Assembly (NCBI GenBank): GCA_030427445.1
Contig: JAUIBQ010000002.1
Coordinates: forward strand, 101-64,100
Direction of reading: 5' to 3'
Length of the DNA stretch: 64,000 bases
Source of the DNA: a bacterium
GTDB lineage: Bacteria; Patescibacteriota; Saccharimonadia; Saccharimonadales; SZUA-47
The notes under the pieces were generated by a model that saw only the letters and a list, made by a program, of their open reading frames with translations, did not search any database and was not told the DNA's origin. Positions 1 to 64,000 of this stretch are shown here, piece by piece; within the stretch, counting starts at the first letter, position 1, and each line of letters begins with the position of its first letter. Both the position numbers and the translations under genes were made by a program.

Positions 1-378
1 TTCACGGAGCTGGCCGGTGGCGATGTCCTGTAGAAAACTTGCGGCGTCGGCTAGTGTTTCGGCTGTTTCCGTTGAGGCCTCCCGTGTCGCACCAGCCCTC
101 TCTGCAAACTCGGTGATGAATTCTCTTTGTTCAGGAGTTACCTCACGCTGTTCTTCTATAGATCCGACGCCTGGGGTGGAGGATCCACGGCTATCTATTA
201 CGCCGTTACGTCTAGTTGCGAAGGCATTGTTATTCGTCCTAGCGTAGCCATCTTTTGCCTGCAAACGATAGAGTAACTCGTCTTCACGGAGCTGGCCGGT
301 GGCGATGTCGCCAAGGAATGAGTTAAAGTCAGCATTCTGCTGACGCTCCTGAGGTGTGACTGTTTCTAGTTCCGACAT
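1..378 (-). CDS. Hypothetical protein, N-terminal part (continues beyond window start); contains an internal sequence repeat (DIATGQLRE occurs twice)
   Basis: Minus-strand ATG at 376-378, open to window edge; not in ORF track because no stop in window. 27-bp exact DNA repeat at 1-27 and 282-308 inside it. Consensus promoter upstream (424-456). Confidence 0.4.
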   Translation of the reverse strand, partial: MSELETVTPQERQQNADFNSFLGDIATGQLREDELLYRLQAKDGYARTNNNAFATRRNGVIDSRGSSTPGVGSIEEQREVTPEQREFITEFAERAGATREASTETAETLADAASFLQDIATGQLRE

Positions 379-423
379 GTTTATTTTGAGGTGTTTGTTT
401 TTGTAATTACTATATAAACATTA

Positions 424-456
424 TAGCAAATTATGGCATTGTTGTCAATATTATAT
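424..456 (-). promoter_or_regulatory. Sigma70-type promoter (minus strand: TTGACA-17-TATAAT) for gene starting at 378
   Basis: Reverse complement reads aTATTGACAacaatgccataatttgcTATAATg; perfect -35/-10 with 17-nt spacer. Confidence 0.55.
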
Positions 457-669
457 ATTTGCTTCAATATATTAGCGAGTATACGTTTACTGCTGCCATA
501 GCTCCTAGAATATCCTTTAAACTAACAGCTATACAACCACGAACTAGGTATTTGAGCTTTATTTCACCTAAAGACTAAATCTGCGCCGAAGATTTTCGGA
601 GTCGAGACGAGTCGCCAATGATGCTCGCAGTAGTTCTGGACGTGATTCTTGATTCTTCATAGTTCTAAA

Positions 670-1968
670 TTACTGCTTAAGGAGAGCTACCAAACCAAGT
701 TCTTCATTATCCTCACCAAGCTCAGGAGCTAGCAACCAATAAGCATAGGTCGTGAGAATGGCGTGCTTAGGCATATCGGTACTACGTTTTTCATTATATT
801 CTTCTTTAGATATAACACCGCCCTCTAGATCCTTCCATATCTTCATGCGCGTATGAGCATAGTTCTGTATTTCTTTAACAATAGTTAAGCAGTCGTCTCC
901 AAATATGTCCTTTATCCGCTCCGGTGTCGCTCCTGCTAAAATACTATGTTGCGTTTTAACATCCTCAGAATTATTGAGTATATTACCAATATTTAGAAGA
1001 AAATTATCAAGCCCTTCAGTAGAAAGATTTAGCACTTCCCATTGCTGGCCTGCATATGATACCTTTTTTGTGTTCGTTCCATCTGGCAACTCTTCGAAGG
1101 TTGCGCTAGCATCAACACGACGTGCTAGTTTATTGAGTTCATCAGCTAAAACACCATCCGCATCTTTCTCGCGGTTTTTACCTGATTTTTCACCTTCAGT
1201 AACAAGCTGTAGTACGCTGTCTACCTCTGATTGGTAATAGCTAAAAGGTTTATTTTCTGATTTTTTACCAAATACAGACGCACTTCTCACACTGACGGGG
1301 ATACTAATTCCCTTATCTTCATCTTTATATACACCAAAATCATCGAGTCTTTTATGGATTTTATTAAGTGCTTCCTCTGCTTGGTCGTCGTCTAGACCAG
1401 TTAAATCAGCAATGATAATAAACTCGTCCCCGCCCCAACGAGCACTAACAGAGCCTTCTATGTCTTGTGCCACTTGCACAGAACCCACGACGTCATTTGC
1501 CGTACTGTTCTTACGTTCAATCTCCTCTTCCCTAGATTGCTTCTCGCCTGGTACACGTAACTCGGAGGTTATTTTTTGACCCATATAGCTGATCACATCA
1601 TTACCGACTTCGTGACCATGCAGTTTATTCATCTGCCCAAAGCCACGACCATCGCACATAATAAATGCGAACTGCTCAGGCTTATACCTATCGAACCACA
1701 TCTCTAGACCTTTAGGGTTGAGTAGGCCTGAGCGTGCGTCGGTAGTATTCTCCCTCGCCTCTTGTGCCAATCGCGTTACAGCACGACCCAACTCAGTCAC
1801 AGGTGGAATTTGACCCTGAAAATTATACTCCCCAGCATTTGCTAGCTCTTTTTGAAGCGAAACTAAATCATCAGCACTATAAAACCTCTCTTCACCATCT
1901 GCGACGGTCTTAATGTGAGGATTAGGGAGCATCTGCTCTGCAGGAGTCTTCGGTATCTGTTCTGACAT
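670..1968 (-). CDS. GGDEF-domain diguanylate cyclase with unknown C-terminal domain
   Basis: MCDGRGFGQMNKLHGHEVGND (DxDxF..N...GH..GD) and ARWGGDEFIIIADL match the GGDEF active-site region. Confidence 0.6.
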   Translation of the reverse strand: MSEQIPKTPAEQMLPNPHIKTVADGEERFYSADDLVSLQKELANAGEYNFQGQIPPVTELGRAVTRLAQEARENTTDARSGLLNPKGLEMWFDRYKPEQFAFIMCDGRGFGQMNKLHGHEVGNDVISYMGQKITSELRVPGEKQSREEEIERKNSTANDVVGSVQVAQDIEGSVSARWGGDEFIIIADLTGLDDDQAEEALNKIHKRLDDFGVYKDEDKGISIPVSVRSASVFGKKSENKPFSYYQSEVDSVLQLVTEGEKSGKNREKDADGVLADELNKLARRVDASATFEELPDGTNTKKVSYAGQQWEVLNLSTEGLDNFLLNIGNILNNSEDVKTQHSILAGATPERIKDIFGDDCLTIVKEIQNYAHTRMKIWKDLEGGVISKEEYNEKRSTDMPKHAILTTYAYWLLAPELGEDNEELGLVALLKQ

Positions 1969-2008
1969 ACTTTTGTTTTTGAATTTTTATGTTAGTAAAT
2001 AACGATAT

Positions 2009-2042
2009 AATTATAGCAAATTATTGCTTAAAAGTCAATATG
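2009..2042 (-). promoter_or_regulatory. Sigma70-type promoter (TTGACT-17-TATAAT) for the GGDEF gene; spacer nearly identical to promoter at 424-456
   Basis: Reverse complement: catATTGACTtttaagcaataatttgcTATAATtat; shares the ...ataatttgcTATAAT block with the 424-456 promoter. Confidence 0.5.
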
Positions 2043-2060
2043 CTTGTGATTATTTACTAC

Positions 2061-2633
2061 TTAGAGATAGTTAGTGAGTTTTTCTTTGATTTGAGCTTTG
2101 AGATCTTCCAGTGTATCTTCGTTAGTGATAACAATATCTGCTTCTTCGATGACGTATTTAATACCCTTCATGTCACCATCAGCAACACCTTCATTTTCGT
2201 AAGAATCCTGCTTCAAAAACTCTTCTAATGAGCGTTTGCTCTCCTCGTCTCGAGCTCGAGACATTATACGTTCATGGCGAACTTTCGGGTCTGCATCAAC
2301 AGCAATCATAATTCCGCCAGCTTCTTTCAACGCTTTCATCTCTCCGATTGAACGAATACCACTGATGATTTGGTAGTCGAAGTTTCGCTCTTTTGCCTGT
2401 AACACTCCCATCTGAACAGTGGTAGACTGATTAAGTTCACGTAGTTGCGTGGCTACCATGAACAGTTGGTCTCGTATAGGATTCTCGTCTGGTGGTAAAT
2501 CAAATAGAAATCGCGTAGACGCTCGTACAAAGTCTCCTGTTGAGTAGTTGTGCATACCAAACATTTCGCACATCAGCTCTGCGACCGTGTCTTTCCCGCT
2601 CCCTGCCGTACCAGTTAATCCAAATAGTTTCAT
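2061..2633 (-). CDS. P-loop nucleotide/nucleoside kinase family protein (dephospho-CoA kinase-like / dNMP kinase-like)
   Basis: N-terminal Walker A GLTGTAGSGKDTV; size ~190 aa; family assignment uncertain. Confidence 0.35.
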   Translation of the reverse strand: MKLFGLTGTAGSGKDTVAELMCEMFGMHNYSTGDFVRASTRFLFDLPPDENPIRDQLFMVATQLRELNQSTTVQMGVLQAKERNFDYQIISGIRSIGEMKALKEAGGIMIAVDADPKVRHERIMSRARDEESKRSLEEFLKQDSYENEGVADGDMKGIKYVIEEADIVITNEDTLEDLKAQIKEKLTNYL

Positions 2634-3133
2634 TGTGTTTTGTATCCTTTACCTTTAAGAATTGAAAATGCTTTTTTGATAACAGAAATCTCTGGATCAT
2701 CAGCACCTTTGATAACGTTTTGAATATCCTTGATCTGGCCCTCTGTTATCCATCGAATCTCTGAGTGGTCGTCAGGATGCAGCACGATATTTTCAGGGTC
2801 GTCTATAAATGTGGCGAAATAAACAAGCTCAATACTATGAGAACCCTTAATTTCATTCACATATGTAAACTCATCGAATAAGTCATGGATTTCAGCTCGT
2901 ACCTGAAACTCCTCCTGTATTTCCCTTGCAAGACCCGTTTTTATATCTTCGCCGAAATCGATATGGCCACCCGGGAGCTCAAATACTCCCGGCAAAAACT
3001 TTTTAACCTCCGAGCGCTTAGCTACAAGAATTTCGTGTTCGTTCTCATCGTTTAAACGATGAAATACAGCGACGGCCGAGAACACCTGTTGGTTTTTGGC
3101 CAGTGTCTCGCTATCGTGCTGTACTTTATTCAT
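2630..3133 (-). CDS. NUDIX hydrolase
   Basis: Nudix box GGHIDFGEDIKTGLAREIQEEFQV (Gx5Ex7REUxEExGU). 4-nt overlap with upstream kinase gene. Confidence 0.7.
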   Translation of the reverse strand: MNKVQHDSETLAKNQQVFSAVAVFHRLNDENEHEILVAKRSEVKKFLPGVFELPGGHIDFGEDIKTGLAREIQEEFQVRAEIHDLFDEFTYVNEIKGSHSIELVYFATFIDDPENIVLHPDDHSEIRWITEGQIKDIQNVIKGADDPEISVIKKAFSILKGKGYKTQ

Positions 3134-3190
3134 CGTTCTCCTTTATTAAATCGTAATTAATTACAGATTTATTCTGTGATTAATTATACA

Positions 3191-3269
3191 GCTCTGGGAA
3201 AAGAGCAGCCGGTGAAATCTGCTTTTGCAGTTTCCCGAGCGATGAGAAAAGGGCTTGCCCTTGTCTCAT
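3191..3269 (-). ncRNA. Conserved structured 3'-flank element, copy B (homologous to 6972-7040); multi-hairpin, immediately after the rpoD stop
   Basis: Minus strand reads ATGAGACAAGGGCAAGCCCTTTTCTCATCGCTCGGGAAACTGCAAAAGCAGATTTC..GGCTGCTCTTTTCCCAGAGC; hairpin 1 and 2 covary relative to copy A. Confidence 0.4.
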
Positions 3270-4432
3270 TACTTTAGATAATCCATAAGTTTACGGGAGT
3301 CTTTATTCTTTTTGAGCTTCATCAGAGCTTTTGCTTCAATCTGCCTAATACGCTCACGTGTGACAGCAAACTCTTGTCCCACCTCTTCGAGTGTGTGTTG
3401 TTTACCATCTTCGAGTCCGAAGCGTAGTCGTAGAATCTTCTGCTCACGATCGCTCAGGCTACCAAGGAGACCTTTCACCTGTTCCTTTAGTAATACGCCT
3501 GTTGCTGATTCTTCTGGAGTTGTCGTGTCCTCGTCTTCGATAAAGTCACCAAGTACAGAATCTTCTTCGTCGTTATGGACACTGGCATCAAGCGAGCTAA
3601 TGTCTTGCTTAATCTTCATAATGTGCTCAACTTTTTCGATGTCCATTTCCATCTCTTCAGCAATCTCTTCGTTGGTCGGCTCACGGTTCAGTTTCTGGGT
3701 GAGGCGGCGCTGAGTCCGTAGAAGTTTGTTGATGGTCTCAACCATGTGCACGGGGATACGAATCGTGCGTGCTTGGTCGGCTATCGCACGGGTAATCGCT
3801 TGGCGAATCCACCATGTCGCGTAGGTTGAAAATTTAAAGCCTTTATCTGGGTCGAACTTTTCTACCGCGCGCAGAAGTCCCGTGTTACCTTCTTGGATTA
3901 GGTCTAGGAGGTCTAAGCCACGACCGACATAACGTTTTGCGATAGACACCACAAGACGCATGTTTGCCTCTGCCATGTGATCTTTTGCCTTCTTGTCACC
4001 TGCTACGACTCGCTTCGCAAGATCTAGCTCTTCTTCTGCGCTGAGAAGAGGGATTTTACCAATTTCACGTAAATACAAACGGACTGAGTCATCAGCTATA
4101 TCATCTAAATATTTCTTATCAGTAGACTCTTTGATAACTTCATCGTCATCACCATCTTCGTCTACCCAGTCATCGTCGGCGTCCTTACCACTCGCACTCT
4201 TTGTCGTAATTTGTAGATTAGCCTCAGCCAGACGCTCGTAAAGTGCATCGAGTGCATCGACGTTGTCGTCATTATCAGGGATTGCGGCGTTGATTTCTTT
4301 CTGATCAATCTTGCCGTCTTTTTTTGCTTGCGCAAACAATGCTTCTGAGTGTTCTTCAACACTCATTGTAGGCTTTTTAGCCTTTCCCTTTTTCTTTACG
4401 GGTTCTTTCTTTGCTTTGTCGTCTTTACTCAC
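3269..4432 (-). CDS. rpoD: RNA polymerase sigma factor RpoD (sigma-70)
   Basis: Regions 2-4 conserved: [48 protein letters not shown]; acidic N-terminal region. Confidence 0.9.
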
Positions 4433-4452
4433 TAAGCGTTCCTTTGCTACAT

Positions 4453-6231
4453 TTAGTCATCAATAGATGTTGAGCGCACGAGCTCTATGATACGTTGACG
4501 CTCTGCGTCGACCGCTCGTACTTTGTTTAATAATTGTTTTTCTTGTTCTTCATCAGCCGTCTCAAACTGATTGAGTAACTGGTCTTTTTGGTATTTTGCA
4601 AACTGTTCTGCCAGTCGGATTGCTATGTTTTGAGCTTGATATAGTTGCTCATGCCTGTCCGTATGCTGGTACGTCTCTTCATAGAGTAGTGCAATCATTT
4701 TACCATAGTCTGTATCTGTTGGAAGAGTACCTGCCTCTTTCTCGAGCTTTTTCTTAACACTCAAGTTTTCTTCAGTCGTGCAAACACTGTCGGAAAATGC
4801 CGGAAGCCACTGACCAGCCACGAGAGTATTTGCACTTGCAATCGCTAGTAAATGCTGGAGAGATTTATCGAGTTTTAGCCTTTGCTCCTCTAGCTCGGTA
4901 GACTGCTGAATGTTGGTTGGTTTTTTACGTTGCGCAGGCTTATTTCCCGGTGACTCAGTAAGCTGCAGTTTTTTATTCAATGATTCAACAGACGTGCCAG
5001 TCTTTTCCGATAATCGGCTGATATAGTGCTCACGCTCAACGGGATCTTCAAGCTTCGTGACGATTTGCAAAATGTCATCTGCAAACGAACGTTTGCCTTG
5101 TGCAGTTTTAAGGTCATAGGACTGCTCTTTTTGCTGAATGAGCCAATCAATCATGTATAGGTTTTCATCGATAACTTTGAGCCATTTATTAGGATCATCT
5201 TTAACAAGCTCATCCGGATCTTTACCCTCAGGAATCGTGATAACACTCATGTCTAGTTTTAGTTTTTGCGCGAGTGGCACAGTGCGCTCAGCAGCAGTCT
5301 GCCCCGCCCTATCACTATCAAACGCGATGCGTATGTCGCCTGTAAAACGTTGCAAATCTTTCAAGTGAAACTCAGTCAATGCAGTCCCAGCAGATGCAAC
5401 GACATTCGCAACTCCTGCTTGGTGGCTTGCGACGACGTCCAGGTTGCCTTCGACGACAACAACAAATCCACTTTTTCTGATAGCCTGTTTTGCCTGCGAA
5501 AACCCATATAGCTGACGACCTTTGTCATACAGAATCGTTGCTGGTGTATTGATGTACTTAGGTGCGTTGTCGTCGCTTTTTAGCAACCTTGCTGTGAATC
5601 CTACAGGTCTGCCTTGGCTATCGCGCAGCGGGATCATTAACCGACCACGGAATAAGTCAAAATACCGTCCATCTCGCTCACCTACTAAGCCGACTTTTTT
5701 AAGCTCTTGCTCCTTAAATCCTTTACTCAAAAGATAGTCCATCAGCGGACTTCCCTTTTCTGGTGAATAACCAAATGCAAAATCGAGAATCGTTTGCTTG
5801 CTAAATTCACGTGTTTTACGTACGTAATCCAACGCCATTGACGACTGCAGTAAAGCTCGTTGATAAAACCGCACTGCTAACTCAACTGCTTCATAGAGCC
5901 GCTCTTTTTCTTGTTTGTTTTTCTGTGAACTACCTGATTGCGTCTTCGAATACTGATCAAGATCGATACCGGATTTACGAGCAAGTAGTTCAAGTGCTCG
6001 TTTAAAATCGACACCCTCTACTTCTTGGATAAAGCTGAACATATCACCACCGCGACCCGAGCTAAAATCATGCCAGATTTGCTTCTCAGGGCTAACGATA
6101 AAACTCGGAGTACGCTCGGTTGTGAAAGGACTCAAACCTTTGAAGTTTCTGCCAGCACGCTTCAGTGCGACATACTCTGACACGACATCTTCGATGTTAA
6201 GCTTCGATTTTATATCCGCAACTGCGTCCAC
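4453..6231 (-). CDS. dnaG: DNA primase DnaG
   Basis: Zinc-ribbon region [30 protein letters not shown], Toprim [12 protein letters not shown]; rpoD-dnaG synteny. Confidence 0.9.
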
Positions 6232-6340
6232 GTTTTTACCTTTCTCTTATCAATAATTATCGTGTATCTAGTGCGTAGTATCAAGCACTAGTGTATTCAC
6301 GGCGTAAATATGTAGAAGTTTGTTACAATAAAGTGTAACC

Positions 6341-6913
6341 ATGAGCGATTATGATTTCATCTTACAAGACCAGCAAAAACGTCGAGGCAATAGTTTACTC
6401 CAAGGCTCTTTCCAGCGAAGGCTGATCGGTTTTGTTTTTATAGCTATTGTACTCGTCGTTGTGATTGTACTTTTTAGCATATTACTGAACAGTGGCAAGC
6501 CGTCAGCTTCTGCTTATCTCCCCGTTGCAATCCGTCAGGAAGAGCTGCTTCGTGTGCTGGAAAACCGTGATGATTTAAGTGACCAAACGCTAAAACCTGG
6601 CTACACCACACTCTTCCTTGCTGTCACAAGTGATTTGCAGGCTTCAAACGACTACTTAGCAAAGAATGGAGTTGTGATATCACCCGAGGACAGGACTCCT
6701 TACTACTATTTTGATTTAGAATCTGACCTCGAAGCGGCAAAGTCAGCAAACAGATTTGATGCTGAACTAGAGGCTTACGTTGATAAAGCACTTGCTGACT
6801 ACTCACAAACCCTACTTGGTCTCGAACCGACAACTGGCCAAGCACCGCTACTCGACCAGGCAAAGCAAAACGTTATTTTCTATAACGGCGTTCCTGAGAC
6901 TGAATCTGAATAA
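6341..6913 (+). CDS. Hypothetical membrane-anchored protein
   Basis: N-terminal TM (LIGFVFIAIVLVVVIVLFSILL), no recognisable domain. Confidence 0.4.
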   Translation: MSDYDFILQDQQKRRGNSLLQGSFQRRLIGFVFIAIVLVVVIVLFSILLNSGKPSASAYLPVAIRQEELLRVLENRDDLSDQTLKPGYTTLFLAVTSDLQASNDYLAKNGVVISPEDRTPYYYFDLESDLEAAKSANRFDAELEAYVDKALADYSQTLLGLEPTTGQAPLLDQAKQNVIFYNGVPETESE

Positions 6914-6916
6914 GAT

Positions 6917-6965
6917 TAGTGGATTCCGAGGACGAGGTTGTAGCTGTGAACTATCAGGTCTTTAA
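6917..6965. repeat. 49-bp perfect direct repeat, copy 1 (tagtggattccgaggacgaggttgtagctgtgaactatcaggtctttaa)
   Basis: Identical to 7046-7094; starts 3 nt after the stop of 6341..6913. Confidence 0.9.
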
Positions 6966-6971
6966 CTACTC

Positions 6972-7040
6972 ATGAGAAGGGCAAGCCCCTCTCATCGCGC
7001 AGGGAACGAAATCAATTCGTTCATCTGGCTGCTCTCCCCT
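6972..7040 (+). ncRNA. Conserved structured element, copy A (homolog of 3191-3269), located between the two 49-bp direct repeats
   Basis: ATGAGAAGGGCAAGCCCCTCTCAT (11-bp stem) + GAACGAAATCAATTCGTTC (7-bp stem) + GGCTGCTCT; compensatory changes vs copy B. Confidence 0.4.
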
Positions 7041-7044
7041 TTTA

Positions 7045-7380
7045 CTAGTGGATTCCGAGGACGAGGTTGTAGCTGTGAACTATCAGGTCTTTAATTTGTT
7101 CGTCGCTTAACTGGCCAGTGAGTAAAATTGTGTTCCAATGCTTTTTGTTCAAGTGGTAACCTTCCATCACTGACTCATATTCACTGCGAAGCTTAACCGC
7201 AAGCTGCGGATCGCACTTAAGACTAATTTGTAATGGTGATTTATTGTTCGGGATAAGCGCAAACATCTTTTCATCATCACCAACAGGAGCTTTATAGACA
7301 TTCACATCCTCACCAAATGGAAAATCGAGCCGAGCATTCGGCATGGCTAACACTAATTCTTCTAACTCTTTAATTGTCAT
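7045..7380 (-). CDS. MmcQ/YjbR-family predicted DNA-binding protein
   Basis: ~110 aa, motif ..GYHLNKKHWNTILL.. typical of YjbR family. Confidence 0.55.
   Translation of the reverse strand: MTIKELEELVLAMPNARLDFPFGEDVNVYKAPVGDDEKMFALIPNNKSPLQISLKCDPQLAVKLRSEYESVMEGYHLNKKHWNTILLTGQLSDEQIKDLIVHSYNLVLGIH
7046..7094. repeat. 49-bp perfect direct repeat, copy 2; encodes the C-terminal 16 aa of the YjbR-family gene
   Basis: Exact match to 6917-6965. Confidence 0.9.
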
Positions 7381-8015
7381 GATTTTTCTCCAATTATATC
7401 TTTTGCAAAATAATTTACTACTAGCTGACCGTCTTTTTCAGAAATACTCGTTAAAGAACAGTTAGGCGTACTGCACGCGAGAATTTGATCTCTATCCCAC
7501 CCATTTATGTATGCAGCTAAACACCTTATTGCCATACCGTGCCCCGTAACCAGTACAATGTCATCCTTATGCTCTTTGACCAACGCTTGAGTTACGGCAA
7601 ACTTACGCTCGGCAACGTCACCCAGTGATTCACCGTTTGGGAGTTTAAATGACATGCCTTGATCTTGAGCCTGCTGACTATTTTCAGGTGTCCATATAAT
7701 GTCACGGAACTCTCCTTCAGCATCACCCTGCCCCATTTCTTGTAAGTCATCTAGAATCTCAGGCTTTAGATCAAAATTCAATGTATCCAACACTATTGCA
7801 CCCGTCGTTACAGCGCGCAATGCAGGACTTGAATACCACGCATCAAAACGCACCCCTTCTTTAGTAAAGTACTCTGCTGCCCTTTGAGCTTGTTCGACTC
7901 CTGTATCATTTAAAGGAAGCCAATTACTACGTCCTCCTACTTTAGAATAGGGGCTATTCTCTCTTTGCTCAACATTGTATGGCGTCTCTCCATGACGCAG
8001 AAAAAGTAGCGGCAT
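7377..8015 (-). CDS. Histidine phosphatase family protein (phosphoglycerate mutase-like)
   Basis: LRHGETPYN (RHG motif) near N-terminus and LVTGHGMAIR second His motif. Confidence 0.7.
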   Translation of the reverse strand: MPLLFLRHGETPYNVEQRENSPYSKVGGRSNWLPLNDTGVEQAQRAAEYFTKEGVRFDAWYSSPALRAVTTGAIVLDTLNFDLKPEILDDLQEMGQGDAEGEFRDIIWTPENSQQAQDQGMSFKLPNGESLGDVAERKFAVTQALVKEHKDDIVLVTGHGMAIRCLAAYINGWDRDQILACSTPNCSLTSISEKDGQLVVNYFAKDIIGEKS

Positions 8016-8022
8016 ACAGTGG

Positions 8023-8580
8023 CTATTCTCCTTGTTTTTTAAACCATTCTATGTAGTGCTGTAGTTCTGCGATACTTGCTTGAATATCCTCAAAAGCTCG
8101 GTGAATTTCAGGTTTTTCGTATTGCTCACCGTGCATTGCTTGAAGTACGACTTTCCATGAACTTACATCTAATAAACGGTAGTGCAGGAGCAAATCGAGC
8201 GTCGGCATGTAACTCTCGATAAACTTTTTATCGCTGTGAATTGAGTTTCCTGCCAAGATTGCAAGTTCATCTCCGAAATGATGTTTCACGAGATCAATCA
8301 TCTCTTGCTCAACAATCTCTAACGCTTTGCCTGATTGCGCATTGTCTAAAAAGTCGTTGCGGTTTTCTGGATATTTGTTCCACCAGTCGTTTGCTTTGAT
8401 AAGGCGCGCTAATTTATCTCGCGGATGTCGTATCCGTGCTTCATAGCTCGCAAGCGTCTCAAGATTTGCATCCGTAATCTCAGCAGCTACTTCTAAAATG
8501 ACGTCTTTGCGCTCATCTAGACCAGTCATCTCAAGGTCTACCCAGAGAAACTTTGTCGGAATTTTGTTGCGGTTATTCAT
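8023..8580 (-). CDS. orn: Oligoribonuclease
   Basis: WVDLEMTGLD..., ILAGNSIHSDKKFI DEDDh exonuclease motifs, ~185 aa. Confidence 0.8.
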   Translation of the reverse strand: MNNRNKIPTKFLWVDLEMTGLDERKDVILEVAAEITDANLETLASYEARIRHPRDKLARLIKANDWWNKYPENRNDFLDNAQSGKALEIVEQEMIDLVKHHFGDELAILAGNSIHSDKKFIESYMPTLDLLLHYRLLDVSSWKVVLQAMHGEQYEKPEIHRAFEDIQASIAELQHYIEWFKKQGE

Positions 8581-8620
8581 GTTACAGATTAGTGTACCTC
8601 AACAGCAAAACGCTCTCAAA

Positions 8621-8662
8621 ATAAAAAACTGCCCTCTCGCATTTTTGTGGGCAGTTTCTTTG
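8621..8662 (-). terminator. Rho-independent terminator after mscL (bidirectional architecture)
   Basis: ctgccc-N14-gggcag hairpin with A-tract upstream and T-tract downstream. Confidence 0.55.
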
Positions 8663-8689
8663 AACACAATTAATTATACACTACGTGTG

Positions 8690-9010
8690 TTACTTTTTCT
8701 TGTCGAGTTTATCGAGACCTGATTTGTGTACAACAAAATAGATCACTAGAGCAGTTGCAATCAGGGTTATGATTGAACTAACTACCGCACCCCATGCCAG
8801 GGTTAGCTCACGATCGCCAAGGGAAATAACAGTCCATGAAAGATTACTAAGGTCCTGTCCTCCAAGAATAAAACCAATAATCGGGTCAATAAGACCTTTC
8901 ACGATAGTACTCACTGTACTGCTTGCTGCAACACCTATCGCCAAGCCCACAGCTAGCCCTACTACTCCTTGTTCTCTTACAAAATCTACAAATCCCTTTA
9001 ACATATTCAT
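8690..9010 (-). CDS. mscL: Large-conductance mechanosensitive channel MscL
   Basis: MLKGFVDFVREQGVVGLAVGLAIGVAA... classic MscL N-terminus and TM1. Confidence 0.85.
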   Translation of the reverse strand: MNMLKGFVDFVREQGVVGLAVGLAIGVAASSTVSTIVKGLIDPIIGFILGGQDLSNLSWTVISLGDRELTLAWGAVVSSIITLIATALVIYFVVHKSGLDKLDKKK

Positions 9011-9078
9011 GTCTCCTTTTTCACCTTTTATGGTTCAATCGTACTACATTTTTGCACAACAGAAAAATCAAATACGTC

Positions 9079-10278
9079 TTAAGATAATCGTTGAACAGCG
9101 ATTTGATATGATGCGTCCAGTATGGTCGTTTGATTGTCTTCAAGGTATTGTTCAACTGACTCACAGGCGGAGGTTAGTTGTGTATGAAGTTTTTCTCGCA
9201 CCTCTTCTTCGGTCCAGTGCTCGTCTTGTTTATTTTGCTGCCACTCGAAGTAGCTCACAATTACTCCACCACTGTTCGCGAGTATCCCCGGTACGATTTC
9301 GACGCCATTTTCAGTCAACTTTTCAGTCGCATTGTATGTTACAGGTCCATTCGCGATTTCTATGATGCCCCTGGCTTTAATACCACCTACATTGTCACTT
9401 GTCACGACATTTTCCATCGCTGCAAGTGCGAGCACATCTACATCACATGAAAGCACTGCATCCACATCGCAAACACTGCTAAAGTCTAAGTCATACTCTT
9501 TGAAGCTACCGCCATCTTTTTTGAACGCAACTAACTCTTCAACATCTAAACCATCCTCTTTAATCAAAGTTGCTGACGAATCACTCACGGCCACAAGTTT
9601 CCACTCTGGTAAATGCTTTTTCATTGCAAGTGCAAAATGTGACCCAGCATTGCCAAACCCCTGCAGAGCGTAGGTTTTGTCTGTAACTTCTAACGCTCCC
9701 GACTTTACAAAAAACTCAGTGACGATCTGTGCACCATCACCGGTCGCTGGTACGCGCCCTTCCGATCCACCATTTTCAATGCTCTTCCCTGTGAACGATG
9801 CTTTAGTAGTGTCGCCAGTCAATTTTGAATACTCATCTGCCATCCAGTCCATGATTTCTGCTCCGGTATTCACATCTGGTGCCGGTACGTCAGTGTCTGG
9901 TCCTAAGTGATCTTTGAGTGCTCGCACATACGCTCGCGATACCTCTTCAAGCTCTGCTTTACTGAGCTTTTTAGGGTTCACCTGCACACCACCCTTGCCA
10001 CCACCCAATGGGATGTCGACAAGCGCTGTTTTGAGACTCATAAGCGTTGAAAGCGCCTTTACTTCGTCCATGTCCAGATCAGGATGAAAGCGTATACCAC
10101 CTTTGTAAGGACCTCGCGAATTATCGTGCTGCATCCGAAACGCACGGTATTCCCCAGAATCTGTCTCGAGCATCACGTCATGCTCAGCATCAAAATCAAT
10201 CACTGTGTTCAGTTTATCCTGACTCAACTCTAATGATTTCCCAGCTCGTTTAATAAGTTCTACTACTGAGTCGTACAT
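9079..10278 (-). CDS. gdhA: Glutamate dehydrogenase (Glu/Leu/Phe/Val dehydrogenase family)
   Basis: Catalytic lysine box IPLGGGKGGV, Rossmann LQGFGNAGSH. Confidence 0.85.
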   Translation of the reverse strand: MYDSVVELIKRAGKSLELSQDKLNTVIDFDAEHDVMLETDSGEYRAFRMQHDNSRGPYKGGIRFHPDLDMDEVKALSTLMSLKTALVDIPLGGGKGGVQVNPKKLSKAELEEVSRAYVRALKDHLGPDTDVPAPDVNTGAEIMDWMADEYSKLTGDTTKASFTGKSIENGGSEGRVPATGDGAQIVTEFFVKSGALEVTDKTYALQGFGNAGSHFALAMKKHLPEWKLVAVSDSSATLIKEDGLDVEELVAFKKDGGSFKEYDLDFSSVCDVDAVLSCDVDVLALAAMENVVTSDNVGGIKARGIIEIANGPVTYNATEKLTENGVEIVPGILANSGGVIVSYFEWQQNKQDEHWTEEEVREKLHTQLTSACESVEQYLEDNQTTILDASYQIAVQRLS

Positions 10279-10394
10279 AATGTCTCCTATTTTGGATACA
10301 AGTATACTCTTTAATCTGTAGAGTTTTGTTAATTTACCTACTTTAAATTAAAGAGAGTATTGATTTTTATTTAATTTTGTGATATTATATATGT

Positions 10395-10835
10395 ATGGCA
10401 GAAAAAATAAACATCCCCGAAGCATACAAACTTGTAAACAAAGAAGATATGACCGCAGAAGAAGTATTAGAAGTACGTAAAAGTACTGGCTGGGGGAACG
10501 GCGGACCAGAAGAAGATGAAACAGCTTGGCTGGAAAATCTAGAAACTTCATTCGTAGCAGTTGGGGCAAGATCAGAAGTCACTGGTGAATTGGTGGGCAT
10601 GGGGTTCATTGTCGGAAATAAAAGACACGGAGTTCTTTGTGATTTTAATGTAAGACCTGAACATCAGGGGAAAGGCATAGGTACGGCAATCTTAGAAGAG
10701 AGGTTGCGAATTGCAGATGAAATAGGGATTCCCTACCTGTATACAAGTCTTGCTGAGACAAACCCTCTCAGGCATAAATATGAAGAACTAGGATTTGTAG
10801 CTACAAACAGCTCGTTCATTAGAACTACTGATTAA
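10395..10835 (+). CDS. GNAT family N-acetyltransferase
   Basis: RPEHQGKGIGTAILEE (acetyl-CoA binding Q/RxxGxG/A motif), ~146 aa. Confidence 0.55.
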   Translation: MAEKINIPEAYKLVNKEDMTAEEVLEVRKSTGWGNGGPEEDETAWLENLETSFVAVGARSEVTGELVGMGFIVGNKRHGVLCDFNVRPEHQGKGIGTAILEERLRIADEIGIPYLYTSLAETNPLRHKYEELGFVATNSSFIRTTD

Positions 10836-10839
10836 ATTT

Positions 10840-12498
10840 TTACATCTGTTCAGGGGCGTGGATGCCAAGAAGGCCTAAACCTTTTTTCAGTGTCTTGTTA
10901 TACGAAAGAACGAGTTGTACACGAGCTTTCTGCTCTTCTCCACCGACCAACACCTTTTCCTTTTCATAAAACCGATTAAACTCTTGCGCTAGTTCATAAA
11001 GGTACGTACAGATTTTATTCGGTTGCAGCTCTTTCACGGCCTGCTCAAACACCGACTGGAACTGGCCTAGTTTACGTGCCAATAAACGCTCATTGTCGTT
11101 AAACTCATACCCCGCTAGGCTACTTGGCGTGCCTTCAGTACTGCGCAATATTGATGCTGAGCGTGCGTACGCATACTGTAGATACGGCCCAGAATTCCCT
11201 TTAGTGCTCACTGAACTCTCGATATCAAACGCGATATCGCCACCCACGGCATATTTATTAAACTCATACTTGATTGCGCCGAGTGCAATCTCCCGCACGA
11301 GCTCACTGTCACCTTCTGTAATTTGCGCTGTCACCGCATCGACAACATCGATTGCTCGCGCGACATTACCAAGTCGTGAGGACATCTTGCTACCATCGGC
11401 AAATTTTACGATTCCATGTACTAGATGAGTCATTTTGTCTCTCATACCAGGTCGTAATTCGTCCATTGCAGCCCATACGACTTTCATATAATCACGCTGA
11501 TCAGAGCCAGTCATAAGGACGCGGTGATCAAAGCTGTATGCCTCATTTTCGAGCAAAATCACTCCCAAGTCTTTTGCTTCGTATGTCGGCAATCCTTCGC
11601 GTGTCATAAATACACGAGTATGTAGATCAACTTTTTCGCCCTCGTAAACCACTGCACCATCAGACTCAGTAAATACTCCTTGACTCAAGCCTTCCTCTAC
11701 AACTGCTACTCCAGTTTCCTCAGTCGTGCTTTCAGGGTAATATACGTCAAAAGGCGCGACGTCGATGAGCTCGTAGAAATACTTAAAGTACTCCGTACCC
11801 CACTCACGGCATGCAAAGTACACACGAGCTTCATCAGAATCCGTATCTTCACCTTTATTAAATCCATAGATTCTCTTGTTTAGTGCTCTAATATCATCTT
11901 TTGCTGTATCATCATCTTCATACGCTTTACTGCCTGCAACGTAATGACTCGTGATAAACTCCGCTTTTTTCTGTGGATTTTGCTCTTCTGTAGCACTGTT
12001 GTAGCCATCTGTGTCCTGGAGGATTGACCACATTGCTTTGGCTACATGTAGCCCTACATCACCACCAAATGACGCACGAGTGACGCTTGCTCCTGCGGCT
12101 TGTAGCATCCGCGATAGTGAGTCACCAACGACCGTCTGATACAAGTGTCCTGTGTGAAGTTCCTTAAACCAGTTTGGGCATGAGTACTCGACAACATATG
12201 TCTTTCCTTCAAGCGGTTTAGTAAGCTCTAAGCTCATGTCACTCACAAGCTGCTCGTCGGTTAACGTGATGTTGATAAACCCTGGCCCTGCGATGTCGAC
12301 GTGCTTTACGGCGTCGACACTATTTAGTTGTTCACAAATAACCTCAGCGACTTCTCGAGGATTTTTCTGGAGTCTTCCAGCAAGCTGCATCGCGACATTT
12401 GTACTCACATCACCAAACTGCGGCTCAGGGACTTCAGTCATCACCTCAACCTCAACATCAAAAAATCTTTTAACTATTTCTTTAATTTCTTTATCCAT
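10840..12498 (-). CDS. argS: Arginine--tRNA ligase
   Basis: SCPNWFKELHTGHL (class I HIGH variant typical of ArgS), DALR-type C-terminal domain ending ...M. Confidence 0.8.
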   Translation of the reverse strand: MDKEIKEIVKRFFDVEVEVMTEVPEPQFGDVSTNVAMQLAGRLQKNPREVAEVICEQLNSVDAVKHVDIAGPGFINITLTDEQLVSDMSLELTKPLEGKTYVVEYSCPNWFKELHTGHLYQTVVGDSLSRMLQAAGASVTRASFGGDVGLHVAKAMWSILQDTDGYNSATEEQNPQKKAEFITSHYVAGSKAYEDDDTAKDDIRALNKRIYGFNKGEDTDSDEARVYFACREWGTEYFKYFYELIDVAPFDVYYPESTTEETGVAVVEEGLSQGVFTESDGAVVYEGEKVDLHTRVFMTREGLPTYEAKDLGVILLENEAYSFDHRVLMTGSDQRDYMKVVWAAMDELRPGMRDKMTHLVHGIVKFADGSKMSSRLGNVARAIDVVDAVTAQITEGDSELVREIALGAIKYEFNKYAVGGDIAFDIESSVSTKGNSGPYLQYAYARSASILRSTEGTPSSLAGYEFNDNERLLARKLGQFQSVFEQAVKELQPNKICTYLYELAQEFNRFYEKEKVLVGGEEQKARVQLVLSYNKTLKKGLGLLGIHAPEQM

Positions 12499-13765
12499 CT
12501 AGGCCCCTATTATACGTCATAGCCTTACTGTGAGCAGTTTTTTGAGCAAGAGTATGAAACTCCGTAAACCCAGCTGCTGCATTTTGGTTAAATATATTTT
12601 CTTTATTAAATGTGGCAGCTTCTTTGTCAAACAATGTAAACTCTGATTCTATAGACACTATCGTGACACTACCCTTATGTAACTTAACTGTCACTAAACC
12701 GTTAACCTTTTTATTTTGATTTTCTATGTATGAGTTTAAGTTACCAACGATTGGGTCATACCACTGCGCAGCATATGTTAGATACGCCCATTTATTGTCG
12801 ACGATCAACTTAAACTCGTTTTCTTGCCTTGTGCTTACTATCATTTCTAGTTTTTTATGTGCTGAAATTAATATAGTCGCTGCCGGGTTCTCGTAGATAC
12901 CTCTAACTTTCATGCCTATTAGTCTATCTTCTATAAGCTGAGCGACACCAACACCGTGCGAAGAACCGACTGCATTCAGCTCGTCAATCATAGTGCTTAG
13001 TTTATATTTTTTACCACCGAGGGAAACTGGCACCCCTTCATGAAAACCAATTGTTATATAGTGCGGCTTCTCAGGCGTGTCTTCAAGCTGAGAACTCCAC
13101 AATAGTACATTTTTCAAGTTGACTGTCTGAGTTGGATCTTCAATCTCACCTCCTTCACATGTATTTCCCCATAGGTTTTCATCATAGCTATATGGCGATT
13201 CTACGGTCTGCTTTACAGGGATGTCGTGGTCTATAGCATATTGAATCTCTTCATCACGCCCCATAGACCACTCTCTAACTGGCGCGATAATTTTTAGGTT
13301 CGAATCGAGCGTTGTTATATAACTTTCAAAACGAACTTGGTCATTGCCTTTGCCAGTCGCTCCGTGTGCGATGACACCACAACCAAGTTCATTTGCTACA
13401 TCCACTGCAATCTCACTAATCATGATTCTTCCTAGTGGTGTACTCAGTGCATAACCTCCTTGATAATCTGCATTTGCTTTTATAGCTTTACCCAGTAGCT
13501 TATCAGCAAAATCATCTTTAGCATCAACGACAATAGCCTTTTTAGCACCCAGCTTTAGGGCTTTTTGTTTTATAGCATTAATATCGTCAAAACTTTGCCC
13601 TAAGTCTACTGTCAAGGTGATGACATGGCATTGATATTCTTCCTTAATCCACTTGATCATTACACTCGTATCAAGCCCACCTGAATAGAGCAAAAGACAT
13701 GTGTCAAACTCTCCTTTTTTTGCTTCATACGAAGCTACTTTTAGATACTTTGATTTACTTTTCAT
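12491..13765 (-). CDS. argG: Argininosuccinate synthase
   Basis: LLYSGGLDTSVMIKWIKEEYQCHVITLTVDLGQ N-terminal PP-loop signature of ArgG; ~424 aa. Confidence 0.85.
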   Translation of the reverse strand: MKSKSKYLKVASYEAKKGEFDTCLLLYSGGLDTSVMIKWIKEEYQCHVITLTVDLGQSFDDINAIKQKALKLGAKKAIVVDAKDDFADKLLGKAIKANADYQGGYALSTPLGRIMISEIAVDVANELGCGVIAHGATGKGNDQVRFESYITTLDSNLKIIAPVREWSMGRDEEIQYAIDHDIPVKQTVESPYSYDENLWGNTCEGGEIEDPTQTVNLKNVLLWSSQLEDTPEKPHYITIGFHEGVPVSLGGKKYKLSTMIDELNAVGSSHGVGVAQLIEDRLIGMKVRGIYENPAATILISAHKKLEMIVSTRQENEFKLIVDNKWAYLTYAAQWYDPIVGNLNSYIENQNKKVNGLVTVKLHKGSVTIVSIESEFTLFDKEAATFNKENIFNQNAAAGFTEFHTLAQKTAHSKAMTYNRGLDG

Positions 13766-14955
13766 AGTTGTTCCTTAATTGTTTGCTTAATTTGTATATA
13801 TGCATCTCTAAACGTGGCTCCTTCGCTAACTAGATCATTTACGTTACCGGTAGCGTAGAGGTTTGGAGACATGGCGTTTTTCATATTCGGTTTATTTATT
13901 TTTAGGTTTTTTACTGTCTTGTCCCACATTTTAATCGTGGCAAGAACAATCTCACACGCTTCCACGAATGGTTTTTTAGTCAACTGCAAGTCTCTCTGAT
14001 ATCCAGAAGTTCGCTTAGCGATTATTCCATTAATCTGGGTACTATATCCCCAAAATATGCTTTGATTACCCCGCATAATTTCGTACACATCGTAATTTCG
14101 CTTCTGTGGCATGATCGATGATCCTGTCGTAAACTCGTCAGGCAACGATACGAATTCAAATTCTTCCATTGTAAAAAGTAAGTTATCGCTAGCCCATTGA
14201 GAGGCAAGTACCATGTACGGATACAGTTGCGAAAGCACCATAGACTCATACAATCCTCTGCTCATTGAGCAATGCATTGGATTCTTCTGAACACGTTTAA
14301 AACCAAGAACCTTTGATGTATGTTTCTGGTCTGGCTTTATTTTCTGTCCTACGAAGCCGTATCCTGCACCCGAGCCGAGTGGGTTCTGGTCTAAGACAGC
14401 TTCTACATTCGAAGAAAGTCTTATGTCTACTAATGCATCTGCAAACGATTCTATCCAGGTATCGACAGTAGTTGGCATGGCTTTCTGCATATGAGTGTAA
14501 CCAGGCATGTGCGTGCCCCTATGCCTACTACTTACTGTACTCAAGCTCTTTTGAAGTATTTGAACTTGGGTATCAATCTCTTTGAGTATATCAATCGCAA
14601 ATAGACGCAACATCACAAGTGCTTGATCGTTTCTACTTCTCAGAAAATGTACTTTTTTACCTGGATCTCCACATATTTTAATAAGCTCTGCTTCGATATA
14701 ACTGTGCCCATCCTCGTATTTGTTTGGTATGGCAAAACCCTGCTTTGAACATCGTAACTTCAAAATTTTTATAGCGTTTTGTACTAGGCTGTGTTCCTCG
14801 ATATCAAGGATACCAACAGAATGCAACATACTCACATGAGCACTAGTTGCCATCAAATCGTAATTCATGAGCTTTGCGTCAATTTGTAAATCTTGCCCTA
14901 TTGTGTACTCGTTGACATGCGAATCAACTTCATAGTCTCCCCAAATTTTCTTCAT
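13762..14955 (-). CDS. argH: Argininosuccinate lyase
   Basis: Fumarate-lyase signature TTGSSIMPQKRNYD; N-terminal ArgH-like region; overlaps argG by 4 nt. Confidence 0.8.
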   Translation of the reverse strand: MKKIWGDYEVDSHVNEYTIGQDLQIDAKLMNYDLMATSAHVSMLHSVGILDIEEHSLVQNAIKILKLRCSKQGFAIPNKYEDGHSYIEAELIKICGDPGKKVHFLRSRNDQALVMLRLFAIDILKEIDTQVQILQKSLSTVSSRHRGTHMPGYTHMQKAMPTTVDTWIESFADALVDIRLSSNVEAVLDQNPLGSGAGYGFVGQKIKPDQKHTSKVLGFKRVQKNPMHCSMSRGLYESMVLSQLYPYMVLASQWASDNLLFTMEEFEFVSLPDEFTTGSSIMPQKRNYDVYEIMRGNQSIFWGYSTQINGIIAKRTSGYQRDLQLTKKPFVEACEIVLATIKMWDKTVKNLKINKPNMKNAMSPNLYATGNVNDLVSEGATFRDAYIQIKQTIKEQL

Positions 14956-15127
14956 ATTATTCTTCCAAATTAAAAACGCTCCCGTGTCTGGGAGCGATGT
15001 AAGAACGTCTATTTTTATTTAATTAAATACGAGCATCACTCCCGGAGATACGTGAGCTACGACGTGAAAGAAAAGTAAATTGCTTTTTCATAAGTTTTAT
15101 TAAATCACTTCTATAATAATACGTCAA

Positions 15128-15799
15128 TTAAAATAATCGCGAGCGCGAACCAGATGAAACAGCTGGAAGAACCTGAGAGCGAAACTCTTCGATTGACTCT
15201 TCGATGCTTTGCTGAGAACCGGCAGTCGTATCGTAAATAACGAACGGATGATACACAGCTAATCCGCACATCGCGAATGTCGAATGCAGCAAAGAATACA
15301 AATGTTGTTCCACGCTTGCATGATGTTGACCCTGGGGCGAGTAGAAGCTCTCTGGATCACCAGTTGAAGTGACACAGAGGATTGATTTGCCTTTAAGTAA
15401 CCCTTCTTGGTACCGAGCACGGCTGTCCCATGCGACACCCATCGCAAATGTCCGGTCGATCCAGCCCTTAAGTACAGCCGGCACACTTCCCCACCACAGT
15501 GGAAAATGCAAAATTATGACGTCCGACGCCTGAACTTTCTCAATCTCTTTTTCAATGTCTGGACTAAAGCCGCCAGGTGTATTTGATGCACGCTGTTGTT
15601 CAAGCATGTAGTTTACATGGCTCGTTGCGCGAGTTGAGAAATCTGTGGCAGTTGCCGTCGGATGGAACTCTGTAGCAAACAAATCACTCAGCATAACCTC
15701 TGACCCTTCTTCACGCTGCAGCACACCCAACGTTGTATTAAACAACGCTGCCGTCAAAGACTTCGGGTCGTCGTGAGCAGAGACTACAAGATACTTCAT
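15128..15799 (-). CDS. Flavodoxin-like fold NAD(P)H dehydrogenase (quinone) family protein
   Basis: ILHFPLWWGSVPAVLKGWIDR matches Flavodoxin_2 family core. Confidence 0.65.
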   Translation of the reverse strand: MKYLVVSAHDDPKSLTAALFNTTLGVLQREEGSEVMLSDLFATEFHPTATATDFSTRATSHVNYMLEQQRASNTPGGFSPDIEKEIEKVQASDVIILHFPLWWGSVPAVLKGWIDRTFAMGVAWDSRARYQEGLLKGKSILCVTSTGDPESFYSPQGQHHASVEQHLYSLLHSTFAMCGLAVYHPFVIYDTTAGSQQSIEESIEEFRSQVLPAVSSGSRSRLF

Positions 15800-15820
15800 A
15801 TGCTTATATTCTACATCGTT

Positions 15821-16276
15821 TTACTGGTGATGGTAAGGGTGACCCTGCAAAATTGCTTGTGAACGATAGAGCTGTTCAGCTAAAACAATCCTCACGATTT
15901 TATGAGGAAACACTAAGCCTGAGAGTGACAGCACCTTATCAGCACGCGCCTGGACTCGCTCATCAACTCCGTATGCCCCACCTATGACAAGCACTACGTC
16001 TTGGTTGGTTGACTCTGGGCTCAGCATCTCAGCTAACTGCATATTGTTTACAGATTTCCCTCGCTCATCCAGTAACACGACAAATTCGTTATCAGAAATG
16101 TACTCAAGTAATTTACTTGATTCGTCTTGCTTCGCTTTTTGTACATCGCCGGGCTGATGCGGAACGAATTTCCACTCCAATATCCACGGCTTTTGGATTC
16201 GTTTTGCGTATTCATCAATTAGCTCAAGCTCAGCGCCACGGGGTTTTTTACCGACAGATAAAATCGTAATTTTCAT
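15821..16276 (-). CDS. rlmH: 23S rRNA (pseudouridine1915-N3)-methyltransferase RlmH
   Basis: SPOUT fold, MKITILSVGKK..., LLDERGK, LVIGGAYG; ~151 aa. Confidence 0.8.
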   Translation of the reverse strand: MKITILSVGKKPRGAELELIDEYAKRIQKPWILEWKFVPHQPGDVQKAKQDESSKLLEYISDNEFVVLLDERGKSVNNMQLAEMLSPESTNQDVVLVIGGAYGVDERVQARADKVLSLSGLVFPHKIVRIVLAEQLYRSQAILQGHPYHHQ

Positions 16277-16480
16277 GCTGACATTAAAGCATTTTTACAG
16301 CTCGATAGCTATAAACTATATCTGTTAGACGTTGTAAAATTAGCACTCTACCATAACGCTTGCTAATTTATCTAACCTGCGTTATAGTGTTACGTGCTCG
16401 CTTGACATTAAGTCTGAAGAATCAAAGAGTGGCGAGCCAACAACATTCAATTTGTACAACTAATCGGAGGGAATCAATTT

Positions 16481-16921
16481 ATGTATTCAGCTGCAGTTAA
16501 TGCACACATCCGTGAACTAATCGTTCAGGCGATGGAGTATCGAGATCAAGGCCAGTGGACAAAGCTTGAACAGCTTTTCACTGAGTCACCTTATATTGAT
16601 GAGGAAATGTTCAACAACGAAAAACCAGGTAAAAAACCAGCAACAAATGTCACCTATGGATGGCGACGTTTGATACGTGATTTTTACTACTCAGCGAAGC
16701 ATACGCTCGGACGTATGGACGTCGAACGAACTGGTAAAAAAGAGGTTCAGGCTGAGAGTGAGATCGAAGCTCGTTACTACTCAATGAAAGATGGCCAGCG
16801 CCAAGTTCACACCATGAAAGGTGTGTATGAGTATCAGTTCCGAAAAGTAGCTGGACGATGGAAAATCGACAGTCTTAAGCTCAAGGTACTAGACCAAACC
16901 ACTGCTCCAGTCGGGGCCTAA
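16481..16921 (+). CDS. Hypothetical protein (possibly NTF2/SnoaL-like fold)
   Basis: No clear motif; RBS ggaggg upstream of ATG. Confidence 0.3.
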   Translation: MYSAAVNAHIRELIVQAMEYRDQGQWTKLEQLFTESPYIDEEMFNNEKPGKKPATNVTYGWRRLIRDFYYSAKHTLGRMDVERTGKKEVQAESEIEARYYSMKDGQRQVHTMKGVYEYQFRKVAGRWKIDSLKLKVLDQTTAPVGA

Positions 16922-16933
16922 AACACGAAAACG

Positions 16934-17575
16934 TTACGCCAAATACGTTTCGATCGTGTTTCGTAGTTCGGGCACCGAGCTGACTACTGCGTCAGCCGGT
17001 GTTCTTTCGAATGCTTCATTGCCACCCAATCCCCAAGTGACGCCTACCACGGTGACACCTGCTTTTCTGCATGCACTTACATCACGTGATTCATCACCTA
17101 CGTATAAGATGTCTCTTGCTTCAAGATTGTGTTGTTTCTCAATCTTTTTAAACGCTTTATGTTTCGCAAACAGTGATCGCTCAGACACGATAAAGTTTAG
17201 TCCTGCTACCTGATGTTCGCTCAGTATTTTTTCAACGACTGTGCTGTCGTTTGACGTCAGAATACCAACTTGATAGCCGCTATCCACAAGTTGCTGCAAC
17301 ATCGAGGCGATACCAGGATAAAGCACGACTTTGCGACGCCGCTTTTTTAGCTCTTTTGTACCCGCCCTTATGATTAACGGCAGCATAAACTTTCTAATAT
17401 TTGCTCGCTTGAATAGCTGTGAGTATGTCATCTTCCTTAGCTCCGGGAGGTCCGTGACATCCACAGGGTTCATGCGGTAGCGTGGCGCTATCGCATTATA
17501 GCTCTCTATCAGAACTGCTAGCGAGTCTGCAAGTGTCCCGTCAAAATCAAAGATAACTGCTTTTTTCTTCTGCAT
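16934..17575 (-). CDS. HAD-superfamily hydrolase (phosphatase)
   Basis: Motif I AVIFDFDGTLADS, motif IV YVGDESRD. Confidence 0.75.
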   Translation of the reverse strand: MQKKKAVIFDFDGTLADSLAVLIESYNAIAPRYRMNPVDVTDLPELRKMTYSQLFKRANIRKFMLPLIIRAGTKELKKRRRKVVLYPGIASMLQQLVDSGYQVGILTSNDSTVVEKILSEHQVAGLNFIVSERSLFAKHKAFKKIEKQHNLEARDILYVGDESRDVSACRKAGVTVVGVTWGLGGNEAFERTPADAVVSSVPELRNTIETYLA

Positions 17576-18148
17576 CTACACTTCATTGTACCTGAAACAG
17601 TCAGTCGTATGGTCATTCACTAAGCCCGTCGCCTGCATGTGCGCGTACATGATAGTGCTACCAACAAAGCTCATCCCTCGCTTTTTGAGGTCTTTTGATA
17701 ATGCATCTGACTCAGGAGTGGTAACAGGTACGTCACTTAACGAATTCCAACTATTTCTTAATGGCTTACCACCGACAAACGACCAGATATACTCGCAAAA
17801 CGAACCAAATTCTTCCTGTATCTCGATAAACGCTCGTGCATTTTTTACTGCAGCATGCACCTTCAGCTTGTTGCGTATAATTCCTGGGTATAGTAGTGCT
17901 TGTTCGATATCTTCCTCTGTCATCGCTGCGACCTTCTCAACATCAAAATCATGAAATACCTCACGGTAGCCTTCCCTACGCTTGAGGATAGTTATCCAGC
18001 TTAATCCAGCCTGTGCGGACTCCAGTGTCAAGAACTCAAACATTTTTCGGTCATCAAAATCCGGAGGTCGACCTACTGGCACGCCCCACTCTTCATCGTG
18101 GTATGCGATGTATACCGGGTCATCGCTCACCCACCCACATCTACGCAT
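17576..18148 (-). CDS. tag: DNA-3-methyladenine glycosylase I
   Basis: RCGWVSDDPVYIAYHDEEWGVPV is the hallmark Tag N-terminus. Confidence 0.85.
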   Translation of the reverse strand: MRRCGWVSDDPVYIAYHDEEWGVPVGRPPDFDDRKMFEFLTLESAQAGLSWITILKRREGYREVFHDFDVEKVAAMTEEDIEQALLYPGIIRNKLKVHAAVKNARAFIEIQEEFGSFCEYIWSFVGGKPLRNSWNSLSDVPVTTPESDALSKDLKKRGMSFVGSTIMYAHMQATGLVNDHTTDCFRYNEV

Positions 18149-18710
18149 CTATCCCCCATTTGCTTAAAAACCGAGAGAGTTCTTTAGGACTACGAACTAT
18201 GACGGTTTTGTCCAACACTCCGTATCTTTCTAGTTTTTTTCGTGCGTGATTCCGCCCAGACTTGAAGTAAACCTTAAGGTTTGCATAAAGCAAAGATTTT
18301 GACGGACGGAAGAAAAAATTAACCAAACTTTCTTGATTATCATTAAAGATTTTTTCTTTTAGAAAAACTCTTCTAAACGTACGCCTCAGCATTCTTGAGA
18401 AAGCTACTCTGATAGGGTAATTCAGATAAATTATCACATCTGCTGCTCTGACCGTCATGCCGTCAAGTTTGGTAATATATGCTCCGCAAAGTATCCAAGA
18501 GTCTTGTTTTATAGTCTCGGCCACCTCTGCAGAAAACGTTTCTGTGTCTTTAATCTCCCAATTCTTGCCTATGTATATTGAATCCATTTCATAATGAGTA
18601 ATTCCAAGTTCATCGGATAGTTTTCTTGCCAATGTCGTTTTCCCACTGCCTGAAAGACCAACTATTTGTATCTTATTAAAACTGCTCAAATCCTCAGGAG
18701 TTTTCATCAT
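18141..18710 (-). CDS. P-loop NTPase, adenylate-kinase-like / topology-modulation-like protein
   Basis: Walker A IVGLSGSGKTTLARKL; no further assignment. Confidence 0.45.
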   Translation of the reverse strand: MMKTPEDLSSFNKIQIVGLSGSGKTTLARKLSDELGITHYEMDSIYIGKNWEIKDTETFSAEVAETIKQDSWILCGAYITKLDGMTVRAADVIIYLNYPIRVAFSRMLRRTFRRVFLKEKIFNDNQESLVNFFFRPSKSLLYANLKVYFKSGRNHARKKLERYGVLDKTVIVRSPKELSRFLSKWGIDA

Positions 18711-18979
18711 AGCAAGGTTATCATTCGACTTTTACGGTCGTGTTTGATGGCATTTCTTGCCTCAAGATCTAATTTCAAACTCATCGTGTACCACCCGATT
18801 TTACCATCAAACTCTGATTCAAGCCTACTCATGTGCTCGAATAAATCTGTAGGAGTTAACGGCTGATGGTCTTTGATGATTTTAAGCACTTTTTCTCTGA
18901 TAAACTCGTACTTATCCTTATCAATATTTACACCCTTTTTCGTCGGGTCGGGATGAAGCGTTTGAACCTTTTCACTCAT
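18707..18979 (-). CDS. Hypothetical protein
   Basis: Coupled (4-nt overlaps) within 18141-19419 operon. Confidence 0.35.
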   Translation of the reverse strand: MSEKVQTLHPDPTKKGVNIDKDKYEFIREKVLKIIKDHQPLTPTDLFEHMSRLESEFDGKIGWYTMSLKLDLEARNAIKHDRKSRMITLL

Positions 18980-19419
18980 TTCTTATCTTTTGCTCCTACG
19001 AGTCCAGGATTTTTTGCAGCGGCCTTCAGTACTTCTTTGACAACGTCGATGTTAAGATCTTCAAGTTTCTTAAAACGAATACAGCTCTTCCCGACGCTTA
19101 CTTTCCCTAAATCTTTCTCGTAGACTTCAGCGATGTATTTGTCGCCGTGCTCTGGATGGATAGCGCAGACATACAAACTCACATAGTTTTTCTGGCTTGC
19201 TAGTGCGATAATTGGCCATTCATTTTCCTGTTTCTTGTAATCGATGTACTTGAACTTTCCATAGCCAAGCATGTTATACGCAAACCACCGCTCCATATAT
19301 GGCACGGTATCTTTAATCAACTTGTCTAAAACTTCTATAATCTCACGTCGCTCTTCATTGAGCATGGCGATGTATTCTTGCTCATCTTTTGCACCAACTG
19401 GCTTGAACATATTCATCAC
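18976..19419 (-). CDS. Hypothetical protein (DUF1801/YdhG-like size and composition)
   Basis: No strong motif. Confidence 0.3.
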   Translation of the reverse strand: MMNMFKPVGAKDEQEYIAMLNEERREIIEVLDKLIKDTVPYMERWFAYNMLGYGKFKYIDYKKQENEWPIIALASQKNYVSLYVCAIHPEHGDKYIAEVYEKDLGKVSVGKSCIRFKKLEDLNIDVVKEVLKAAAKNPGLVGAKDKK

Positions 19420-19532
19420 GTTACAACTTTTCTAAGGCTTATTTTTATAAAAACAATGCTTTCTTTTATATCATCTACGCACAATTTCAAGCGACAAATC
19501 ATGTTAGAAGCTGTAACGGGATTCATTTATGA

Positions 19533-20330
19533 CTAGTCCTTTCTTGGCGGCAATGGCACAAGAATACTCGTGCGTTTTTTGTACTCTTGGTACTTTTTAA
19601 TGTTGCCCCACTTTTGGTCTGCTTTTTTCTCTAAAATAGGTATCCCGCTAGCAAATAATAAAAGGCCTGCGATACTAAGAGGCCCTACCGATGCGACAAG
19701 CACCTGAGAAAGTGGTTCAACGACTGACGTCGCGACTACAAATAGTCCGTACCACACCATAATCTCACCGAAATAGTTCGGATGACGTGAATACTTCCAG
19801 AGCCCAGTTTCTATCCAGCCTTTTGGCTTCGGTTTTTGAGTTATGAACTTGAACTTTTGTGCATCAGCTATTGTTTCAAACAACAATCCAAATAGTGATA
19901 TCACGACTCCGGTAATTAATACTGGAAGCACTGCTGTTCTTGCTAAATCACCTATAAACAGCATCTCTACAGGTAGTAAAATAATTGGCACCGCCAAAGC
20001 TTGAAGTAGCCAAAACTGACCGAACTTTTTGAAACTAGATCGTTTATCATCAAAACGAGCATCTTTACCGAACTTAGTGACTCGAGCGACAAGATACGTA
20101 GCAAGTCGTATAGCCCACAAGAACACAACAACACTAGCAACCACCTGCTCGACTTCGATACGCTCGACTTGAATGAGAGCAAAAAGTGTCACCGCGACGA
20201 ACGTCAAAGCATAGCTGGCATCAGTTAATTTATCTGTTTGAAGCCTGTAAGCAACCACGAGTCCAATACCATTTATTGCAAAGGAGATTGCAAAAAATGG
20301 CAATAAGTCTTGAAACAATTCAATCATCAC
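19533..20330 (-). CDS. Polytopic membrane protein with RHPxY motif (ICMT / DUF1295 / PEMT-like methyltransferase fold)
   Basis: RHPNYFGEIMVWYGLFV; multiple TM helices. Confidence 0.45.
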   Translation of the reverse strand: MMIELFQDLLPFFAISFAINGIGLVVAYRLQTDKLTDASYALTFVAVTLFALIQVERIEVEQVVASVVVFLWAIRLATYLVARVTKFGKDARFDDKRSSFKKFGQFWLLQALAVPIILLPVEMLFIGDLARTAVLPVLITGVVISLFGLLFETIADAQKFKFITQKPKPKGWIETGLWKYSRHPNYFGEIMVWYGLFVVATSVVEPLSQVLVASVGPLSIAGLLLFASGIPILEKKADQKWGNIKKYQEYKKRTSILVPLPPRKD

Positions 20331-21271
20331 TAGGCTCCTGGAGCTTGTTTATGAGGATTGTGAGAAGCGCCCCTACTTCCCTTACTCACTTCATTTGCTG
20401 TAATCATCGCGTTACGCAGCTGCTCAGAAATGTCATTCATGCCACTTGGTGCATGCGGAATCAAAATCGTATTACTGTTGCTACCTAAGCCTACGTCTTT
20501 AAGCGTGTCAAAGTACTGAGTCATCAACACGAGGTTCATGACATCTTGTGAGCTTGTACCATCAACTGATTGTTTGAACTCGGTAACGGATTCTTCGAGT
20601 CCCTTCACGATCGCTGTACGCTGGTCAGCGATACCCTTACCACTAAGTGCTTTACTCTCAGCTTCTGCTTCTGCAGCTTTCACGACGCGGATCTTGTCAG
20701 CTTCTGCTTCTTCAACAGCAGCAACTCGTAAACGCTGGGCAGCATTAATCTTGTTCATGCTTGCTTTCACATTCGCATCTGGGTCAATATCAGTCACGAG
20801 TGTCTTCACGATACCGTACCCGAAATCATCCATGATTTGCTCAAGCTCAGTTTTAACCGCTTGTGCGATATCGTCTTTAGTTTCGAAAACGTTATCTAGC
20901 GTAATGCCTGGCACACGAGCGCGCACGACATCGTAGACGTAGCTAGTAATCTGCGCTTCAGTGTTTTGAAGTTTATAGAATGCATCAACGATTTTTTCTG
21001 GGATCACGTAGTACTGAACGCTCACGATAACGAACACAAACACGTTGTCTTTCGTCTTTGTCTCAACGCGCACATCGAGCTGACGTACTCGCAGTGAAAT
21101 CCTCCCGGCTACTCTATCAATCAAAGGTATTTTGAAGTTAAGACCTGCAGATGACACTTTGTTAAATTTCCCAAACCGCTCTACCAAAGCTGCTGTCTGC
21201 TGGCTTACAGTAAACAAACCTGTCACTAGCACGATTAGCGCAAATATGACGATAAATATGATAAATCCCAC
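20330..21271 (-). CDS. SPFH/band-7 (stomatin/prohibitin/HflK-C-like) membrane protein
   Basis: SPFH core plus Ala/Glu-rich coiled coil (AAQRLRVAAVEEAEADKIRVVKAAEAEAESKA). Start moved to GTG at 21271 (RBS aaggag 7 nt upstream); the ORF-track start at 21403 adds an implausible N-terminal extension. Confidence 0.65.
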   Translation of the reverse strand: MGFIIFIVIFALIVLVTGLFTVSQQTAALVERFGKFNKVSSAGLNFKIPLIDRVAGRISLRVRQLDVRVETKTKDNVFVFVIVSVQYYVIPEKIVDAFYKLQNTEAQITSYVYDVVRARVPGITLDNVFETKDDIAQAVKTELEQIMDDFGYGIVKTLVTDIDPDANVKASMNKINAAQRLRVAAVEEAEADKIRVVKAAEAEAESKALSGKGIADQRTAIVKGLEESVTEFKQSVDGTSSQDVMNLVLMTQYFDTLKDVGLGSNSNTILIPHAPSGMNDISEQLRNAMITANEVSKGSRGASHNPHKQAPGA

Positions 21272-21401
21272 GTTGTAACTCCTTCTTTTATAAAAAGTAT
21301 AGCAAAAACATACCTGAACTATCTTGTATTGTGAGAAATCCAACTGTGATAAATGGATTTGATTTATAAAGTGGTGGTACCTAAAAAGAAAAGGAGTACC
21401 C

Positions 21402-21947
21402 ATGAGCTTAGAAGATAAACGAATAATCGTTATGGCAACAGATGGATTTGAAGATTCAGAGTTTAACGAACCATTTCAAAGGCTACAAACTGAACAAGCT
21501 TCAGTCACAATCGTCTCAACAAACGAAAGTGTCATAACGGGCAAAGATGGCACGACGTATGATGTCGATATACACGTTAGTGAAGTTGATGCAGAAGATT
21601 ATGATGCACTTGTGCTTCCAGGAGGAGTTGCTAATCCGGACAAACTACGGACGGATGAAGATGCAGTGAGAATCGTCAGAGAATTTTTCGAGCAGCACAA
21701 ACCTGTGAGCGCGATATGTCATGCTCCATGGATGCTCATCGAAGCAGACGTACTAGATGGTCGAACTATCACCTCATGGCCAAGCTTACGGACCGATGTT
21801 GAAAACGCCGGAGCAATTTGGGTAGACAAAGAAGTTGTCGTGGATGAGGGGCTCACTACAAGTCGTAACCCTGATGACCTGCCAGCCTTCTGCGACAAAA
21901 TGGTCGAAGAAATTCTCGAGGGTAAACACGCCGAACAAACTGCCTAA
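21402..21947 (+). CDS. DJ-1/PfpI family protein
   Basis: Nucleophile elbow AICHAPWML; ~181 aa. Confidence 0.8.
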   Translation: MSLEDKRIIVMATDGFEDSEFNEPFQRLQTEQASVTIVSTNESVITGKDGTTYDVDIHVSEVDAEDYDALVLPGGVANPDKLRTDEDAVRIVREFFEQHKPVSAICHAPWMLIEADVLDGRTITSWPSLRTDVENAGAIWVDKEVVVDEGLTTSRNPDDLPAFCDKMVEEILEGKHAEQTA

Positions 21948-21998
21948 GTCTAGTGCCTTCAGCACAAAAGAGCTCGGTTAATCGAGCTCTTTTTAGTT

Positions 21999-22066
21999 AG
22001 CGGAGAGGGTGGGATGTTGGCTCATGACTGAAGCCATGTACGAACCGCATTGCGGGTTCGAACCCA
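21999..22066 (-). pseudogene. Degenerate tRNA fragment (16-bp copy of tRNA-Ser 3' end gcggagagggtgggat plus a T-arm-like gggttcgaaccc)
   Basis: 22000-22015 duplicates 22127-22142; no complete cloverleaf. Confidence 0.4.
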
Positions 22067-22077
22067 CTTTCATACTT

Positions 22078-22121
22078 CGTAAGAAAAGCAAAAAGCCATC
22101 CGTTTGGATGACTTTTTGCTT
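22078..22121 (-). terminator. Rho-independent terminator downstream of tRNA-Ser(TGA)
   Basis: Nested hairpin gcaaaaag..catcc-gttt-ggatg..ctttttgc followed (minus strand) by T-rich run. Confidence 0.5.
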
Positions 22122-22122
22122 C

Positions 22123-22213
<91 letters not shown>

Positions 22214-22242
22214 ATGGTATGTTTAAGCGATTTGCTCAAGGG

Positions 22243-22271
22243 ATTATAACAGAGGTAAATAATAGTTTCAA
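22243..22271 (-). promoter_or_regulatory. Consensus sigma70 promoter (TTGAAA-17-TATAAT) driving tRNA-Ser(TGA)
   Basis: Minus strand: TTGAAActattatttacctctgtTATAAT, ~28 nt upstream of the tRNA 5' end. Confidence 0.6.
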
Positions 22272-22289
22272 CTTATCTTGATGAGGGAT

Positions 22290-22384
22290 GGCCGAAGTAA
22301 ACTTCGGCGAAGCGAACCCTTGGGTTAGAACACATGTTCACCCATCAAATAAAAACAACCGAGACAAGCTCGGTTATATTTATT
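22290..22384 (+). repeat. Conserved ~95-bp tRNA-flanking element, copy X (three hairpins; last hairpin + T/A tracts act as terminator of tRNA-Ser(GCT))
   Basis: ATGGCCGAAGTAAACTTCGGCGA..CGAACCCTTGGGTT.GAACAC..ATCAAATAAAAACAACCGAGACAAGCTCGGTTATATTTATT; ~90% identical to reverse complement of 45291-45390. Produces spurious ORF 22288..22554. Confidence 0.6.
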
Positions 22385-22477
22385 TGGCGGAGAGAGAGGG
22401 ATTCGAACCCTCGCGCCAGGTTGCCCCGACCTACAGCTTTAGCAAAGCCGCCCCTTCAGCCACTTGGGTACCTCTCC
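22385..22477 (-). tRNA. tRNA-Ser (anticodon GCT)
   Basis: Manual fold: anticodon arm cggct-ttgctaa-agctg (one G-U), long variable arm, T-arm gaggg-ttcgaat-ccctc, CCA encoded. Confidence 0.75.
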
Positions 22478-22590
22478 TTTTTTGTCATTGGCTAATGCTG
22501 TATTTTACAGGATTCTCCTCTATATTTAAAGTGTTTAGTGTGTATATTTACTGACAGAAAAAGCATAAGTAATGTACACTGGGTGTAGAT

Positions 22591-23136
22591 ATGGAGCAAA
22601 AAAACCAACCAGAGAGTAATTGGGCATACAACCCTGGACAAGTACATGATTCTTCCTCTGTGAATACTCCAATGCAAAAACAGGCGATTTCTTGGTCCGC
22701 TTCAGAGTACATTTCTCACGAAAAATCACCGATGTGGTATGCATATCTAGCGTCTGGTGCGACAGTACTTTGTGCAGTCGTCTTCTTATTCACGAGGGAC
22801 TGGATTGCCGTCACTGTCGTCGCAGTCACTGTATTACTCCTCGCAATTTATTCCAACCGAACTCCAAGGACTCGCAATTATGTGCTTGATGACAAGGGCT
22901 TACATATCGACAACGAACTTCATCCATTCAGCAAGTTCCGGTCGTTCTCAATCGTCGAAGAAGGCGGTATTAGTAGCATCTGGTTAAAGCCCTTAAAACG
23001 AGTCTCCCCTGTCGTGGTCATTTACTGTGCACCAGATGAAGAGCCAAATATCGTGAATGCTCTTGGAAACTATCTACCGCATGAGCAACGTGAGCTTGAC
23101 CAGATCGACCGCATCAGCAAACAGCTTCGCTTCTAA
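22591..23136 (+). CDS. Hypothetical membrane protein
   Basis: Two TM helices (residues ~50-95); no motif. Confidence 0.4.
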   Translation: MEQKNQPESNWAYNPGQVHDSSSVNTPMQKQAISWSASEYISHEKSPMWYAYLASGATVLCAVVFLFTRDWIAVTVVAVTVLLLAIYSNRTPRTRNYVLDDKGLHIDNELHPFSKFRSFSIVEEGGISSIWLKPLKRVSPVVVIYCAPDEEPNIVNALGNYLPHEQRELDQIDRISKQLRF

Positions 23137-23729
23137 GAGTTAATTCGCTTTTCCTCCAGCCAACCAGGCACTTCAGAGAACACAATTTCTTTCCAGTAGT
23201 CTATCTCTTCCTCCGTGACGTCATAAACGGCTTGATATGCCACCTCAACACTTCCGTGCAATGCGTTTTTATAGTCTAAGCCAAGTTGTTCAGCGACATC
23301 TCTAAGCGCTGCTTCATCAGGAGCTTCTATCTCAACGAACGATGGTATCCATGGCCATGTATCAAGTTCGACTTCTACGGCACCAATTTTCCAGCTTTCT
23401 CGTTTTGTTTCTTGATACGACTTAGATTGCAGTCCGACCGACTCGAGAAATGAACACGTATCATCAAAATCACTTACTTCGACACTTACTTCTTTCGTGC
23501 CGACTAGTGTTCTGTTGTATAGCTGTTTATAACTGAGCGTAACTTTGTCGCCCTCACTTCTCACTCGTACCCATCCGTTTACTTTGTCTAATCTATTGTC
23601 AGGGAAATCAAAGTTTTTACGTACCATCATGCGTTCAGCATGGATGAGTTTTGCACCAGCTTTTTTAAGTGTAGTTCTTAGTTCACTGTGGTTAACATCA
23701 AGCCACTTGGCTTCAATTTCTGTTGTCAT
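23133..23729 (-). CDS. CYTH-domain protein (class IV adenylyl cyclase / triphosphatase-like)
   Basis: N-terminal EIEAKWLD (ExExK) signature of CYTH domains. Confidence 0.5.
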   Translation of the reverse strand: MTTEIEAKWLDVNHSELRTTLKKAGAKLIHAERMMVRKNFDFPDNRLDKVNGWVRVRSEGDKVTLSYKQLYNRTLVGTKEVSVEVSDFDDTCSFLESVGLQSKSYQETKRESWKIGAVEVELDTWPWIPSFVEIEAPDEAALRDVAEQLGLDYKNALHGSVEVAYQAVYDVTEEEIDYWKEIVFSEVPGWLEEKRINS

Positions 23730-23827
23730 GAGTTAACTATAGCAAACAACAGTTTATCTAATGCACCATCAAGAAGCTGTTTTAACAGCAATAAGGTGTC
23801 AATAAGTAGTGAAATGATTTAGCTAGT

Positions 23828-24415
23828 CTAAAGTGTATGTGGATGAGTCACTGAGCGCACTGTACTATAAAAATCAGCAGTATCCTGACTCGCTTCTACT
23901 GTTACGTAGTGAGTTCCAGCACCATGATTGTATCTTGCGCCACTTTGAATCTCTTCTTCAGTTCTTGGTTTATCCGCAGGAGTTCCATCAGCTTCTAGGT
24001 AGCCTTGCATAGTTACTACCTTCATTTCATCCATATCACGAAAAGCATCCTCATATTCTGCTGGATTTTTTGGTTTACTAGTAGTTACGGAAACTCCAAG
24101 TCTCTCACCGTCAATATCTGAAACTTTTTGCATAACTCCTGCTATAGAGTCGACAGTAAATTCACCGTGTTTATGAGTTCTTGGAAATACTAGAGGGCTA
24201 TCTGCCAGCTCAACCGATGACGCTTTTCTAAATGCACTAAGAGCTTGCGCCCCCAACTCCTCGCCCCTCTTTGTTAGCATGGCTTTAGTTGCCGCATTCA
24301 AAGCTTTAATTTTATCATTTGGGTCACCCGTGCGAAGCGCCGCGTCTCTTGTAGCGTGAGCATATGCACGTCGTATTCTAGGATTATTTGATTCTGAAGA
24401 AAATGTATTTTTCAT
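23828..24415 (-). CDS. Hypothetical protein
   Basis: No recognisable motif. Confidence 0.35.
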   Translation of the reverse strand: MKNTFSSESNNPRIRRAYAHATRDAALRTGDPNDKIKALNAATKAMLTKRGEELGAQALSAFRKASSVELADSPLVFPRTHKHGEFTVDSIAGVMQKVSDIDGERLGVSVTTSKPKNPAEYEDAFRDMDEMKVVTMQGYLEADGTPADKPRTEEEIQSGARYNHGAGTHYVTVEASQDTADFYSTVRSVTHPHTL

Positions 24416-24530
24416 AAACTACATTATAACTTGTATACTTATTTTTGTCAAGTATACTTTTGCTGATGATTTTCTGAGTTTCGAGCAAAATTACCAATAA
24501 AAAATCCACCCAATGGTGTATTTTTTATTT

Positions 24531-24549
24531 TGGTACACCCGGCGCGATT
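24531..24549 (-). repeat. Partial copy (19 bp) of tRNA-Arg 3' end
   Basis: tggtacacccggcgcgatt identical to 24931-24949. Confidence 0.7.
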
Positions 24550-24741
24550 ACTATGTGTGATTCTGCGTAAACTGCGGATGTGCAAGCATCTTTCTTAAAC
24601 CCGGCGGATACATAAAATCCGCCCGTCTGCAAAGCAAGCTTTGCTGGGGGATTTCCGAACGCTGCGTTCGAATCGTGGCTAGATATATCTAGCAAAATTA
24701 ATAACCGCCCTACTTACGTAAGACGGTTTCTAATTTTCCTG

Positions 24742-24762
24742 GTACACCCGGCGCGATTCGCC
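24742..24762 (-). repeat. Partial copy (21 bp) of tRNA-Arg 3' end
   Basis: tggtacacccggcgcgattcg identical to 24931-24951. Confidence 0.7.
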
Positions 24763-24930
24763 CACATTCTGCGAGCCCAGAACTTTCAAGCATGAAGCAA
24801 GTTTCATTGCTGAAAGGTTCTCTTGCGAAATGCCACAGGCATTTCTCACACACGACCTCTTTCCGGTCGTGGTTGAATATCGTCGAGGTGAATTCAAATC
24901 AAAAACCCCTCAAACGAGGGGTTCTAGATT

Positions 24931-25007
24931 TGGTACACCCGGCGCGATTCGAACGCACGACCTCTTGTACCGCAAACAAACGCTCTATCCAGCTGAGCTA
25001 CGGGTGC
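24931..25007 (-). tRNA. tRNA-Arg (anticodon GCG by manual fold; ACG/other not excluded)
   Basis: 77 nt, acceptor gcacccg/cgggtgt, D-arm gctc..gagc, anticodon arm tttgt-ttgcggt-acaag, T-arm gtgcg-ttcgaat-cgcgc, CCA encoded; terminator hairpin cccctc-gttt-gagggg + T5 follows at 24903-24930. Confidence 0.7.
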
Positions 25008-25054
25008 TTAACAGGGGTTAATTGTACCATTAAACATGTATAATTACTAGTGTT

Positions 25055-25148
25055 GGAGAGGTGGCCGAGTCCGGTTGAAGGCGCACGACTCGAAATCGTG
25101 TAAGCAGTTTTCGCTGTTTCAAGGGTTCAAATCCCTTCCTCTCCGCCA
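25055..25148 (+). tRNA. tRNA-Ser (anticodon CGA)
   Basis: ggagagg...cctctcc acceptor, anticodon arm cacga-ctcgaaa-tcgtg, long variable arm, T-arm aaggg-ttcaaat-ccctt, CCA; TATAAT at 25039-25044. Confidence 0.8.
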
Positions 25149-25167
25149 AAACTGCTATACTTCTCTT

Positions 25168-25572
25168 ATGCAAACAAGCATTTTTACTAAGATTATTAAT
25201 GGTGAAATCCCTTCACATAAAGTGTATGAGGACGAAAACACATTTGCTTTTATGGACATCCACCCTGTGCAGCCAGGCATGGTTCTCGTCGTACCAAAAG
25301 CTGAAGTCGACAACTTTGAAGACTTAGAAAGCGACGATTACTTGCAGCTCATGACTACGGTAAAAAGAGTTGCTCGGGGACTGCGTCGTGTATTTCCAGA
25401 AAAAGCAAAGATTGGTGTGCAAATCGAAGGACTTGAGGTCCCCCATGCTCACGTAAAGCTTATCCCGATTGATTCTGGAGCTGAGTTCCACGCTCATGCA
25501 TCAGAAACTGAACCAGATCATGAAGCATTAGCGGAATTAGCAATGAAAATTAAGGAGAGTATTGATGTTTAG
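25168..25572 (+). CDS. HIT-family (histidine triad) nucleotide hydrolase
   Basis: IINGEIPSHKVYEDENTFAFMDIHPVQPGMVLVVPK and HIT motif PHAHVKLIP. Start moved to ATG 25168; ORF-track start 25075 lies inside the tRNA. Confidence 0.8.
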   Translation: MQTSIFTKIINGEIPSHKVYEDENTFAFMDIHPVQPGMVLVVPKAEVDNFEDLESDDYLQLMTTVKRVARGLRRVFPEKAKIGVQIEGLEVPHAHVKLIPIDSGAEFHAHASETEPDHEALAELAMKIKESIDV

Positions 25573-25741
25573 TAATTTTGTAGTAGCACTCGCAGCCGCA
25601 GTAGGTGTAGGGATTTACGTGTACCGTTATTTTGGGAAACGAGCGACTGCCGGGCAATTTGACAAAACATTTGCTCCAGCAGCAATCGCAGCAGTGCTCA
25701 CATTCATAATTGCACTAACGACACTCGCAACTGTTCTGTAA
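25565..25741 (+). CDS. Small hydrophobic protein (58 aa, two predicted TM helices), translationally coupled to HIT gene
   Basis: ATG overlaps the HIT stop (ATGTTTAG); MFSNFVVALAAAVGVGIYVYRYFGKRATAGQFDKTFAPAAIAAVLTFIIALTTLATVL; below ORF-track length cutoff. Confidence 0.35.
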   Translation: MFSNFVVALAAAVGVGIYVYRYFGKRATAGQFDKTFAPAAIAAVLTFIIALTTLATVL

Positions 25742-25801
25742 AACTAGCCATTTAATGCTAATTCTACTTCCATAAGCGCTTCAGCACTGATATTATAGTG
25801 T

Positions 25802-26668
25802 TTGTATATGGGTAGGGACGAGCAAAAACTTGGTGTTGCAATTCAAAAGGCACGCCAGGCCAAGAATATGACTCAACAGCAGCTATGCGAGAAAGCTGAT
25901 CTGTCATATTCGACTCTGACGAAGATTGAACGTGGCGCTATCAAAGCCCCTTCTATCTTCACAGTTGCCTCTCTTTGCCGTATATTAAACATTTCCTTGG
26001 ACGAGTTATTGGGCACGGTCGTCCAAGGTCACAACACATTACAACCAGCTGACAGCAAGAAAACATCGAAAACCGGTGTTCGCTTTTTGTATATGGACCT
26101 AAATGGTTGTCTTGTACACTTTTATCAACACGCTTTTTTGGAAATCTCTCAAGAATTTGGCCTCTCAAGTGGACAAGTTGAAGCGGCATTTTGGCACTTC
26201 AATGACACTGCAAACAGAGGTAAAATGACGCTTGATGAATTCAACCAAGCATTTGCTGAGCGCCTTGGTGTCGAGTCTATTGCATGGCAAGATTATTACT
26301 TACGAGCAGCTGAACCAATCAAAGAAGCTCAAGAAGTCCTTCGCTGGGCATCGGATCACTACAAAGTTGGACTGCTGACCAACATTACAGAGTCGCTCGT
26401 CGAAGGTTTATTGGCTAAAGGCACTCTCCCTGACGTTGAATACGACGCAATCATTGATTCCTCAAAGGTTGGACATATCAAGCCAGAGCTCGAAATTTAT
26501 CAAATAGCTATTGAACAATCAGGAGTAAAGCCTGAAGAAATCTTATTTGTTGATGACTCGCGTGCGAACTTAAGCGCTGCCGAATCACTTGGCATGCAAG
26601 TTCTCTGGTTCGACGACTTCTCTGCAGAAGCCTCAGCGGATAAAATCCGCGAATACCTAGAGTACTAA
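25802..26668 (+). CDS. XRE-family HTH domain fused to HAD-like hydrolase domain
   Basis: N-term Cro/C1-type HTH (MTQQQLCEKADLSYSTLTKIERG); C-term HAD motif ILFVDDSRANLSAAESLGMQVLWF. Confidence 0.6.
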   Translation: MYMGRDEQKLGVAIQKARQAKNMTQQQLCEKADLSYSTLTKIERGAIKAPSIFTVASLCRILNISLDELLGTVVQGHNTLQPADSKKTSKTGVRFLYMDLNGCLVHFYQHAFLEISQEFGLSSGQVEAAFWHFNDTANRGKMTLDEFNQAFAERLGVESIAWQDYYLRAAEPIKEAQEVLRWASDHYKVGLLTNITESLVEGLLAKGTLPDVEYDAIIDSSKVGHIKPELEIYQIAIEQSGVKPEEILFVDDSRANLSAAESLGMQVLWFDDFSAEASADKIREYLEY

Positions 26669-27085
26669 TTTTTTAAATTTCACCACAGTAGTAGATGATA
26701 CGTCACTACATGGTTTTCAACGCCGTTTGGTGATTTAACTTCTTAGGATTTCACCCCGTTTGTAAATGGTTTACATTACAACGGGGCACGGCATCATTTT
26801 AATTATTGCAGAGGATTCTGAAGGTTGTTTCTCGCTTTGGAAATACTCTTGTAGAATGAGCTTGAATGAATCGAATCATTGCTGAGGACCAGCCAGAAAA
26901 CATCAATAACGATAACTTTTCTGGCCGCTTGAGTTCCGCAAGCACGGTTTATTCAAGCTTGTTTTGCAAAGATGTTTTTCCAACCGCGAGTCATTTTTTA
27001 TCTTCATTTTTGATGACCCAAAAATGAAGTCGCCTGTCGTGCGTGAACGACAAAAAAGTAAAACGTAGTTGTTACGACAAGATTT

Positions 27086-29617
27086 TTAAGCGTAGCGTTT
27101 AATTTCAGCTTCTACTCGTTCGATTGACGATTTGGTCTCTTTCAGTTCATCACGTGTTTCTTTAACGAGTTCTTTTGGAGCATTTTTCACATATGACTCG
27201 TTGTCGAGACGTTTTTGCAGTCCTTCTAAGCGCTTCTCAAGCTCTTCACGCTGCGTTTTGAGCTGAGATGCGTAATGTTCCCGTGTTTCACGATCAATGT
27301 CCAGCCACGCCTTGTGGTCGGTTTGTGTCAGGTGTAGGCCATTTCCATCTTCGACTTTAGATACACCATCAAGTCCGGCTAAACCTTTCACAAGTTCACC
27401 GTATTCATCGAGTGTCTTCGAGTCAGCATAGTATAACGACGTTTTCTTAAGTTTGAGCTCGCCTTTAATCAGTCGAATCTCTGCGACAATAGCTTGGATG
27501 TCCGTAAACACAGCGGCTTCTGACTTTTTGCTCTTACCAACTTTTGGCCACTTTTGGGAAATCAGTAAACTATCACCTGTCCAACGTAACGTCTGCCAGA
27601 TTGTTTCAGTAACAAACGGCGCAAACGGATGCGCTAGTCTTAGAATCGTATCGAGCACATATGCCATCATAGCTTCATTTTTGGACTGTTTACTAGCCTC
27701 TATATACCAGTCAGCGACGCTGTCCCAAATGACGTGGTAGACAGTTTCATATGCTTCACTAAAGCGATAGTCAGCCATCGATTTCTGCATCAGTTCACTA
27801 GCTTGTTGTAATTCATGCAACACCCAGTAATCAGCCACGCTTTTTGGTTTTGCCTCCGGTTTTACTTTGCTGTCACCAATAACACTTTCGATGTAGCGAG
27901 CAACGTTCCATAACTTGTTACAGAAGTTTCGGCCTGCGACAACTTTAGACGGATCATACGCCGCGCTCTCCCCTGCACTTCTTCCAGCCAACACACCAAG
28001 ACGGAGCGCATCAGTTCCATACTCATCAATAATCGGCATCGGGTCGACAACATTGCCTTTACTCTTACTCATCTTCGTGCCGTCAGTTGCTCGCATCATT
28101 CCGTGCAAATACACCTGCTCAAACGGTATTTTCCCAGTGACGTACAGCCCTAAACAAATCATACGAGCTACCCATTGATACAAGATATCAACACCAGTTT
28201 CCATAAGCTGGGTTGGGTATGTATCTTTATTATTCGGGTATCCAGTCGTAATAAACGGCCACTGCCCTGAACTAAACCACGTATCAAACACATCTGGGTC
28301 GCGACGATACGTTTTGCCATCTTTTTCTATCGTATGTTGTTCGACTTGAGTGTCGAAAATCCACTCATCTGGATCATCAACATTTTGGAATGCTGGGATA
28401 GGTATCCCCCAGGCAATTTGCCTGCTGATGTTCCAATCTTTTACATTTTGTAGATACTCAATTGTCTGAGCTCGTTTTGCTTCAGGGTAGAACTCTATCT
28501 TTTTATCTTTAAGAGCTTTAATCGCAGGTTTAGCGAGCTTTTTCATGTCAATAAACCACTGATCAAGCAACATCGGCTCTATCTGTGTGCCGCACTTATA
28601 ACACTTCCCGACTCTGTTCTTGTACTTCTCATCAATTCTCAGCAACAAGCCTTTTTCTTTCAGAGCCTTTACGACCGCTTTGCGTGCATCAGCAATCGTC
28701 ATACCTTCGAACTGCCCTGCTTCATGGTTCATTGTTCCATCATGATTAATCACACGCTTCGCTTGCAGGTTGTGTCTCTGTGCAACTTCCCAGTCATTAA
28801 AGTCGTGAGCTGGTGTAATCTTCACTACCCCTGTTCCGAATTCTCGGTCAACCATCTCGTCTCCTACGACGACGATTTCAAACGGCCCATTAATACCTTC
28901 AACTTCGATAGTCTGACCAATGTACTTTTTGTATCGCTCATCATCTGGATGCACTGCGACTGCAGTATCACCAAACTTGGTCTCTGGTCGAGTAGTTGCA
29001 AGCTCAAATGGCCCGTACTGCATGTAGTAGAGTGGTGAATTTTGCTCCTGATATTCCACTTCAATATCTGCAAACCCTGTGCGATGCTCGGTACAGTAGT
29101 TTACCAGCCTTTCACCTCTGTAAATGAGCCCATCTTTCCATAGTTTTTCAAAGGTAGAATACGCGACATCAATCGTATTTTGATCAAGCGTAAAGTGGAA
29201 GTTCTCCCAGTCACAGCTCGCACCCAGTTGACGGAAAATGTCGTTAAACCGTTCCCTGTTACCAGCTACGAAATCAAACACCTGATCGTAGAGTTCTTCA
29301 CGGGTAAAATCAAAGCGACTCTTCCCTTCTTTAGCAAGCTGTTTTTCATACACAACCTGCGTCTCAAACCCAGCATGGTCAGCTCCTGGTATCCACTGCA
29401 CTCGCTTCCCTTGCATTCGCTCGTATCTGACAACCGTATCTTCTATTCCTACGAATAGCACGTGGCCTATGTGCAATCCGGCATTAGCGTTAGGTGGTGG
29501 CATGACTACTGTAAAAGGATCGCCCTTTCCTTTAGGGCTAAACGCTCCGCTGGCTTCCCAAAGGGCGTAAATATCTTTCTCGTACTCCTGTGGAGTGTAT
29601 TTTGAACTCAACTTCAT
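27086..29617 (-). CDS. valS: Valine--tRNA ligase
   Basis: HIGH (PPPNANAGLHIGHV), KMSKS (KMSKSKGN), C-terminal coiled coil; 843 aa. Confidence 0.9.
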   Translation of the reverse strand: MKLSSKYTPQEYEKDIYALWEASGAFSPKGKGDPFTVVMPPPNANAGLHIGHVLFVGIEDTVVRYERMQGKRVQWIPGADHAGFETQVVYEKQLAKEGKSRFDFTREELYDQVFDFVAGNRERFNDIFRQLGASCDWENFHFTLDQNTIDVAYSTFEKLWKDGLIYRGERLVNYCTEHRTGFADIEVEYQEQNSPLYYMQYGPFELATTRPETKFGDTAVAVHPDDERYKKYIGQTIEVEGINGPFEIVVVGDEMVDREFGTGVVKITPAHDFNDWEVAQRHNLQAKRVINHDGTMNHEAGQFEGMTIADARKAVVKALKEKGLLLRIDEKYKNRVGKCYKCGTQIEPMLLDQWFIDMKKLAKPAIKALKDKKIEFYPEAKRAQTIEYLQNVKDWNISRQIAWGIPIPAFQNVDDPDEWIFDTQVEQHTIEKDGKTYRRDPDVFDTWFSSGQWPFITTGYPNNKDTYPTQLMETGVDILYQWVARMICLGLYVTGKIPFEQVYLHGMMRATDGTKMSKSKGNVVDPMPIIDEYGTDALRLGVLAGRSAGESAAYDPSKVVAGRNFCNKLWNVARYIESVIGDSKVKPEAKPKSVADYWVLHELQQASELMQKSMADYRFSEAYETVYHVIWDSVADWYIEASKQSKNEAMMAYVLDTILRLAHPFAPFVTETIWQTLRWTGDSLLISQKWPKVGKSKKSEAAVFTDIQAIVAEIRLIKGELKLKKTSLYYADSKTLDEYGELVKGLAGLDGVSKVEDGNGLHLTQTDHKAWLDIDRETREHYASQLKTQREELEKRLEGLQKRLDNESYVKNAPKELVKETRDELKETKSSIERVEAEIKRYA

Positions 29618-29712
29618 ATAGTTCCCATCATAACAGTTTAAAGGTGTTCATTTCTAGAGGTAATCCAAACAAAACTATCAATCAATTCTTTAGAACTTAG
29701 GAGTTTACACAG

Positions 29713-29726
29713 TTTTCACGTGAAAA
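29713..29726. promoter_or_regulatory. Perfect 14-bp palindrome TTTTCACGTGAAAA (candidate operator) upstream of valS
   Basis: Second near-identical site TTTTCACGTGAAAC at 29750-29763. Confidence 0.45.
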
Positions 29727-29749
29727 TTAAAAACACATGAACAATAAGG

Positions 29750-29763
29750 TTTTCACGTGAAAC
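29750..29763. promoter_or_regulatory. Second copy of CACGTG-core palindrome (TTTTCACGTGAAAC)
   Basis: 37 bp centre-to-centre from first site. Confidence 0.45.
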
Positions 29764-29917
29764 CTCCCTACTCATGTGCCCATAACTACTCGCAAACATC
29801 CTCGCATCGAGTTCATGTTCGCTTTTTGTATCTATAAGAACTATCAGACTACACTGATTTGAAACTCACATTTTGTTTTCACCTCTAGATTAACAGATGA
29901 AACTATCATAAGCAATA

Positions 29918-29946
29918 TTGACAATTCACATAATTTTTGCTATAAT
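29918..29946 (+). promoter_or_regulatory. Consensus sigma70 promoter TTGACA-17-TATAAT for gene at 29971
   Basis: TTGACAattcacataatttttgcTATAAT. Confidence 0.6.
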
Positions 29947-29970
29947 TAGTGCATAAAATTAAAACAAAAA

Positions 29971-30405
29971 ATGAACACAATTCGCGAATCAGTAGACCCA
30001 CTCAACACACTACCGCAAGTAGAATTGGCTAGAGATCCGAATGCACAGGAGGCTAGGGGAACCTTAGTCCCACATCATCAGTTAGTGATGCATAACGGAG
30101 AACAAATTGGAGTGGCTACATTAGTAGAAAATACAGGAAGAAGTAAAGAAGCTTACTTCAATGGCATAAATATTGAAGAAGAGTTGAGAGGGCAAGGTTA
30201 TGGACTAGCCACCTACCTTGCTGCTATCGAACATGCACACGGAAAGGGCCTAGATTTTAGAACTCATGACTGGTCTCAAACAAAAGAAGCTGCGAAAGTT
30301 TGGGCGAAATTTATTGAATTAGGTATTGCTGAAGTAATTGAGCCATTTGAACCTATTGAAGACAGCGATAAGTTTTCAGGGCATGCGGTTATACGAGCTA
30401 CATAG
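29971..30405 (+). CDS. Hypothetical protein, GNAT acetyltransferase-like
   Basis: EELRGQGYGLATYLAAIEHA resembles GNAT motif A. Confidence 0.4.
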   Translation: MNTIRESVDPLNTLPQVELARDPNAQEARGTLVPHHQLVMHNGEQIGVATLVENTGRSKEAYFNGINIEEELRGQGYGLATYLAAIEHAHGKGLDFRTHDWSQTKEAAKVWAKFIELGIAEVIEPFEPIEDSDKFSGHAVIRAT

Positions 30406-31471
30406 AGAGGTTTGGCTGAATCTGGAGAGAGTAGGGGTCAGCCGGTTCGCTATCAAGCATGGCGTGATAGCACCCAAGCGTTGCTATCATCGCACCGTTG
30501 TCAGTGCAAAGCTTGATATCAGTGTAATCGATAGAGCAGGGGAGCCGCTCGCGTAACTGTCGTCGTAACTCTTGGTTTGCGGCTACACCACCAGCGATAA
30601 CGACTGATTTTGGAGCAAACTGCTCATATGCTTTCACTGCCTTATCTACAACTGTCTCAATCGCAACTCTTTGGAAGCTCGCAGCTATGTCATTCCTTTG
30701 AGTCTCTGAGAGCCTCTCAGCTACCTTGAAACTAGGAAAGGTGAAATCTTCTCCTATCTCAGCTTGAGCAAGCCTTAGAACGGCCGTCTTAAGGCCAGAG
30801 AAGCTAAATTCGTACGGATGATCTAGGTTTGCTTTGGGGAATGAATATTTTACTGCGTCACCGTTTTTAGCTGACTCACTAACGCTCGGTCCGCCAGGGT
30901 AGGGGAGGCCAATTATTTTGGCTACCTTATCAAATGCCTCACCAATCGCGTCGTCTCTGGTTCTACCAAGTAATTCGTAATTAAAATGATCCTTAAAAAG
31001 GACTAACTGACTGTGGCCACCACTCACAATAAGCGCAAGTAAAGGAAACTCAGGTTGTTTTTCTCGTAACTGGTAGTTATCTAAATTTGTTTCGTTCAAA
31101 AAATTGGCATAGACATGACCTTCGACATGGTTGCACGCATACAGAGGCTTATTTTTAGTGATCGCTAGCGTTCGAGCAGTCATAACTCCTACGAGTAATG
31201 AGCCTCCCAGGCCCGCACCACACGTGACGGCAATTGCATCAATCTCATCCCAGGGATTAGCTACGCCTGGAAACGCTACCGCTAAGGCTTCCTCAATAAC
31301 TGGGGTGATTACTTCGATATGACTTCGAGCTGCAATTTCAGGAACCACTCCACCGTACGCTTTATGCAAGTCAAGACTTGTAGACACGACATTACTCAAC
31401 AGCACACGCCCGTCGCGCACTACTGCAGCTGATGTCTCATCACAACTCGACTCTATTCCTAGCACTGTCAT
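30398..31471 (-). CDS. tsaD: tRNA N6-adenosine threonylcarbamoyltransferase TsaD
   Basis: MTVLGIESSCDETSAAVV Kae1/TsaD N-terminus, metal-binding H-x-x-H region (HVEGHVYANF). Start chosen at ATG 31471 (ORF-track start 31546 adds a 25-aa non-conserved extension). Confidence 0.8.
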   Translation of the reverse strand: MTVLGIESSCDETSAAVVRDGRVLLSNVVSTSLDLHKAYGGVVPEIAARSHIEVITPVIEEALAVAFPGVANPWDEIDAIAVTCGAGLGGSLLVGVMTARTLAITKNKPLYACNHVEGHVYANFLNETNLDNYQLREKQPEFPLLALIVSGGHSQLVLFKDHFNYELLGRTRDDAIGEAFDKVAKIIGLPYPGGPSVSESAKNGDAVKYSFPKANLDHPYEFSFSGLKTAVLRLAQAEIGEDFTFPSFKVAERLSETQRNDIAASFQRVAIETVVDKAVKAYEQFAPKSVVIAGGVAANQELRRQLRERLPCSIDYTDIKLCTDNGAMIATLGCYHAMLDSEPADPYSLQIQPNLSM

Positions 31472-31709
31472 TCCACTTATTTTAACACTTCTCATTGTGT
31501 CACTATTCTTGACATTTAAGGTGTTTTTTGCTATATTAAAGCGCAAGACTGATACATAAAAACTATAAAAACAAAATTATGAAGGAATTCAAACCACTAG
31601 TCTCAGATACAGAGCCAACAAACGTACTTGCGCCATACTCTTTGCAGTACGAAGCACTTATCGTCGAGCCTAAAGTTCAAAAGCATAAGAATTAATCTAC
31701 AACATAATA

Positions 31710-31738
31710 TTGACATTTTATTAATTATTTAGTATTAT
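31710..31738 (+). promoter_or_regulatory. Sigma70-type promoter TTGACA-17-TATTAT for gene at 31791
   Basis: TTGACAttttattaattatttagTATTAT. Confidence 0.5.
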
Positions 31739-31790
31739 AGTCGTATATTCTGTTATTAATTCGTAGCCAAAAGGAACAAGAATTAGAATT

Positions 31791-33569
31791 ATGAGAAATC
31801 CACTACAACGTCAACCCGAACAACCATCTGTTGGACCTGGTACTGTTAATCTAGAGTCTGACTATCAGGCTAGGGGCGCAGTTAACGGCAATCCTTACTT
31901 TACAGGCAATCCATACAGTGAGACTGTATCGGGCCGTGTTGCTAAAGCGAACGTAGGCGATTTAGATCAAGAACTGCCTGGCTGGGAGGTTGTGAGCCAA
32001 CTTGACACTGCTGAAAAGAATTTCACAGATGCTGAAAAAACTGATATCAAAGCAGCACAAGATTTAGTAGACCAGAAATTAACTATCCTAGGCGAACACT
32101 CACTTGAGAGAAGTACATCACTAATTACACGTGATGCAGCAAGCAAAAAGTTTGGTGATAGCGTTGAAGAAGAATTACGTGAAGCACGCGAGTCACTACA
32201 AGAAAAGCTTAAAAATGCATATGTCGCACACGGTGTAGATGAAGCGTTATTTAGTATCGAAGCAAGTGATGATGAAGAGTCTGAGCGTGCTCGAGGTGCT
32301 ATGAATACATTACGGCTTCTATCAGCAGCAGATGAAATTGATAAGATGACAGACGCTATGGGTGCGCACGCCACTGACAAGTACGCATCAACTCCTGTTC
32401 AACCTCAGTCAGACCCAACGACTAGAACAGAAAAGGCAAAAGGCTTTTTCAAAAAGGGTCTAGATAAACTAAAGAAGGTTGGTTCTAAAGCAGTTGACGC
32501 TTATGCATGGGCAAGTGAACGTAAAGAAGACGGTAAGCGACGATGGGGCAGAACACTAGTGAAAGGTGTCGCAACTGTTGGCGCAGGTGCTGGTGCTGCA
32601 TTAATTGCAGGCGGACTCGGTGCTGGCGCAGCGGCAGCCGGTATTGGGTATATCGCGAAAAAAACTGTCAATGCTGGTTTCATGGGTGCAGTAAAGAATC
32701 GAAAACTTCGTGAAAACATTGATGAGCGAATTGCGGATTTTAATCGTCAAGCTAAAGAAGCGCTCAATGCGCACTTTAATTCAGCAGAGATTACCGACAC
32801 ATCTGCTGGGATCAATGCAGCTCGCAAAGAAGTCAACTCAGCAACTCGTAAGAATCGCGTAGAGGTTGGTGTTGTCGCAGGAGCAGCAGCTGTAGCCGGC
32901 GGTATAGTCGCCGAAACTATAGACGTGGGGGAAATTGCAAAAACTGCGTCTACGCCTTTCCGCTGGGCAGGCGACAAAATGAATGTTCATGTTGATAACC
33001 CGTTCTCACAAGACACCAGTGGCAGTATTGCAACTGATGAAGTTGGCACTAAAATTAATGTGGGTGACAACGACTTGTCAGAATTAGATGTCGACGGAGA
33101 CGGTGAAGTTGATGCAGACGAGATAGAAAAAGCAATTGATGCAAATCAGCCAGTAACTGTCATGGGGCAAGAAGCAACCATGGTCGATGTAAATGATGAT
33201 GGCGATTTATCACCTGAAGAACTACATGCAGCATCACCGCAAGATCTTGAACTCACTGGAGATACAGACAGTGAAGGAGAGATAGGAGACTTTACTACAG
33301 ACGAAACTGCAGAGTCGCTTGGTGGCGCAGAACCTACATTCGAAGAGATGTCACATTTTACTGAATATGACTACCCATCAAACTACTACACGATGGATCA
33401 AATTCGCCACTTAGCTGAACTAGCTTCAGACGACTTTACTGTTAACTGGCACAACGTTGGTGATGGTAATAATGGCAATGATTGGATAAGCATCAATGGA
33501 CGAAGTGAAACTGCATACGTATTAGCAGTACTAAGTCGATATGCTGAAGAAGAAGCTGTCACGGCCTAA
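31791..33569 (+). CDS. Large acidic hypothetical protein with central Gly/Ala-rich TM segment and two EF-hand-like Ca-binding loops
   Basis: DVDGDGEVDADE and DVNDDGDLSPEE fit the 12-residue EF-hand loop (D1,D/N3,D5,G6,hydrophobic8,E12); hydrophobic GAGAGAALIAGGLGAGAAAAGIGYIA. Confidence 0.45.
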   Translation: MRNPLQRQPEQPSVGPGTVNLESDYQARGAVNGNPYFTGNPYSETVSGRVAKANVGDLDQELPGWEVVSQLDTAEKNFTDAEKTDIKAAQDLVDQKLTILGEHSLERSTSLITRDAASKKFGDSVEEELREARESLQEKLKNAYVAHGVDEALFSIEASDDEESERARGAMNTLRLLSAADEIDKMTDAMGAHATDKYASTPVQPQSDPTTRTEKAKGFFKKGLDKLKKVGSKAVDAYAWASERKEDGKRRWGRTLVKGVATVGAGAGAALIAGGLGAGAAAAGIGYIAKKTVNAGFMGAVKNRKLRENIDERIADFNRQAKEALNAHFNSAEITDTSAGINAARKEVNSATRKNRVEVGVVAGAAAVAGGIVAETIDVGEIAKTASTPFRWAGDKMNVHVDNPFSQDTSGSIATDEVGTKINVGDNDLSELDVDGDGEVDADEIEKAIDANQPVTVMGQEATMVDVNDDGDLSPEELHAASPQDLELTGDTDSEGEIGDFTTDETAESLGGAEPTFEEMSHFTEYDYPSNYYTMDQIRHLAELASDDFTVNWHNVGDGNNGNDWISINGRSETAYVLAVLSRYAEEEAVTA

Positions 33570-33620
33570 AGCAGTAGTTTAGTGCTATACTTTTAGCAAA
33601 ATCAAACAAAAAGGAAAAAT

Positions 33621-33917
33621 ATGGACAAAGAATCAGTAGAAAAAATTATAAAAGACTTAGAGGTCACTAATCTTAGCGATGAGCAAAAAGAGCTCGTGGC
33701 AACTAGATTCATGCAATCGTATAAAAAAAGACTAGAGACAATAACAGCTGCACAAGTCAGTCATGCTGGGCTTGTAGACGAACTCGATTGTGCTTCATCG
33801 CCTGAGGAAATAAATGCTGTAGTTCGTAAGGCACTAAATACCGACGATGATGGCCTTCTGGAGCAGACTGAAGCAATGTATGACATTTTGATAAATGAGT
33901 TCAAGTCTTTGATGTAG
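33621..33917 (+). CDS. Hypothetical small protein
   Basis: RBS aaaggaaaa upstream; no motif. Confidence 0.35.
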   Translation: MDKESVEKIIKDLEVTNLSDEQKELVATRFMQSYKKRLETITAAQVSHAGLVDELDCASSPEEINAVVRKALNTDDDGLLEQTEAMYDILINEFKSLM

Positions 33918-33953
33918 CTCACACTGTAGCGACTAGCGTATAATTTTAAAATA

Positions 33954-35249
33954 ATGAACGCTGTACAGTCATTCAAAAAATCAACCATATATAAAAAGCT
34001 GGTGCTTCCTAAGCACTGGCTTTTTGCTGTTGTAGCAAATATACGCGAGGGCTGGCCGGGTAAAGACGTAGAAGTTATTGCCGTTACGGGCACGAATGGC
34101 AAAACCAGCACCTGCTTTTTGATTCATAATATGCTCAGTAGCGCAGGCATAAAAAGCGCAGTTATCACAACTATTGGGTACGGGATGGGTGACGATATCC
34201 AGCCGTTAGATGCTCACGGCGGGCATATGACGAGCCTGCCAGCACCATCGCTTTTGAAGAAAATTAAGGAGTTAAAAGAGCAGGGGGTGGAAGTAATTGT
34301 CCTAGAAGTTACATCTCACGCACTTAGCCAATACCGAACACTGGGTGTGCCGTTTTCTATTGGCGTATTCACTAACCTCACTCGCGAGCACCTCGACTTT
34401 CACGGGAGTATGGAAGCATATCGAGATGCGAAGCTAAAGCTGTTTAAAAAAGTAGCGAGAAATACGAACGGGAAACAGGTTGGCATCGCCAATATTGACG
34501 ACAAGTACGGCAACGACTTTTTAGCAGTCGTTCCGAATAAGGTCGGATACAGTGTGCAGAACGGCGGAGCATCAGCTTTTGCTCAAGAGATAAAACTAAG
34601 CCCAGAAAAGTCGACATATAAGGCAGTTACTGACGAAACTACCTATTCAATCATCTGCAATTTACCTGGTGAATTTAACGTATCAAACAGCCTCGCTGCA
34701 GTGTGCGTAGGTAAAGCTTTGGGATTGGACAAAAAGCAAATAGAGCAGGGGATAGCTGCGACGACATCCGTAAGTGGCAGAATGACTCGTGTTGATGCAG
34801 GACAAGATTTCGATGTAATCGTCGACTTCGCCCACACACCAGACGCTATACAAAATGTGCTTGAGAGCCTACAGAAAACAACCAAAGGTGACGTCGCGTT
34901 AGTATTTGGAGCTACAGGCAACCGCGACACGACGAAGCGTGTGCCTATGGGTGAAGTAGCTGCAACATATGCGGATAAGGTGTATCTCACAGATGATGAA
35001 ACATATACTGAGAGCCCTGAAAAAATCAGAGAAACAGTCATGCAAGGCATTGTAAAAGCTGGTGGACGAGACAAAACTGAGGAGATAGGCGATAGACGAG
35101 AAGCGATCACTCGTGCATTCAAAGATGCAAAAAAAGGTGACGTCGTCGTGCTCGCAGGATTAGGCCACCAACCGTATCGCGAGATGAAAAGTGGTCAAGA
35201 ACCATGGCTTGAGAAAGAGGTCGCTGAAGATATTCTCGAGACTTTATAG
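33954..35249 (+). CDS. Mur ligase family protein (MurE-like, lacks N-terminal domain)
   Basis: VIAVTGTNGKTSTCFLIH P-loop, GVFTNLTREHLDFHGSMEAYRDAKLKLF central-domain signature. Confidence 0.65.
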   Translation: MNAVQSFKKSTIYKKLVLPKHWLFAVVANIREGWPGKDVEVIAVTGTNGKTSTCFLIHNMLSSAGIKSAVITTIGYGMGDDIQPLDAHGGHMTSLPAPSLLKKIKELKEQGVEVIVLEVTSHALSQYRTLGVPFSIGVFTNLTREHLDFHGSMEAYRDAKLKLFKKVARNTNGKQVGIANIDDKYGNDFLAVVPNKVGYSVQNGGASAFAQEIKLSPEKSTYKAVTDETTYSIICNLPGEFNVSNSLAAVCVGKALGLDKKQIEQGIAATTSVSGRMTRVDAGQDFDVIVDFAHTPDAIQNVLESLQKTTKGDVALVFGATGNRDTTKRVPMGEVAATYADKVYLTDDETYTESPEKIRETVMQGIVKAGGRDKTEEIGDRREAITRAFKDAKKGDVVVLAGLGHQPYREMKSGQEPWLEKEVAEDILETL

Positions 35250-35258
35250 AGCTTCTAC

Positions 35259-35942
35259 TTAATCTAGGAAAGAGATGTGCTCTGAGTCTATAAGCCTAGG
35301 AGCAAGCTCGGAGAACACACTCAGGTTTGCCATTTGCGAAGGCCTAATAGACCCTAGCTCTTCCGTTCCGTCTGCTGTTCCATACAGTATACCTCCAACT
35401 GGATCAACCAAGTTGTAACCAAACCTTGGGGTTACACCCCTGCGGTCATAGACACCACACCCTATGATACCCACAGACTTCTTTAAATGACCTGCGGGCT
35501 CAGTATTCCTCCATGTGATTGGATCACCAGGAACAAAGACACCGGACCTTTTTGCATGACCGAAGAACATCATATGTGCAATTTCAGGATCGGCAAGCAG
35601 AGACTCTACGTCCTTCCTAGAATAATCATCTACCTGTAGAGTTTCGTTACCTATACCTAGATTCTTTAGATATTTCGCCATGCGAGAAGCCGCATGCTTA
35701 TTTTCATCTAACTCGTGTGAGTTTCTTTTGTTATCACGATCTGATGAAATTAACATCGCAATGGTAGCGCCGGCTGCAACGCGTCTTTGTTCAGCTAAAG
35801 TATCTGTAACCTGTAGTCCTTCACGATATGTTTTTGCGTTCTTTTTCCCAAGCTGTGCAGTACTATGAGGTTTATCTTCGGCACCGCACAACAAACTTGG
35901 TAACATTTCGTGAAAACTATCCTGAATATTTAATTCTGACAT
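35259..35942 (-). CDS. Hypothetical protein
   Basis: No confident domain. Confidence 0.3.
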   Translation of the reverse strand: MSELNIQDSFHEMLPSLLCGAEDKPHSTAQLGKKNAKTYREGLQVTDTLAEQRRVAAGATIAMLISSDRDNKRNSHELDENKHAASRMAKYLKNLGIGNETLQVDDYSRKDVESLLADPEIAHMMFFGHAKRSGVFVPGDPITWRNTEPAGHLKKSVGIIGCGVYDRRGVTPRFGYNLVDPVGGILYGTADGTEELGSIRPSQMANLSVFSELAPRLIDSEHISFLD

Positions 35943-35994
35943 ATATATATTATATCAAAATACTTATGCTATGTCAATGTTTTTACCTCTGTTT

Positions 35995-36021
35995 TTGGCA
36001 CTCTATATTGACGAGTGCTAG
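35995..36021. promoter_or_regulatory. CIRCE (HrcA operator) inverted repeat upstream of groES
   Basis: TTGGCACTC-N9-GAGTGCTAG vs consensus TTAGCACTC-N9-GAGTGCTAA. Confidence 0.7.
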
Positions 36022-36100
36022 CTATGATTTGTATACTGCTATCGTACGGTAGCAGTTATTGCTACCCCTTAGAACGAAAAGTAAGTGAGGAGTATTTATT

Positions 36101-36373
36101 ATGGCAGGGAAAATACCAATTACACCCCTAGCGGACTACATCGTAGCTCAGCAAGAGGAAGCAAAAACCAAGACTAACAGCGGGTTATTCCTTCCTGAGA
36201 GCGCTGGCGAAAAACCAAAAATTGCAAACGTGCTTGCGGTAGGCCCAGCAGTTGTTGATGTGAAAGCTGGCGACAAAATCATTTTTGGTGGATACACTAA
36301 CAGCGACATAAAAGTAGATGGCGCCGAATATATGCTTATAAAAAATGAAAACGTCTACGCGACACTAAAGTAA
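36101..36373 (+). CDS. groES: Co-chaperonin GroES
   Basis: 90 aa; IPITPLADYIVAQQEEAKTKTNSGLFLPESA... typical GroES. Confidence 0.9.
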   Translation: MAGKIPITPLADYIVAQQEEAKTKTNSGLFLPESAGEKPKIANVLAVGPAVVDVKAGDKIIFGGYTNSDIKVDGAEYMLIKNENVYATLK

Positions 36374-36563
36374 AGCTAAGATAGCTTGATATCTGAGAAT
36401 TAATTTAAAATCTAGAGGGAAGAGGAGGAGTAAAGCATTTTTGGCCAAGGGTCACTTGGCAGAAATCGAGCACATTTCACGAAAGTGTATATGAAATACA
36501 TTGAGTAAAATTGACGCAGATTTACGCCAAGTGAACACTCCAAAAATATTTACGTAAATTACT

Positions 36564-38207
36564 ATGGCAAAAAAGGTTTTCTATGACGAAGATGCACGAC
36601 GGAGAGTATTAGGCGGAGCATCGATTTTGTATAACGCGGTCAAGACAACCATGGGACCGAAAGGTCGCAATGTTGTTATCGGCAAAGGGTACGGCGGACC
36701 TAGCGTTACGCACGACGGTGTGACAGTAGCTAAGGGAGTCGATATTGCAGACGTCGACGACGAGACACTGGGATATAGCGTTGGAGCGGAGCTTATTAAA
36801 GAAGCTGCGAACAAGATGAATGATGTCGCCGGTGATGGAACAACTACCGTGACTGTGCTCACGTATCACATCCTAAATGAAGCAAACAAACTCATCGCTG
36901 CGGGCCATAACCCGATGGCATTGCGACGAGGACTTGATAAAGCAGCAGAGGAAGTATTGAGTCAATTAGACGGTATGAGCGAGGACATTTCTGGTAAAAA
37001 AGCGAAGATTGCCGAAGTGGCTACAATCTCAGCAGGCGACAAAGAAATCGGTGCGTTGATCGCTGACGTGATGGATAAAGTTGGTAAAGATGGAGTCGTT
37101 ACAGTTGAAGAAGGTCGTAGCCTTGAAGTTGAACAAGAAGTTGTTGAAGGGTTTACGTTCGACAAAGGCTTCGTTAGCCCGTATATGGTGAGCGACGCTG
37201 AGCGACTTGAAGCAGTAGTTAATAAACCTGCAATCGTCATCACTGATAAAAAAATCAGTTCTATCTCAGAGATTCAGCCAACACTTGAGCTCCTCGCAGC
37301 CTCTGGTAAAAAAGATCTTGTGCTGATCGCCGAAGACGTCGAAGGTGAAGCACTTACGATGCTTGTACTCAACAAACTCAAAGGCGTTTTTAACACTGTA
37401 GCGGTTAAGGCACCGAGCTTCGGTGACAGAAGGAAAGAAGTCTTGAGTGATATTGCAGCGCTCACTGGTGGAGCAGTTATCAGTGAAGAGCAGGGAGATA
37501 GCCTCGAGAATATAACGGTGGAGCACATTGGTAGCGCAAGGAAAGTAATTGTCTCAAAAGATGAAACTACTATCGTCGAAGGCGACGGCAGTGAAAGTGC
37601 TATTAAGAAACGGATTAGCGCGATGAATACTCAGATCGCCTCAACTACAAGCGCTTACGACAAAGGTGAGCTTGAGAAGCGACGAGCTGCTTTGCAAGGT
37701 AAAGTTGCTGTCATCAAAGTAGGTGGCGCATCAGAGACTGAAATTGAGGAAAAGAAATACCGGGTTGATGACGCGGTTGCAGCCGTAAAAGCAGCTCTCA
37801 GTGAAGGTGTCGTGCCAGGTGGTGGTGTGACACTCGTAAACCTCGCAAGCACAATCTCCACACTTGCGGAGGCAACTGAGGATGCGGGCGCGCAACTATT
37901 AGCACGAGCGCTCGAAAAACCTTTCAGGACACTGCTTGAAAACTCAGGACTTAACGCCGATGAATGGCTACCGAAAGTTAAATCAGCGAAAGCTGGGCAA
38001 GGGGTTGACGTCAATAACCCTGACAAGCTTGTTGACCTTAAGAAGGCTGGTGTTATCGACCCAGTATTGGTCACGAGACAAGCCGTCCAGTACGCGACAT
38101 CCATCGCTGGTACAAGCATGACGATGGGAGCACTTGTCGTCGATGTACCAGAGAAAGAAACCTCAGCCCCAGCCAGCCCAGGCATGGGTGGCATGGGTAT
38201 GATGTAA
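36564..38207 (+). CDS. groEL: Chaperonin GroEL
   Basis: [40 protein letters not shown]-terminal GMGGMGMM. Confidence 0.95.
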
Positions 38208-38423
38208 AGCGCTTCGCTAACGAGACAAAACCCTGATGGTTTTTTCTCGTCGTGCAGGGTCGCAGAGTAAATCTGCAGACTCTGGCTGCTCTTTTTCCTT
38301 CCGGTATAAGTAGTAAGTGTGTTTATTTATAGATAAAACTCTTGATTTTTTGTCGTTTTTGTAGTATTATATAAGTATAATACAAATATTGTGTTGATAA
38401 CAGAGGTGGGCAGGAGAGAGACT

Positions 38424-38957
38424 ATGGCGTTATTCAAACGTAAAAATAACCCGACAATCTCAGAAATCGAGAGCTACTACGAACAACAAAACCGTCGTTC
38501 TACTTCTACAGGACGTGCGTGGGTGATGGCTATTTTAGCTATTATCTTAACCGTTGTTGTCTTAGCGCTACTTTTCTTCGGTGGACGATGGTTGTATAAC
38601 TCAATTGTCGACAACGACTCTGCAGAGACGACACAACAAGATGTAAACTCTGGAACCGTGAATATTGATGGGTTCGATGGAGAAAATTCTACACAGAGCA
38701 ACTCAGGCAACGAACTGAGTGAGGGTGCAGAAAACGAAGGTACCGTAAGTGACTCTGCTGCATCTACAAACGAATCAAATGTTGATCGTATCGCTGGCTC
38801 AAACACGAACGAGAACGATGACGAGGAAACTAGCTCATCTGTCGCAGGATCTGCAACAAATATTCCGAACACTGGGGCTGGCGAAACTGCACTTATCGTT
38901 TCACTCGCTGCCGGCGTGATTGCAACAATCGCTTCATACCGAAGAAAACTAAACTAA
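38424..38957 (+). CDS. Putative sortase substrate / surface protein (C-terminal IPNTG + hydrophobic segment + RRKLN)
   Basis: Start moved to ATG 38424 (RBS aggagag). C-terminus NIPNTGAGETALIVSLAAGVIATIASYRRKLN resembles an LPXTG-type sorting signal; N-terminal TM. Confidence 0.4.
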   Translation: MALFKRKNNPTISEIESYYEQQNRRSTSTGRAWVMAILAIILTVVVLALLFFGGRWLYNSIVDNDSAETTQQDVNSGTVNIDGFDGENSTQSNSGNELSEGAENEGTVSDSAASTNESNVDRIAGSNTNENDDEETSSSVAGSATNIPNTGAGETALIVSLAAGVIATIASYRRKLN

Positions 38958-39137
38958 TTAGACAGTTTTTAATTTTTTTACTAGAACAATAAAAAAATTA
39001 AGGGAGCTACGGTGAGTGCTTGTTTTTGGTGTTCTTCACGGGCATCGCAAGCGAACTGTATGCACATACAGAGAAGCGCGAAGCACAGTGAAAACATCGA
39101 AAATAGGCCTCAAGAAAACCGGAGCCGCTAGCTCTGG

Positions 39138-40013
39138 CTAGCTGGCAGGGTTTTCGTCCGTAGTTCCCTGAGAGAAGTAGTTGATTTCGTTTATGATATC
39201 CAACATCGCTTGAGCACGTAACTTATCATCTGCAATCAACTTCGCTGCCTCAAAAGCTTTATCAAGTAGTGTATGATTATCATTCGCTTGAATCATCATC
39301 ATAGTTGTCTTGAAAGTTTCCTCAGGTGAGTGCTCTAAGTGATCCACAAGCGGGTCCAGATGCTCAATTGCTTGTTGCTTCATAGCCTGAAGTTTGGCTG
39401 CGTCAATTGGAGCGCTGAGTGGCGCTTGTACTGACCCAGTACTAGCCTCCGTAACTTCAGATTCACTATCAGTGCTTGGCGGGGTTTGTGATTCTTGGTC
39501 TTGAAGCTCTTCAGATTCATTGCTCGATTCACTATGGTCATTTTGTCCAGTAACAACTTCCTGGCTTTTTGAGCTTTCATCAGTAATTTCTGTCGCCTGT
39601 TCTGGTGCGACTTGCTCAGTTGTGGGCTCGGTACTCTCAGGTGCAACAATCTCTTCGTCGGCTACTGTTTGATCAGTATCAGTTTGAGTTTGTGGATCAG
39701 GAAATGTAAATGAGCTAGGTGCTTCTGTCGTTGCTTGATCTTGAACTCCTTGCTGCTCTACCGATGGAGCAACGCCCTCCTGTGTGCTCGTTTCATCTAC
39801 AGGCTGACTTGCTGCTACTTGTGCATCTTGCTGCACGTCATCAGATGAAGCTGGGAATCCAGAGCGAGCTGTAGTGTCGTCTGACTGCTGAGACGCTGCA
39901 GGTATATTTTGCTGTGACGATGCACTACCAAGGTCAGTCGCTAGTTGTGACACGTTCTTTAGCATCACCTGGTCGTCTTGATTATCTTGTTTGTTGTTTG
40001 AAAGGCCAAACAT
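39138..40013 (-). CDS. Hypothetical acidic low-complexity protein (Q/T/E/S-rich) with C-terminal helical domain
   Basis: Composition only. Confidence 0.35.
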   Translation of the reverse strand: MFGLSNNKQDNQDDQVMLKNVSQLATDLGSASSQQNIPAASQQSDDTTARSGFPASSDDVQQDAQVAASQPVDETSTQEGVAPSVEQQGVQDQATTEAPSSFTFPDPQTQTDTDQTVADEEIVAPESTEPTTEQVAPEQATEITDESSKSQEVVTGQNDHSESSNESEELQDQESQTPPSTDSESEVTEASTGSVQAPLSAPIDAAKLQAMKQQAIEHLDPLVDHLEHSPEETFKTTMMMIQANDNHTLLDKAFEAAKLIADDKLRAQAMLDIINEINYFSQGTTDENPAS

Positions 40014-40119
40014 GCCACCCCCTGAATTTTATTGGACTTTTTTCGCTTATGCTCCATATTCTAGCGTGTTTTACACTAATATACTAGAGAAAATGATAGA
40101 GTAGAAGAAAGGGGATTTA

Positions 40120-41178
40120 TTGATGTCAAAAACATTATTAGATGATTTAGAATATATTCACACCAAAGATAGTTCAGATGCATTAGGTATAGCTCAACAC
40201 CAAACTGAACAACTCACACAGCCATTTGAGACAATCGCGTTATACGACACAAAGAAACCGTCAAAGATTGTATGGGCCGGAATGGGTGGTTCTGCGTTAG
40301 CTCCTTCACTCGTTCAATCCTGGCTATCTATCAACGTACCTTTTGAGATTACTAAAAATTACGAATTACCACACTACGTGTCTGAGGATACGTTGGTGAT
40401 TTGTACAAGCTATTCGGGAAACACCGAGGAAACGTTAAGCGCACTTGAAAATGCTAAGCAAAAAAATGCACAAATAATCATCATGTCTACGGGCGGTGCG
40501 TTGCAAAAAATAGCTGAGGAAGAAAATATTGTATTTATCGAAATCCAAAAAGTCGCACAACCTAGATTTTCTACTTTTAGCCAAATAGGAATTTTAGGAC
40601 TTATTTTGTCAAGATTAGGAGTAACTGATGTTGATGAAAAACTTGTACTAGATAGCCTACATGAAGTAAGTACCGGCCTTGAAGAAGTTATTAAAAATTG
40701 GGCCGCAGATGTACCGACCAGTGATAACCGAGCAAAGCAAATCGCGCTTGATATCGCTGGTACTTCTCCTGTTATCTATGGGGGCCCACTAATGTTTCCA
40801 GCAGCCTACAAATGGAAGATCAGTTTCAACGAAAATGCTAAAAACGTCTCGTGGTGCAATGTAATCCCTGAGTTTTCTCATAACGAGTTCTTAGGGTGGA
40901 CGTCACATCCTGTCGATAAGCCATACTCAGTGATCGATCTTCGTTCAACTTTTGAGCATCCACGAGTCCAAAAACGATTTGAAGTTACCGAGCGTCTGTT
41001 GTCAGGGAAGAGGCCTGCGCCTACTGTGATTGAGGCTCAAGGCGATTCTGTCCTTGAACATCTCCTTTACTGCGTAGCACTAGGTGATTTCGTCAGCATG
41101 TACACAGCGCTACTCAACGGCCTAGACCCAACGCCCGTTGACCTCATCGAGCGTATGAAAAAAGCACTTGATGAATAA
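40120..41178 (+). CDS. Bifunctional phosphoglucose/phosphomannose isomerase (SIS domain)
   Basis: VWAGMGGSALAPSLVQSWLS SIS motif; ~350 aa PGI/PMI family. TTG at 40120 or ATG at 40123. Confidence 0.65.
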   Translation: MMSKTLLDDLEYIHTKDSSDALGIAQHQTEQLTQPFETIALYDTKKPSKIVWAGMGGSALAPSLVQSWLSINVPFEITKNYELPHYVSEDTLVICTSYSGNTEETLSALENAKQKNAQIIIMSTGGALQKIAEEENIVFIEIQKVAQPRFSTFSQIGILGLILSRLGVTDVDEKLVLDSLHEVSTGLEEVIKNWAADVPTSDNRAKQIALDIAGTSPVIYGGPLMFPAAYKWKISFNENAKNVSWCNVIPEFSHNEFLGWTSHPVDKPYSVIDLRSTFEHPRVQKRFEVTERLLSGKRPAPTVIEAQGDSVLEHLLYCVALGDFVSMYTALLNGLDPTPVDLIERMKKALDE

Positions 41179-41218
41179 TTACTGAAAGCGCACTTGATTA
41201 GTTGCTTAATCCTAACTC

Positions 41219-41596
41219 TTACGTGCGTTTAGATAATCGGGCATATACACCTGATATTGTTAGAAGTACTGTATACACAGCTACGCTAACTACCGAAACA
41301 TTAGCTACTGCTAGCATGTAGCTTGTCCTCTCTGATGCTGTGACAAATGTGCCACTTTTTGCGTCTGATGTGTACTGATACGTAGTAGTTATAAATTCAA
41401 ACGGAGTACCGTTTGTCTCTTTTTGTACAAACACACAATCGCTAGGGTCAACAACGGCTCCGTCTTCTTGATAACAAACTTCTACTGGTGACTCGTCAAA
41501 ATAATAGACTCGCGTAATGAATATCGAGCTCCAATAAGTAAACAAGAAGCCAGCAACAAGTGACGCGAGCAATAGCCATTTGTTAATGTATTTCAT
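41219..41596 (-). CDS. Hypothetical membrane/secreted protein
   Basis: N- and C-terminal hydrophobic segments. Confidence 0.35.
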   Translation of the reverse strand: MKYINKWLLLASLVAGFLFTYWSSIFITRVYYFDESPVEVCYQEDGAVVDPSDCVFVQKETNGTPFEFITTTYQYTSDAKSGTFVTASERTSYMLAVANVSVVSVAVYTVLLTISGVYARLSKRT

Positions 41597-41636
41597 ATCT
41601 GTATTTATACTCCTTTTTCTAGAACTGTTCTACGAA

Positions 41637-41744
41637 ATTATTTTCATATTGAGCATTGGTCCAAAGAATAAACCCAACAGCAAGGGTAATAATGATGAGC
41701 AGAAGTACTGTTCTGTGCCATTCTTTGAGCTTAAAAGATTTCAT
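41637..41744 (-). CDS. 35-aa single-TM micro-protein translationally coupled to sortase
   Basis: ATG immediately follows the sortase stop (TAAATG); MKSFKLKEWHRTVLLLIIITLAVGFILWTNAQYEK. Confidence 0.3.
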
Positions 41745-42338
41745 TTATTGCACTCCTTCGATCAGTTTTGCTGTCACTACTAACCTGTCTCTTGCCGTCC
41801 AGAGTGGATGACAAGTATACAATGTCAGCGTTGGCTCAATGGTTTGGTTTTCGATTTCTGTAGCCGTTGCTGCGACAACTTTTACGGATTCAACTTCATA
41901 GATATATTCTTTCTCATCCCAATACACTCCGATGTGTTGTCTAGGCTCAACTTTATCTAAATTGTAGAACGTTGACGCTGAAGAAGCGTAATAACGATGA
42001 GCGACTATAACAGTATTTCCGCCTTTATCGGGTGTTGATGTCTGTGGACGTCGCCATGAAGCACCGGATGCAATAACGCCAATGTCCGAACCCTCTTTAA
42101 TTTCCTCGTTTAAAGACAGTTCTGGGATTACGATGCGGTTTTCCTTAGGTAGTGGCCTGGGATCAGAGTTATTATTTTCTTCTGCTAGCGCTCCCGCGTA
42201 GGGTGCTATAGCAGCAGGGGAGGTATCGCGTAACCAGTACAAAAACTGTGGGATAAACGGGCTCAGGGCAATATATAATCCCAGCAAAACAGCGACAACT
42301 GATAGTCCATGGTTTACATGACGTAAGCGTAGAGTCAT
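41745..42338 (-). CDS. Sortase (cysteine transpeptidase)
   Basis: N-terminal TM anchor; catalytic TLxTC motif LTLYTCHPLWTARDR. Confidence 0.75.
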   Translation of the reverse strand: MTLRLRHVNHGLSVVAVLLGLYIALSPFIPQFLYWLRDTSPAAIAPYAGALAEENNNSDPRPLPKENRIVIPELSLNEEIKEGSDIGVIASGASWRRPQTSTPDKGGNTVIVAHRYYASSASTFYNLDKVEPRQHIGVYWDEKEYIYEVESVKVVAATATEIENQTIEPTLTLYTCHPLWTARDRLVVTAKLIEGVQ

Positions 42339-42365
42339 ATACTCATGAGTATAGCTCTGTTTATT

Positions 42366-43580
42366 CTAGACGTCACGTCGAAGCGCCGTAATTGGGTCTT
42401 TTCTTGCTGCTTTCACGGCCGGAAGCAGACCAGACACAACCCCTGTCGCAACAGATATCGTACACGCAGCAACAGCAATCTCAACAGTTACAACAGGCTG
42501 AAGGTCAGTTGTTATACGGATCAGAGCATTCGCAGCGAAAGATACGATGATACCCAACAGGGCACCAAGTACACTTAGCACCATTGCCTCGACCAAAAAC
42601 TGACCGAGTATCTGAGTGTTAGTTGCGCCAATCGCTTTTCTAATTCCGATTTCTCGAGTACGCTCGCTAACCGTCGCAAACATGATATTCATAATTCCGA
42701 TGCCGCCAACGATAAATGAAATAAATGCGACGCCAGCTGTAAAGACAGTAAGTTGATAAAATACTTCATTCGTAGACTGTAAAGCTTCTTCTTCAGTAAG
42801 TACAGAGAAGTCTACTTGACCAGCGTGGTTTGCTTTAATTTTGTTAAAAACGTCACCAGCGACCTTGTTCACATCACTGCCTTCGTCTGCTTGTAAAAAC
42901 ACCTGCACAACTTGGATTGTACTGCCATTTGCTTGAGCAGCTTCATGAGGCAAGACAATACTATTGTTAACATTTACTGCTGAGAAAGTGCCTGACTCTT
43001 GTAGTTCAAACACACCATTCACACGGTATTCAACGCCACGAATAGTAAATGGTCGGCCAACTGGGTTGTTTTCTTCGAACAGCGATTCAGCGACATCGCG
43101 ACCTATCACAGCGTATTTTTGCTTACTATTATCATCGTTAAAAAAGGCGCCAAACTCAACGTTTTGCGAAAACATTTCAGGAAAATCAGCTGTAGTCGCA
43201 ATAATATTACCGCTGTACTCCTTATCCTCATATGTTGCAACTCCGCTAATAACCCCTACTGGAACGACCGACGATACGCCTTCAATCCTCCCAATGTCCT
43301 GCCAATCCTTGTTGCTAATGCTGCCACTACGACTAAGTGCTGTAAAAGCGTCTAAACTAATAAGTCTTTGATCGGTCTGTTTACCTGGTTTCACGACGAT
43401 AAGTTGTTCTTGGGACTCTCCACCGATTTGCGTAGAAATCTGCTGCCTCACACCTTCACCTAAACTTACAATAGTCACTACGGAGCTGACACCTACGATA
43501 ATCCCGAACATCGTCAGTAGACTTCGGAATCGTGCTCGTCTGACCGACGCGACGGCCATCTTGAAATACTCTAACGTCAT
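42366..43580 (-). CDS. ABC transporter permease, FtsX/MacB-like
   Basis: N-terminal TM, large extracytoplasmic domain, C-terminal 3-TM FtsX fold. Confidence 0.75.
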   Translation of the reverse strand: MTLEYFKMAVASVRRARFRSLLTMFGIIVGVSSVVTIVSLGEGVRQQISTQIGGESQEQLIVVKPGKQTDQRLISLDAFTALSRSGSISNKDWQDIGRIEGVSSVVPVGVISGVATYEDKEYSGNIIATTADFPEMFSQNVEFGAFFNDDNSKQKYAVIGRDVAESLFEENNPVGRPFTIRGVEYRVNGVFELQESGTFSAVNVNNSIVLPHEAAQANGSTIQVVQVFLQADEGSDVNKVAGDVFNKIKANHAGQVDFSVLTEEEALQSTNEVFYQLTVFTAGVAFISFIVGGIGIMNIMFATVSERTREIGIRKAIGATNTQILGQFLVEAMVLSVLGALLGIIVSFAANALIRITTDLQPVVTVEIAVAACTISVATGVVSGLLPAVKAARKDPITALRRDV

Positions 43581-44449
43581 TTCTTTTTCTTGCCTCGTTT
43601 TTTCTTTGATTTCTTCGGCTTAGATTTTTCTGCTGGGGTAGACCCTCCTAGGTGTTTTTCAGGCATCATTTCCATCATTGCACTGACATTTGCGAGCTTT
43701 TCATCATCATCTGACTTTCGAAGGGCTTCGACAGCGCGCTGCACACGTGCTGGGATTTCTCCAACAGCACTAGCCTCATCGTACACAACAGCTCCATCAA
43801 GCATATAGATAATTCTATCCGCATAACGGGTGAGGGAAGGGTTATGTGTCACCATTAAAACAGTATTTCCCATCTTATGTATCTCGCTTAAGAGCTCCAT
43901 CACAACACGTGCAGACACACTATCTAAGTTTCCTGTCGGTTCGTCTGCGATAATAATGCTCGGGCTATTTACAAGTGCACGAGCAATTGCTGCACGCTGC
44001 AACTGACCCCCTGAGAGCTGAGCAGGGTAGTACGAATCACGATCGCGCAGCCCTACTTGTTCTAGCATCTGAGCTGCTAGCTTAAGTCGCTTCGCTTGTC
44101 TAACACCTTTGTACGAAAGTGGGGCAGCGACATTTTCTAGCACTGTTAGGTTCGGGAGTAGGTTGAATGACTGAAAGATGAATCCGATATTTTCTCTACG
44201 TTGACGAGCTCGACGGTATTCAGAAAAACGAGCAACTTTTCGACCGTTAATCTTATAGTCTCCACTGGTTGGTCGATCTAAAAGCCCAATCATATTCATG
44301 AGCGTTGTCTTACCAGAACCGCTTGGTCCCATGACGGCTATAAATTCACCTTTCTTAATATTCAAGGTGACGTCGTCGAGTGCGACTGTTGTTGCATCGC
44401 CGAACCCATAGAGTTTGGATAATTCATTAATCTCTATGATAAAACTCAT
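43577..44449 (-). CDS. ABC transporter ATP-binding protein (MacB/LolD-like) with Lys-rich C-terminal tail
   Basis: Walker A GPSGSGKTT, signature LSGGQLQRAAIARAL, Walker B IIIADEPTGNLD; tail KSKPKKSKKKRGKKKK. Confidence 0.85.
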   Translation of the reverse strand: MSFIIEINELSKLYGFGDATTVALDDVTLNIKKGEFIAVMGPSGSGKTTLMNMIGLLDRPTSGDYKINGRKVARFSEYRRARQRRENIGFIFQSFNLLPNLTVLENVAAPLSYKGVRQAKRLKLAAQMLEQVGLRDRDSYYPAQLSGGQLQRAAIARALVNSPSIIIADEPTGNLDSVSARVVMELLSEIHKMGNTVLMVTHNPSLTRYADRIIYMLDGAVVYDEASAVGEIPARVQRAVEALRKSDDDEKLANVSAMMEMMPEKHLGGSTPAEKSKPKKSKKKRGKKKK

Positions 44450-44805
44450 GCTAACACCTCCTTTTCAGCCTCAAGCCAAAACTGACGGCATCGTTGTGGA
44501 AGTTTTATCTTTCTCCATATCCCGTAGATATGGTTCAAGATAATAACTGCCATCCGTTGCACGCCATTTTGTCTTTCGCTTGACGAAAAAGAGATGTAGT
44601 ATGAGTTTTTCGGCATTTTCATCTGTTATTGTACCCATTTTTACCATCATAATACAAGCACGAGCGTTACAACTATGAACAATTTTGCGAGAGGATTCGC
44701 AAAATTGAAAGGAAATGGCTTGATTAGCTTACTTAGTATGGCGAGAAACTTGTTTTGTCGCAATGCAAGTGAGACAATCTTTACACAATTGACGTGGAGA
44801 GGTGC

Positions 44806-44900
44806 AGGAGTGGTTGGAGAGTCAAGTTTTACTTGACCGCCTTAGCGAAGGTGGTACACACCACCACCGAGCGTCAGTGGCACGCCTGGAAAGTGAGGAC
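44806..44900 (+). other. tRNA-Ser-like degenerate segment inside a ~470-bp ORF-free, GC-rich, highly structured region (candidate ncRNA or pseudo-tRNA)
   Basis: ggagaggtgcaggagtgg.. resembles the tRNA-Ser 5' half; 15-nt exact match cacgcctggaaagtg to the anticodon arm of tRNA-Ser(GGA); many GC stems (ggtggtacacaccaccacc, ccggtg..caccgg). Confidence 0.3.
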
Positions 44901-45027
44901 TGCCGGTGGCAGTACGCAAGGCCGGAGCACCGGCGAACATTAGTTCCCGATGCGAGGTGTGCCGACGGCTGATTTGAGCTTTAGCTCAAGTAAGACCGTG
45001 GGTGTTGGCGTATAATCAGGTTGACGA

Positions 45028-45117
45028 GGAGAGGTGGCCGAGTGGCTTAAGGCGCACGCCTGGAAAGTGTGTTGAGCAGAAATGCTCTCCAGGGTTCAAA
45101 TCCCTGTCTCTCCGCCA
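45028..45117 (+). tRNA. tRNA-Ser (anticodon GGA)
   Basis: Acceptor ggagagg/tctctcc, anticodon arm cacgc-ctggaaa-gtgtg, long variable arm, T-arm caggg-ttcaaat-ccctg, CCA; TATAAT at 45011-45016. Confidence 0.8.
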
Positions 45118-45124
45118 GGAGAAG

Positions 45125-45160
45125 AGCGGTCAAGGTTTTATCCTTGGCCGTTTTTCTCTT
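45125..45160 (+). terminator. Rho-independent terminator after tRNA-Ser(GGA)
   Basis: ggtcaagg-ttttat-ccttggcc followed by gtttttctctt. Confidence 0.65.
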
Positions 45161-45267
45161 CGTGAAAAAGGATTTAAATCATAGGTTCGACAGTTGTCAT
45201 AATCTACCGATTTTACAATTGGTAGCGCATGGTGGAGCTAGAGTAGCTCTACCATACAGCGTCAATC

Positions 45268-45390
45268 CCATCCCTTCCGCCAAATAAATATAACCGAGCT
45301 TGCCTCGGTTTGTTTTTAATTGATTAACAAATTGTGTTCGAACCCAAGGGTTCGTCTCGCCGAAGTTTACTTCGGCCATCTCTTTCTCCG
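45268..45390 (-). repeat. Copy Y of the conserved tRNA-flanking element (inverted relative to copy X), preceded by a degenerate tRNA-Ser 3'-end relic (45268-45290 ...tcaatcccatcccttccgcca)
   Basis: Plus strand: ..ccgcca|aataaatataaccgagcttgcctcggtttgtttttaatt..tgtgttcgaacccaagggttcgtctcgccgaagtttacttcggccat; further tRNA 3' relic tctctttctccgcca at 45391-45405. Spurious ORF 45197..45415 shares the MAEVNFGExNPWVRT / KLGYIYLAE translation with ORF 22288..22554. Confidence 0.6.
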
Positions 45391-45395
45391 CCAAA

Positions 45396-46124
45396 TTAAC
45401 TATTCCCAGCCGCAAACACTACCGCAGATACAGAATTTGCGCCGGCTTTCTTCAGCTCACGACTGCATGCAGATAACGTTGCACCGGTCGTTGCTATGTC
45501 ATCAATAAGCAATATTTTCACGCCGTTTAAGCTTTTAACTCTTCTCATTTTCACACCATTTTCCATCTGAGCAAATCTTTCTTTTCTACTTTTACCAACT
45601 TGTCGAGTATTTGTGGTGCGCTCAAGGAGTGCCTCGGTCGGCAAACCAATCAACTTAGAAAGTTCTTGCGCGATGGTACGTGTATGATCAAACCCGCGCT
45701 CACGTATATGCGGTCTGATGGTTGGAACTGGAACGATAAGGTTAATATCCTGCAATAAATAGGAGTTTTGAGCTAGCAGTAGAGCGAGGGCTTGCGCAAT
45801 CGAAGTAGCAGCCTCTCGCGACCCGTCTTTTTTCATTTTTAACACAAGCTGCTTATGTATTCCGTCATAAGGGCCGGCACTCAAAAGTGTCCGCAAATGA
45901 ATAACTTTTCTACAAGACGAACATGTGCGGTATTCATCCGATACACGTTGGCAGCGGAAGCAACGTGATGGAGGAGGGGATACCACTAATTCAACGCACT
46001 CGTTACATAAACAGGAGCCGAGTCGACCACATCCGAAACAAGCGTTTGGTGCAAGCAAGGACACGACGCTGTCGAGAGACCTGGCTTGTGTTGTTTTAAT
46101 TATGTTGTAGATATCACGGCGCAT
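45396..46124 (-). CDS. comFC: ComF family protein (ComFC-like phosphoribosyltransferase, competence)
   Basis: N-terminal Cys4 zinc finger (CFGCGR..CNEC..), PRTase motif ILLIDDIATTGATL. Confidence 0.75.
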   Translation of the reverse strand: MRRDIYNIIKTTQARSLDSVVSLLAPNACFGCGRLGSCLCNECVELVVSPPPSRCFRCQRVSDEYRTCSSCRKVIHLRTLLSAGPYDGIHKQLVLKMKKDGSREAATSIAQALALLLAQNSYLLQDINLIVPVPTIRPHIRERGFDHTRTIAQELSKLIGLPTEALLERTTNTRQVGKSRKERFAQMENGVKMRRVKSLNGVKILLIDDIATTGATLSACSRELKKAGANSVSAVVFAAGNS

Positions 46125-46264
46125 ACTTGATGGATAGCCTTAATAAGTTTATACTACTTATAACACAAAAAGGTGTTATATCGTCGCTGAGGTACCAAAA
46201 CTATATTGTGCCTCGGTGACGATCAAAAACTACCTGAGTCCTATAAGGAGGGAACCCTAGCGAT

Positions 46265-46759
46265 ATGGCGAGACGATCGCGGAACGATAACGATTTGCTC
46301 ATGGAAGATGAGCTAACTGCTGCATTTTTGGGAGAAGAAGCAGATCTAGATGTAGGTGTTATGGATGACGACCAACAGGTTGATGATTCAATGCCGGAAC
46401 AATCAGCAGATGAGTGGGAAGAAGACGACGCTGTTCCAGGACAGCTCGCAGTAGATGTGTACGAAACGAAAGAAAAGCTTGTCGTAAAGGCACGCACAGC
46501 TGGAGTTGACCGGAATGAACTTGATGTAAGCATAGCTGACAATACGCTAAGTATTCGTGGCACGCTTTCAGCGGGTGAAGAGAGCGGAGTAGAGAACTAC
46601 TTCGTACAAGAATGTTACTGGGGCGAGTTTAGCCGAAGCATCGCGCTTCCAGTGCCAGTCAAAGAAGATGAGATCGAAGCCGTGCTAAAAGACGGAGTTC
46701 TCACTATCTCATTCACAAAAGTGAAGCAAGACACAGTTAAGAAGATTCAAATTAACTAA
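46265..46759 (+). CDS. Hsp20/alpha-crystallin family small heat-shock protein
   Basis: ACD core LAVDVYETKEKLVVKARTAGVDRNELDVSI...GVLTISFTK; acidic N-terminal extension. Confidence 0.85.
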   Translation: MARRSRNDNDLLMEDELTAAFLGEEADLDVGVMDDDQQVDDSMPEQSADEWEEDDAVPGQLAVDVYETKEKLVVKARTAGVDRNELDVSIADNTLSIRGTLSAGEESGVENYFVQECYWGEFSRSIALPVPVKEDEIEAVLKDGVLTISFTKVKQDTVKKIQIN

Positions 46760-46782
46760 TTGGCTGCCTAGTCAAAAACAAT

Positions 46783-46813
46783 AAACGACCCTACCAGAGG
46801 GTCGTTTTTATTT
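46783..46813 (+). terminator. Rho-independent terminator after hsp20
   Basis: aaacgaccct-accag-agggtcgttt + ttatttg. Confidence 0.7.
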
Positions 46814-46914
46814 GTCTGTAAATCAGTTTTAGCTATAGGAACAGGGGAGGTACTTTACTAAATTAAAAACCCGGTTGTTACGCCGGGTTTAGTTCGCTAA
46901 TCGTATATAACCAA

Positions 46915-47343
46915 CTAGACGACGTTATCAACGCTGTTCGCTGTACCGAGTACGAATCGAACGATAACTTGCGCTAACGCAACTACTACAAGGCCGATAA
47001 CCGCATAAAGGATGGTGTTCTTAGCACCAGATACGCTGTCTGATGAACCTTGGGAAGTGATGTATTTCACGCCACCTACCATAATCATGACAACAGAAAT
47101 GATACCAATAATCCACGAGAATAGGTTAATCGCATCAATAACTAGTTGGTTAACATTGTTTCGACCTGCGTCAGTCGCTGTGCCACCGCTACAGGTAGCA
47201 TTAAGATTGAGCTGAGACCCTTTACAAAGTCCTTCTTCTGTATTGTTCTGAGCTACAGCAACTGTCACAGGCACAAGTGGTGCGCCGAAGGTAGCAAGGC
47301 TCAAAATCGCGGTCATCATAAATGTTTTAATTTTTTGGATCAT
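46915..47343 (-). CDS. T4SS pilin-like protein, paralog 1 (signal peptide + variable Cys-pair ectodomain + conserved two-helix C-terminal domain)
   Basis: C-terminal IIGIISVVMIMVGGVKYITSQGSSDSVSGAKNTILYAVIGLVVVALAQVIVRFVLG shared by 7 tandem ORFs; VirB2/TrbC-like topology. Confidence 0.6.
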   Translation of the reverse strand: MIQKIKTFMMTAILSLATFGAPLVPVTVAVAQNNTEEGLCKGSQLNLNATCSGGTATDAGRNNVNQLVIDAINLFSWIIGIISVVMIMVGGVKYITSQGSSDSVSGAKNTILYAVIGLVVVALAQVIVRFVLGTANSVDNVV

Positions 47344-47439
47344 TATTATTTTCTCCTTTTATTAGAAAATACCTACATTTTCATGTGTTTACGCACTTAA
47401 GTGTATCTGGTTTTATGAAAAAATTCTAGTGTTTTAGCT

Positions 47440-47886
47440 TCAAGAATTAGCAATGTCTGCAGTAGTGCCGAGTACAAAGCGTACTATCAGTTGTGCTAGT
47501 GCTACTACTACGAGGCCGATGATAGCGTAGAGAATGGTGTTTTTCGCTGCAGTGACATTGCCTGAATCACCCTGAGAAGTGATGTACTTCACACCACCAA
47601 CCATGATCATAACGACTGCGATAATGCCAATCACAAGAGAGAAAAGGTCTATTGCGGTCGCGATAAGTTCTGAAATTTGCTCTTCAGCTATACCAAAATC
47701 TGAACCACAGTCCACAGCGTCTTCGTCTATGTTCGCACCTCGACATAAATTTTCTTGAATGTCCTGCGCTCCGACTTGCGGTGAAAGAAACGGCACAAAT
47801 AGTAGTCCTGTGACCATTAGCACCACAGCCGGGAAGTGTACAATCTTTGATGCGAGAAGCGCGAGTGAATGTGATGAATTAAACAT
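47440..47886 (-). CDS. T4SS pilin-like protein, paralog 2
   Basis: VIGIIAVVMIMVGGVKYITSQGDSGNVTAAKNTILYAIIGLVVVALAQLIVRFVLG; Cys pair LCRGANIDEDAVDC. Confidence 0.6.
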   Translation of the reverse strand: MFNSSHSLALLASKIVHFPAVVLMVTGLLFVPFLSPQVGAQDIQENLCRGANIDEDAVDCGSDFGIAEEQISELIATAIDLFSLVIGIIAVVMIMVGGVKYITSQGDSGNVTAAKNTILYAIIGLVVVALAQLIVRFVLGTTADIANS

Positions 47887-47904
47887 ACTAACCTTTCAAT
47901 TACT

Positions 47905-48312
47905 TTATGCAAAGAATCCGAGGACGAAGCGAACAATGAGCTGTGCAAGTGCGACGACGACGATTCCGATTGCTGCGTATATGATAGCATTCTTTGCTTG
48001 AGAAACCTTCTGTGAGTCTCCTTGAGAGGTGATGTAGCGTAAGCCTGCCAGCATAATCATCAATACTGCGATAATGCCAGCGACAAAAGAAAGTAGGTTT
48101 AGTGCTGATTCAAGTCCATTATCAATAGTTACGTCGTCTGTGTCATCGGTGCATGAAGCATTATTGTCGATAACTCCAAGTGATTCACATGCAGCATCTG
48201 AAGAGTTATTTTGAGCATGTACCAGTTGCGCCGGAAAGAAAAGACTGAATAAAAAGACACCTGTGATAAGAAGCTTGCTAACTGAAGTTAATTTTCTCGT
48301 CATATCGTACAT
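47905..48312 (-). CDS. T4SS pilin-like protein, paralog 3
   Basis: VAGIIAVLMIMLAGLRYITSQGDSQKVSQAKNAIIYAAIGIVVVALAQLIVRFVLG; Cys pair ACESLGVIDNNASC. Confidence 0.6.
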   Translation of the reverse strand: MYDMTRKLTSVSKLLITGVFLFSLFFPAQLVHAQNNSSDAACESLGVIDNNASCTDDTDDVTIDNGLESALNLLSFVAGIIAVLMIMLAGLRYITSQGDSQKVSQAKNAIIYAAIGIVVVALAQLIVRFVLGFFA

Positions 48313-48322
48313 TATAAAACCC

Positions 48323-48727
48323 TTAGTTTATTAGCTCTCCAATAACAACTGAGACGATGGCTTGAGCAAACAGGACAATCACGATACCTATTACAGCATA
48401 TATCATGAGGTTTCTTGCACTGTTAAACTTCTGTGGATCGCCGTCAGACGTCATCATCTGGACACCACCAACAATAATTATAATAACTGCAATAATACCT
48501 GCCACGATTGAGAGGATATTGAAAACACTTCTAAATAAACCGTCCTCACCACTAACGGGGTCTTCTGTGCTCTGTAAATCTTGGCATATCGGTGAACTAG
48601 ATGAGTCATTTCGACACACTTCGTTGATAGCATTACTTTGTGCACCGACCAAGGTAGGCGATAAAGAAATCAGGATAACGAATAGCAAAGCCAGAGTCGA
48701 TAGAGATGTTTTTATGCTCGTTATCAT
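48323..48727 (-). CDS. T4SS pilin-like protein, paralog 4 (more divergent)
   Basis: VAGIIAVIIIIVGGVQMMTSDGDPQKFNSARNLMIYAVIGIVIVLFAQAIV; Cys pair VCRNDSSSSPIC. Confidence 0.55.
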   Translation of the reverse strand: MITSIKTSLSTLALLFVILISLSPTLVGAQSNAINEVCRNDSSSSPICQDLQSTEDPVSGEDGLFRSVFNILSIVAGIIAVIIIIVGGVQMMTSDGDPQKFNSARNLMIYAVIGIVIVLFAQAIVSVVIGELIN

Positions 48728-49014
48728 AGTGCCCCCGCAACAAATCTTATAATTGAAGTTGCAAGTGCAGCAATGATAATTCCGACTATTGCGTATATGA
48801 TTGTATTTCTTGCATTTTTTGTTTTCTGTGGATCACCTTGTGAAGTTATGAAATTAATGCCAGCAACAATAATAACTACAGTCGCAACAGCAACCACCAA
48901 GATAAATACCCACCCCATTATGGTGTCTAAGCCTGCTTCCTGATTTTCATTTTTAGGCAAACCAGTAAGGTCGTCTGGGTTGATATTAATCTGAGAAAGC
49001 TTGTGAAAATACAT
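48724..49014 (-). CDS. T4SS pilin-like protein, paralog 5 (core only; lacks signal peptide and Cys-containing variable domain)
   Basis: VAVATVVIIVAGINFITSQGDPQKTKNARNTIIYAIVGIIIAALATSIIRFVAG; overlaps paralog 4 start by 4 nt. Confidence 0.5.
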   Translation of the reverse strand: MYFHKLSQININPDDLTGLPKNENQEAGLDTIMGWVFILVVAVATVVIIVAGINFITSQGDPQKTKNARNTIIYAIVGIIIAALATSIIRFVAGAL

Positions 49015-49015
49015 A

Positions 49016-49468
49016 TTACCCTCCCAGAGTCCTTCCTACATATGCAACAATTTGTGATGCAATAAGCACTATAGCGAAACCAATAGCAGCGTTTATAACT
49101 GTTTGGCGCGCTTTTGTAGCGTTGTCAGGATTGCCTTGAGATGTAATAAACTTAAACGAACCCCAGAAAATCATAACTAATGCTACGAATGTTGACGCCT
49201 TTAATAACCCTTCAAGGATGGTGATGCCTATCACTAAAGAAGTATTGACTTGCTCTTCTTCGTCGCCGTCACCTAAAGAAGGCTGACAATCCCCCTCTTC
49301 ACTTTCTGGTAAATAGTTATACCATGCAGGTATAGTGAGAAAGCTGTCTTGACACCTCACCGGTAGAGCATGGGCTTTCTGGGGAGCGGCATTGCTAGCG
49401 ATAGCCAATGCACTAAAAATAACTATCAAACTAACTGTCATCTTTAAAAATATAGTCTGCAGCTTCAT
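49016..49468 (-). CDS. T4SS pilin-like protein, paralog 6
   Basis: FVALVMIFWGSFKFITSQGNPDNATKARQTVINAAIGFAIVLIASQIV; Cys pair RCQD..DCQP. Start set to ATG 49468 (signal peptide MKLQTIFLKMTVSLIVIFSALAIASNA) because the longer ORF-track version overlaps paralog 7. Confidence 0.5.
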   Translation of the reverse strand: MKLQTIFLKMTVSLIVIFSALAIASNAAPQKAHALPVRCQDSFLTIPAWYNYLPESEEGDCQPSLGDGDEEEQVNTSLVIGITILEGLLKASTFVALVMIFWGSFKFITSQGNPDNATKARQTVINAAIGFAIVLIASQIVAYVGRTLGG

Positions 49469-49508
49469 TACAAATATCATATACCATTTATTAGCCAAAG
49501 ACCAAAGC

Positions 49509-50057
49509 CTAGAGCACTCCTCCTGGCACGAGGAAATTAAGTAAACCATACCCAAACACGAATAGTGCTAGTGCAACCAGAGCCCAAACGATACGTTTTT
49601 TAGCTGCAGCAACCGCCGCCGGATTATCGCGAGCCGACATATATTGATATCCAGCAAACATGACTGACGCGACTATCGCCATAATGGCTAAGGCAGACAA
49701 AAAGTTAATCGCAATTACTAGATAGTTAATGATCGTACAATTGTCTTTACTAAGAGCTACACCATTACCTGGCTCACAGTTATTTGGATCTGAGGCGTCA
49801 AAACCACTTACACCTTCTGTTTCGCTAACACACGCTCCATCTATAGAGCTAGTCCCGATTTGGCACTGACAATACTCTGCTGTAACTGCTCTTCCAGCAA
49901 CTACTTCTGTTTCTGTAGTCCATGTACCACCAGACGCTTTGCATGCTTCTTCATCAGCAGAGACTGTGGGTGGTGCTACAAAAAACAGAAAAACACCTGT
50001 TGCTAGAATCGCGACTATGAGTGAGTTGATTATATAAATTTTTATTTGATTAAGCAT
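49509..50057 (-). CDS. T4SS pilin-like protein, paralog 7 (largest, Cys-rich ectodomain; first gene of the pilin operon)
   Basis: FLSALAIMAIVASVMFAGYQYMSARDNPAAVAAAKKRIVWALVALALFVFGYGLLNF; seven Cys in ectodomain. Start set to ATG 50057 (RBS aaagg). Confidence 0.5.
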   Translation of the reverse strand: MLNQIKIYIINSLIVAILATGVFLFFVAPPTVSADEEACKASGGTWTTETEVVAGRAVTAEYCQCQIGTSSIDGACVSETEGVSGFDASDPNNCEPGNGVALSKDNCTIINYLVIAINFLSALAIMAIVASVMFAGYQYMSARDNPAAVAAAKKRIVWALVALALFVFGYGLLNFLVPGGVL

Positions 50058-50160
50058 TTTATTACCTTTATATTTTATAGTATACAAACATTTAATACTA
50101 TGTACAAAAATAGTATTTGTGTACATAGTACTTACGTTTTTAATATCAATGGTTTATTGG

Positions 50161-50166
50161 TATAAT
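50161..50166 (+). promoter_or_regulatory. TATAAT -10 box in divergent promoter region between pilin operon and T4SS operon
   Basis: ttattggTATAATtttactaattcaagggggcatcTTG; flanked by TGTACA-N16-TGTACA palindromes at 50099-50126. Confidence 0.4.
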
Positions 50167-50188
50167 TTTACTAATTCAAGGGGGCATC

Positions 50189-50821
50189 TTGGGCAAGGCA
50201 TTTATAATCAAATTCATCACTATATCAGTAGTGCTAGCATTACTAGTATTCGTGGGCACTATAGTATATAGATTTTTTTTCGATAAGGTGATGATTAATG
50301 AAAATAGCCTTGTTGTTACATCAAACAACAACGTAGAGTACATGACTCCAGACAACTGGAATGAACTTTACACGGGATCTACTGACTTAACCGTCGCGTA
50401 CTCGCCTAAGGAAGAGGATAGTTTAGAAAGCGCAGATGATATCCTAGGTTTTAGAGTAGAAAATAAAGCACCGACAAATTTTAGTTATACCAATCTCACT
50501 TCAAATGAAAAACAAATTGCAGAGACAAACCTAATAAATGACTACACTGATCCTGATTTTTTTGAGTATATATGTTCTGATCCCAGCAATATTTCCGCTA
50601 CGAAAGATGTACAAACTCTGGAGAATTTTGATTTGTCGTTTAGTATTAGCATGGACTGCAACAGAGAGTCTGAAAATGGAGTTTTGCCAAGTAAAATAAA
50701 TGCTGTTGCAGGAATAAAAGCTGGGACTGAGTACATTTTGTTTTATAGTGTAAGCGAAAAAACATATAAGAATAACGAGGTAGTTCTGGCAAAGATACTA
50801 AATTCGCTTAGCTACTTATAG
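50189..50821 (+). CDS. Hypothetical membrane-anchored protein, first gene of T4SS operon (TTG start)
   Basis: RBS aaggggg 5 nt upstream of TTG; N-terminal TM FIIKFITISVVLALLVFVGTIVY. Confidence 0.4.
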   Translation: MGKAFIIKFITISVVLALLVFVGTIVYRFFFDKVMINENSLVVTSNNNVEYMTPDNWNELYTGSTDLTVAYSPKEEDSLESADDILGFRVENKAPTNFSYTNLTSNEKQIAETNLINDYTDPDFFEYICSDPSNISATKDVQTLENFDLSFSISMDCNRESENGVLPSKINAVAGIKAGTEYILFYSVSEKTYKNNEVVLAKILNSLSYL

Positions 50822-50878
50822 ATACCTCTTATACCGATATGCCCTTAGTTAATAATATGCTAGTATTCACTCATAGAA

Positions 50879-53800
50879 ATGCAAAGAAATAAAAGCAAAG
50901 CCATCATCTTAAATAAAATTCGAGCACAACAATTGTTTGTAGTTGCTTATTTCATGATACTACTTATAAACATGCTCGGTTTGTTTAACGTAGGTCAGGT
51001 TAGGGCTGCTCCTTTCTATGAAAACATACAGACAGACTACACAGTGTACAACCTTCTAGTGGGCTTTTCTTACAGTTGTGGTGTTGATGGAGGCGATGAC
51101 AGAAGGATGAGTCTCGACGACATGAATGATGTCTACGATAACGACGAAGGCAACGACAACGCAGGATATGACGGAAACAATTATGAGTCAGATCCTGGTA
51201 AGAGAATAAACTTGGGCTTATCTACAAGTGGTTTTGGTGTCATTGATGGTATGGCAAGTTGTGACGAGATAGCGACAGAAGCAGTCACCAGAATTATGGA
51301 TTATTATGAAATTGACAATGACAGGCCAACTGATGCAGATGAAGCAAAATCATACATAATTAACTTCTTATCAGTGAGCGCAGGTGACACCAAGGAAGAC
51401 ATGATTGAGTACATTGAAAGTCTTGAAGGTGATGGACTAAAAGACGTCCTGGGAATCAACAGCACTATAGAACTAAGAAGTAATGCGTGGCGCAATTTTG
51501 TAGATACCATTACTGAACCGATGTTTGAAGAAATTGGTCAGAGCTTAGTCGATAACGTAACTGAGATTGACCTCGCTAACTGGATCGCACCAGCCTTAAA
51601 CTACTGCTTAGACTGGTCCGACACAGCACCTCAAAATAACGACGATATACGAATTGATTTATCTAGTACGGCTGGACTATATGGGTTTACTCCGGTAGAT
51701 GGCTATAGCGAAAGTAGGATGAGTGAAGTATTTTCTTCTTTTGATAAAGGAAGCGACGGAAAACTATTTGCAGGAAAATCTTGGGCTAGTATCGCTGATG
51801 GAGAGTTTTATTTTCTGTTTAGAGATTATGCTCGTTACCCATCTGAAAATAGTGGCGCTTTTCATGACGCCTATGAGGCATTTATAGATACAACAACAGC
51901 ATATCTTAGTGGAGGGTGGAGTTTGGTAGTGGGTCCTGACGACTCTGAAGAAGGGTATTTTTATCCTTTCGGTTATTCAAGTGAACTATTCTTTGACGAT
52001 GTACCTAGTGCTCGTTCACATAATGAAGGCTTCCGAAGAGGCGGTTTACTATCTTGCCAAAATATTGAGGAAAATGTTAGCAAGTTTGACGATGGTATGG
52101 AGGGAAAAGGAGACGGTAGAAACATTCAGGCTAAAGCACCTACCGCAGGTACGGGTGTGCCCCAGAATACAACTGGCAATGGAGGCGAAGCTGTCGCTGC
52201 TCAACCAAGCTGTGAGTCTCAAGGAGGAGCATTTAGTTTTATCCTTTGTCCAGCACTGGAGGCTATGGGAGACGGGTTTGTCTGGTTCGATCAGAGAATC
52301 GAAGATGCTCTTGTGGTTAATACTTCATATATTACAAACGACGGGACTCGCGATGCATGGAACAATTTTAGAAATATTGCCTATATATTACTTATTCCGA
52401 TAATGCTCGTGATGGTTATTGGCACAGCATTGAATTTCAATTTCCTAGATGCTTACACAGTCAAGCGTGCTCTTCCACGCTTATTTGCAGCGGTAATCTT
52501 TATAACACTTTCCTACAGTATCTGCCTCTTGATGATTGAGGTCACCAATGTCATAGGTGCAGGCACTAGAGGTCTAATATCCTCACCATTTGGCGGAACA
52601 GAAGCGTTAAGTCTAGAAAATATATTTAACCCTCCTGGGGCAGGCGGTACAGCTTTATATGGGTTAGCAATATTTGGTGGTATCGGCATAGCTGCGCTGT
52701 CGGGTGTGACCATTGGCTCATTGTTTGTCACAGTTGCGCTGGGGGCATTGGCGCTTTTGATAGTTTTTGTACTTTTGTATCTTCGCGAACTACTTATCAC
52801 TTTACTTGTCATTCTCGCACCACTCGCAATTGTTGCATGGATTTTTCCTGGCAATGATAAACCTTGGAAGTTTTGGTGGCAGGCATTTTCAAAAATGCTG
52901 TACTTTTTCCCGGTGGTCATCGCAGTAATAACATTCGGTAAGGCTTTTGCTTCAATCGTAGATGTGGTTGCTGGTGAAGACGGAAACGTCATAACAACCA
53001 TGATAAAAATAGTTGCATATGTAGGCCCATACTTCTTTATTCCGAAACTCTTTACTATGGCGGGTGGTGCATTGGGTAATATAGCTGGTATGGTGAACGA
53101 CAGAAGTAAAGGTGTCTTTGACAGAGGGCGTAAGGCTCGCGAAGGAATGAAAGCAAACCAGAGACAACAAATTAAGGCTGGCGGTGGAGGAGTTTTTGGG
53201 GTCGGAAAGAATAGTAGAATCGGAAAAGGTTTTGGGTCTATGGGAGCGGGTGCATACGGTATAGGTAAGTCTCTTTCTGATAACGGTGTCGCTGGATTAA
53301 GTAGAGGAAATATCACAGCAGCACGACGAGCAAACGAAGCTATTCATGGTAAAAAGATGCTTGACGATGATCATGATATGGGTGTATGGGATGGAAATGA
53401 TACTGTTTCGGGTATCAGCTCTGATTTAATGACGGGTAATGTCACTGGTTTAGCTCTACAACTGTCGAGAGCTCATGGCTTAAGCGAGAGTGATGCCATG
53501 GCGGAGGCTCGAGGAATGGTATCACAGTTTAGAAGAAACTCAGGACAGGGACTTGAGAATGCATTTTCTCGTATTGGCGGTATGGAAGGTGCCGAACTAC
53601 GAACTGCTGTTGCACAAGTCCAAACAGCTAGAGGAAAGTACTCTGACGATATTTTATCAAGACATCTTGTTGAAAAAGCAATGGCAGGAGGAACTTACTA
53701 TAAAAACTCTGGTGAAGCTTGGCATGCAGCAGGTCTTGCAACAGAAGGCAACGAAAATGCTGTTGCCTCAATGAACGTGACGGGCAGAAAAGCTCTTATT

Positions 53801-54412
53801 GGTGCGGGACAAATTATAGATGGGGGTGCGGGATTTGGCACAACAAGAGGGGAGATGCTAACTGCTGCCTCTGCTGGAGGGGAGAGGAGTTTCGATGAAA
53901 TATCTCAGTCACAGCGCAGGTACGAAACTGCAGCAATGGAGTCAAAGTCTATGCAATCTCTCCTACATGAACAAATGAAGGCTGGCAACTACGACAAAGT
54001 TGCGAGCTTCTTGCGAACGAATATATCTGAAGCCTATGAGTCAGGCGATCAGAGACGTATTGAACAGGCTGTTGCTGTTGCAGAGCAGGCGCATGTGATA
54101 GCAAAAAACGCTAGTCCAGCAGCAGACAGAGCAGTGTCTGAAGTCATGGACATGCCAGTTTATGTAGGCATGTCGTCCGCTAATGCAAACAGCCCATTCA
54201 ATCGGGACCCTACGGGAAGACGCATATTGTCCGCTCAGGAACGTGATGCACCAACAGTAAGGCAAGAAACTCATCGTCTGGGTAGAGATTCTGGTACATA
54301 CCAAGACATTCAAAGACAATATACAGAGGCCGAATATCAAGGTCAATCTCAAATTATGGGAAGAACCCCTGATGTAGGAGCAAGTACACCAGGACCCACT
54401 GAAGGACTTTAA
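50879..54412 (+). CDS. Giant polytopic membrane protein, VirB6/TrbL-like channel component with large extracytoplasmic N- and C-terminal regions
   Basis: Signal/TM at N-terminus, ~450-aa acidic ectodomain, central block of >=6 TM helices, Gly-rich C-terminal ~400 aa. Confidence 0.45.
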   Translation: MQRNKSKAIILNKIRAQQLFVVAYFMILLINMLGLFNVGQVRAAPFYENIQTDYTVYNLLVGFSYSCGVDGGDDRRMSLDDMNDVYDNDEGNDNAGYDGNNYESDPGKRINLGLSTSGFGVIDGMASCDEIATEAVTRIMDYYEIDNDRPTDADEAKSYIINFLSVSAGDTKEDMIEYIESLEGDGLKDVLGINSTIELRSNAWRNFVDTITEPMFEEIGQSLVDNVTEIDLANWIAPALNYCLDWSDTAPQNNDDIRIDLSSTAGLYGFTPVDGYSESRMSEVFSSFDKGSDGKLFAGKSWASIADGEFYFLFRDYARYPSENSGAFHDAYEAFIDTTTAYLSGGWSLVVGPDDSEEGYFYPFGYSSELFFDDVPSARSHNEGFRRGGLLSCQNIEENVSKFDDGMEGKGDGRNIQAKAPTAGTGVPQNTTGNGGEAVAAQPSCESQGGAFSFILCPALEAMGDGFVWFDQRIEDALVVNTSYITNDGTRDAWNNFRNIAYILLIPIMLVMVIGTALNFNFLDAYTVKRALPRLFAAVIFITLSYSICLLMIEVTNVIGAGTRGLISSPFGGTEALSLENIFNPPGAGGTALYGLAIFGGIGIAALSGVTIGSLFVTVALGALALLIVFVLLYLRELLITLLVILAPLAIVAWIFPGNDKPWKFWWQAFSKMLYFFPVVIAVITFGKAFASIVDVVAGEDGNVITTMIKIVAYVGPYFFIPKLFTMAGGALGNIAGMVNDRSKGVFDRGRKAREGMKANQRQQIKAGGGGVFGVGKNSRIGKGFGSMGAGAYGIGKSLSDNGVAGLSRGNITAARRANEAIHGKKMLDDDHDMGVWDGNDTVSGISSDLMTGNVTGLALQLSRAHGLSESDAMAEARGMVSQFRRNSGQGLENAFSRIGGMEGAELRTAVAQVQTARGKYSDDILSRHLVEKAMAGGTYYKNSGEAWHAAGLATEGNENAVASMNVTGRKALIGAGQIIDGGAGFGTTRGEMLTAASAGGERSFDEISQSQRRYETAAMESKSMQSLLHEQMKAGNYDKVASFLRTNISEAYESGDQRRIEQAVAVAEQAHVIAKNASPAADRAVSEVMDMPVYVGMSSANANSPFNRDPTGRRILSAQERDAPTVRQETHRLGRDSGTYQDIQRQYTEAEYQGQSQIMGRTPDVGASTPGPTEGL

Positions 54413-54449
54413 GGAAAATTACGTAAAACTGTTATAATACTAGTGTTTT

Positions 54450-55607
54450 ATGGCCGTTTATAAAGTACCACAAGATGTCGAGGCAGAGGACAAGTTTTTA
54501 GGTCCTTTGACGTTCAAGCAGTTTCTCTTTTTCGGAGGAGTGTTAATCTTTGGATACATCACATTTCTTACAGCAACTAAGGTGGTGTTTCTTGCTCCGG
54601 TTTTCGCTATCCCTACGCTCGTTTTTGCCGTGCTTGCGACACCCTGGAGCAAAGACCAGCCGACGGAAGTGTTCTTAGGTGCTCGCTTCCGGTTTTTCTT
54701 CAAACCACGCAAGCGTATCTGGGACCAGACAGGCATCAAAGACTTAGTCAAAATCACCGTGCCAAAACGTGAAGCTCATGTGTATTCAGACGGCCTCTCA
54801 CAAGGTGAGGTGAGAAAACGCTTTGGTGCGTTAGCAACGATGGTAGACAGCCGTGGCTGGGCTGTAAAGAGCGTTCCGGGACTTTCACAAGTCAACGTAG
54901 CAGAGCAGAGTGACCGACTTGTCGAAGCTCCTCAGCAAGCTCCAAGTCAAAACGAAGCGATTTTAGCGCAGACTGAAGATGTGCTTGATGAAGACACCGG
55001 TGTCGTCGGAAAAAGTCTCGACAACATGATCGCTCAGTCAGAGCAAAAACATAAAAGTGAAACTCTGAAAATGATTCAACAAGCCCGTCAGGGTGGTGGG
55101 GGAGATACGAGTGCACCTAGCTTAAGCCCAGCACAAAAAAATAACACTGCCAAACCTAAAGCTGACCAGAACTCTCAAGATTTCTGGTTTATGCATCAGC
55201 AAAACGGCCAGGGTGGGCAAGCAGCCCCAGACCCTTCGCTCGCAACATTTAGCAACTCAACTGTTGTGTCTCCTGGAAGCACCACTCAACAAACCACAAC
55301 TCAGTCTGTTAAAGACGACCCCGTAGATGAGCAAGCAGTGTTGGATAAAATCCACGAAAAAGAGCGTAGAGACGCACTGCAGACACATTCACATCATGGC
55401 AAAGTAGTAAACCCGGACGGCACTGTACCTCAACAAAACGAAAGCCAAACAACAGAAGAAAAAAAGGATAAGCAAAACGTGACTACTCCTGTTAATCCTG
55501 ATATACTGAACCTAGCATCTAACAGAGATTTGAACGTTGCTACGATCCAGAGGCAAGCGAATAAAAAAGACGACGGCCAAGACGAAGTCGTGATTTCGCT
55601 TCACTAG
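54450..55607 (+). CDS. PrgI-family (VirB3-like) T4SS protein with long low-complexity C-terminal extension
   Basis: N-terminus MAVYKVPQDVEAEDKFLGPLTFKQFLFFGGVLIFGYITFL + second TM matches PrgI family hallmark (VP.D...EDK...G.LT..Q + 2 TM). Confidence 0.55.
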   Translation: MAVYKVPQDVEAEDKFLGPLTFKQFLFFGGVLIFGYITFLTATKVVFLAPVFAIPTLVFAVLATPWSKDQPTEVFLGARFRFFFKPRKRIWDQTGIKDLVKITVPKREAHVYSDGLSQGEVRKRFGALATMVDSRGWAVKSVPGLSQVNVAEQSDRLVEAPQQAPSQNEAILAQTEDVLDEDTGVVGKSLDNMIAQSEQKHKSETLKMIQQARQGGGGDTSAPSLSPAQKNNTAKPKADQNSQDFWFMHQQNGQGGQAAPDPSLATFSNSTVVSPGSTTQQTTTQSVKDDPVDEQAVLDKIHEKERRDALQTHSHHGKVVNPDGTVPQQNESQTTEEKKDKQNVTTPVNPDILNLASNRDLNVATIQRQANKKDDGQDEVVISLH

Positions 55608-55677
55608 TATCAAAACTGATTCAAACGTTAGAATCAGTTTTGAAGTAAGGGTGGGAGACCAGTAAATACACGAAAAT

Positions 55678-56484
55678 ATGCAGCCGCAAAACCAATATCC
55701 TAATCAACCTGCTGGCATGCCTGGAAACCCAGGTCAGCCTGTTGCTCAGTCGCCAAAAACCAACCCAAATAGCACACAAAACACGTTGCAGATTGCAGAA
55801 ATCCGTGACGGAATCGTCATCATGAATGACGGTAGTTTCCGAGCTGTAGTCGCGTGTCAGAGCATCAACTTTGACCTCATGAGTCCTGAAGAGCGTGAGG
55901 CTGTTGAGTACAGTTATCAAGGATTTTTAAACTCGCTTTATTTTCCAGTACAAATATTTGTCAGAAGTCAGAAAGTAGATATCCGACCATACATTGAAAA
56001 GTTGGACAAAATCCGCTCAGAGCATGACAACATGCTTTTAGCACTTTTAATGGAGGACTACATTGGCTTTATGTCTTCACTCGCACAAGAAACAAACATT
56101 ATGGATAAAAAATTCTATGTTGTCATCCCGTATTTCAAGTCAGTAGACGGTCAACAGCTAGTAGAGCAGAGTAAGGGCTTTTTCCAGAGTTTTATGGGTA
56201 AAAAAGAGGAAAAGGTTGTGATCAACGAGCAAGACCTTGAAAAAGGTAAGGCAGAGCTTAGGAATCGCATCCAGGCAATTATGGCCGGACTCCAGCAATG
56301 TGGAGTGCAGTCCGTACCTCTTGATACACAAGAATTGATTGAACTTTACTACGATGCGTATAACCCAGATACTGCGACACGCCAGCAGATTACACGATTT
56401 GACGGCATGCTCAACACTGACGTCATCGAAAAAGGGCAGGGCGATGCAGCTCAACCGCAACTAGATAAGGAATTGGGTAGTTAG
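55678..56484 (+). CDS. VirB4/TrbE N-terminal domain-like protein (separate ORF) with Pro/Gln-rich leader
   Basis: IAEIRDGIVIMNDGSFRAVVACQSINFDLMSPEEREAVEYSYQGFLNSL resembles the start of CagE/TrbE/VirB4 N-domain; stop TAG 2 nt before GTG of the ATPase ORF. Confidence 0.45.
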   Translation: MQPQNQYPNQPAGMPGNPGQPVAQSPKTNPNSTQNTLQIAEIRDGIVIMNDGSFRAVVACQSINFDLMSPEEREAVEYSYQGFLNSLYFPVQIFVRSQKVDIRPYIEKLDKIRSEHDNMLLALLMEDYIGFMSSLAQETNIMDKKFYVVIPYFKSVDGQQLVEQSKGFFQSFMGKKEEKVVINEQDLEKGKAELRNRIQAIMAGLQQCGVQSVPLDTQELIELYYDAYNPDTATRQQITRFDGMLNTDVIEKGQGDAAQPQLDKELGS

Positions 56485-56486
56485 TC

Positions 56487-58403
56487 GTGGGATTATTCGG
56501 AGGAAAACCAAAACTCGATCCAGTTGCTCAAGCACAGCTTCAGCAAGCCCAGGAGCAAATGGAGGTACAGGCAGCATTTCAAAAAGGCGTGACTGCACTT
56601 CGGGACTTCATCGCACCGGCAAGCCTAGAGTTTGAAAGTTCGATGTTTAAGATCGGCACGCGGCTCGCGCGCACCTATTTCGTGTACGGCTACCCTCGGC
56701 AAATTTATACAGGCTGGCTTTCTAGTATGATCAATCTCGATGAGGTGATCGATATTTCAATGTTTATCTACCCGGTTGAGAGTCAAGCAGTTCTCGAAAA
56801 CCTCCGTAAAAAAGTCGGTCAGCTCGAAGCAGGTATCCAAATCGACGCTGAAAAAGGTCGCGTGCGTGACCCACAAAAGCAAGCAGCTATCCAAGATGCT
56901 GAAGAGTTACGAGACAAGCTCCAGGTGGGCGAAGAGCGGTTTTTCCGCTTTGGTCTGTATTTCACTGTATACGCAAACAGTCCTGAGGAGATGGAGTTCG
57001 TTACGCACAAGGTTGAGAGTATGCTCGGTCAACAGCTTGTGTACTCAAAACCTGCAAGCGCACAACAAGAACAAGGTCTAAACTCGACAATCCCACAATT
57101 CACCGACCAGCTACAAATCCGCCGTAACATGAACACAGGAGCTATCAGCACGAGCTTCCCATTCACGAGCTCTGATCTATCTCAAGAAAACGGCATTCTC
57201 TACGGTATCAACATGCACAACTCAGGCCTTGTGATCTTTGACCGTTTCAGCCTTGAGAACGGCAACTCTGTTGTCTTCGCGAAGTCAGGCGCTGGTAAAA
57301 GCTTTACCGTGAAGCTCGAAGCGCTTCGAAGCATGATGTTTGGCACTGAAGTGTTTATTATCGACCCAGAAAACGAATACCAGAGAATGGCGGAAGCTGT
57401 AGGCGGCGCGTATGTACGACTAAGCCTAAACTCCACAACACGAATCAATCCGTTTGACTTGCCGCAAGTCGTAGACGGGGAAGAGGCAGACAACGCGCTG
57501 CGAAGCAACCTCATCACCCTCCACGGACTTCTTCGTCTCATGATGGGTGGTGCACAAGCGCAAATGGCAGGCCAACAAGGCGCAATGATGGCGCCAGCAC
57601 TCAGTCCAGTCGAAGAATCAGATCTTGACCAAGCTCTCATCGAAACCTACGCAAAAGTCGGGATTACAAATGACCCATTAACTCATAAATCTCAGCCGCC
57701 AACTATCGCTGATCTCTACGATACACTCCTCCACATGGGAGGCACCGGACCGCAGCTAGCGCAACGACTGCGAAAGTACACCACAGGTACATTTGCCGGT
57801 ATCTTTTCACAGCAAAGCAACGTAAATATCAACAACCCGTTGGTGGTATTTAATATTCGTGACCTTGAGGATGAGCTTCGACCAGTCGCAATGTACATTG
57901 TCCTAAACTACATCTGGAACAAAACAAAATCTGACCAAAAGAAACGTTTGCTTGTTGTTGATGAAGCGTGGCAACTAATGAAATACGAAGATTCGGCAAA
58001 CTTTATGTTCTCTCTTGCGAAGCGTGCTCGTAAATACAACCTTGGCATCACAACCATTACGCAAGACGTCGAAGACTTTATGGGCTCTCGTATGGGGCGT
58101 GCTATCGTCGCCAACTCTAGCATGCAGCTTCTACTAAAGCAGTCGGCATCGGCGGTTGATGTACTTAGTGACGTCTTTAAGCTGACGAGTGAGGAGAAGA
58201 AGCGTCTTAGTCAGTTCCCAGTGGGTCAAGGCCTGTTCTTTGCTGGTCAAAACCATGTGCACATCCAAATAGTTCCTAGCCAGACAGAGGCTTCTCTTAT
58301 CACGACCAATCCAGAACAGGTGAAGCAGCTCGAGCAGCAGCAACAAAATCAGCAAGTCGACCTTAATCAAACAGGATATAATGATACTGTGAATCTACGA
58401 TAG
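56487..58403 (+). CDS. virB4: VirB4/TrbE/PrgJ-family T4SS ATPase (C-terminal part)
   Basis: Walker A VFAKSGAGKSFTVK, Walker B RLLVVDEAWQLM, motif ITQDVEDF; GTG start. Confidence 0.8.
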   Translation: MGLFGGKPKLDPVAQAQLQQAQEQMEVQAAFQKGVTALRDFIAPASLEFESSMFKIGTRLARTYFVYGYPRQIYTGWLSSMINLDEVIDISMFIYPVESQAVLENLRKKVGQLEAGIQIDAEKGRVRDPQKQAAIQDAEELRDKLQVGEERFFRFGLYFTVYANSPEEMEFVTHKVESMLGQQLVYSKPASAQQEQGLNSTIPQFTDQLQIRRNMNTGAISTSFPFTSSDLSQENGILYGINMHNSGLVIFDRFSLENGNSVVFAKSGAGKSFTVKLEALRSMMFGTEVFIIDPENEYQRMAEAVGGAYVRLSLNSTTRINPFDLPQVVDGEEADNALRSNLITLHGLLRLMMGGAQAQMAGQQGAMMAPALSPVEESDLDQALIETYAKVGITNDPLTHKSQPPTIADLYDTLLHMGGTGPQLAQRLRKYTTGTFAGIFSQQSNVNINNPLVVFNIRDLEDELRPVAMYIVLNYIWNKTKSDQKKRLLVVDEAWQLMKYEDSANFMFSLAKRARKYNLGITTITQDVEDFMGSRMGRAIVANSSMQLLLKQSASAVDVLSDVFKLTSEEKKRLSQFPVGQGLFFAGQNHVHIQIVPSQTEASLITTNPEQVKQLEQQQQNQQVDLNQTGYNDTVNLR

Positions 58404-58430
58404 GTATGAGAGGGCGCGCGTAAAAACAAA

Positions 58431-61400
58431 ATGTATCCAGGACCAGGTTCAGTTATAACACCAGGAGGGTCTAGTACAGGTCCTGATAATGACCCGAGAA
58501 ATCCAGTCGCTAAACCTTGGAGTGATGAAGAAATCGCTAAAGGCGTTCAACAACTAGAAGATCATGCAAATGATCCAAAAAACGCTACTAAAAATTCCCA
58601 GTCTGCGGCTAAGGGTGAATCAAACACCTCTCCGCATAAGGGGAATGAAAGTTCAGCTCTTGATGAAGAAAAAGGTAAGTTTAGGACTTCTTTAAGCGAC
58701 AAGCTTCGTCAGGATAATTCTTTAGTTGGCCTCGCAAAGCGACACAGAGCACGACTTGCTTTGGCCAGTGCAACTTTTGGAGTTGCTGGACTAATGGTTG
58801 GTGGTTTTATTGCTGCTCCAAGTTTTATACTGTCTCACATAAGCACCCTTATTACTGACAAGACAAGCGAGCTTCAAGTTAATAGTCAAGCAAAGTATCG
58901 CCGTTCGAAATTCGCTAGTTTCACTGACAGATTTACAATAGACGGCAGAAGATCTGGTGCGCTCATTGCAGAAATGAAGAAATTCGGCTATAAGATCGAC
59001 GTTAAAAATGGTACATTCCAAGCACCAGGTGGCTCATCAAAACCACTAGCGGAAGCTGGCGAAGAATTCTCAGAATTTATGGACCAACGCTACAAAATTT
59101 TTGGTGTACCGACACGTTCGCAGACATGGAAAACAAAACGTACTGATGCGCTTTTTAATAGGCATAATGTCGTGCGGTCATCTTCCGTGACATCTAAACC
59201 AGGCGATCTAGAAGACCCAGAGATACAGATGAACAAAACTCAGAATAATTCAATTAATGAGGGTAGCGAGATTGATACAAGCATAGATGAGTCTCCGGCA
59301 AAGAGAGATACTGACTCCGGGAATGAAAATATAGATAGCGATAATGAGAGCTATAATCAAGCTAATGATGAAGCGGCTGAAGCATTGGTACCAGAGGATA
59401 ATGTGTTTAGGCAAGCTGCTGATGATCTTGCCGATGGAGTAAGTATTAATGAACTTGGCGGGGTTGGACCTATCGGTGATGAGCTTGATCTTGGCTATGG
59501 CCCAAATCTCGTAAAAGCAGAGGTGAGAAGGAGTCTTCTTAGTCCCGGTGGGGCAGCTGCCGGAGCTGTTACCATTGCTAAGTCTGCACTTTTACCTGCA
59601 GATATAGCCGACAAAGCATGTACCGCAAATTCACGTCTCGATATGGCGGTAAAAGTGGCGAGAGCTGCTACAAGCGTCAAAATGATGCGCGCAGCTTTGG
59701 TGTTTGTAAGTGCAGATGATGGACAAAGAAGACAGGAAGCATCATTTGATTTAATGATGCAGATAGTTAAGCGAGTGATGTTGAGTGATAAAGCTATGGG
59801 AAATTTTGCTAATTCGGCAGGCTTTCAGTTTGCAAGTAATGGCTCTTTTAGTAGGTCAGCGCTGGAGAATCAGCCTTCTAAATTTAATACTTCTGGAAAG
59901 CTTTCTGCATTTTGGGGTGCCGTACGTAGTGCGACCGGAAAGATACCAGGATGTAGCGTATTGGGAAATACGGCATTTCAAATAGGTCTTGGGATTGGTG
60001 CGGTAGCATTGTCGATAGCGGTTCCAGGATCTGGCGCCGCTGCAGGCACAGGGGTTAAAACAGCACTACAAACTGCTGTACAGGGATTTTTTACAAAAAA
60101 AGCTCTGACTGGTATACTTGCGGGGCTGATAATTGATTACAGTTTTGAAGAAATACTGAACTTAACTACGTTATATGTGCAGAAACAACTCACTATGGCA
60201 ATCACAGGACAAGAGACTGGGGGCATGTATTCGAGTCTTTTATTCTCAGGAGCGGGAGTTCTTACTAAACAGAGATTCTTAAATGCTGGACAGGTACCCG
60301 CGACAGCCACACAATACGCACAAGCACGAGACATATTCCTAGCTGAGAAACGTGAAGAATCTAAAAATAAATCACTTGCTCAAAGATTATTTGATTTCTC
60401 TGATTATGACTCTCTCGCATACCAAACCACAGCCACACTTGCTTTGAATAGCGGCACACCTTCTGCTGCGATATCAAATTTCGGCACCAGTGTAGCGAGC
60501 CTGCCTTCATTAATGACAAATACCGTTACATCACTAACAACCGGCCGCGCATATGCTCAAGATTCTGATGAGCAATTAGCGTTCGACACAATTAGCATAA
60601 ACGGCACAGAATACGCGACAGATCCATCGGGTAATCTTCTCACGATCATGCGTGACGATATAAGCAGTATAGATGTTGATGAGAACCTTCAAGAATTAGA
60701 AGACGAAGGACATATAAGCAGTGAAGCTACAGGCTACGAACCAAAAAGTAGCGAGTTTACTACTTTTATGGAGTTATGTATAGACTCTGTCGATCAAATA
60801 AGCGCCATGGAAGAGGGAGAAGATTGTGCTGGCACAAAAACATTAACTAAGAAATTCTATGCGCATCTAGCATATTTAGACTCGATTGACTTCATAGATA
60901 GCTCACTGTTCTCGAACGAAATCAGTAGCTATGGCAGTGGCAGTAGTACACAACCAACTAACGCACCGAATGCATACTCAGTATCTGCGATTGAACCGGC
61001 GGAGGGATTGATACAAGGCACAAGTATCGAAGCACAGGACACAAGCAATATGGAATGCCCTATAAGTGACACCGTGCAAGACTTAGGCATAGAAACTGAG
61101 GCCTATGTAAAAGGAGTGAGGTACAGTGTTAGACTGTGCGCAGTACATGGTATTCGCATAAATGTCCTTATTGCTAAACAACTTGATGACATGTTAAATG
61201 AAATGGCTGACGAAGGCTATACCGTACGTGGAAGCGGTGGCTTTAGGGATCACGCAAGCCAAGTAGCAGGGTATGCTGGTGGCGCAGGGGCAGGGACGTT
61301 TGCAAAACCAGGATATTCAAATCACCAATTCGGACTGGCTATCGACTTCAGTTGTCAAGGACAAGGACAAAGTTACACAGCTGGTACGGGTAGATATCGA

Positions 61401-61568
61401 GATAGCTTCTTGCAAAACCTTAGTCAGTACCCTTGCCTGGAGTGGTTATCCAGAAATTCACCTCGCTATGGACTTCTTAACTCGTGTGTAGCCCAGGGGT
61501 CTCAAGGTGAAATTAGAGCAACTTCGGGTGGCTGTGAATGGTGGCATTTTTCACCTGATGGGAAATAA
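58431..61568 (+). CDS. Large T4SS-associated membrane protein with C-terminal peptidase M15 (VanY/D-Ala-D-Ala carboxypeptidase-like) cell-wall hydrolase domain
   Basis: C-terminus SNHQFGLAIDF (SxHxxGxAxD) and CEWWHF (ExxH) zinc-peptidase motifs; TM segments at ~110 aa and ~520-560 aa. Confidence 0.6.
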   Translation: MYPGPGSVITPGGSSTGPDNDPRNPVAKPWSDEEIAKGVQQLEDHANDPKNATKNSQSAAKGESNTSPHKGNESSALDEEKGKFRTSLSDKLRQDNSLVGLAKRHRARLALASATFGVAGLMVGGFIAAPSFILSHISTLITDKTSELQVNSQAKYRRSKFASFTDRFTIDGRRSGALIAEMKKFGYKIDVKNGTFQAPGGSSKPLAEAGEEFSEFMDQRYKIFGVPTRSQTWKTKRTDALFNRHNVVRSSSVTSKPGDLEDPEIQMNKTQNNSINEGSEIDTSIDESPAKRDTDSGNENIDSDNESYNQANDEAAEALVPEDNVFRQAADDLADGVSINELGGVGPIGDELDLGYGPNLVKAEVRRSLLSPGGAAAGAVTIAKSALLPADIADKACTANSRLDMAVKVARAATSVKMMRAALVFVSADDGQRRQEASFDLMMQIVKRVMLSDKAMGNFANSAGFQFASNGSFSRSALENQPSKFNTSGKLSAFWGAVRSATGKIPGCSVLGNTAFQIGLGIGAVALSIAVPGSGAAAGTGVKTALQTAVQGFFTKKALTGILAGLIIDYSFEEILNLTTLYVQKQLTMAITGQETGGMYSSLLFSGAGVLTKQRFLNAGQVPATATQYAQARDIFLAEKREESKNKSLAQRLFDFSDYDSLAYQTTATLALNSGTPSAAISNFGTSVASLPSLMTNTVTSLTTGRAYAQDSDEQLAFDTISINGTEYATDPSGNLLTIMRDDISSIDVDENLQELEDEGHISSEATGYEPKSSEFTTFMELCIDSVDQISAMEEGEDCAGTKTLTKKFYAHLAYLDSIDFIDSSLFSNEISSYGSGSSTQPTNAPNAYSVSAIEPAEGLIQGTSIEAQDTSNMECPISDTVQDLGIETEAYVKGVRYSVRLCAVHGIRINVLIAKQLDDMLNEMADEGYTVRGSGGFRDHASQVAGYAGGAGAGTFAKPGYSNHQFGLAIDFSCQGQGQSYTAGTGRYRDSFLQNLSQYPCLEWLSRNSPRYGLLNSCVAQGSQGEIRATSGGCEWWHFSPDGK

Positions 61569-61576
61569 AGAACTTT

Positions 61577-63109
61577 ATGACTAAAAAATCATTCCTACTC
61601 ACCTCGATTACGGCAATCATCATGACATTAACTGCGATACTTTTACAGTTTTCCATTGTGACTGCACAAGAAGAGGAGGAATGCACTGAGGCACAATTAC
61701 GAGCACAGGGAGTTATTGTGGTTTCTTGCAACCCTTTACCGGCAGAGAACTGCACAACTGTGGGTACTGTAAGCAGCAGAAACCCAGCCACTTCTGAGTA
61801 TTTATCTATTACTTATCCTGAAGCACTTGATAGCATCCCTGATTTGGCACAAAAAATTGATACTTTCATAGCTAGTAAGAATTCAACAACCCCATGGAAT
61901 GGACTAGGTTCCTTTATCATAGAAGAAAGTAAAAAGTACGACGTCAACCCTGTTTTTATAGTTGCCACGGGCAGGTCTGAAACTGGCTTCAGAGGGTCGA
62001 GTTCAAGCAGGTACAACTATTTTGGTATTAAAAACTCCAGCTCTACATATCGTCAATTCACAAGTGCAGAGGAAGGAATTGCATACTTTATTTCTACCAT
62101 ACCGGAATATTTAAGCGGAGAGAGATCAGGAGGAAGGTATCAAGGTATAAATACGGTATATGAGTACTCCTCAATACATCAAACTGGTAGCGTTGTTTAC
62201 CCAGGAGAGCCATTCGATCCTAACGATATCGATGAAAAGAAGGGGAACACTCAAGACTTATGGGACCCTGCAATGGCCGTGTATGTGAGCTGGGACGAAA
62301 ACGCTAACAACAGGCCTGAAGTAAACCCAAAATACAAAGGTAACGTATATAACCCGCTCAATTATTACAAACTAAATATTGAGACTTTTAATGGCATCCT
62401 TGGTTTAAACTTGCCTGATACACCTGGTGGAGTCACGGCTCAGTGTGGGTCTTTGACTGCTGGTGCATCTGGCTGGGACCTGCCAGGAGAAGGAGCGAAT
62501 CCTATGGTTTACTACTCCCAGAGAAGGTCTGGAGATGATACTGCTTTAAGTGCTGACGCATTACGTGAGGTTATTGGTAGGTCCTTTAATTATCCCTCGG
62601 GATATTTCGGCAACGACAATTATGGTCCAGGACCGATAGCGCATTGCGGATGCGGTCCGACATCGTGGGCAATGATTGTCAGTACGCTTACTGGTGAAGT
62701 TACGACACCTACCGAAGTAGCTGAATGGGCGAACGAGAATGGTTGGCAATCTGACGGTGATCCTTGCGGTGGATCTAATTGGTGGTGGAACTCCCAAGAA
62801 TCTTCCGAAGCGAAATGGAAAGTATCAGCAACCCCTATAACCATCTCGGATGCACCCGATGCATTACGCTCGGGCTCTTTAATACTGGTTTCTGCAGGAT
62901 CAGGACCATTCACAAGCGGAGGGCATCTTTTAGTGATGAGAGCTGTGACAGATGATGGGAAATTCTTATTTGCAGACCCTAATGACTATAGAGATACTAG
63001 ACAGGCAGCATTCAATGTGTTTAACGGCGAAAGTAAGAGTCGCACACCACTAAGTGAAGAGCAGTTTATAGGCAGTATAAAAGGGCTATGGGAGGTTAAG
63101 CCATTATGA
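61577..63109 (+). CDS. Secreted cell-wall hydrolase: glucosaminidase (FlgJ/Mannosyl-glycoprotein endo-beta-N-acetylglucosaminidase-like) + C39-like/CHAP-like cysteine peptidase domain
   Basis: Signal peptide; ATGRSETGFRGSSSSRYNYFGIK (glucosaminidase motif); CGPTSWAMIV ... GGHLLVMRAV (Cys/His peptidase_C39_2-like). Confidence 0.55.
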   Translation: MTKKSFLLTSITAIIMTLTAILLQFSIVTAQEEEECTEAQLRAQGVIVVSCNPLPAENCTTVGTVSSRNPATSEYLSITYPEALDSIPDLAQKIDTFIASKNSTTPWNGLGSFIIEESKKYDVNPVFIVATGRSETGFRGSSSSRYNYFGIKNSSSTYRQFTSAEEGIAYFISTIPEYLSGERSGGRYQGINTVYEYSSIHQTGSVVYPGEPFDPNDIDEKKGNTQDLWDPAMAVYVSWDENANNRPEVNPKYKGNVYNPLNYYKLNIETFNGILGLNLPDTPGGVTAQCGSLTAGASGWDLPGEGANPMVYYSQRRSGDDTALSADALREVIGRSFNYPSGYFGNDNYGPGPIAHCGCGPTSWAMIVSTLTGEVTTPTEVAEWANENGWQSDGDPCGGSNWWWNSQESSEAKWKVSATPITISDAPDALRSGSLILVSAGSGPFTSGGHLLVMRAVTDDGKFLFADPNDYRDTRQAAFNVFNGESKSRTPLSEEQFIGSIKGLWEVKPL

Positions 63110-63813
63110 TGAACAGCAATAAGGCCAAGCTAATAGTTGCGGCCCTACTTTTTATTGGTGCAGTTGTTCTTTTTATACTTAGTTTTGTGAGCAACCCTGC
63201 AAACGATACAGCTGAAGAGCCAATCTTCGCAGACACTCCAGCACTGTTTAGTGGCGAGTATTCAGAATTACTAAATAGCCTTCCTACTGCGTCATTTGAA
63301 TTACTTAGAGAGGATGTAAAGTATCTTGGCGTAGAATCGTTTGATGAGTATAGAAAACTTGAGGAAGAAGTTATATTCTTCGTTAACGGAGAATCAATAA
63401 GCACTCAAAATGACACCATGTCGTTTAGCGGATACTTTGAGATTAATGAAGAAGAACCTGTACAAACAACAGTGGAGATTTTATCAAACAACCGTATTAA
63501 CGTCGTCTTCAATCAGCAGCTTATTGAGCTAGACCCAAACCAACTTCCATCAAACTCTCCAAGAAATAACTTTATATCTACATTACCAGAGCAAAGACCA
63601 GGCTATGACATAGAATACGATATTGATGCAGATAGCTTCATAGTTAGGCTGTATGAGTTGGATGCGCAAGAGGCCGCAGTGGATTATATATCAGCTAAAA
63701 TAGAAGACCCGAATTATTCAGAGAAAATTGAAATAATACCTCTTGGGTCAACGAATTTTGAGCGGTTTGAGAGTATTTATCCTACTAATGGCGCTGAGGT
63801 AGTAGGGCCTTAA
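63106..63813 (+). CDS. Hypothetical membrane-anchored protein (possible VirB8/PrgL-like periplasmic component), last gene of T4SS operon
   Basis: N-terminal TM LIVAALLFIGAVVLFILSF; 4-nt overlap with upstream gene. Confidence 0.35.
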   Translation: MMNSNKAKLIVAALLFIGAVVLFILSFVSNPANDTAEEPIFADTPALFSGEYSELLNSLPTASFELLREDVKYLGVESFDEYRKLEEEVIFFVNGESISTQNDTMSFSGYFEINEEEPVQTTVEILSNNRINVVFNQQLIELDPNQLPSNSPRNNFISTLPEQRPGYDIEYDIDADSFIVRLYELDAQEAAVDYISAKIEDPNYSEKIEIIPLGSTNFERFESIYPTNGAEVVGP

Positions 63814-64000
63814 AGTGGGATGATGTTGTGGTCGCTGAAATGTTCGACGACGACGTCTGCGTCGGTGCTTGTGACGAACGTTTGCGTGTCTGTAAGCGCG
63901 TTAGCGAGTGATTTCCGACGTGAACCATCCAACTCCCCAAACACGTCGTCTAAAAGCAATATGGGCTGCTTGTCGTACCGCTCCCGTACGACATCAAGCT
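63810..64000 (-). CDS. recF: DNA replication and repair protein RecF, C-terminal end (partial, continues past window)
   Basis: Minus-strand translation ...ILLLDDVFGELDGSRRKSLANALTDTQTFVTSTDADVV..IIPL* matches RecF C-terminal signature (LLLDDV.sELD). Confidence 0.7.
   Translation of the reverse strand, partial: LDVVRERYDKQPILLLDDVFGELDGSRRKSLANALTDTQTFVTSTDADVVVEHFSDHNIIPL

Follow-up and report, generated by a model that had tools for sequence, protein, structure and literature searches.

A structured repeat dispersed through Candidatus Saccharibacteria, with copies beside rpoD, yjbR and groEL

Saccharibacteria are tiny parasitic bacteria with genomes among the smallest and most tightly packed, and the presence of two look-alike hairpin elements in 64 kb of such DNA (the whole stretch analysed here, hereafter the window) raises the question of what they are and how they came to be there. 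The first-pass annotation had described the two, A and B, as homologous, with compensatory changes in their hairpins, and had read them as a 3′-UTR element or a small RNA.

Copies in the window and in other genomes

Both elements are real and homologous, and lie where they had been placed. The core common to both, GGGCAAGCCC-N(0-6)-CTCATCGC, is present at exactly two places in the window, compared with no occurrences expected from 100 shuffles; the similarity is not due to chance. A covariance model built from related copies recovered both A and B, and revealed a third copy, C. Element A is an 80-nt inserted segment at 6966-7045 on the plus strand (model match 6968-7047, 74.4 bits, E = 8.5e-18), with boundaries set by a flanking direct repeat. 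Its fold comprises hairpin P1 (6972-6995), hairpin P2 (6997-7029) and the tail CUCUCCCCUUUU (7030-7044), and its last base, the C at 7045, completes the TAG stop codon of yjbR on the minus strand. Element B occupies 3194-3271 on the minus strand (match 3190-3273, 68.0 bits, E = 4.8e-16), with P1 at 3242-3269, P2 at 3208-3240, and the pyrimidine tail CUCUUUUCCC within 3194-3207. It starts inside the rpoD stop codon (TAA at 3269-3271, overlap TAATGAGAC), and the earlier description of the elements as lying directly downstream of stop codons therefore suits B but not A, which is found 56 nt past the stop of the ORF at 6341-6913. A post-rpoD copy in the same position as B is also present in the relatives L048, L050 and L056, and the position is kept in a relative with YjbR 77% identical. 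Immediately downstream of B, and not part of it, we read a promoter-like extended -10 box, TGTATAAT (3183-3190, minus strand), 50 nt upstream of the start (3133) of a gene identified by Pfam as NUDIX; a simple promoter scan did not list this box, because it has no -35 match.

Element C, at 38216-38304 on the plus strand (52.6 bits, E = 7.8e-12), consists of P1 (38220-38250), P2 (38252-38286) and the tail CUCUUUUUCCUUCC from 38287 onwards, and its P1 displays a compensatory base change (ACGAGA/UCUCGU). It begins 12 nt past the stop of groEL (ORF 36564-38207), a gene recognized by its 547-aa ORF ending in GMGGMGMM, as read from the sequence, and by the Cpn10 gene upstream; in locus L036, too, groEL is immediately followed by a copy. 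The dnaG-rpoD operon ends at B and the groES-groEL operon at C.

The three copies belong to a family specific to Candidatus Saccharibacteria. A pattern that left both hairpins free matched 45 genome loci, 33 of which carry the real element and come from Saccharibacteria or unclassified MAGs. With nhmmer, the family amounts to 179 copies in 151 sources, with up to 4 copies in 5 kb; a metagenome scan yielded at least 120 loci, and copy density is about 25-50 per Mb. Apart from five tRNAs, no Rfam 15 family reached its gathering score in the window; nothing overlapped A or B in the region 2900-7400 even at E ≤ 10, and 18 related loci gave only rRNA and tRNA matches. Our literature searches on small RNAs and repeat families of Saccharibacteria found no validated example, in agreement with their absence from published work (bioRxiv 10.1101/2022.03.25.485537). 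The ~80-nt element is a previously unreported structured repeat, dispersed through Saccharibacteria genomes.

Conserved fold and the pyrimidine tail

The family shares a fold composed of two hairpins and a pyrimidine 3′ tail, with a core of about 75 nt and inserts of 80-114 nt. Minimum free energy folds of A, B and C reproduce the two hairpins originally noted and leave the 3′ tail free (z-scores -2.6, -4.4 and -4.2, respectively; -29.1 kcal/mol for B). Among 120 distinct copies, 90.3% of cells are paired, versus 71.2% after shuffling and 40-52% with partners slid, although the shuffle statistics overstate independence, as subfamily copies are related by descent. In the same set, 17 of the 22 base pairs have changed on both sides, so that the compensatory changes seen between A and B extend to the family as a whole, and the proposed conserved structure is borne out: it is the fold that is conserved, not the sequence. 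P1 is invariant at its base (AUGAGA/UCUCAU) and free in its upper stem, and is followed by one linker base; P2 is closed by GC(G/U)CXG / CYGGC, and the 3′ tail has the consensus UGCUCU(U/C)nCCC. Structural variants retaining the core include copies with an extra hairpin in the P1 loop, copies with a three-way P2, and a mini copy lacking P2. One subfamily bears a 5′ extension, GGCTTCGCC, the complement of which, GGCGAAGCC, contains GCGAAGC, a very stable DNA mini-hairpin.

Which strand folds can be judged from features that differ between complementary hairpins. UNCG loops are found in 31 of 89 unique hairpin-1 sequences on the plus strand of the element versus 5 of 89 on its reverse complement, G·U pairs average 1.04 versus 0.27 per copy, and the alignment contains conserved G·U positions. 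The plus strand is the more stable one in 87% of copies, and the tRNA-linked copies behave similarly (89%; G·U 1.11 versus 0.18). In A and B themselves the reverse complement folds slightly better, and the asymmetry is therefore statistical rather than visible in every copy. Taken together, the UNCG loops and G·U pairs favor an RNA fold on the strand originally chosen, and the folded form is probably RNA, or possibly single-stranded DNA, of that strand.

The tail bases track the P1 pairs in parallel register, with U opposite A-U pairs and C opposite either G-C or C-G. For columns 16/135, the combinations are A-U 107, G-C 10, other 3; for columns 17/136, A-to-U 68, C-to-C 39, G-to-C 8, other 5; and for columns 19/137, A-to-U 62, C-to-C 44, G-to-C 8, other 6. 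The coupling is significant in a type-level permutation (p ≤ 0.001), and run lengths are correlated (rho 0.68). Such parallel tracking suggests a major-groove triple helix, in which the tail would lie in the groove of P1 as a pyrimidine-motif strand (U·A-U, C+·G-C). By covariation, the tail agrees with the pyrimidine-motif rule, U opposite A-U and C opposite G-C; C is also opposite C-G pairs in 39-79 cells, which is not a canonical base triple. If formed, this would be a natural candidate for a long, pH-sensitive bacterial RNA triple helix.

Mobility, genomic contexts and origin

On either side of A we found a direct repeat of 49 nt without a mismatch (zero expected by chance), which the first-pass annotation had not reported. 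Of the two copies of this target-site duplication, the right one (7046-7094) supplies the functional 3′ end of the YjbR-family gene (7045-7380, minus strand), as the Pfam YjbR match extends to residue 106 of 111, while the left one (6917-6965) repeats the final 49 nt of yjbR without coding. The orthologous site is empty in L046, L047 and L048, in which the junction between yjbR and the 190-aa gene measures 0-7 nt. Element A is thus a demonstrable recent insertion. Insertion polymorphism is also seen in L048 between dnaG and rpoD, where it has an intergenic copy missing from the window. Abutting direct repeats accompany 13 of 160 copies (50, 49, 42, 38, 38, 38, 31, 31, 27, 21, 21, 20 and 16 nt). 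By duplicating 16-50 nt of its target, the element can insert at the end of a gene and leave it intact, even in genomes as compact as these, as A did at the 3′ end of yjbR. The 13 repeat-delimited inserts have no terminal inverted repeats, their first 12 nt matching the reverse complement of the last 12 at 2.8 of 12 positions on average, which is the chance level. The inserts have no sharply defined ends, and they differ in their left flanks (GTA, CCTC, CCTT, AC, GCAC and others). Two copies (L093, 7418-7447; L045, 6033-6061) lack the 5′ part and keep the tail, and none is 3′-truncated. Among the 58 scanned ORFs of the 63 called in the 64-kb window, none encodes a reverse transcriptase, a transposase or an integrase, and no partner gene was identified.

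The distribution of copies follows an orientation rule. In tRNA leaders, 38 copies are antisense and 3 sense; the 38 are located between promoter and tRNA, 1-13 nt from the tRNA 5′ end, and precede tRNAs of 15 amino-acid species with the same element end always facing the tRNA. Transcription from the native promoter passes through the element, read as its reverse complement, before entering the tRNA. In rRNA operons the numbers are 17 antisense versus 4 sense, with five copies 0-13 nt from the 5′ end of 5S rRNA, and others residing inside 23S rRNA (L031, L037, L051, L058, L070, L075, L116, L125 and L160). All four in-frame copies within coding sequences are antisense: in tlyA of L079, 33 residues replace the 10 seen in PDB 3hp7, the extra peptide being translated element, and an RlmD-like ORF of L027 also contains a copy. 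By stop codons, outside transcription units, the orientations are 28 sense versus 25 antisense; 28 copies have their start no more than 40 nt from a stop codon on their own strand.

The explanation that in our opinion probably accounts for these observations is a small, non-coding, non-autonomous mobile repeat of Candidatus Saccharibacteria, of which A, B and C are copies. How such a repeat would move can be envisioned in two ways, neither of which we hold to be likely. It might be a SINE-like retroposon, the plus-strand RNA of which, with its 3′ end in the triple helix, would be copied by a nick-primed reverse transcriptase, a staggered second nick in the target giving duplications of variable length. 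The long and variable duplications, the fuzzy ends without inverted repeats, the RNA-like fold with its UNCG loops, G·U pairs and tail covariation, and the two 5′-truncated copies with retained tails, in the absence of any 3′ truncation, all agree with such a scheme, as does the finding that, in stable-RNA genes with very high transcription, it is consistently the reverse complement that lies on the sense strand, which is expected from priming at a nick in the displaced non-template strand. However, the truncated copies number only two, there is neither an A-rich nor any other obvious priming tail, no reverse transcriptase is found in the window or linked to the element, and variable long duplications may also be generated by some DDE transposases, such as that of IS1634 from Mycoplasma. 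We know of no bacterial retroposon of this kind, and RNA-mediated movement, if true, would make this the first SINE-like element in bacteria. Its most specific form, a retroposon of the CPR with a triplex-protected or triplex-presented 3′ end and with target-primed integration, preferably where heavy transcription of tRNA and rRNA genes exposes their non-template strand, seems to us rather improbable.

Alternatively, the element might operate at the DNA level, with single-stranded hairpins recognized by a transposase or nuclease encoded elsewhere, in a REP/RAYT-like or IS200/IS605-like manner, and with its RNA-like features being incidental. The occurrence of copies in either orientation and in all sorts of surroundings, among them transcribed genes with the copy antisense, is compatible with this mode, as is the GCGAAGC motif in the complement of the subfamily extension; moreover, single-stranded DNA would be expected to covary in its structure just as RNA does, and DNA, too, can adopt a T·A-T / C+·G-C triplex. 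Against it stand the enrichment of C-G-closed UNCG tetraloops on one strand and the conserved G·U positions, which are hallmarks of RNA, the fixed 4-5-nt target without duplication in IS200/IS605, compared with the variable flanks and long duplications here, and the lack of a candidate enzyme gene in the window.

A different role would be assigned to the tRNA- and rRNA-linked copies if the reverse complement were the functional strand, serving stable-RNA precursors as a leader or spacer module, for instance one that directs processing or folding just ahead of the mature 5′ end of tRNAs and 5S rRNA, with other copies being dispersed relics. The fixed end facing the tRNA at 1-13 nt, the five copies next to 5S rRNA, and transcription of the reverse complement into the tRNA from the native promoter would fit, but we regard this possibility as quite unlikely: none of the five tRNA genes in the window has the element, and in the three with their upstream sequence read the -10 box is 9-13 nt from the mature 5′ end, and therefore tRNAs do not need it; in addition, the tRNA-linked group keeps the plus-strand asymmetry, and the UNCG loops are on the opposite strand. 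Finally, a non-mobile host 3′-UTR element or single-locus small-RNA gene, the initial proposal taken literally, is highly improbable in spite of the overlap of B with the rpoD stop and its retention in a relative, the groEL genes preceding both C and the L036 copy, and the 28 copies close to same-strand stops, because it is contradicted by multi-copy insertion polymorphism with empty sites and 16-50-nt target duplications, by near-equal numbers of sense and antisense copies at stops, and by copies in 23S rRNA, in frame in proteins, and antisense before tRNA and 5S genes.

A mobile repeat may nevertheless affect transcripts once inserted. In the sense orientation, the P2 hairpin and the U-rich tail would end or stabilize the upstream transcript, after rpoD in the case of B and after groEL in the case of C, and such a role for sense copies is plausible. 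Sense copies would then be harmful inside transcription units, which we propose as the reason for the near-exclusive antisense orientation in tRNA leaders, rRNA genes and reading frames. Selection against sense copies, however, leaves the placement unexplained, as 38 copies sit in the 5-10-nt gap between transcription start and tRNA and not upstream of the promoter. A simple terminator scan of the window did not call A or B, because P2 is bulged and is separated by 3 nt from a U-tract that is itself interrupted.

The element bears on the persistence of selfish DNA or RNA under extreme genome reduction, as it duplicates up to 50 nt of target and enters rRNA genes, proteins and tRNA leaders. Some of the odd insertions in rRNA genes of the CPR may be explained by it, and, if sense copies do end or stabilize transcripts, it would represent a portable 3′-end module shaping operon boundaries such as those of rpoD and groEL. 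On the practical side, copies can break assemblies and extend ORF calls in Saccharibacteria MAGs, in which the covariance model can be used to mask and annotate repeats.

Comparison with known systems

Like an intrinsic terminator, the element has a hairpin with a G+C-rich base (P2) followed by a U-rich stretch; B and C are at operon ends, B is followed by a promoter-like box, and the orientation bias fits a polar, sense-specific effect. The fit of P2 and UGCUCUUUUCCC is nonetheless loose, the U-tract being interrupted (UGCUCUUUUCCC) and removed by 3 nt from a bulged stem, and the second conserved hairpin and conserved single-stranded bases are not needed by terminators. Canonical terminators are found elsewhere in the window, e.g. 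after tRNA-Arg. The suggested interaction of tail and P1 resembles those in the MALAT1 and PAN ENE, telomerase RNA, and the SAM-II and preQ1-II riboswitches, with a hairpin/3′-tail run of U·A-U and C+·G-C-type triples, to which covariation points at no fewer than four variable and four invariant positions. The ENE-type helix shields an RNA 3′ end from exonucleases, but its 3′ tail is an A-rich purine strand clamped by a U-rich internal loop, whereas here the tail would be the pyrimidine Hoogsteen strand, and the purine strand would be the 5′ arm of a plain hairpin; Rfam gave no match of the element to ENE-type or triplex-pseudoknot families.

MITEs, Correia/CREE, ERIC, BOX, RUP, REP/BIME and MIRU are small, non-autonomous, multi-copy, mostly intergenic and foldable, and interspersed repeats of this sort often adjoin the ends of genes and can have an effect on transcript ends. 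Overlap with stop and start codons is known from MIRUs, much as B overlaps the rpoD stop. The element shares with MITEs its small size, lack of coding capacity, multiple copies and insertion polymorphism, with both filled and empty orthologous sites, but was rejected as a MITE on account of chance-level terminal inverted identity and duplications not of a short fixed length. REPs consist of one imperfect palindrome of 20-40 nt, are strictly extragenic, and go together with a RAYT transposase in the genome; an assignment to REP/REPIN was discarded in view of the ~80-nt length, two or three hairpins plus tail, and copies within 23S rRNA and reading frames, and the window encodes no Y1 or other transposase. 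An IS200/IS605-derived element (PATE), with its fixed tetra- or pentanucleotide and no duplication, is incompatible with the variable left flanks and long duplications. Eukaryotic-type SINEs are matched in the variable target duplications, fuzzy ends, lack of inverted repeats, conserved RNA fold, occasional 5′-truncated copies and association with tRNA genes; the element differs from them in having no A-rich tail, internal promoter or known partner reverse transcriptase, and it adjoins DNA just upstream of tRNA genes rather than being tRNA-derived.

The Rickettsia palindromic elements (RPEs) are short, non-coding, structured repeats of ~100-150 nt in a lineage with reduced genomes, have no associated transposase, and occur intergenically, in frame within proteins, and within stable-RNA genes. 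The Saccharibacteria element occupies the same three kinds of location. In a comparison with RPEs by description only, it comes from an unrelated lineage (CPR), so that homology in sequence is not expected, and is shorter, at ~80 nt. It is also not a simple palindrome, consisting instead of two or three separate hairpins and a tail that covaries with hairpin 1, and it is further set apart by its long, variable target duplications and by the strong orientation rule that it obeys near tRNA and rRNA genes.

Window copies and the family to which they belong

The window holds three copies of the structured repeat in its 64 kb. Element B extends on the minus strand from the TAA of the rpoD stop codon (3269-3271) down to about 3194, and element A spans about 6970 to 7044 of the plus strand, both as read in the sequence, while element C (38216-38304, plus strand), 12 nt past the groEL stop, was recovered with a covariance model trained on 34 copies. 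The 64-kb window has exactly two matches to the core GGGCAAGCCC-N(0-6)-CTCATCGC, against none in 100 shuffles; the gap in this core was left variable, since spacing differs between A and B and a fixed gap misses both copies. According to Pfam, the neighboring genes on the minus strand are a NUDIX gene (2630-3133), rpoD (3269-4432), dnaG (4453-6231) and a YjbR-family gene (7045-7380); an ORF of 190 aa on the plus strand (6341-6913) showed no domain in the Pfam scan. A putative extended -10 box for the NUDIX gene, TGTATAAT (3183-3190, minus strand), is found directly 3′ of B, and both this box and a similar one in L029 (L numbers designate related loci from other genomes and metagenomes) are part of the flank. 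Between the box and the NUDIX start there is a near-perfect inverted repeat, TAATTAATCACAGA-N5-TCTGTAATTAATTA (3154-3186, minus strand), which looks like an operator site.

The pair of copies described in the first-pass annotation belongs to a much larger family. A pattern in which both hairpins were left free, CTCATCGC-N1-4-GGGAA-N12-32-GGCTGCTCT, matched 45 loci when one genome per bacterial species was scanned; the full element is present at 33 of these, all in Candidatus Saccharibacteria or in unclassified MAGs, and the remaining 12, from other phyla, are chance hits to coding DNA that score poorly and lack hairpin 1. The window itself belongs to a Saccharibacteria genome, given that its YjbR protein is identical to an NCBI entry whose relatives carry a Saccharibacteria annotation. 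Scanning of metagenomes yielded at least 120 loci, the covariance model revealed further copies, a second and a third, in many of the 8-kb loci, and a profile search gave 179 copies in 151 sources, with a maximum of four in 5 kb and about 25 extra copies per Mb away from the anchor match. The family is not a known Rfam one, as no Rfam family matches at the elements either at the gathering score or at E<=10, and we found no description of the element in the literature. Hammerhead, HDV-like, pistol and hatchet ribozymes, integron attC sites and group II intron domain V were all rejected, their defining cores being absent from the sequence and Rfam giving no match. The family pattern had 0 matches in the viral contigs scanned, hence there is no sign of phage origin. 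This is, then, an unreported family, widespread in a poorly understood phylum.

Other features of the window deserve mention. A 432-aa protein (670-1968, minus strand) has a weak and partial Pfam match to GGDEF, which is unusual in such a reduced genome. The minus strand at 46915-50126 encodes a tandem array of six paralogous type IV secretion pilins (Pfam T4SS_pilin/TrbC), and beyond this array, at 50879-63109 on the plus strand, there are a PrgI-family protein, a VirB4/TraG-like ATPase, a cell-wall hydrolase with a C39-like peptidase domain and two ORFs of >1000 aa, the Pfam assignments in this region covering genes other than these two. Together, the pilin array and the genes beyond it look like a conjugation-type secretion island.

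Fold and tail of the element

All copies possess the first hairpin, P1, with about 11-13 pairs. Its base, AUGAGA/UCUCAU, is invariant, position 5 is mostly a C·U mismatch, and the upper part of the stem is free in sequence (AAACC/GGUUU, ACCCC/GGGGU, GGGGA/UCCCC, GAACC/GGUUC). A single base links it to the second hairpin, P2, which is closed by GC(G/U)CXG/CYGGC with a bulge (X-Y is C-G in 73 cases, G-C in 26 and A-U in 17) and is followed by a 3′ pyrimidine tail made up of UGCUCU, a U/C run and CCC. Over 120 distinct copies, partners are paired in 90.3% of cells, compared with 71.2% after shuffling and 40-52% when partners are slid; both sides change in 17 of the 22 pairs, with 494 double-change cells against 141 expected. 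A, B and C themselves fold to the family plan (z-scores -2.6, -4.4 and -4.2, respectively). Thus, the homology of A and B with compensatory changes, and the conserved fold deduced from it, were correctly recognized from two copies and extend to the entire family. The core is kept in variants with an additional hairpin within the P1 loop (L038, L069, L081, L143, L025), with a three-way junction in place of P2 (L037/L075, L051, L002, L041), and in a mini copy with P2 shrunk to a few bases (L131). About one-third of copies, mainly tRNA-linked, carry RGCTGCA 3-6 nt past the tail (e.g. L103, L134, L074), often followed by a small extra hairpin such as GGGCTGCAAATTGCAGCCC; these copies may form a longer subfamily with a third module.

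For A and B by themselves, the two strands are about equal in folding. In the family, P1 loops of the UNCG type are found on the plus strand of the element, the one read in the first-pass annotation, in 31 of 89 unique sequences versus 5 on the reverse complement (13 versus 1 for C-UNCG-G), P2 loops are A-rich on the plus strand, G·U pairs average 1.04 per copy versus 0.27 on the reverse complement, and the plus strand is more stable in 87% of copies, which is true in every genomic context. The UNCG loops, G·U pairs and stability suggest an RNA-like plus strand, and would also be compatible with single-stranded DNA.

The tail is the mirror image of the P1 3′ arm, i.e. the parallel complement of the purine-rich 5′ arm, and its U's track in number the A's of P1. 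The respective 5′ arms and tails are GAGAGGGGA and CUCUCCCCU in both copies of L017 and in L033, GAGAGGAGA and CUCUCCUCC in L013b, GAGACAAGGG and CUCUUUUCCC in B, GAGA[A]GGGC and CUCUCCCC in A, and GAGCGGGG and CUCACCCC in L048. In the 120-copy alignment, with the mismatch column skipped, columns 16/135 show A-to-U in 107 copies and G-to-C in 10, with 3 exceptions; columns 17/136 show A-to-U in 68, G-to-C in 8 and C-to-C in 39, with 5 exceptions; and columns 19/137 show A-to-U in 62, G-to-C in 8 and C-to-C in 44, with 6 exceptions. The coupling withstands permutation over 31 P1 types (p<=0.001), and run lengths correlate over 41 types (rho 0.68). A pyrimidine-motif triple helix (U·A-U, C+·G-C), in which the third strand is parallel to the purine strand, requires mirrored pyrimidine tracts, and from the covariation we infer that tail and P1 form such a helix. 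The geometry is compatible as well, since the tail emerges from P2 at its base, immediately beside the base of P1; C opposite C-G pairs, a non-canonical triple, counts against it. A Watson-Crick pseudoknot between tail and GGGAA is not favored, since GGGAA is already paired within P2 and a matching tail is kept in copies without GGGAA (window C, L017b, L048). Known RNA triple helices share the coupling of tail and hairpin, but differ in strand arrangement. ENE-type elements protect against 3′ exonucleases by a 3′-terminal triple helix, and by analogy such a structure here would shield transcripts in the same way.

Insertion events and genomic settings

Element A is bracketed by a perfect 49-nt direct repeat (6917-6965 and 7046-7094), the right copy of which codes for the YjbR C-terminus, while the left one is a non-coding duplicate. 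Three contigs with YjbR relatives 81%, 85% and 77% identical to that of the window have the same gene order and lack the element, the convergent 190-aa gene being separated from the yjbR stop by 4, 0 and 7 nt, respectively. In the alignment, the 49-nt duplicate and the 80-nt element are a gain of the window over these empty sites; the insertion that produced A therefore hit the final 49 nt of yjbR, a gene saved by the duplication. The first-pass annotation overlooked the direct repeat. B is older: L048, L050 and L056 have a copy at the same site, overlapping the rpoD stop. In these relatives a further, weak copy lies antisense in the dnaG-rpoD interval, and this one is absent from the window.

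Abutting direct repeats of 16-50 nt surround 13 of the 160 copies with both flanks, delimiting inserts of 80-114 nt. These vary in the extra bases carried at either end and lack terminal inverted repeats. The duplicated targets are often gene termini, such as the first 38 nt of msrA (L110), a ribosome-binding site with its start codon (L002), and one conserved gene end, ...CCTTCGCAGCATTT, in four genomes. In L110 (5340-5500), the old msrA start codon now opens a frame of ~50 codons through the whole element, stopping at a TGA that overlaps the true msrA ATG (ATGA), and a GGAG box is located in the 3′ extra bases of the insert, 8 nt before that ATG. Just downstream of the copies in L029 (1-90, minus strand) and L025 (~340-420, minus strand) there is a gene with a tRNA-like 5′ end (GGGGTTTGGCGCAGTTGGTAG... 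and GGGGTGTGGCGCAGCC...), the rest of which is unlike tRNA and is recognized by neither Rfam nor ARAGORN; in L029, its -10 box and first bases lie within a 21-nt target duplication.

Beside stop codons there is no orientation bias: at distances of up to 40 nt, 28 copies start by a stop of their own strand and 25 end by one of the opposite strand. At tRNA leaders, 38 copies are antisense to the tRNA, only 1-13 nt separating the tRNA 5′ end from the P1 end of the element, and these tRNAs represent 15 amino-acid species; only 3 copies share the orientation of an adjacent upstream tRNA. Five further copies, likewise antisense, abut the 5′ end of 5S rRNA. At the tRNA- and 5S-linked loci the native stable-RNA promoter (TGnTAnAAT-nn-CCYCTGTT) is located 15-45 nt beyond the tail and, at tRNAs, directs transcription across the element, as its reverse complement, into the tRNA; in many Saccharibacteria loci the tRNA promoters show TAnAAT-nn-CCYCTGTT again. 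All five window tRNAs lack the element, and in the three for which upstream sequence was read the -10 box is 9-13 nt from the mature 5′ end, so that the element landed in a gap of a few bases. Judging from such promoters (25008-25054 and 45005-45027, e.g. TACAAT-taa-CCCCTGTT-aa-tRNA-Arg), element-free tRNA transcripts would have almost no 5′ leader.

In rRNA operons, antisense copies outnumber sense ones by 17 to 4, many being within the 23S gene, which reaches 3584 nt in L031 and 3845 nt in L037 versus 2925 nt in the model. The 23S genes of L031 (2197-5780), L037 (100-3944) and L058 (71-3409) are 650-900 nt longer than the bacterial model and contain further inserted sequence besides two or more copies each; in L058, four copies crowd into 2.4 kb, every one antisense to the rRNA. 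Four copies, all antisense, lie inside long reading frames (L079 2024-2102, L027 1922-1999, L137 2925-3000, L161 9426-9501), the hosts being a TlyA rRNA methyltransferase, an RlmD-like methyltransferase, an HhH-GPD glycosylase and one ORF of no known identity. The tlyA homologue of L079 has 33 residues (…GGRAARASDALRARRDEKPRKGC…) where the solved homologue 3hp7 has 10, and the translated element thus enlarges the FtsJ domain, in frame, by about 23 aa.

Proposed polarity, movement and relation to known elements

The element is a structured, multi-copy, insertion-polymorphic repeat which obeys a strong orientation rule within transcription units. The simplest explanation of this rule, we infer, is that the sense orientation is polar: P2 and the U-rich tail would end transcription and/or the very stable fold would block the transcript. 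Under this model, tRNA leaders, rRNA and reading frames would retain antisense copies only, and both orientations would be tolerated past gene ends. B and C, which close the dnaG-rpoD and groES-groEL operons, respectively, in sense orientation, fit this reading, and 3′ ends of sense transcripts would fall at ...CUCUUUUCCCUU downstream of rpoD or groEL. The first-pass annotation, which proposed a conserved RNA structure, for example one acting at 3′ ends or a small RNA, stands in that the element is probably RNA and plausibly acts there; its nature as a mobile repeat was missed. Polarity leaves unaccounted for the placement of tRNA-linked copies between transcription start and tRNA, rather than upstream of the promoter. 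Replication-strand bias was rejected as the source of the rule, given that copies are sense beside highly expressed protein genes and antisense beside tRNA and rRNA genes. An outward promoter is not a general feature of the element (extended -10 boxes in just 7 of 142 downstream flanks), nor does a promoter within its reverse complement drive the tRNAs, as the native promoter lies beyond it and the would-be -10 loop/stem sequences are not conserved.

Several features resemble retroposition: variable duplications, fuzzy ends, an RNA-like fold, two 5′-truncated copies, and the fact that in the most heavily transcribed genes it is the reverse complement that lies on the sense strand. However, some DDE transposases also produce long duplications of variable length, and a Pfam scan of 58 of the 63 called ORFs of the window revealed no reverse transcriptase, transposase, integrase or HUH nuclease that could be a partner enzyme.

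We file the element as a small structured interspersed repeat outside every named family; it carries a candidate long triple helix, and its insertion signature is without good bacterial precedent. Unlike MITEs, it has neither inverted repeats nor a short fixed duplication; unlike REPs, it is neither a single palindrome nor confined to extragenic sites; and the fixed target and lack of duplication typical of IS200/IS605 derivatives are both at variance with its behavior. SINEs share its insertion signature, although an RNA intermediate is hypothetical for the Saccharibacteria element. Functionally and ecologically, the Rickettsia palindromic element comes closest to it: this, too, is a selfish repeat with a structure, resident in a reduced genome, and it likewise enters proteins in frame and enters RNA genes.

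Follow-up and report, generated by a model that had tools for sequence, protein, structure and literature searches.

Five tRNA genes were found by ARAGORN and Rfam in the 64,000-nt stretch of DNA that we analyzed (the window), those for Ser(TGA), Ser(GCT), Arg(GCG), Ser(CGA), and Ser(GGA) (Table 1). At two places where a tRNA-Ser ends, the window holds a copy of a unit of ~110 nt that we call Y: copy A (22276-22384) is on the minus strand behind the intact tRNA-Ser(GCT), whose end both programs place at 22385, and copy B (45283-45393) is on the plus strand behind a 19-nt relic of a tRNA-Ser gene. A sequence-only reading of this DNA had already described an inverted pair of about 90% identity, adjoining one intact and one degenerate tRNA-Ser end. 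The pair is real. With positions 22270-22400 as the query, blastn against the window pairs 22287-22391 with the opposite strand of 45276-45380 (87.7% over 106 columns, E = 2e-21), but the identity is 87-88% and the unit is longer than had been read. Both copies do adjoin tRNA-Ser 3' ends, and what lies beside copy B is indeed a tRNA remnant, but it consists of the 19 nt at 45264-45282, and a whole pseudogene is absent.

A repeat search resolved the pair into two inverted blocks, one of 51 nt at 92% and one of 53 nt at 85%, and blastn detected no third copy within the 64-kb window. We also checked for a larger segmental duplication, the alternative that the sequence-only reading had named, and found that the homology between the copies stops within ~140 nt. 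Both copies fold better than dinucleotide shuffles of themselves on either strand (z -3.4 to -4.9). Copy B is base-identical in a second, independently made assembly of this organism (Logan ERR3428546, L003), which rules out an assembly artefact. Three Logan contigs end or start either no more than 2 bases from the 3' end of tRNA-Ser(GCT) or inside tRNA-Ser(GGA).

Going by the names given to homologs of two flanking proteins, the organism is Saccharibacteria-like (CPR). The genes around Y are ordinary chromosomal genes. The stop codon of comF is at 45396-45398, past copy B, and paralogous pilin genes nearby match the T4SS_pilin family. No integrase, transposase, or recombinase domain was found in 40 window ORFs, and no Y1 (RAYT/TnpA/HUH) domain was found among the window ORFs tested for it. 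The ORFs that span Y are most likely spurious, because they run antisense through the tRNA gene or the relic and the one called in L003 has no Pfam match.

Table 1. tRNA genes, parts of the two Y copies, and related units in the window.
Feature	Position	Strand	Evidence or remark
Unit W behind tRNA-Ser(TGA): terminator, GGGTTCGAACCC-GCAATGC-GGTTCG, hairpin, tail ATCCCACCCTCTCCGCTA	21998..22123	-	Full-length match to the metagenome-unit covariance model, 23.6 bits, E 0.0013
tRNA-Ser(TGA)	22124..22213	-	ARAGORN, Rfam
Copy A part 4: decayed tRNA tail, sense ATCCCTCATCAAGA	22276..22289	-	Pairs with upstream TTGATGGG in the predicted fold
Copy A part 3: hairpin GCCGAAG-TTTA-CTTCGGC (sense) between ...GGTTCG and tail, corresponding to T-loop 58/59	22290..22309	-	Copy B has the same 24-mer
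Copy A part 2: inverted T-arm opposite T-arm 5' half, sense GTTCTAACCC-AAG-GGTTCG, one mismatch	22313..22328	-	Sequence, folding; metagenome units have a like motif, such as GTTCGAACCCGTGGGTTCGAC in L140
Copy A part 1: terminator hairpin AACCGAG-N5-CTCGGTT (22357-22375), T run on either strand	22347..22384	.	Passes the terminator consensus on either strand; L008 and copy B keep the stem and vary in the loop
Intact tRNA-Ser(GCT)	22385..22477	-	ARAGORN; Rfam tRNA 50.8 bits; copy A begins one base past its CCA
Tandem pair of units behind tRNA-Arg(GCG); both end in the last 18 nt of the tRNA, perfectly copied (24740-24757, 24531-24548)	24531..24930	-	
tRNA-Arg(GCG)	24931..25007	-	ARAGORN, Rfam
tRNA-Ser(CGA)	25055..25148	+	ARAGORN, Rfam
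Intact tRNA-Ser(GGA), differing along its whole length from the ancestral gene of L004/L007	45028..45117	+	ARAGORN, comparison
Unit Z (146 nt): terminator, GGATTTAAATC-ATA-GGTTCGA, two hairpins; adjoins relic tail	45118..45263	+	Sequence reading
Relic AATCCCATCCCTTCCGCCA, the last 19 nt of the ancestral tRNA-Ser(GGA)	45264..45282	+	Same sequence as the 3' end of intact tRNA-Ser(GGA) in L004
Whole of copy B, with terminator at 45292-45310, palindrome at 45339-45354, hairpin at 45359-45376, and tail ATCTCTTTCTCCGCCA at 45378-45393	45283..45393	+	blastn, repeat, terminator, and folding analyses

Read in the direction of the tRNA, the parts of Y come in the same order in A and B: the start AATAAATAT, a terminator hairpin, a T run, a variable spacer, an inverted T-arm opposite the 5' half of a T-arm, a second hairpin, and a tRNA tail. 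The three hairpins that had been read from the sequence are all present in both copies, namely AACCGAG-N5-CTCGGTT as the terminator, the palindrome CGAACC-CTTG-GGTTCG in the middle, which is perfect in B only, and, on the plus strand, GCCGAAG-TAAA-CTTCGGC at 22291-22308 in A and at the corresponding place in B. The middle one is a palindrome as described, but it reads as an inverted T-arm facing a T-arm 5' half: its general motif is GTTCGAACCC-AAG-GGTTCG, in which GTTCGAACCC approximates the inverse of a T-arm (the exact complement of GGGTTCGAATCCC would be GGGATTCGAACCC). Because the GCCGAAG hairpin stands between ...GGTTCG and the tail, its position is the one at which the T-loop goes on after 58. 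The far end of Y is a tRNA-Ser 3' tail of 16-18 nt with a CCA of its own, decayed in A.

Hairpins are subterminal at both ends of Y, with the terminator hairpin 9 nt from the left end and the GCCGAAG hairpin ending 1 nt ahead of the tail. The ends themselves (AATAAATAT... and ...CTCCGCCA) are not inverted repeats of each other, and the inverted repeats that were found are the internal hairpins. A MITE was considered and rejected, given that Y has no terminal inverted repeats and that the flanking repeat is a tRNA tail and not a 2-10 bp duplication. No cloverleaf, D arm, or anticodon arm was found in 22276-22384 or 45283-45393 (ARAGORN; Rfam to E 1), and the parts of Y that derive from a tRNA are only the T-arm 5' half and the tail. 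Rfam 15, searched with the window and 23 of the metagenome loci described below at gathering and at permissive thresholds, returned only tRNA, SRP, and weak matches overlapping tRNAs (sX4, MH_s15). Hammerhead, tmRNA-like, and k-turn readings of GATGAGAACCC...GGGTTCGAC were also rejected: by eye, a hammerhead core needs GAA where this sequence has GAC, and ARAGORN reported no tmRNA.

The empty site for copy B is preserved in two relatives, L004 (ComF 90% identical) and L007 (62%). In both of them the 3' end of tRNA-Ser(GGA), ...GGGTTCAAATCCCATCCCTTCCGCCA, directly adjoins the end of comF, in the order ...CCCTTCCGCCA, aattaactattccc, comF end, so that the junction without copy B is CCCTTCCGCCA-AATTAACTATT. 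In the window, the same tail is followed by copy B, ending ...CTCCGCCA, and then by aattaactattccc; copy B begins right after GCCA and itself ends in GCCA, and the tRNA-Ser type of its tail differs from that of the local gene. The ancestral tRNA-Ser(GGA) survives in the window as 19 nt of its 3' end alone, with a different intact tRNA-Ser(GGA) and unit Z upstream of them. Since that intact gene and its promoter-proximal flank differ from those of the relatives, the allele at locus B may be a homologous replacement from another strain. The comparison shows copy B in the window lineage only, either as a lineage-specific insertion or as something that arrived with the replaced allele.

At locus A, a 90% relative (L008) has tRNA-Ser(GCT) followed by a further unit, X, then a perfect 18-nt tail, and then an ortholog of copy A with a decayed tail. 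Unit X has the architecture of Y at 58-60% identity, with the hairpin GCGAGC-TTTA-GCTCGC in place of the Y hairpin, and it was found in L008 only. In a distant relative (L014), 26 nt and no unit separate the two tRNA genes, and there are degenerate fragments (CC followed by ATCCCACCC) behind tRNA-Ser(TGA). Judged from these alleles, copy A is an insertion as well, older than B, common to the window and L008, and absent from L014. The proposal that the element is a regulatory cassette between tandem Ser-tRNA genes is not supported: it suits only the position of copy A, since B lies between the relic and comF, and L014 has both tRNA genes with no cassette. Y_A and Y_B are 86.9% identical, more than Y_A and its ortholog in L008 (82.3%), in a mosaic pattern that may reflect intragenomic copying or gene conversion and fits both alike. 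A 23-kb inversion between the copies was rejected, as the 90% relative is collinear with the window, with both loci on one Logan contig ~24.5 kb apart. A comF gene beside tRNA-Ser(GCT) was seen only in a distant relative, L013.

The phenomenon is not confined to Y. Unit W behind tRNA-Ser(TGA) is conserved in L008, and the linkage to tRNA-Ser ends that the sequence-only reading had proposed is there but is not exclusive, as tRNA-Arg(GCG) has two such units behind it. The distal one contains GATTCGAACGC-A-GCGTTCG, which is the T-arm of tRNA-Arg, inverted and direct, and the locus has three perfect 18-mers of the tail. The proximal unit is missing base-precisely from L008 and the distal one is missing from L010, from which we conclude that the modules are not Ser-specific and turn over on the time scale of species divergence. 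Between tails, the units measure 95-190 nt and hold no gene.

Direct repeats of the tRNA tail bound the inserts, with the 19-nt relic and the tail-like end of the unit around B, and a perfect 18-nt repeat around X. Empty sites with an intact tRNA are seen in L004 and L007 for locus B, in L014 for locus A, and in L008 and L010 for the tRNA-Arg units. The units lie exactly after the CCA of the tRNA, stack in tandem, and are gained or lost with base-precise borders among close relatives. The earlier description of Y as a mobile or duplicated tRNA gene-end module agrees with these alleles, copy B being missing from L004 and L007 with the empty site kept and unit X being present in L008 only.

The terminator hairpin of Y, with its A tract and T tract, passes a terminator consensus scan on both strands in both copies, where it scores on the second strand because of the A tract. 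Its reading as a bidirectional terminator is therefore upheld as a prediction. Y is like known bidirectional intrinsic terminators in having the AACCGAG/CTCGGTT hairpin between an A tract and a T tract; unlike them, it has much more to account for, as a terminator explains ~35 of its 110 nt only. A promoter-like TTGAAA-17-TATAAT (11/12, TG) is located at 22243..22271 on the minus strand, just past copy A and upstream of tRNA-Ser(TGA), and no promoter-like site was found inside copy A or in the region around copy B. When the three copies of Y are compared (A, B, and the ortholog in L008), the palindrome is seen to carry uncompensated mutations, and a deletion has shortened the hairpin in L008. 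The terminator alone looks maintained, with no sign of selection in this lineage on the rest of Y. The only present function supported by these comparisons is a predicted one, termination, for tRNA-Ser(GCT) in copy A and for comF, on the opposite strand, in copy B.

We scanned JGI metagenomes with an 18-nt tail that has CC in place of the T-loop (CCATCCCWCYCTCTCCGCCA), a pattern that is Ser-specific and forces the CC before the tail. The scan gave at least 120 loci. Among the matches listed, none lies inside an intact tRNA, every one being a fragment; 58 of those listed follow an intact tRNA-Ser of the same orientation at no more than 320 nt (gga 19, cga 23, gct 10, tga 6), and 23 more of them are near contig ends, with the context out of reach. 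The design between tRNA-Ser and tail is a terminator, often an inverted tail and T-arm (TGGCGGAGAGGGTGG...GAGAACCC), GGGTTCGA, one to four G+C-rich hairpins, and the tail, and two to four units can follow each other in tandem arrays (L101, L086, L118, L140). At three loci (L047, L049, L094) the tail is of another type than the upstream tRNA, as in copy B. What appear to be similar modules thus turn out to sit behind tRNA-Ser genes in many unrelated bacteria.

A covariance model built from 22 metagenome units, with the window excluded, matches unit W over its full length (Table 1) and the W ortholog in L008 (E = 0.001). Against Y it gives the right strand and borders at weak scores that are non-significant alone (Y_B 45284-45393, E = 0.39; Y_A 22305-22383, E = 0.51). 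A scan of genome contigs with the 20-mer GGCCGAAGTAAACTTCGGCG gave two matches, both in one coding region of an unrelated high-GC MAG, which we consider chance, and a scan of viral contigs with GGCGANNCGAACCCTWGG gave 18 matches, all apparently unrelated and with no likeness past the pattern. Clustering of the ORFs around the metagenome units, in search of a recurrent neighbour gene, was swamped by spurious GC-rich ORFs. The literature that we searched mentions, in general terms, fragments of tRNA genes that integrating elements leave behind, and does not describe units like these.

Of two queries against plasmid collections, one had no match and the other led to an insertion in E. coli. The hairpin cluster of one metagenome locus, L138, has a homolog in E. 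coli strain 64A, where 84 nt are inserted between dxs and yajO (76.5% over 85 nt, E = 7e-6), within a repeat that we take to be an ERIC repeat. Of 5426 complete genomes, 651 carry this insertion, mostly as a single copy. K-12 shows the site empty, as GAACGA^ATGCAG, and the pentamer CGA^AT in it is also the one in the T-loop, TTCGA^AT. In L034, like clusters follow GGTTGAA (D-loop) and GGTTCGAA (T-loop) of tandem pseudo-tRNA-Ser copies. The pentamer common to the E. coli site and the T-loop, together with the L034 clusters, suggests that the hairpins at 58/59 are secondary, site-specific insertions into copies of the T-arm. Internal insertions of ERIC repeats are reportedly ~70 bp long. The units have in common with ERIC (IRU) repeats (Wilson and Sharp 2006, as cited in PMC3184786) an imperfect palindrome that has a hairpin at its centre, a cluster inserted directly 3' of ...CGA, and, in L138, a cluster homologous to the E. 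coli one. Unlike these, Y has a single hairpin at that place, unrelated in sequence to the L138/E. coli cluster, and shows no similarity to the ERIC arms, and ERIC repeats are not tied to tRNA genes.

Based on these results, we believe, with a probability of roughly 0.6, that Y is a decaying, non-coding "tRNA-tail module" of ~110 nt that moved as a pre-formed unit behind tRNA genes. The accretion of tRNA tails is of a known kind, and we would file gene-free structured units as a new form of it. Integrative elements that target tRNA genes duplicate their att sites, and their integrase-less derivatives flanked by att sites are cis-mobilizable and accrete in tandem. Y-type units are like such elements in that the direct repeat is the last 18-19 nt of the tRNA, the tRNA remains intact, units stack in tandem, and they are precisely present or absent among relatives. 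They are unlike them in being geneless at 110-210 nt, with no integrase in 64 kb, and in their fixed design of terminator, inverted and direct T-arm, and 58/59 hairpin, with hairpins that covary in the wider family.

A pre-formed unit with its tail, probably as a small circular or single-stranded intermediate, would recombine with a tRNA gene at the shared end ...TCCGCCA. The agent could be a recombinase acting in trans, or else short-homology recombination or natural transformation, the last of which we considered because comF is present and the pilin genes nearby match T4SS_pilin. Insertion would leave the tRNA whole and shift older tails downstream, and the units would decay afterwards; in the one case of stacking seen, unit X in L008, the intact tail is nearest the gene. 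An excised circle would show the junction ...CTTCGGCCATCTCTTTCTCCGCCA joined to AATAAATATAACCGAG. As evidence against a mobile module we weighed the lack of an integrase or transposase in the 40 window ORFs, the presence of only two Y copies in 64 kb, the non-significant model scores of Y, the uncompensated changes in its palindrome, the mosaic pattern of Y_A, and the possible replacement of the whole allele at locus B.

It is unlikely, in our judgment, that the units are instead deletion scars of islands or prophages, left where a tyrosine-integrase element duplicated an 18-nt core at the tRNA 3' end and was mostly deleted later. The att cores of P4-type islands are typically 18-19 nt and start in the T-loop, and the tails of 18-19 nt, which also start in the T-loop, resemble them. 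At six loci of the metagenome scan (L057, L068, L085, L087, L090, L111), an apparent conserved reverse-strand ORF starts ~100 nt from the tail, with repeated TTAGCGACA motifs between. We read this ORF as a putative integrase gene, so the scan matches are probably of mixed kind, and scars of islands are a plausible reading for some tails. Partial tRNA genes left by integrating elements are also a known phenomenon (PMC9897764). However, at least seven units of 110-210 nt with the same ordered parts stand at four tRNA genes of the window and L008, with dozens of like units in other taxa, and random deletions would not converge on one architecture. In addition, the hairpins covary, and no unit has an ORF remnant.

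A non-autonomous single-strand DNA transposon of the REP or IS200/IS605 (PATE) kind, with hairpins at its ends, a HUH (Y1) transposase encoded elsewhere, and insertion 3' of a short target without target duplication, seems to us quite improbable for Y. GNA triloops closed by C-G are a motif of very stable DNA mini-hairpins, and in the metagenome units such loops number 135 on the tRNA-sense strand and 11 on the other, with no strand bias in RNA folding energy among those units (36 vs 34 units, p 0.46). The E. coli relative of the L138 cluster, which has empty and filled sites, would also fit such a transposon, as would the clusters after the D-loop and T-loop in L034 and the extent of copy B from GCCA to GCCA. 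Y-type units are like REP/BIME/REPIN elements and PATEs in being short non-coding hairpin units with strand-specific loops and in site-specific insertion without an obvious target duplication, which is shown for the related E. coli cluster. Unlike them, Y occurs at two copies in 64 kb and not at dozens, is tied to tRNA 3' ends and carries a tRNA tail, and has no RAYT or TnpA gene among the window ORFs tested. Moreover, the loop of the Y hairpin is TTTA and not GNA, and a transposon of this kind leaves the 16-18-nt tRNA tail and the local type of T-arm (Arg vs Ser) unexplained.

We regard as very doubtful a functional structured RNA cut from the 3' trailer of the tRNA, a mimic of the acceptor and T-arm that ends in CCA and serves in processing or as a decoy. 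The units are on the sense strand of the tRNA transcription unit and have the CCA end, a closing stem between a 5' segment and the tail is predicted in copy A and in W, and double compensatory changes are seen at 14 of the 31 pairs predicted for a 22-member metagenome subclass, with pair 55-155 of the closing stem being GU in 12 sequences and AU in 7. Such an RNA would nevertheless lie behind a consensus terminator, with no promoter-like site of its own in A or around B and no Rfam match at permissive thresholds, the decay of Y is uncompensated, and units are gained and lost among close relatives. Least credible of all are in-place fold-back replication errors, in which two template switches, at the terminator hairpin and the T-arm hairpin, would give a forward-reverse-forward tRNA 3' end with no mobile unit: L138, L059, L069, and L118 do perfectly duplicate the tail and terminator (~63 nt) around an inverted tail and T-arm, and the T-arm type follows the local tRNA, but an in-place origin is excluded for copy B, because L004 and L007 lack, at the empty site, a terminator on which to fold and the far tail of B is of a different tRNA-Ser type than the local gene, and it is at odds with the mismatched tails in L047, L049, and L094, although fold-back could still start the first unit of a lineage.

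Beyond the tRNA-tail module in the window, we tentatively consider a broader reading, which we think has perhaps a modest chance of being right. The Y copies could be degenerate, AT-rich members of an undescribed, phylum-spanning class of structured, strand-specific modules that settle in copies of tRNA 3' ends at T-loop position 58/59 (target ...CGA^AT), and which would stack behind tRNAs, move as folded single-stranded DNA, and have their hairpin cluster in common with the polymorphic 84-nt ERIC insertion of E. coli.

For the window alone, the practical points are modest: ORFs crossing the units should stay unannotated, the shared Y hairpin is a candidate terminator for tRNA-Ser(GCT) and comF, and the relic at locus B marks a replaced tRNA-Ser(GGA). 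If the units form a coherent class, tRNA 3' ends would be landing pads for gene-free modules with their own terminator and tail, besides being those of large islands. If true, this would account for many "partial tRNA" calls and for assembly breaks at tRNA genes, and it would tie the internal insertions of ERIC repeats, long unexplained, to a target, CGA^AT, that is present in the universal T-loop. The modules would also be a marker of recent rearrangement in reduced genomes such as those of Saccharibacteria.

We noted that each of the two tandem units behind tRNA-Arg(GCG), non-coding modules directly 3' of the gene, ends in a perfect copy of the last 18 nt of the tRNA. Single units are missing with precise borders in relatives, the proximal one in L008 (the 90% relative) and the distal one in L010. 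The two listed ORFs of 55-56 aa that overlap these units are probably not genes.

Features and their coordinates (window positions unless a locus is named)
Feature	Location	Strand	Remark
Two tandem non-coding units 3' of tRNA-Arg(GCG)	24531-24930	-	
Intact tRNA-Ser(GGA) and ~30 nt 5' of it	45028-45263	+	divergent throughout
comF, tRNA-Ser(GCT) and 181-aa gene, side by side	L013 1820-3576		
Window counterparts of the L013 cluster	22385-23136 and 45396-46124		23 kb apart
Five tandem paralogous genes, 96-148 aa	46915-49014	-	repeat families D1-D3
Perfect direct repeat, 49 nt	6917-6965 and 7046-7094		spacing 129 nt
Perfect direct repeat, 27 nt	1-27 and 283-309		spacing 282 nt
Tandem full-length pseudo-tRNA-Ser copies	L034, oriented coordinates about 4100-4650		upstream of intact tRNA-Ser(TGA), about 550 nt
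84-nt hairpin cluster insertion	L154 1500-1582 (E. coli 64A, dxs-yajO spacer)		target GAACGA^AT

In the metagenome locus L034, every pseudo-tRNA-Ser copy has G+C-rich hairpin clusters inserted after GGTTGAA in the D-loop and after GGTTCGAA in the T-loop. The cluster of another metagenomic tRNA-Ser unit (L138) is homologous to the hairpin cluster of E. coli 64A, which is inserted in what we take to be an ERIC repeat and for which K-12 (L156) has the empty site. This E. coli cluster carries no annotation, and it is found in 651/5426 complete E. coli genomes.

Seven metagenome loci (L039, L044, L063, L095, L110, L126, and L132) have, directly upstream of their units, a conserved end ...GGACTCGCTCCACCGCCA instead of a tRNA-Ser. 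This end, at which neither a tRNA nor a tmRNA was called in these loci, may represent the tail of a different tRNA-like gene, perhaps of the tRNA-Sec type. In six others (L057, L068, L085, L087, L090, and L111), an 18-nt tRNA-Ser tail is separated by about 100 nt, containing repeated TTAGCGACA motifs, from the start of a conserved reverse-strand ORF that we read as a putative integrase gene. These six loci resemble classical islands that make use of this tail too.

Elsewhere in the window, the five paralogues match T4SS_pilin in the annotation of relatives and adjoin TrbL, PrgI, TraC and VirB4-like genes. The window also contains two perfect direct repeats, of 49 and 27 nt.

The tRNA-Ser(GGA) of the window and its 5' flank differ from the gene retained in two relatives, and the ancestral tail is still present downstream of the intact, divergent gene; from this comparison, the change seems to be a replacement rather than mutation. 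Three Logan contigs (L009 at position 2, L011 at position 1, and L003, an independent assembly of the same organism, at its end) begin or stop no more than 2 bases from the 3' end of tRNA-Ser(GCT), or within tRNA-Ser(GGA), consistent with short-read assemblies being broken by the repeated tails. The window and the 90% relative are collinear in gene order. Because genes that are neighbors in the distant relative L013 are separated in the window, at the two copies (A and B) of the ~110-nt unit, the tRNA-Ser genes look, from gene order, like rearrangement breakpoints.

Follow-up and report, generated by a model that had tools for sequence, protein, structure and literature searches.

A chromosomal, origin-proximal type IV secretion locus with a VirB2-like pilin array in a member of the Saccharimonadales

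Described systems and their likeness to the locus

Type IV secretion systems (T4SS) of Saccharibacteria have been published (PMC10633639, PMC12102498, PMC12857230), and the locus described here belongs to this known group and is not new. In the cultured relative Ca. Southlakia epibionticum ML1, Tn-seq showed the corresponding T4SS (SEML1_0004-0019) to be essential for epibiotic growth, all but one of its genes being scored essential (Wang et al. 2023, Cell, PMC10633639); these data bear on T4SS essentiality only. The ML1 locus runs from recF through small exported/TM proteins, a hydrolase with GH73, lysozyme and Cys-peptidase parts, a ~1100-aa protein with a DD-peptidase (M15) fold at its end, VirB4, a ~290-aa protein in the TrsD position, PrgI, large polytopic proteins and a pilin array to hsp20, comFC and a tRNA-Ser. 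Its genes 0011 and 0013 are called T4SS protein / TrbL-VirB6 by Foldseek in the ML1 gene table. A 2025 survey (Quinonero-Coronel, PMC12102498) covered such loci, with their pilin arrays, their position near the origin and their lack of a relaxase: the Patescibacteria-clade T4SS has a VirB4 nested in MPF_FATA, TrsD beside VirB4, a PrgI-type VirB3 and arrays of 2-11 VirB2 genes, which are common in Saccharimonadia; it carries no relaxase and lies near dnaA/dnaN. The MPF_FATA prototype is the conjugative Prg/Pcf T4SS of the Enterococcus faecalis plasmid pCF10, with the core order PrgH (VirB6)-PrgI (VirB3)-PrgJ (VirB4)-PrgK (a large membrane-anchored wall hydrolase)-PrgL (small, bitopic). Among the plasmids collected, the closest VirB4 outside Patescibacteria (37% identity) belongs to a CD1110-family locus on the Pontibacillus sp. 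megaplasmid NZ_CP062975, which is typed non-mobilizable; its order is two pilin-like genes, a 779-aa polytopic protein, a 116-aa protein of VirB3 size, a 274-aa TrsD-like protein, VirB4 and a 1050-aa peptidoglycan metalloendopeptidase. The Mycoplasma ICE families 'Mbov_0395' (pilin-like) and 'Mbov_0397' (VirB4) were grouped with it as a related system.

The 17-kb block at positions 46915-63813 of the analysed DNA (64 kb, hereafter the window) is a chromosomal, origin-proximal T4SS with a VirB2-like pilin array, as found throughout Saccharibacteria (Table 1). Judged by the ML1 gene table, it matches the ML1 locus gene for gene in mirror image, and both are origin-proximal and have neither relaxase nor coupling protein. 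ML1 has six pilins, two large polytopic proteins (998 and 1088 aa) separated by a 278-aa NTF2-like protein, and two small TM proteins after the hydrolase, whereas we found seven pilins, one polytopic protein and one such TM protein; the 210-aa protein at the operon head in the window is of a different type, tentatively PsbP-like. Compared by description, the locus fits the Patescibacteria-clade T4SS with no substantive difference. It also follows the pCF10 core order, and its VirB4 aligns with PrgJ, a member of the same CD1110 family, at 24% identity over 550 residues (E 6e-42; PrgJ residues 221-772). PrgL occupies the position of the 235-aa protein, while similarity of PrgH and PrgK to window proteins was not detected. 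In contrast to this chromosomal locus with its split VirB4, pCF10 is a plasmid with a single 796-aa VirB4, a coupling protein (PcfC), a relaxase (PcfG) and the surface adhesins PrgB and PrgC, and without annotated pilin genes. The TrsD-like proteins of Pontibacillus and of the window are 33% identical (E 1e-33), and matches of the window pilins to their Pontibacillus counterparts have E values of 1e-10 to 1e-7. However, the two Pontibacillus pilin genes are co-directional and the seven window genes divergent, and the Pontibacillus hydrolase, annotated as a DD-metalloendopeptidase family protein, has no BLASTP similarity to the 1045-aa M15 protein. The gene order of this Bacillota megaplasmid is that of the locus, pilin-like genes included.

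Table 1. Positions in the window of the locus features and of the genes at its borders.
Feature	Position	Strand	Length	Evidence
hsp20, conserved left boundary gene	46265..46759	+		PF00011, E 7.5e-19
Terminator-like hairpin directly after last pilin gene	46867..46890	-		8-bp stem, 5 G-C pairs, T tail; consensus match, not above chance
Pilin 1, VirB2-like	46915..47343	-	142 aa	PF18895 E 2.7e-12, 47 bits vs cut-off 26.6; signal-like segment, two TM helices
Pilin 2, VirB2-like	47440..47886	-	148 aa	PF18895 E 4.8e-16
Pilin 3	47905..48312	-	135 aa	PF18895 E 9.4e-16; TrbC E 3.9e-6
Pilin 4	48323..48727	-	134 aa	PF18895 E 9.1e-14; TrbC 28.1 bits vs cut-off 27.9 (above)
Pilin 5	48724..49014	-	96 aa	PF18895 E 6e-14; two TM helices only
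Pilin 6	49016..49555	-	179 aa (longest ORF)	PF18895 E 9.8e-8
Pilin 7	49509..50126	-	205 aa (longest ORF)	PF18895 E 4e-6, 27.2 bits vs 26.6
AT-rich control region between the divergent operons	50058..50188	.		Consensus matches, not above chance
Bitopic membrane protein, TTG start	50189..50821	+	210 aa	One TM helix, residues 4-22
Polytopic membrane protein in VirB6 position	50879..54412	+	1177 aa	TM prediction
PrgI/VirB3-like membrane protein	54450..55607	+	385 aa	PF12666 PrgI E 3.1e-12, 47.3 bits vs 27, residues 5-90
TrsD-like protein, detached VirB4 N-terminal domain	55678..56484	+	268 aa	Matches below cut-off
VirB4 ATPase, GTG start, without N-domain	56487..58403	+	638 aa	NF045971 VirB4 CD1110 family, 375 bits vs cut-off 325
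Membrane protein with C-terminal M15B (VanY/LdcB-like) peptidase	58431..61568	+	1045 aa	VanY E 1.2e-9, residues 910-1040
Secreted cell-wall hydrolase, GH73 glucosaminidase + C39-like/CHAP cysteine peptidase	61577..63109	+	510 aa	PF01832 32.9 bits vs 30.2; PF13529 (Peptidase_C39_2) 42.1 vs 24
Bitopic membrane protein, last operon gene	63106..63813	+	235 aa	One TM helix, residues 10-28
recF 3' end (C-terminus), conserved right boundary	63810..64000	-		dnaN, dnaA beyond window

Components of the pilin array and the secretion machinery

All seven minus-strand ORFs between 46915 and 50126 pass the Pfam gathering score for T4SS_pilin (PF18895; E 4e-6 to 5e-16), which bears out the seven VirB2-like paralogs of the preliminary description; they also match NF045849 weakly. 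Two hydrophobic helices flanking a Y/F-I-T-S-Q-G loop are common to them, as are a variable region that contains Cys and a signal-like segment, the ORF call of pilin 5 being without the latter at its N-terminus. Pilins 1 and 2 are closest paralogues (48% identity in alignment), and pilin 7, with a Cys-rich insert, is the most divergent. Taken as longest ORFs, pil6 and pil7 share 47 nt; likely later starts lie at 49438 for pilin 6 (140 aa, judged from the translation alone) and at 50057 for pilin 7 (182 aa), where a Shine-Dalgarno-like AAAGG precedes the ATG. An HMM built from all seven found no further copies in the 64 kb. The hairpin follows the pil1 stop codon at a distance of 25 nt.

ORFs and coordinates were as previously given, except that nine plus-strand ORFs had been counted and eight were found, the number also itemised at the time. 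Spacing between plus-strand genes is -4 to 70 nt, and this spacing, together with consensus promoter and terminator matches that are not above chance, suggests an operon structure. The divergent arrangement of pilin and machinery operons, also claimed before, is common to 41 of 42 related species. An TGGTATAAT extended -10 at ~50159-50167 and a minus-strand promoter-like site at 50106-50079 are both consensus matches, not above chance. The TTG start proposed at 50189 is well supported by this extended -10 and by AAGGGGG at 50179-50185, 4 nt upstream, though public annotation gives this ORF 176 aa versus our 210 aa. The 210-aa protein has no Pfam or NCBIfam match, and a search of 1.84 billion representatives gave 5 relatives, all distant. 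Its sole PDB match is PsbP (2XB3, full length, E 0.67), and its ectodomain is tentatively PsbP/Mog1-like.

Profile-level similarity to T4SS families was found for the three ORFs at 54450, 55678 and 56487, on which the initial T4SS call had depended. The PrgI/VirB3-like protein, which has a long low-complexity tail and occurs in 39/39 loci, and VirB4 score above cut-off. The proposed VirB4 N-domain ORF (55678) matches, below cut-off but consistently, NF045971 positions 2-104, NF041427 TrsD and the N-terminal portion of three further VirB4 models. VirB4 itself covers positions 168-734 of the 752 of NF045971, matches a solved VirB4 structure (PDB 4AG5, E 3.8e-44) and has Walker A (AKSGAGKS, read from the translation) and Walker B (LLVVDE) motifs. 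The VirB4 family match, PrgI, TrsD and the nearest plasmid relatives of VirB4, in Bacillota and Actinomycetota (37% identity), support assignment of the locus to the Gram-positive (MPF_FATA) type.

For the 1177-aa protein, the earlier label VirB6-like is suggested by position and topology but not shown by sequence. It comprises a signal/TM segment, a ~460-aa ectodomain, six TM helices (500-694) and a ~480-aa cytoplasmic tail, and has no family match. Orthologues occur in 38/39 loci with only the TM core conserved; TrbL matches 2 of 41 of them (E >= 2e-3), and hhalign gave E 0.07 with PrgH and marginal similarity to the Pontibacillus positional equivalent (E 2.7e-4, probability 41%). The 235-aa protein has no family match and 4 clear homologues in 80 loci. 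No VirB8-like component was identified at the locus, the AF2 models of both small TM proteins being too poor (pLDDT 50 for the 210-aa and 41.5 for the 235-aa protein).

Both wall hydrolases are as initially assigned. The 1045-aa protein has intact M15 zinc motifs (SNHQFGLAID and EWWH), its family profile matches LdcB/VanY structures (E 8e-14), and its N-terminal scaffold is kept in 56 of 57 species. The 510-aa hydrolase has an N-terminal signal/TM, Cys359 (CGPT) and His450, and both of its domains score above cut-off. Across species, the hydrolase genes have swapped envelope-degrading domains, with lipase, phosphodiesterase, alginate-lyase and phosphatase domains in sister species.

Conservation and chromosomal setting

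VirB4 identity is 82-89% across at least 80 Saccharimonadales species (80 loci listed, 447 confirmed). Synteny comparison revealed that order and flanks are kept among Saccharimonadales species: comFC-hsp20-[pilins, opposite strand]-polytopic protein-PrgI-TrsD-VirB4-large hydrolase-hydrolase-small TM proteins-recF-dnaN. Conservation falls from 84% for VirB4 to 67% for TrsD (median, 39/39 loci), 37% for PrgI and 34-48% for the pilins, while hydrolases and small TM proteins are barely detectable. This drop from cytoplasmic to surface parts fits host-facing surface parts.

The core-gene flanks were confirmed, with hsp20 and a comFC-like gene beside it upstream and recF downstream. They are unchanged in 54 of 55 species; in 27 of 39 loci the pilins have hsp20 as their direct neighbour, and recF follows the operon on the opposite strand in 54 of 55. 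A scan of ~48 window ORFs, among them all those of 220 aa or more, detected no relaxase, VirD4 or integrase in the 64 kb, and the genes that follow directly outside it are recF, dnaN and dnaA. The lack of a coupling protein thus stands for the locus and the 64-kb window, and for that scope only: VirD4-like genes lie elsewhere in most Patescibacteria genomes (PMC12102498), and the source genome may have one too. A locus that encodes neither relaxase nor coupling protein would not be a conjugation machine.

Alternative readings and proposed working

The block is very probably a resident, vertically inherited T4SS of Saccharimonadales, the orthologue of SEML1_0004-0019, with a role at the epibiont-host interface. 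That it is instead a decayed integrative conjugative element or mating-pair-formation module, on its way out after losing relaxase, coupling protein and integrase, is extremely improbable. The CD1110 family is indeed named for conjugative elements, PrgI and TrsD are conjugation-plasmid families, and a tRNA-Ser lies ~1.8 kb from the pilin array with a 25-nt partial copy 174 nt upstream of the tRNA. However, tRNA-Ser adjoins comFC in ML1 too and is therefore part of the conserved backbone, every ORF is intact with catalytic motifs present, the strongly conserved VirB4 sits at the same site between hsp20/comFC and recF/dnaN across species, and the ML1 orthologous genes are essential. No att-like repeats flank the locus, and its GC content is uniform and that of the genome, the promoter region being the one exception. 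Together with the conserved flanks and the absence of mobility genes from the window, this upholds the resident, non-conjugative reading of the preliminary description.

Another reading is import of host DNA, for nucleotides or transformation, by a machine comparable to archaeal Ced or to the ComB T4SS of H. pylori. DNA importers likewise have no relaxase and coupling protein, a comFC-like gene adjoins the locus, and Saccharibacteria are naturally competent and cannot make nucleotides (PMC10633639). Yet comFC is non-essential in ML1, and the weak VirB4 matches to CedB and CedD (55 and 28 bits) are far under the respective cut-offs of 700 and 600 bits and reflect a P-loop common to these proteins. 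Moreover, ML1 competence requires comEC and type IV pili, and comEC deletion abolishes competence with viability unaffected, whereas the T4SS is essential (PMC12857230); we regard this reading as very unlikely. It is also unlikely, if somewhat less so, that the locus serves adhesion or cell-wall remodelling only, the pilins forming an attachment fibre or staying in the membrane and the hydrolases acting in growth of the own wall, with no transport. Conjugative pili are chiefly attachment organelles (PMC12857230), and peptidoglycan hydrolases are plentiful in the locus, where we could identify neither a substrate nor an effector or coupling protein. Against this, the VirB3/VirB4/VirB6-position core is complete and strongly conserved, type IV pili already serve Saccharibacteria adhesion (PMC10633639, PMC11623550), and the domains swapped in among sister species are ill-suited to own wall growth.

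For the resident T4SS we propose the following working. VirB4 would act as a hexameric ATPase whose N-domain is the separate TrsD-like protein, held at the membrane by the PrgI/VirB3-like protein and partnered by the large polytopic protein in the VirB6 position. This machinery would pull VirB2-like pilins out of the membrane and build a filament or conduit from them at the surface. Peptidoglycan, either the bacterium's own or that of the host, may be opened by the M15 peptidase, anchored in the membrane, and by the secreted protein with glucosaminidase and cysteine peptidase domains. The T4SS would thereby serve the interface between epibiont and host, through export of effectors or uptake of host material.

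The plus-strand operon and the divergent pilin array

ORF calling and translation of the locus returned the map of the preliminary description, except that the plus strand carries eight ORFs and not nine (the description had itself listed eight). Intergenic gaps between these eight genes range from -4 to 70 nt.

Features of the locus and of other parts of the window, with strand and family assignment
Feature	Position	Strand	Family match or remark
Argininosuccinate synthase and argininosuccinate-lyase-like (Lyase_1) genes	12491-14955		adjoin ArgRS
592-aa ORF	31791-33569		EF-hand-like loop
25-nt partial repeat of tRNA-Ser(GGA)	44871-44895, 45045-45069		
Pilins 1-7	46915-50126	-	PF18895 T4SS_pilin
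210-aa protein, TTG start	50189-50821	+	no family
1177-aa polytopic protein		+	VirB6 position
385-aa PrgI		+	PF12666, 47.3 bits (cut-off 27), residues 5-90
268-aa TrsD-like protein		+	VirB4-model N-terminal and TrsD matches, below cut-off
638-aa VirB4		+	NF045971, 375 bits (cut-off 325)
1045-aa protein		+	VanY/M15 at residues 910-1040
510-aa hydrolase		+	Glucosaminidase (GH73) and Peptidase_C39_2
235-aa bitopic protein		+	no fold assigned

The 638-aa protein matched the NCBIfam model of VirB4-like proteins of the CD1110 family over positions 168-734 of 752, as well as the Pfam families PF19044 (7e-26) and AAA_10 (1e-12). Among PDB sequences it found the solved VirB4 C-domain 4AG5 (E 3.8e-44) and TrwK (5e-5), and it aligns with residues 221-772 of PrgJ, a T4SS protein of the Enterococcus faecalis conjugative plasmid pCF10. 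Walker A (AKSGAGKS, read from the translation) and Walker B (LLVVDE) are intact, and the locus thus carries the VirB4 ATPase by which a T4SS is recognised. The 268-aa ORF matched positions 2-104 of NF045971, three further VirB4 models in their N-terminal parts, and TrsD; none of these matches reached the cut-off. Given that it tiles one VirB4 model together with VirB4, which lacks the N-domain and begins at PrgJ residue 221, its earlier designation as a VirB4 N-domain ORF is supported at the profile level. BLASTP against the PrgJ N-terminus gave no match, the link being made by profile models only. PrgI, the VirB3-like membrane partner, is encoded one gene upstream of the TrsD and VirB4 pair. 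For the ORFs at 54450, 55678 and 56487, similarity to VirB3 and VirB4 families was accordingly found above cut-off for PrgI and VirB4 and below it for the TrsD-like protein.

In the 1177-aa protein, a signal/TM segment is followed by an ectodomain of ~460 aa, six TM helices (500-694) and a tail of ~480 aa. Its earlier classification as VirB6-like holds for position and for the six helices; at the sequence level, matches were marginal or absent. No Pfam or NCBIfam model matched the protein itself, TrbL matched 2 of 41 orthologues (best E 2e-3, Pfam), and hhalign of the family against PrgH of pCF10 gave E 0.07. The family profile retrieved nothing from PDB sequences, and tblastn of the TM core against plasmids found no match. 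A precomputed Pfam tag on this protein, PF19590, was not reproduced by rescanning. Word-indexed homologue searches with the 1177-, 210- and 235-aa proteins returned only self-matches. For the counterparts of the 1177-aa protein in ML1 (Ca. Southlakia epibionticum, a cultured Saccharibacteria relative), the original study gives Foldseek scores of ~0.5 for T4SS/VirB6 (PMC10633639).

The TTG start at 50189, already proposed from the sequence for a membrane protein, is credible, with a strong ribosome-binding site (AAGGGGG) 4 nt upstream of it, itself preceded by a TGGTATAAT box. In the public annotation the gene begins at an internal ATG, which yields 176 aa and omits the N-terminal TM helix. Only five distant relatives of the 210-aa protein were retrieved among 1.84 billion representative proteins; in the family alignment, a TM helix is followed by a ~170-aa ectodomain with two invariant cysteines. 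The only PDB match of the family was PsbP (full length, E 0.67), not VirB8, and this faint resemblance makes a PsbP-like ectodomain a possible lead and not a result. The 210- and 235-aa proteins are the two bitopic candidates for a VirB8-like (NTF2-fold) component; their single-sequence AF2 models (pLDDT 50 and 41.5, respectively) were too poor for a fold search or a VirB8 call. In a jackhmmer search the 235-aa protein joined the main family of small TM proteins; according to hhalign the two share the TM helix only, and homology is therefore not claimed. The structure 4EC6 is that of TraM of pIP501, a VirB8-like protein. In the ML1 table, SEML1_0012, the one non-essential gene of that locus, has an NTF2-like domain with ECOD e4ec6D1 as best match (PMC10633639), which contrasts with a 2025 survey that reports finding no structural homologue of VirB8 in ML1 (PMC12102498). 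No counterpart of SEML1_0012 was recognised in the locus.

On the minus strand, all seven ORFs previously read as VirB2-like pilin paralogs scored above the Pfam gathering score for PF18895 (E 4e-6 to 5e-16); pilin 4 also passed the TrbC/VirB2 cut-off, and pilin 3 fell narrowly below it. The paralogues are 23-48% identical to pilin 1 in alignment and share a common plan, in which a signal-like hydrophobic segment (missing from the 96-aa copy) and a variable Cys-containing stretch are followed by two hydrophobic helices flanking a conserved Y/F-I-T-S-Q-G loop. An HMM built from the seven detected no further copy in the 64 kb, and a terminator-like hairpin is located 3' of the last pilin gene. 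For pilins 6 and 7, the probable start codons are internal ATGs, at 49438 (read from the translation alone) and 50057 (preceded by Shine-Dalgarno-like AAAGG), respectively. These starts would remove a 47-nt overlap and leave a 131-nt AT-rich divergent control region. GC content is 0.37 at window positions 50001-52000, compared to ~0.43-0.46 elsewhere, and the locus otherwise matches genome GC. This dip takes in the divergent promoters, the gene of the 210-aa protein and the ectodomain portion of the 1177-aa gene, which are the least conserved parts of the locus.

Chromosomal setting and conservation among relatives

The other sizeable ORFs of the window are housekeeping genes (sigma-70, DnaG, ArgRS, ValRS, GroEL, Mur ligase, TsaD, PGI, sortase, a MacB-type ABC transporter, a ComFC-like protein and Hsp20). 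Among ~48 window ORFs scanned, including every one of at least 220 aa, there was no relaxase, VirD4/TcpA/FtsK-type ATPase, VirB11 or integrase. VirB9/VirB10 families had no match on any ORF of the locus, and no direct repeats bracket 46.9-63.8 kb. On the public contig of the same DNA, whose overlap identity was checked, the window is followed by recF, dnaN and dnaA, which places the locus directly beside the replication origin region. The 1.2 kb-plus holding these genes contains no relaxase or coupling protein. The lack of relaxase, VirD4 and integrase that had been noted from the window was thereby borne out in the scanned ORFs and in the DNA just outside.

A search of species-representative genomes with VirB4 confirmed 447 relatives; the 80 best matches (82-89% identity) all come from Saccharibacteria or Patescibacteria MAGs. 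Gene order was compared across those loci with enough flank. It runs from comFC and hsp20 through the pilin array (opposite strand), the polytopic protein, PrgI, TrsD and VirB4 to a membrane protein of ~800-1700 aa (mostly 800-1300), an exported hydrolase of 400-900 aa, TM proteins of ~200 aa, recF and dnaN. In 54 of 55 loci recF follows the operon on the opposite strand, so that the chromosomal site is fixed, and the core-gene flanks first seen in the window (comFC-hsp20 on one side, recF on the other) are kept across the loci compared. Six pilin genes are present in 31 of 42 species and seven in four. Median identity, from the cytoplasm outwards, was 84% for VirB4, 67% for TrsD, 37% for PrgI, 34-48% for the pilins and 31% for the polytopic protein (TM core only). 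Of 39 loci, only 4-10 had detectable copies of the last three operon genes, and no locus had a detectable 210-aa gene.

A 25-nt stretch 84% identical to the D-arm/anticodon-arm portion of tRNA-Ser(GGA) lies 174 nt upstream of this tRNA; the intergenic region that contains it spans 580 nt and gave no Rfam match. An ICE/att reading of this partial repeat was rejected because the tRNA belongs to the conserved backbone. Elsewhere in the window, the two argininosuccinate genes beside ArgRS may be linked to arginine/citrulline handling; the genome belongs to a group that has been described as lacking amino-acid biosynthesis pathways. The sole family signal in the 592-aa ORF is one EF-hand-like loop for calcium binding, near residue 430.

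Hydrolases and their C-terminal domains

Two cell-wall hydrolases, the 1045- and 510-aa proteins (VirB1 analogues), are encoded directly after VirB4. The M15 zinc motifs of the former (SNHQFGLAID, EWWH) and Cys359 and His450 of the C39-like domain of the latter are kept. While these enzymes are of M15 and GH73 plus C39-like type, PrgK of pCF10 and TraG carry SLT/CHAP. With hhalign the 1045-aa family gave nothing against PrgK, and the N-terminal 850 aa had no match in PDB.

Across relatives, 56 of 57 species keep the N-terminal scaffold (~850 aa) of the post-VirB4 protein. The C-terminal 300 aa of this protein fall into a single M15-like cluster in 47 species and are replaced in ten others. The replacements comprise GDSL lipase (in one case also with M74), M23, EEP plus GDPD, M14, alginate lyase, EEP plus CHAP, and EEP plus tyrosine phosphatase, while in two of the ten species the C-terminus has no Pfam match. 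Swapped ends after virB4 were noted at the related loci L013, L033, L035, L036, L050, L064, L070 and L072 (alignments A3 and A4). The gene following the scaffold protein encodes a phage-tail lysozyme in 27 of 48 species and a GDSL lipase in 11 of 48, other domains being M23, Amidase_3, C39_2, NlpC/P60, CHAP and SLT. Judged from these domain assignments, the enzymatic ends of both hydrolase genes look like swappable envelope-degrading domains, and the lipid-, polysaccharide- and phosphodiester-cleaving activities among them argue for action on a host envelope. The accessible portions of PMC10633639, PMC12102498 and PMC12857230 contain no mention of hydrolase domain swapping that we found.

Relation to known systems and possible function

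Profile and plasmid matches assign the locus to MPF_FATA: the best NCBIfam model is that of CD1110 (Clostridioides), followed by a Mycoplasma ICE VirB4, the best plasmid matches of VirB4 are from Bacillota and Actinomycetota, and of the outer-membrane core genes neither VirB9 nor VirB10 was matched by any ORF of the locus. Within this class, it shows the traits of the Patescibacteria clade, namely a divergent pilin array, a TrsD-like ORF beside an N-domain-less VirB4 and a chromosomal site near dnaA/dnaN. According to the survey by Quinonero-Coronel et al. (2025) of 3,035 genomes, the Patescibacteria VirB4 clade is nested in MPF_FATA, with adjacent TrsD, PrgI-type VirB3 and arrays of 2-11 VirB2 genes (often found in Saccharimonadia), relaxases rare, T4CP genes mostly far from virB4, and dnaA/dnaN in proximity (PMC12102498).

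The locus is almost certainly the published Saccharibacteria T4SS. The ML1 study presents SEML1_0006-0019 as a T4SS of unusual type whose nearest relatives are the conjugative systems of Gram-positive bacteria, with essential pilin genes inside the cluster and no recognisable coupling protein or relaxase. Read from recF, it encodes two small exported proteins, a GH73, lysozyme and Cys-proteinase protein, a 1113-aa protein with a terminal DD-peptidase fold, VirB4, a 293-aa protein, PrgI, a 998-aa "T4SS protein", the non-essential NTF2-like protein (278 aa), a 1088-aa TrbL/VirB6-like protein and six pilins, followed by hsp20, comFC and tRNA-Ser (PMC10633639). The locus studied here is the mirror image of this arrangement, with slightly different gene counts. 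It is real and was correctly read as a resident, non-conjugative T4SS of the kind proposed for host contact, but it is already known, and every interpretive point is in print.

Of the VirB4 proteins in the plasmid collection, the one nearest to that of the window (37% identity) is encoded on a Pontibacillus sp. megaplasmid typed as non-mobilizable (NZ_CP062975, L083). At 9038-19030 of this plasmid the module order of the window recurs: a pair of pilin-like genes, of which one is annotated as Mbov_0395 family, is accompanied by genes for a polytopic protein of 779 aa, a protein of 116 aa, a TrsD-like protein (33% identity, E 1e-33), VirB4 and a peptidoglycan metallopeptidase of 1050 aa. Its pilin-like genes suggest that VirB2-like pilins may not be unique to Patescibacteria among monoderms. 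They conflict with the statement of a 2025 review that only Patescibacteria Gram-positive-type T4SSs carry such pilins (PMC12857230). The review regards the presence of VirB2 pilins in this system as the known exception among Gram-positive T4SSs and speculates on a conduit for signals or uptake.

As to function, VirB4 with TrsD, tethered by PrgI, would act together with the polytopic protein to extract pilins and assemble them into a surface structure, while the two hydrolases would open peptidoglycan; the machine would serve host contact, not conjugation. A pilus-bearing transport machine at the host interface is the account towards which we lean, if only slightly. That the locus is instead the remnant of a decayed ICE is contradicted by its conservation and fixed position and by essentiality for epibiotic growth, the latter established by Tn-seq in ML1 only (PMC10633639). 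A DNA-uptake machine is contradicted by the comEC result in ML1 (PMC12857230). A role confined to adhesion is less likely than transport, given that the translocon core is conserved and that type IV pili are separate.

Beyond the transport machine itself, we consider as tentative, and on balance improbable, a reading in which the outer layer of an otherwise rigid system is a host-range cassette in an arms race. This layer may include the seven pilins, the 210-aa protein encoded first in the operon, the polytopic ectodomain and the enzymatic ends of both hydrolases. The T4SS would drill the envelope of the Actinobacteria host and set up a pilin-lined conduit taking up host material, and by analogy it may be likened to a phage tail tip or to the LysA/LysB pair of mycobacteriophages.

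The window holds one further, very typical copy of a system whose importance has been recognised already (Cell 2023, Microbial Genomics 2025, FEMS Microbiology Reviews 2025). Possibly useful to specialists are the exchange of hydrolase ends between species for lipid-, polysaccharide- and phosphodiester-cleaving domains, and the Bacillota megaplasmid module with pilin-like genes, which bears on pilin origin. Of all T4SSs, this was the first for which essentiality to the carrier bacterium was demonstrated. It is also described as the sole T4SS of Gram-positive type reported to have VirB2 pilins, and it is a prime candidate for the means by which ultrasmall epibionts obtain food from their hosts.
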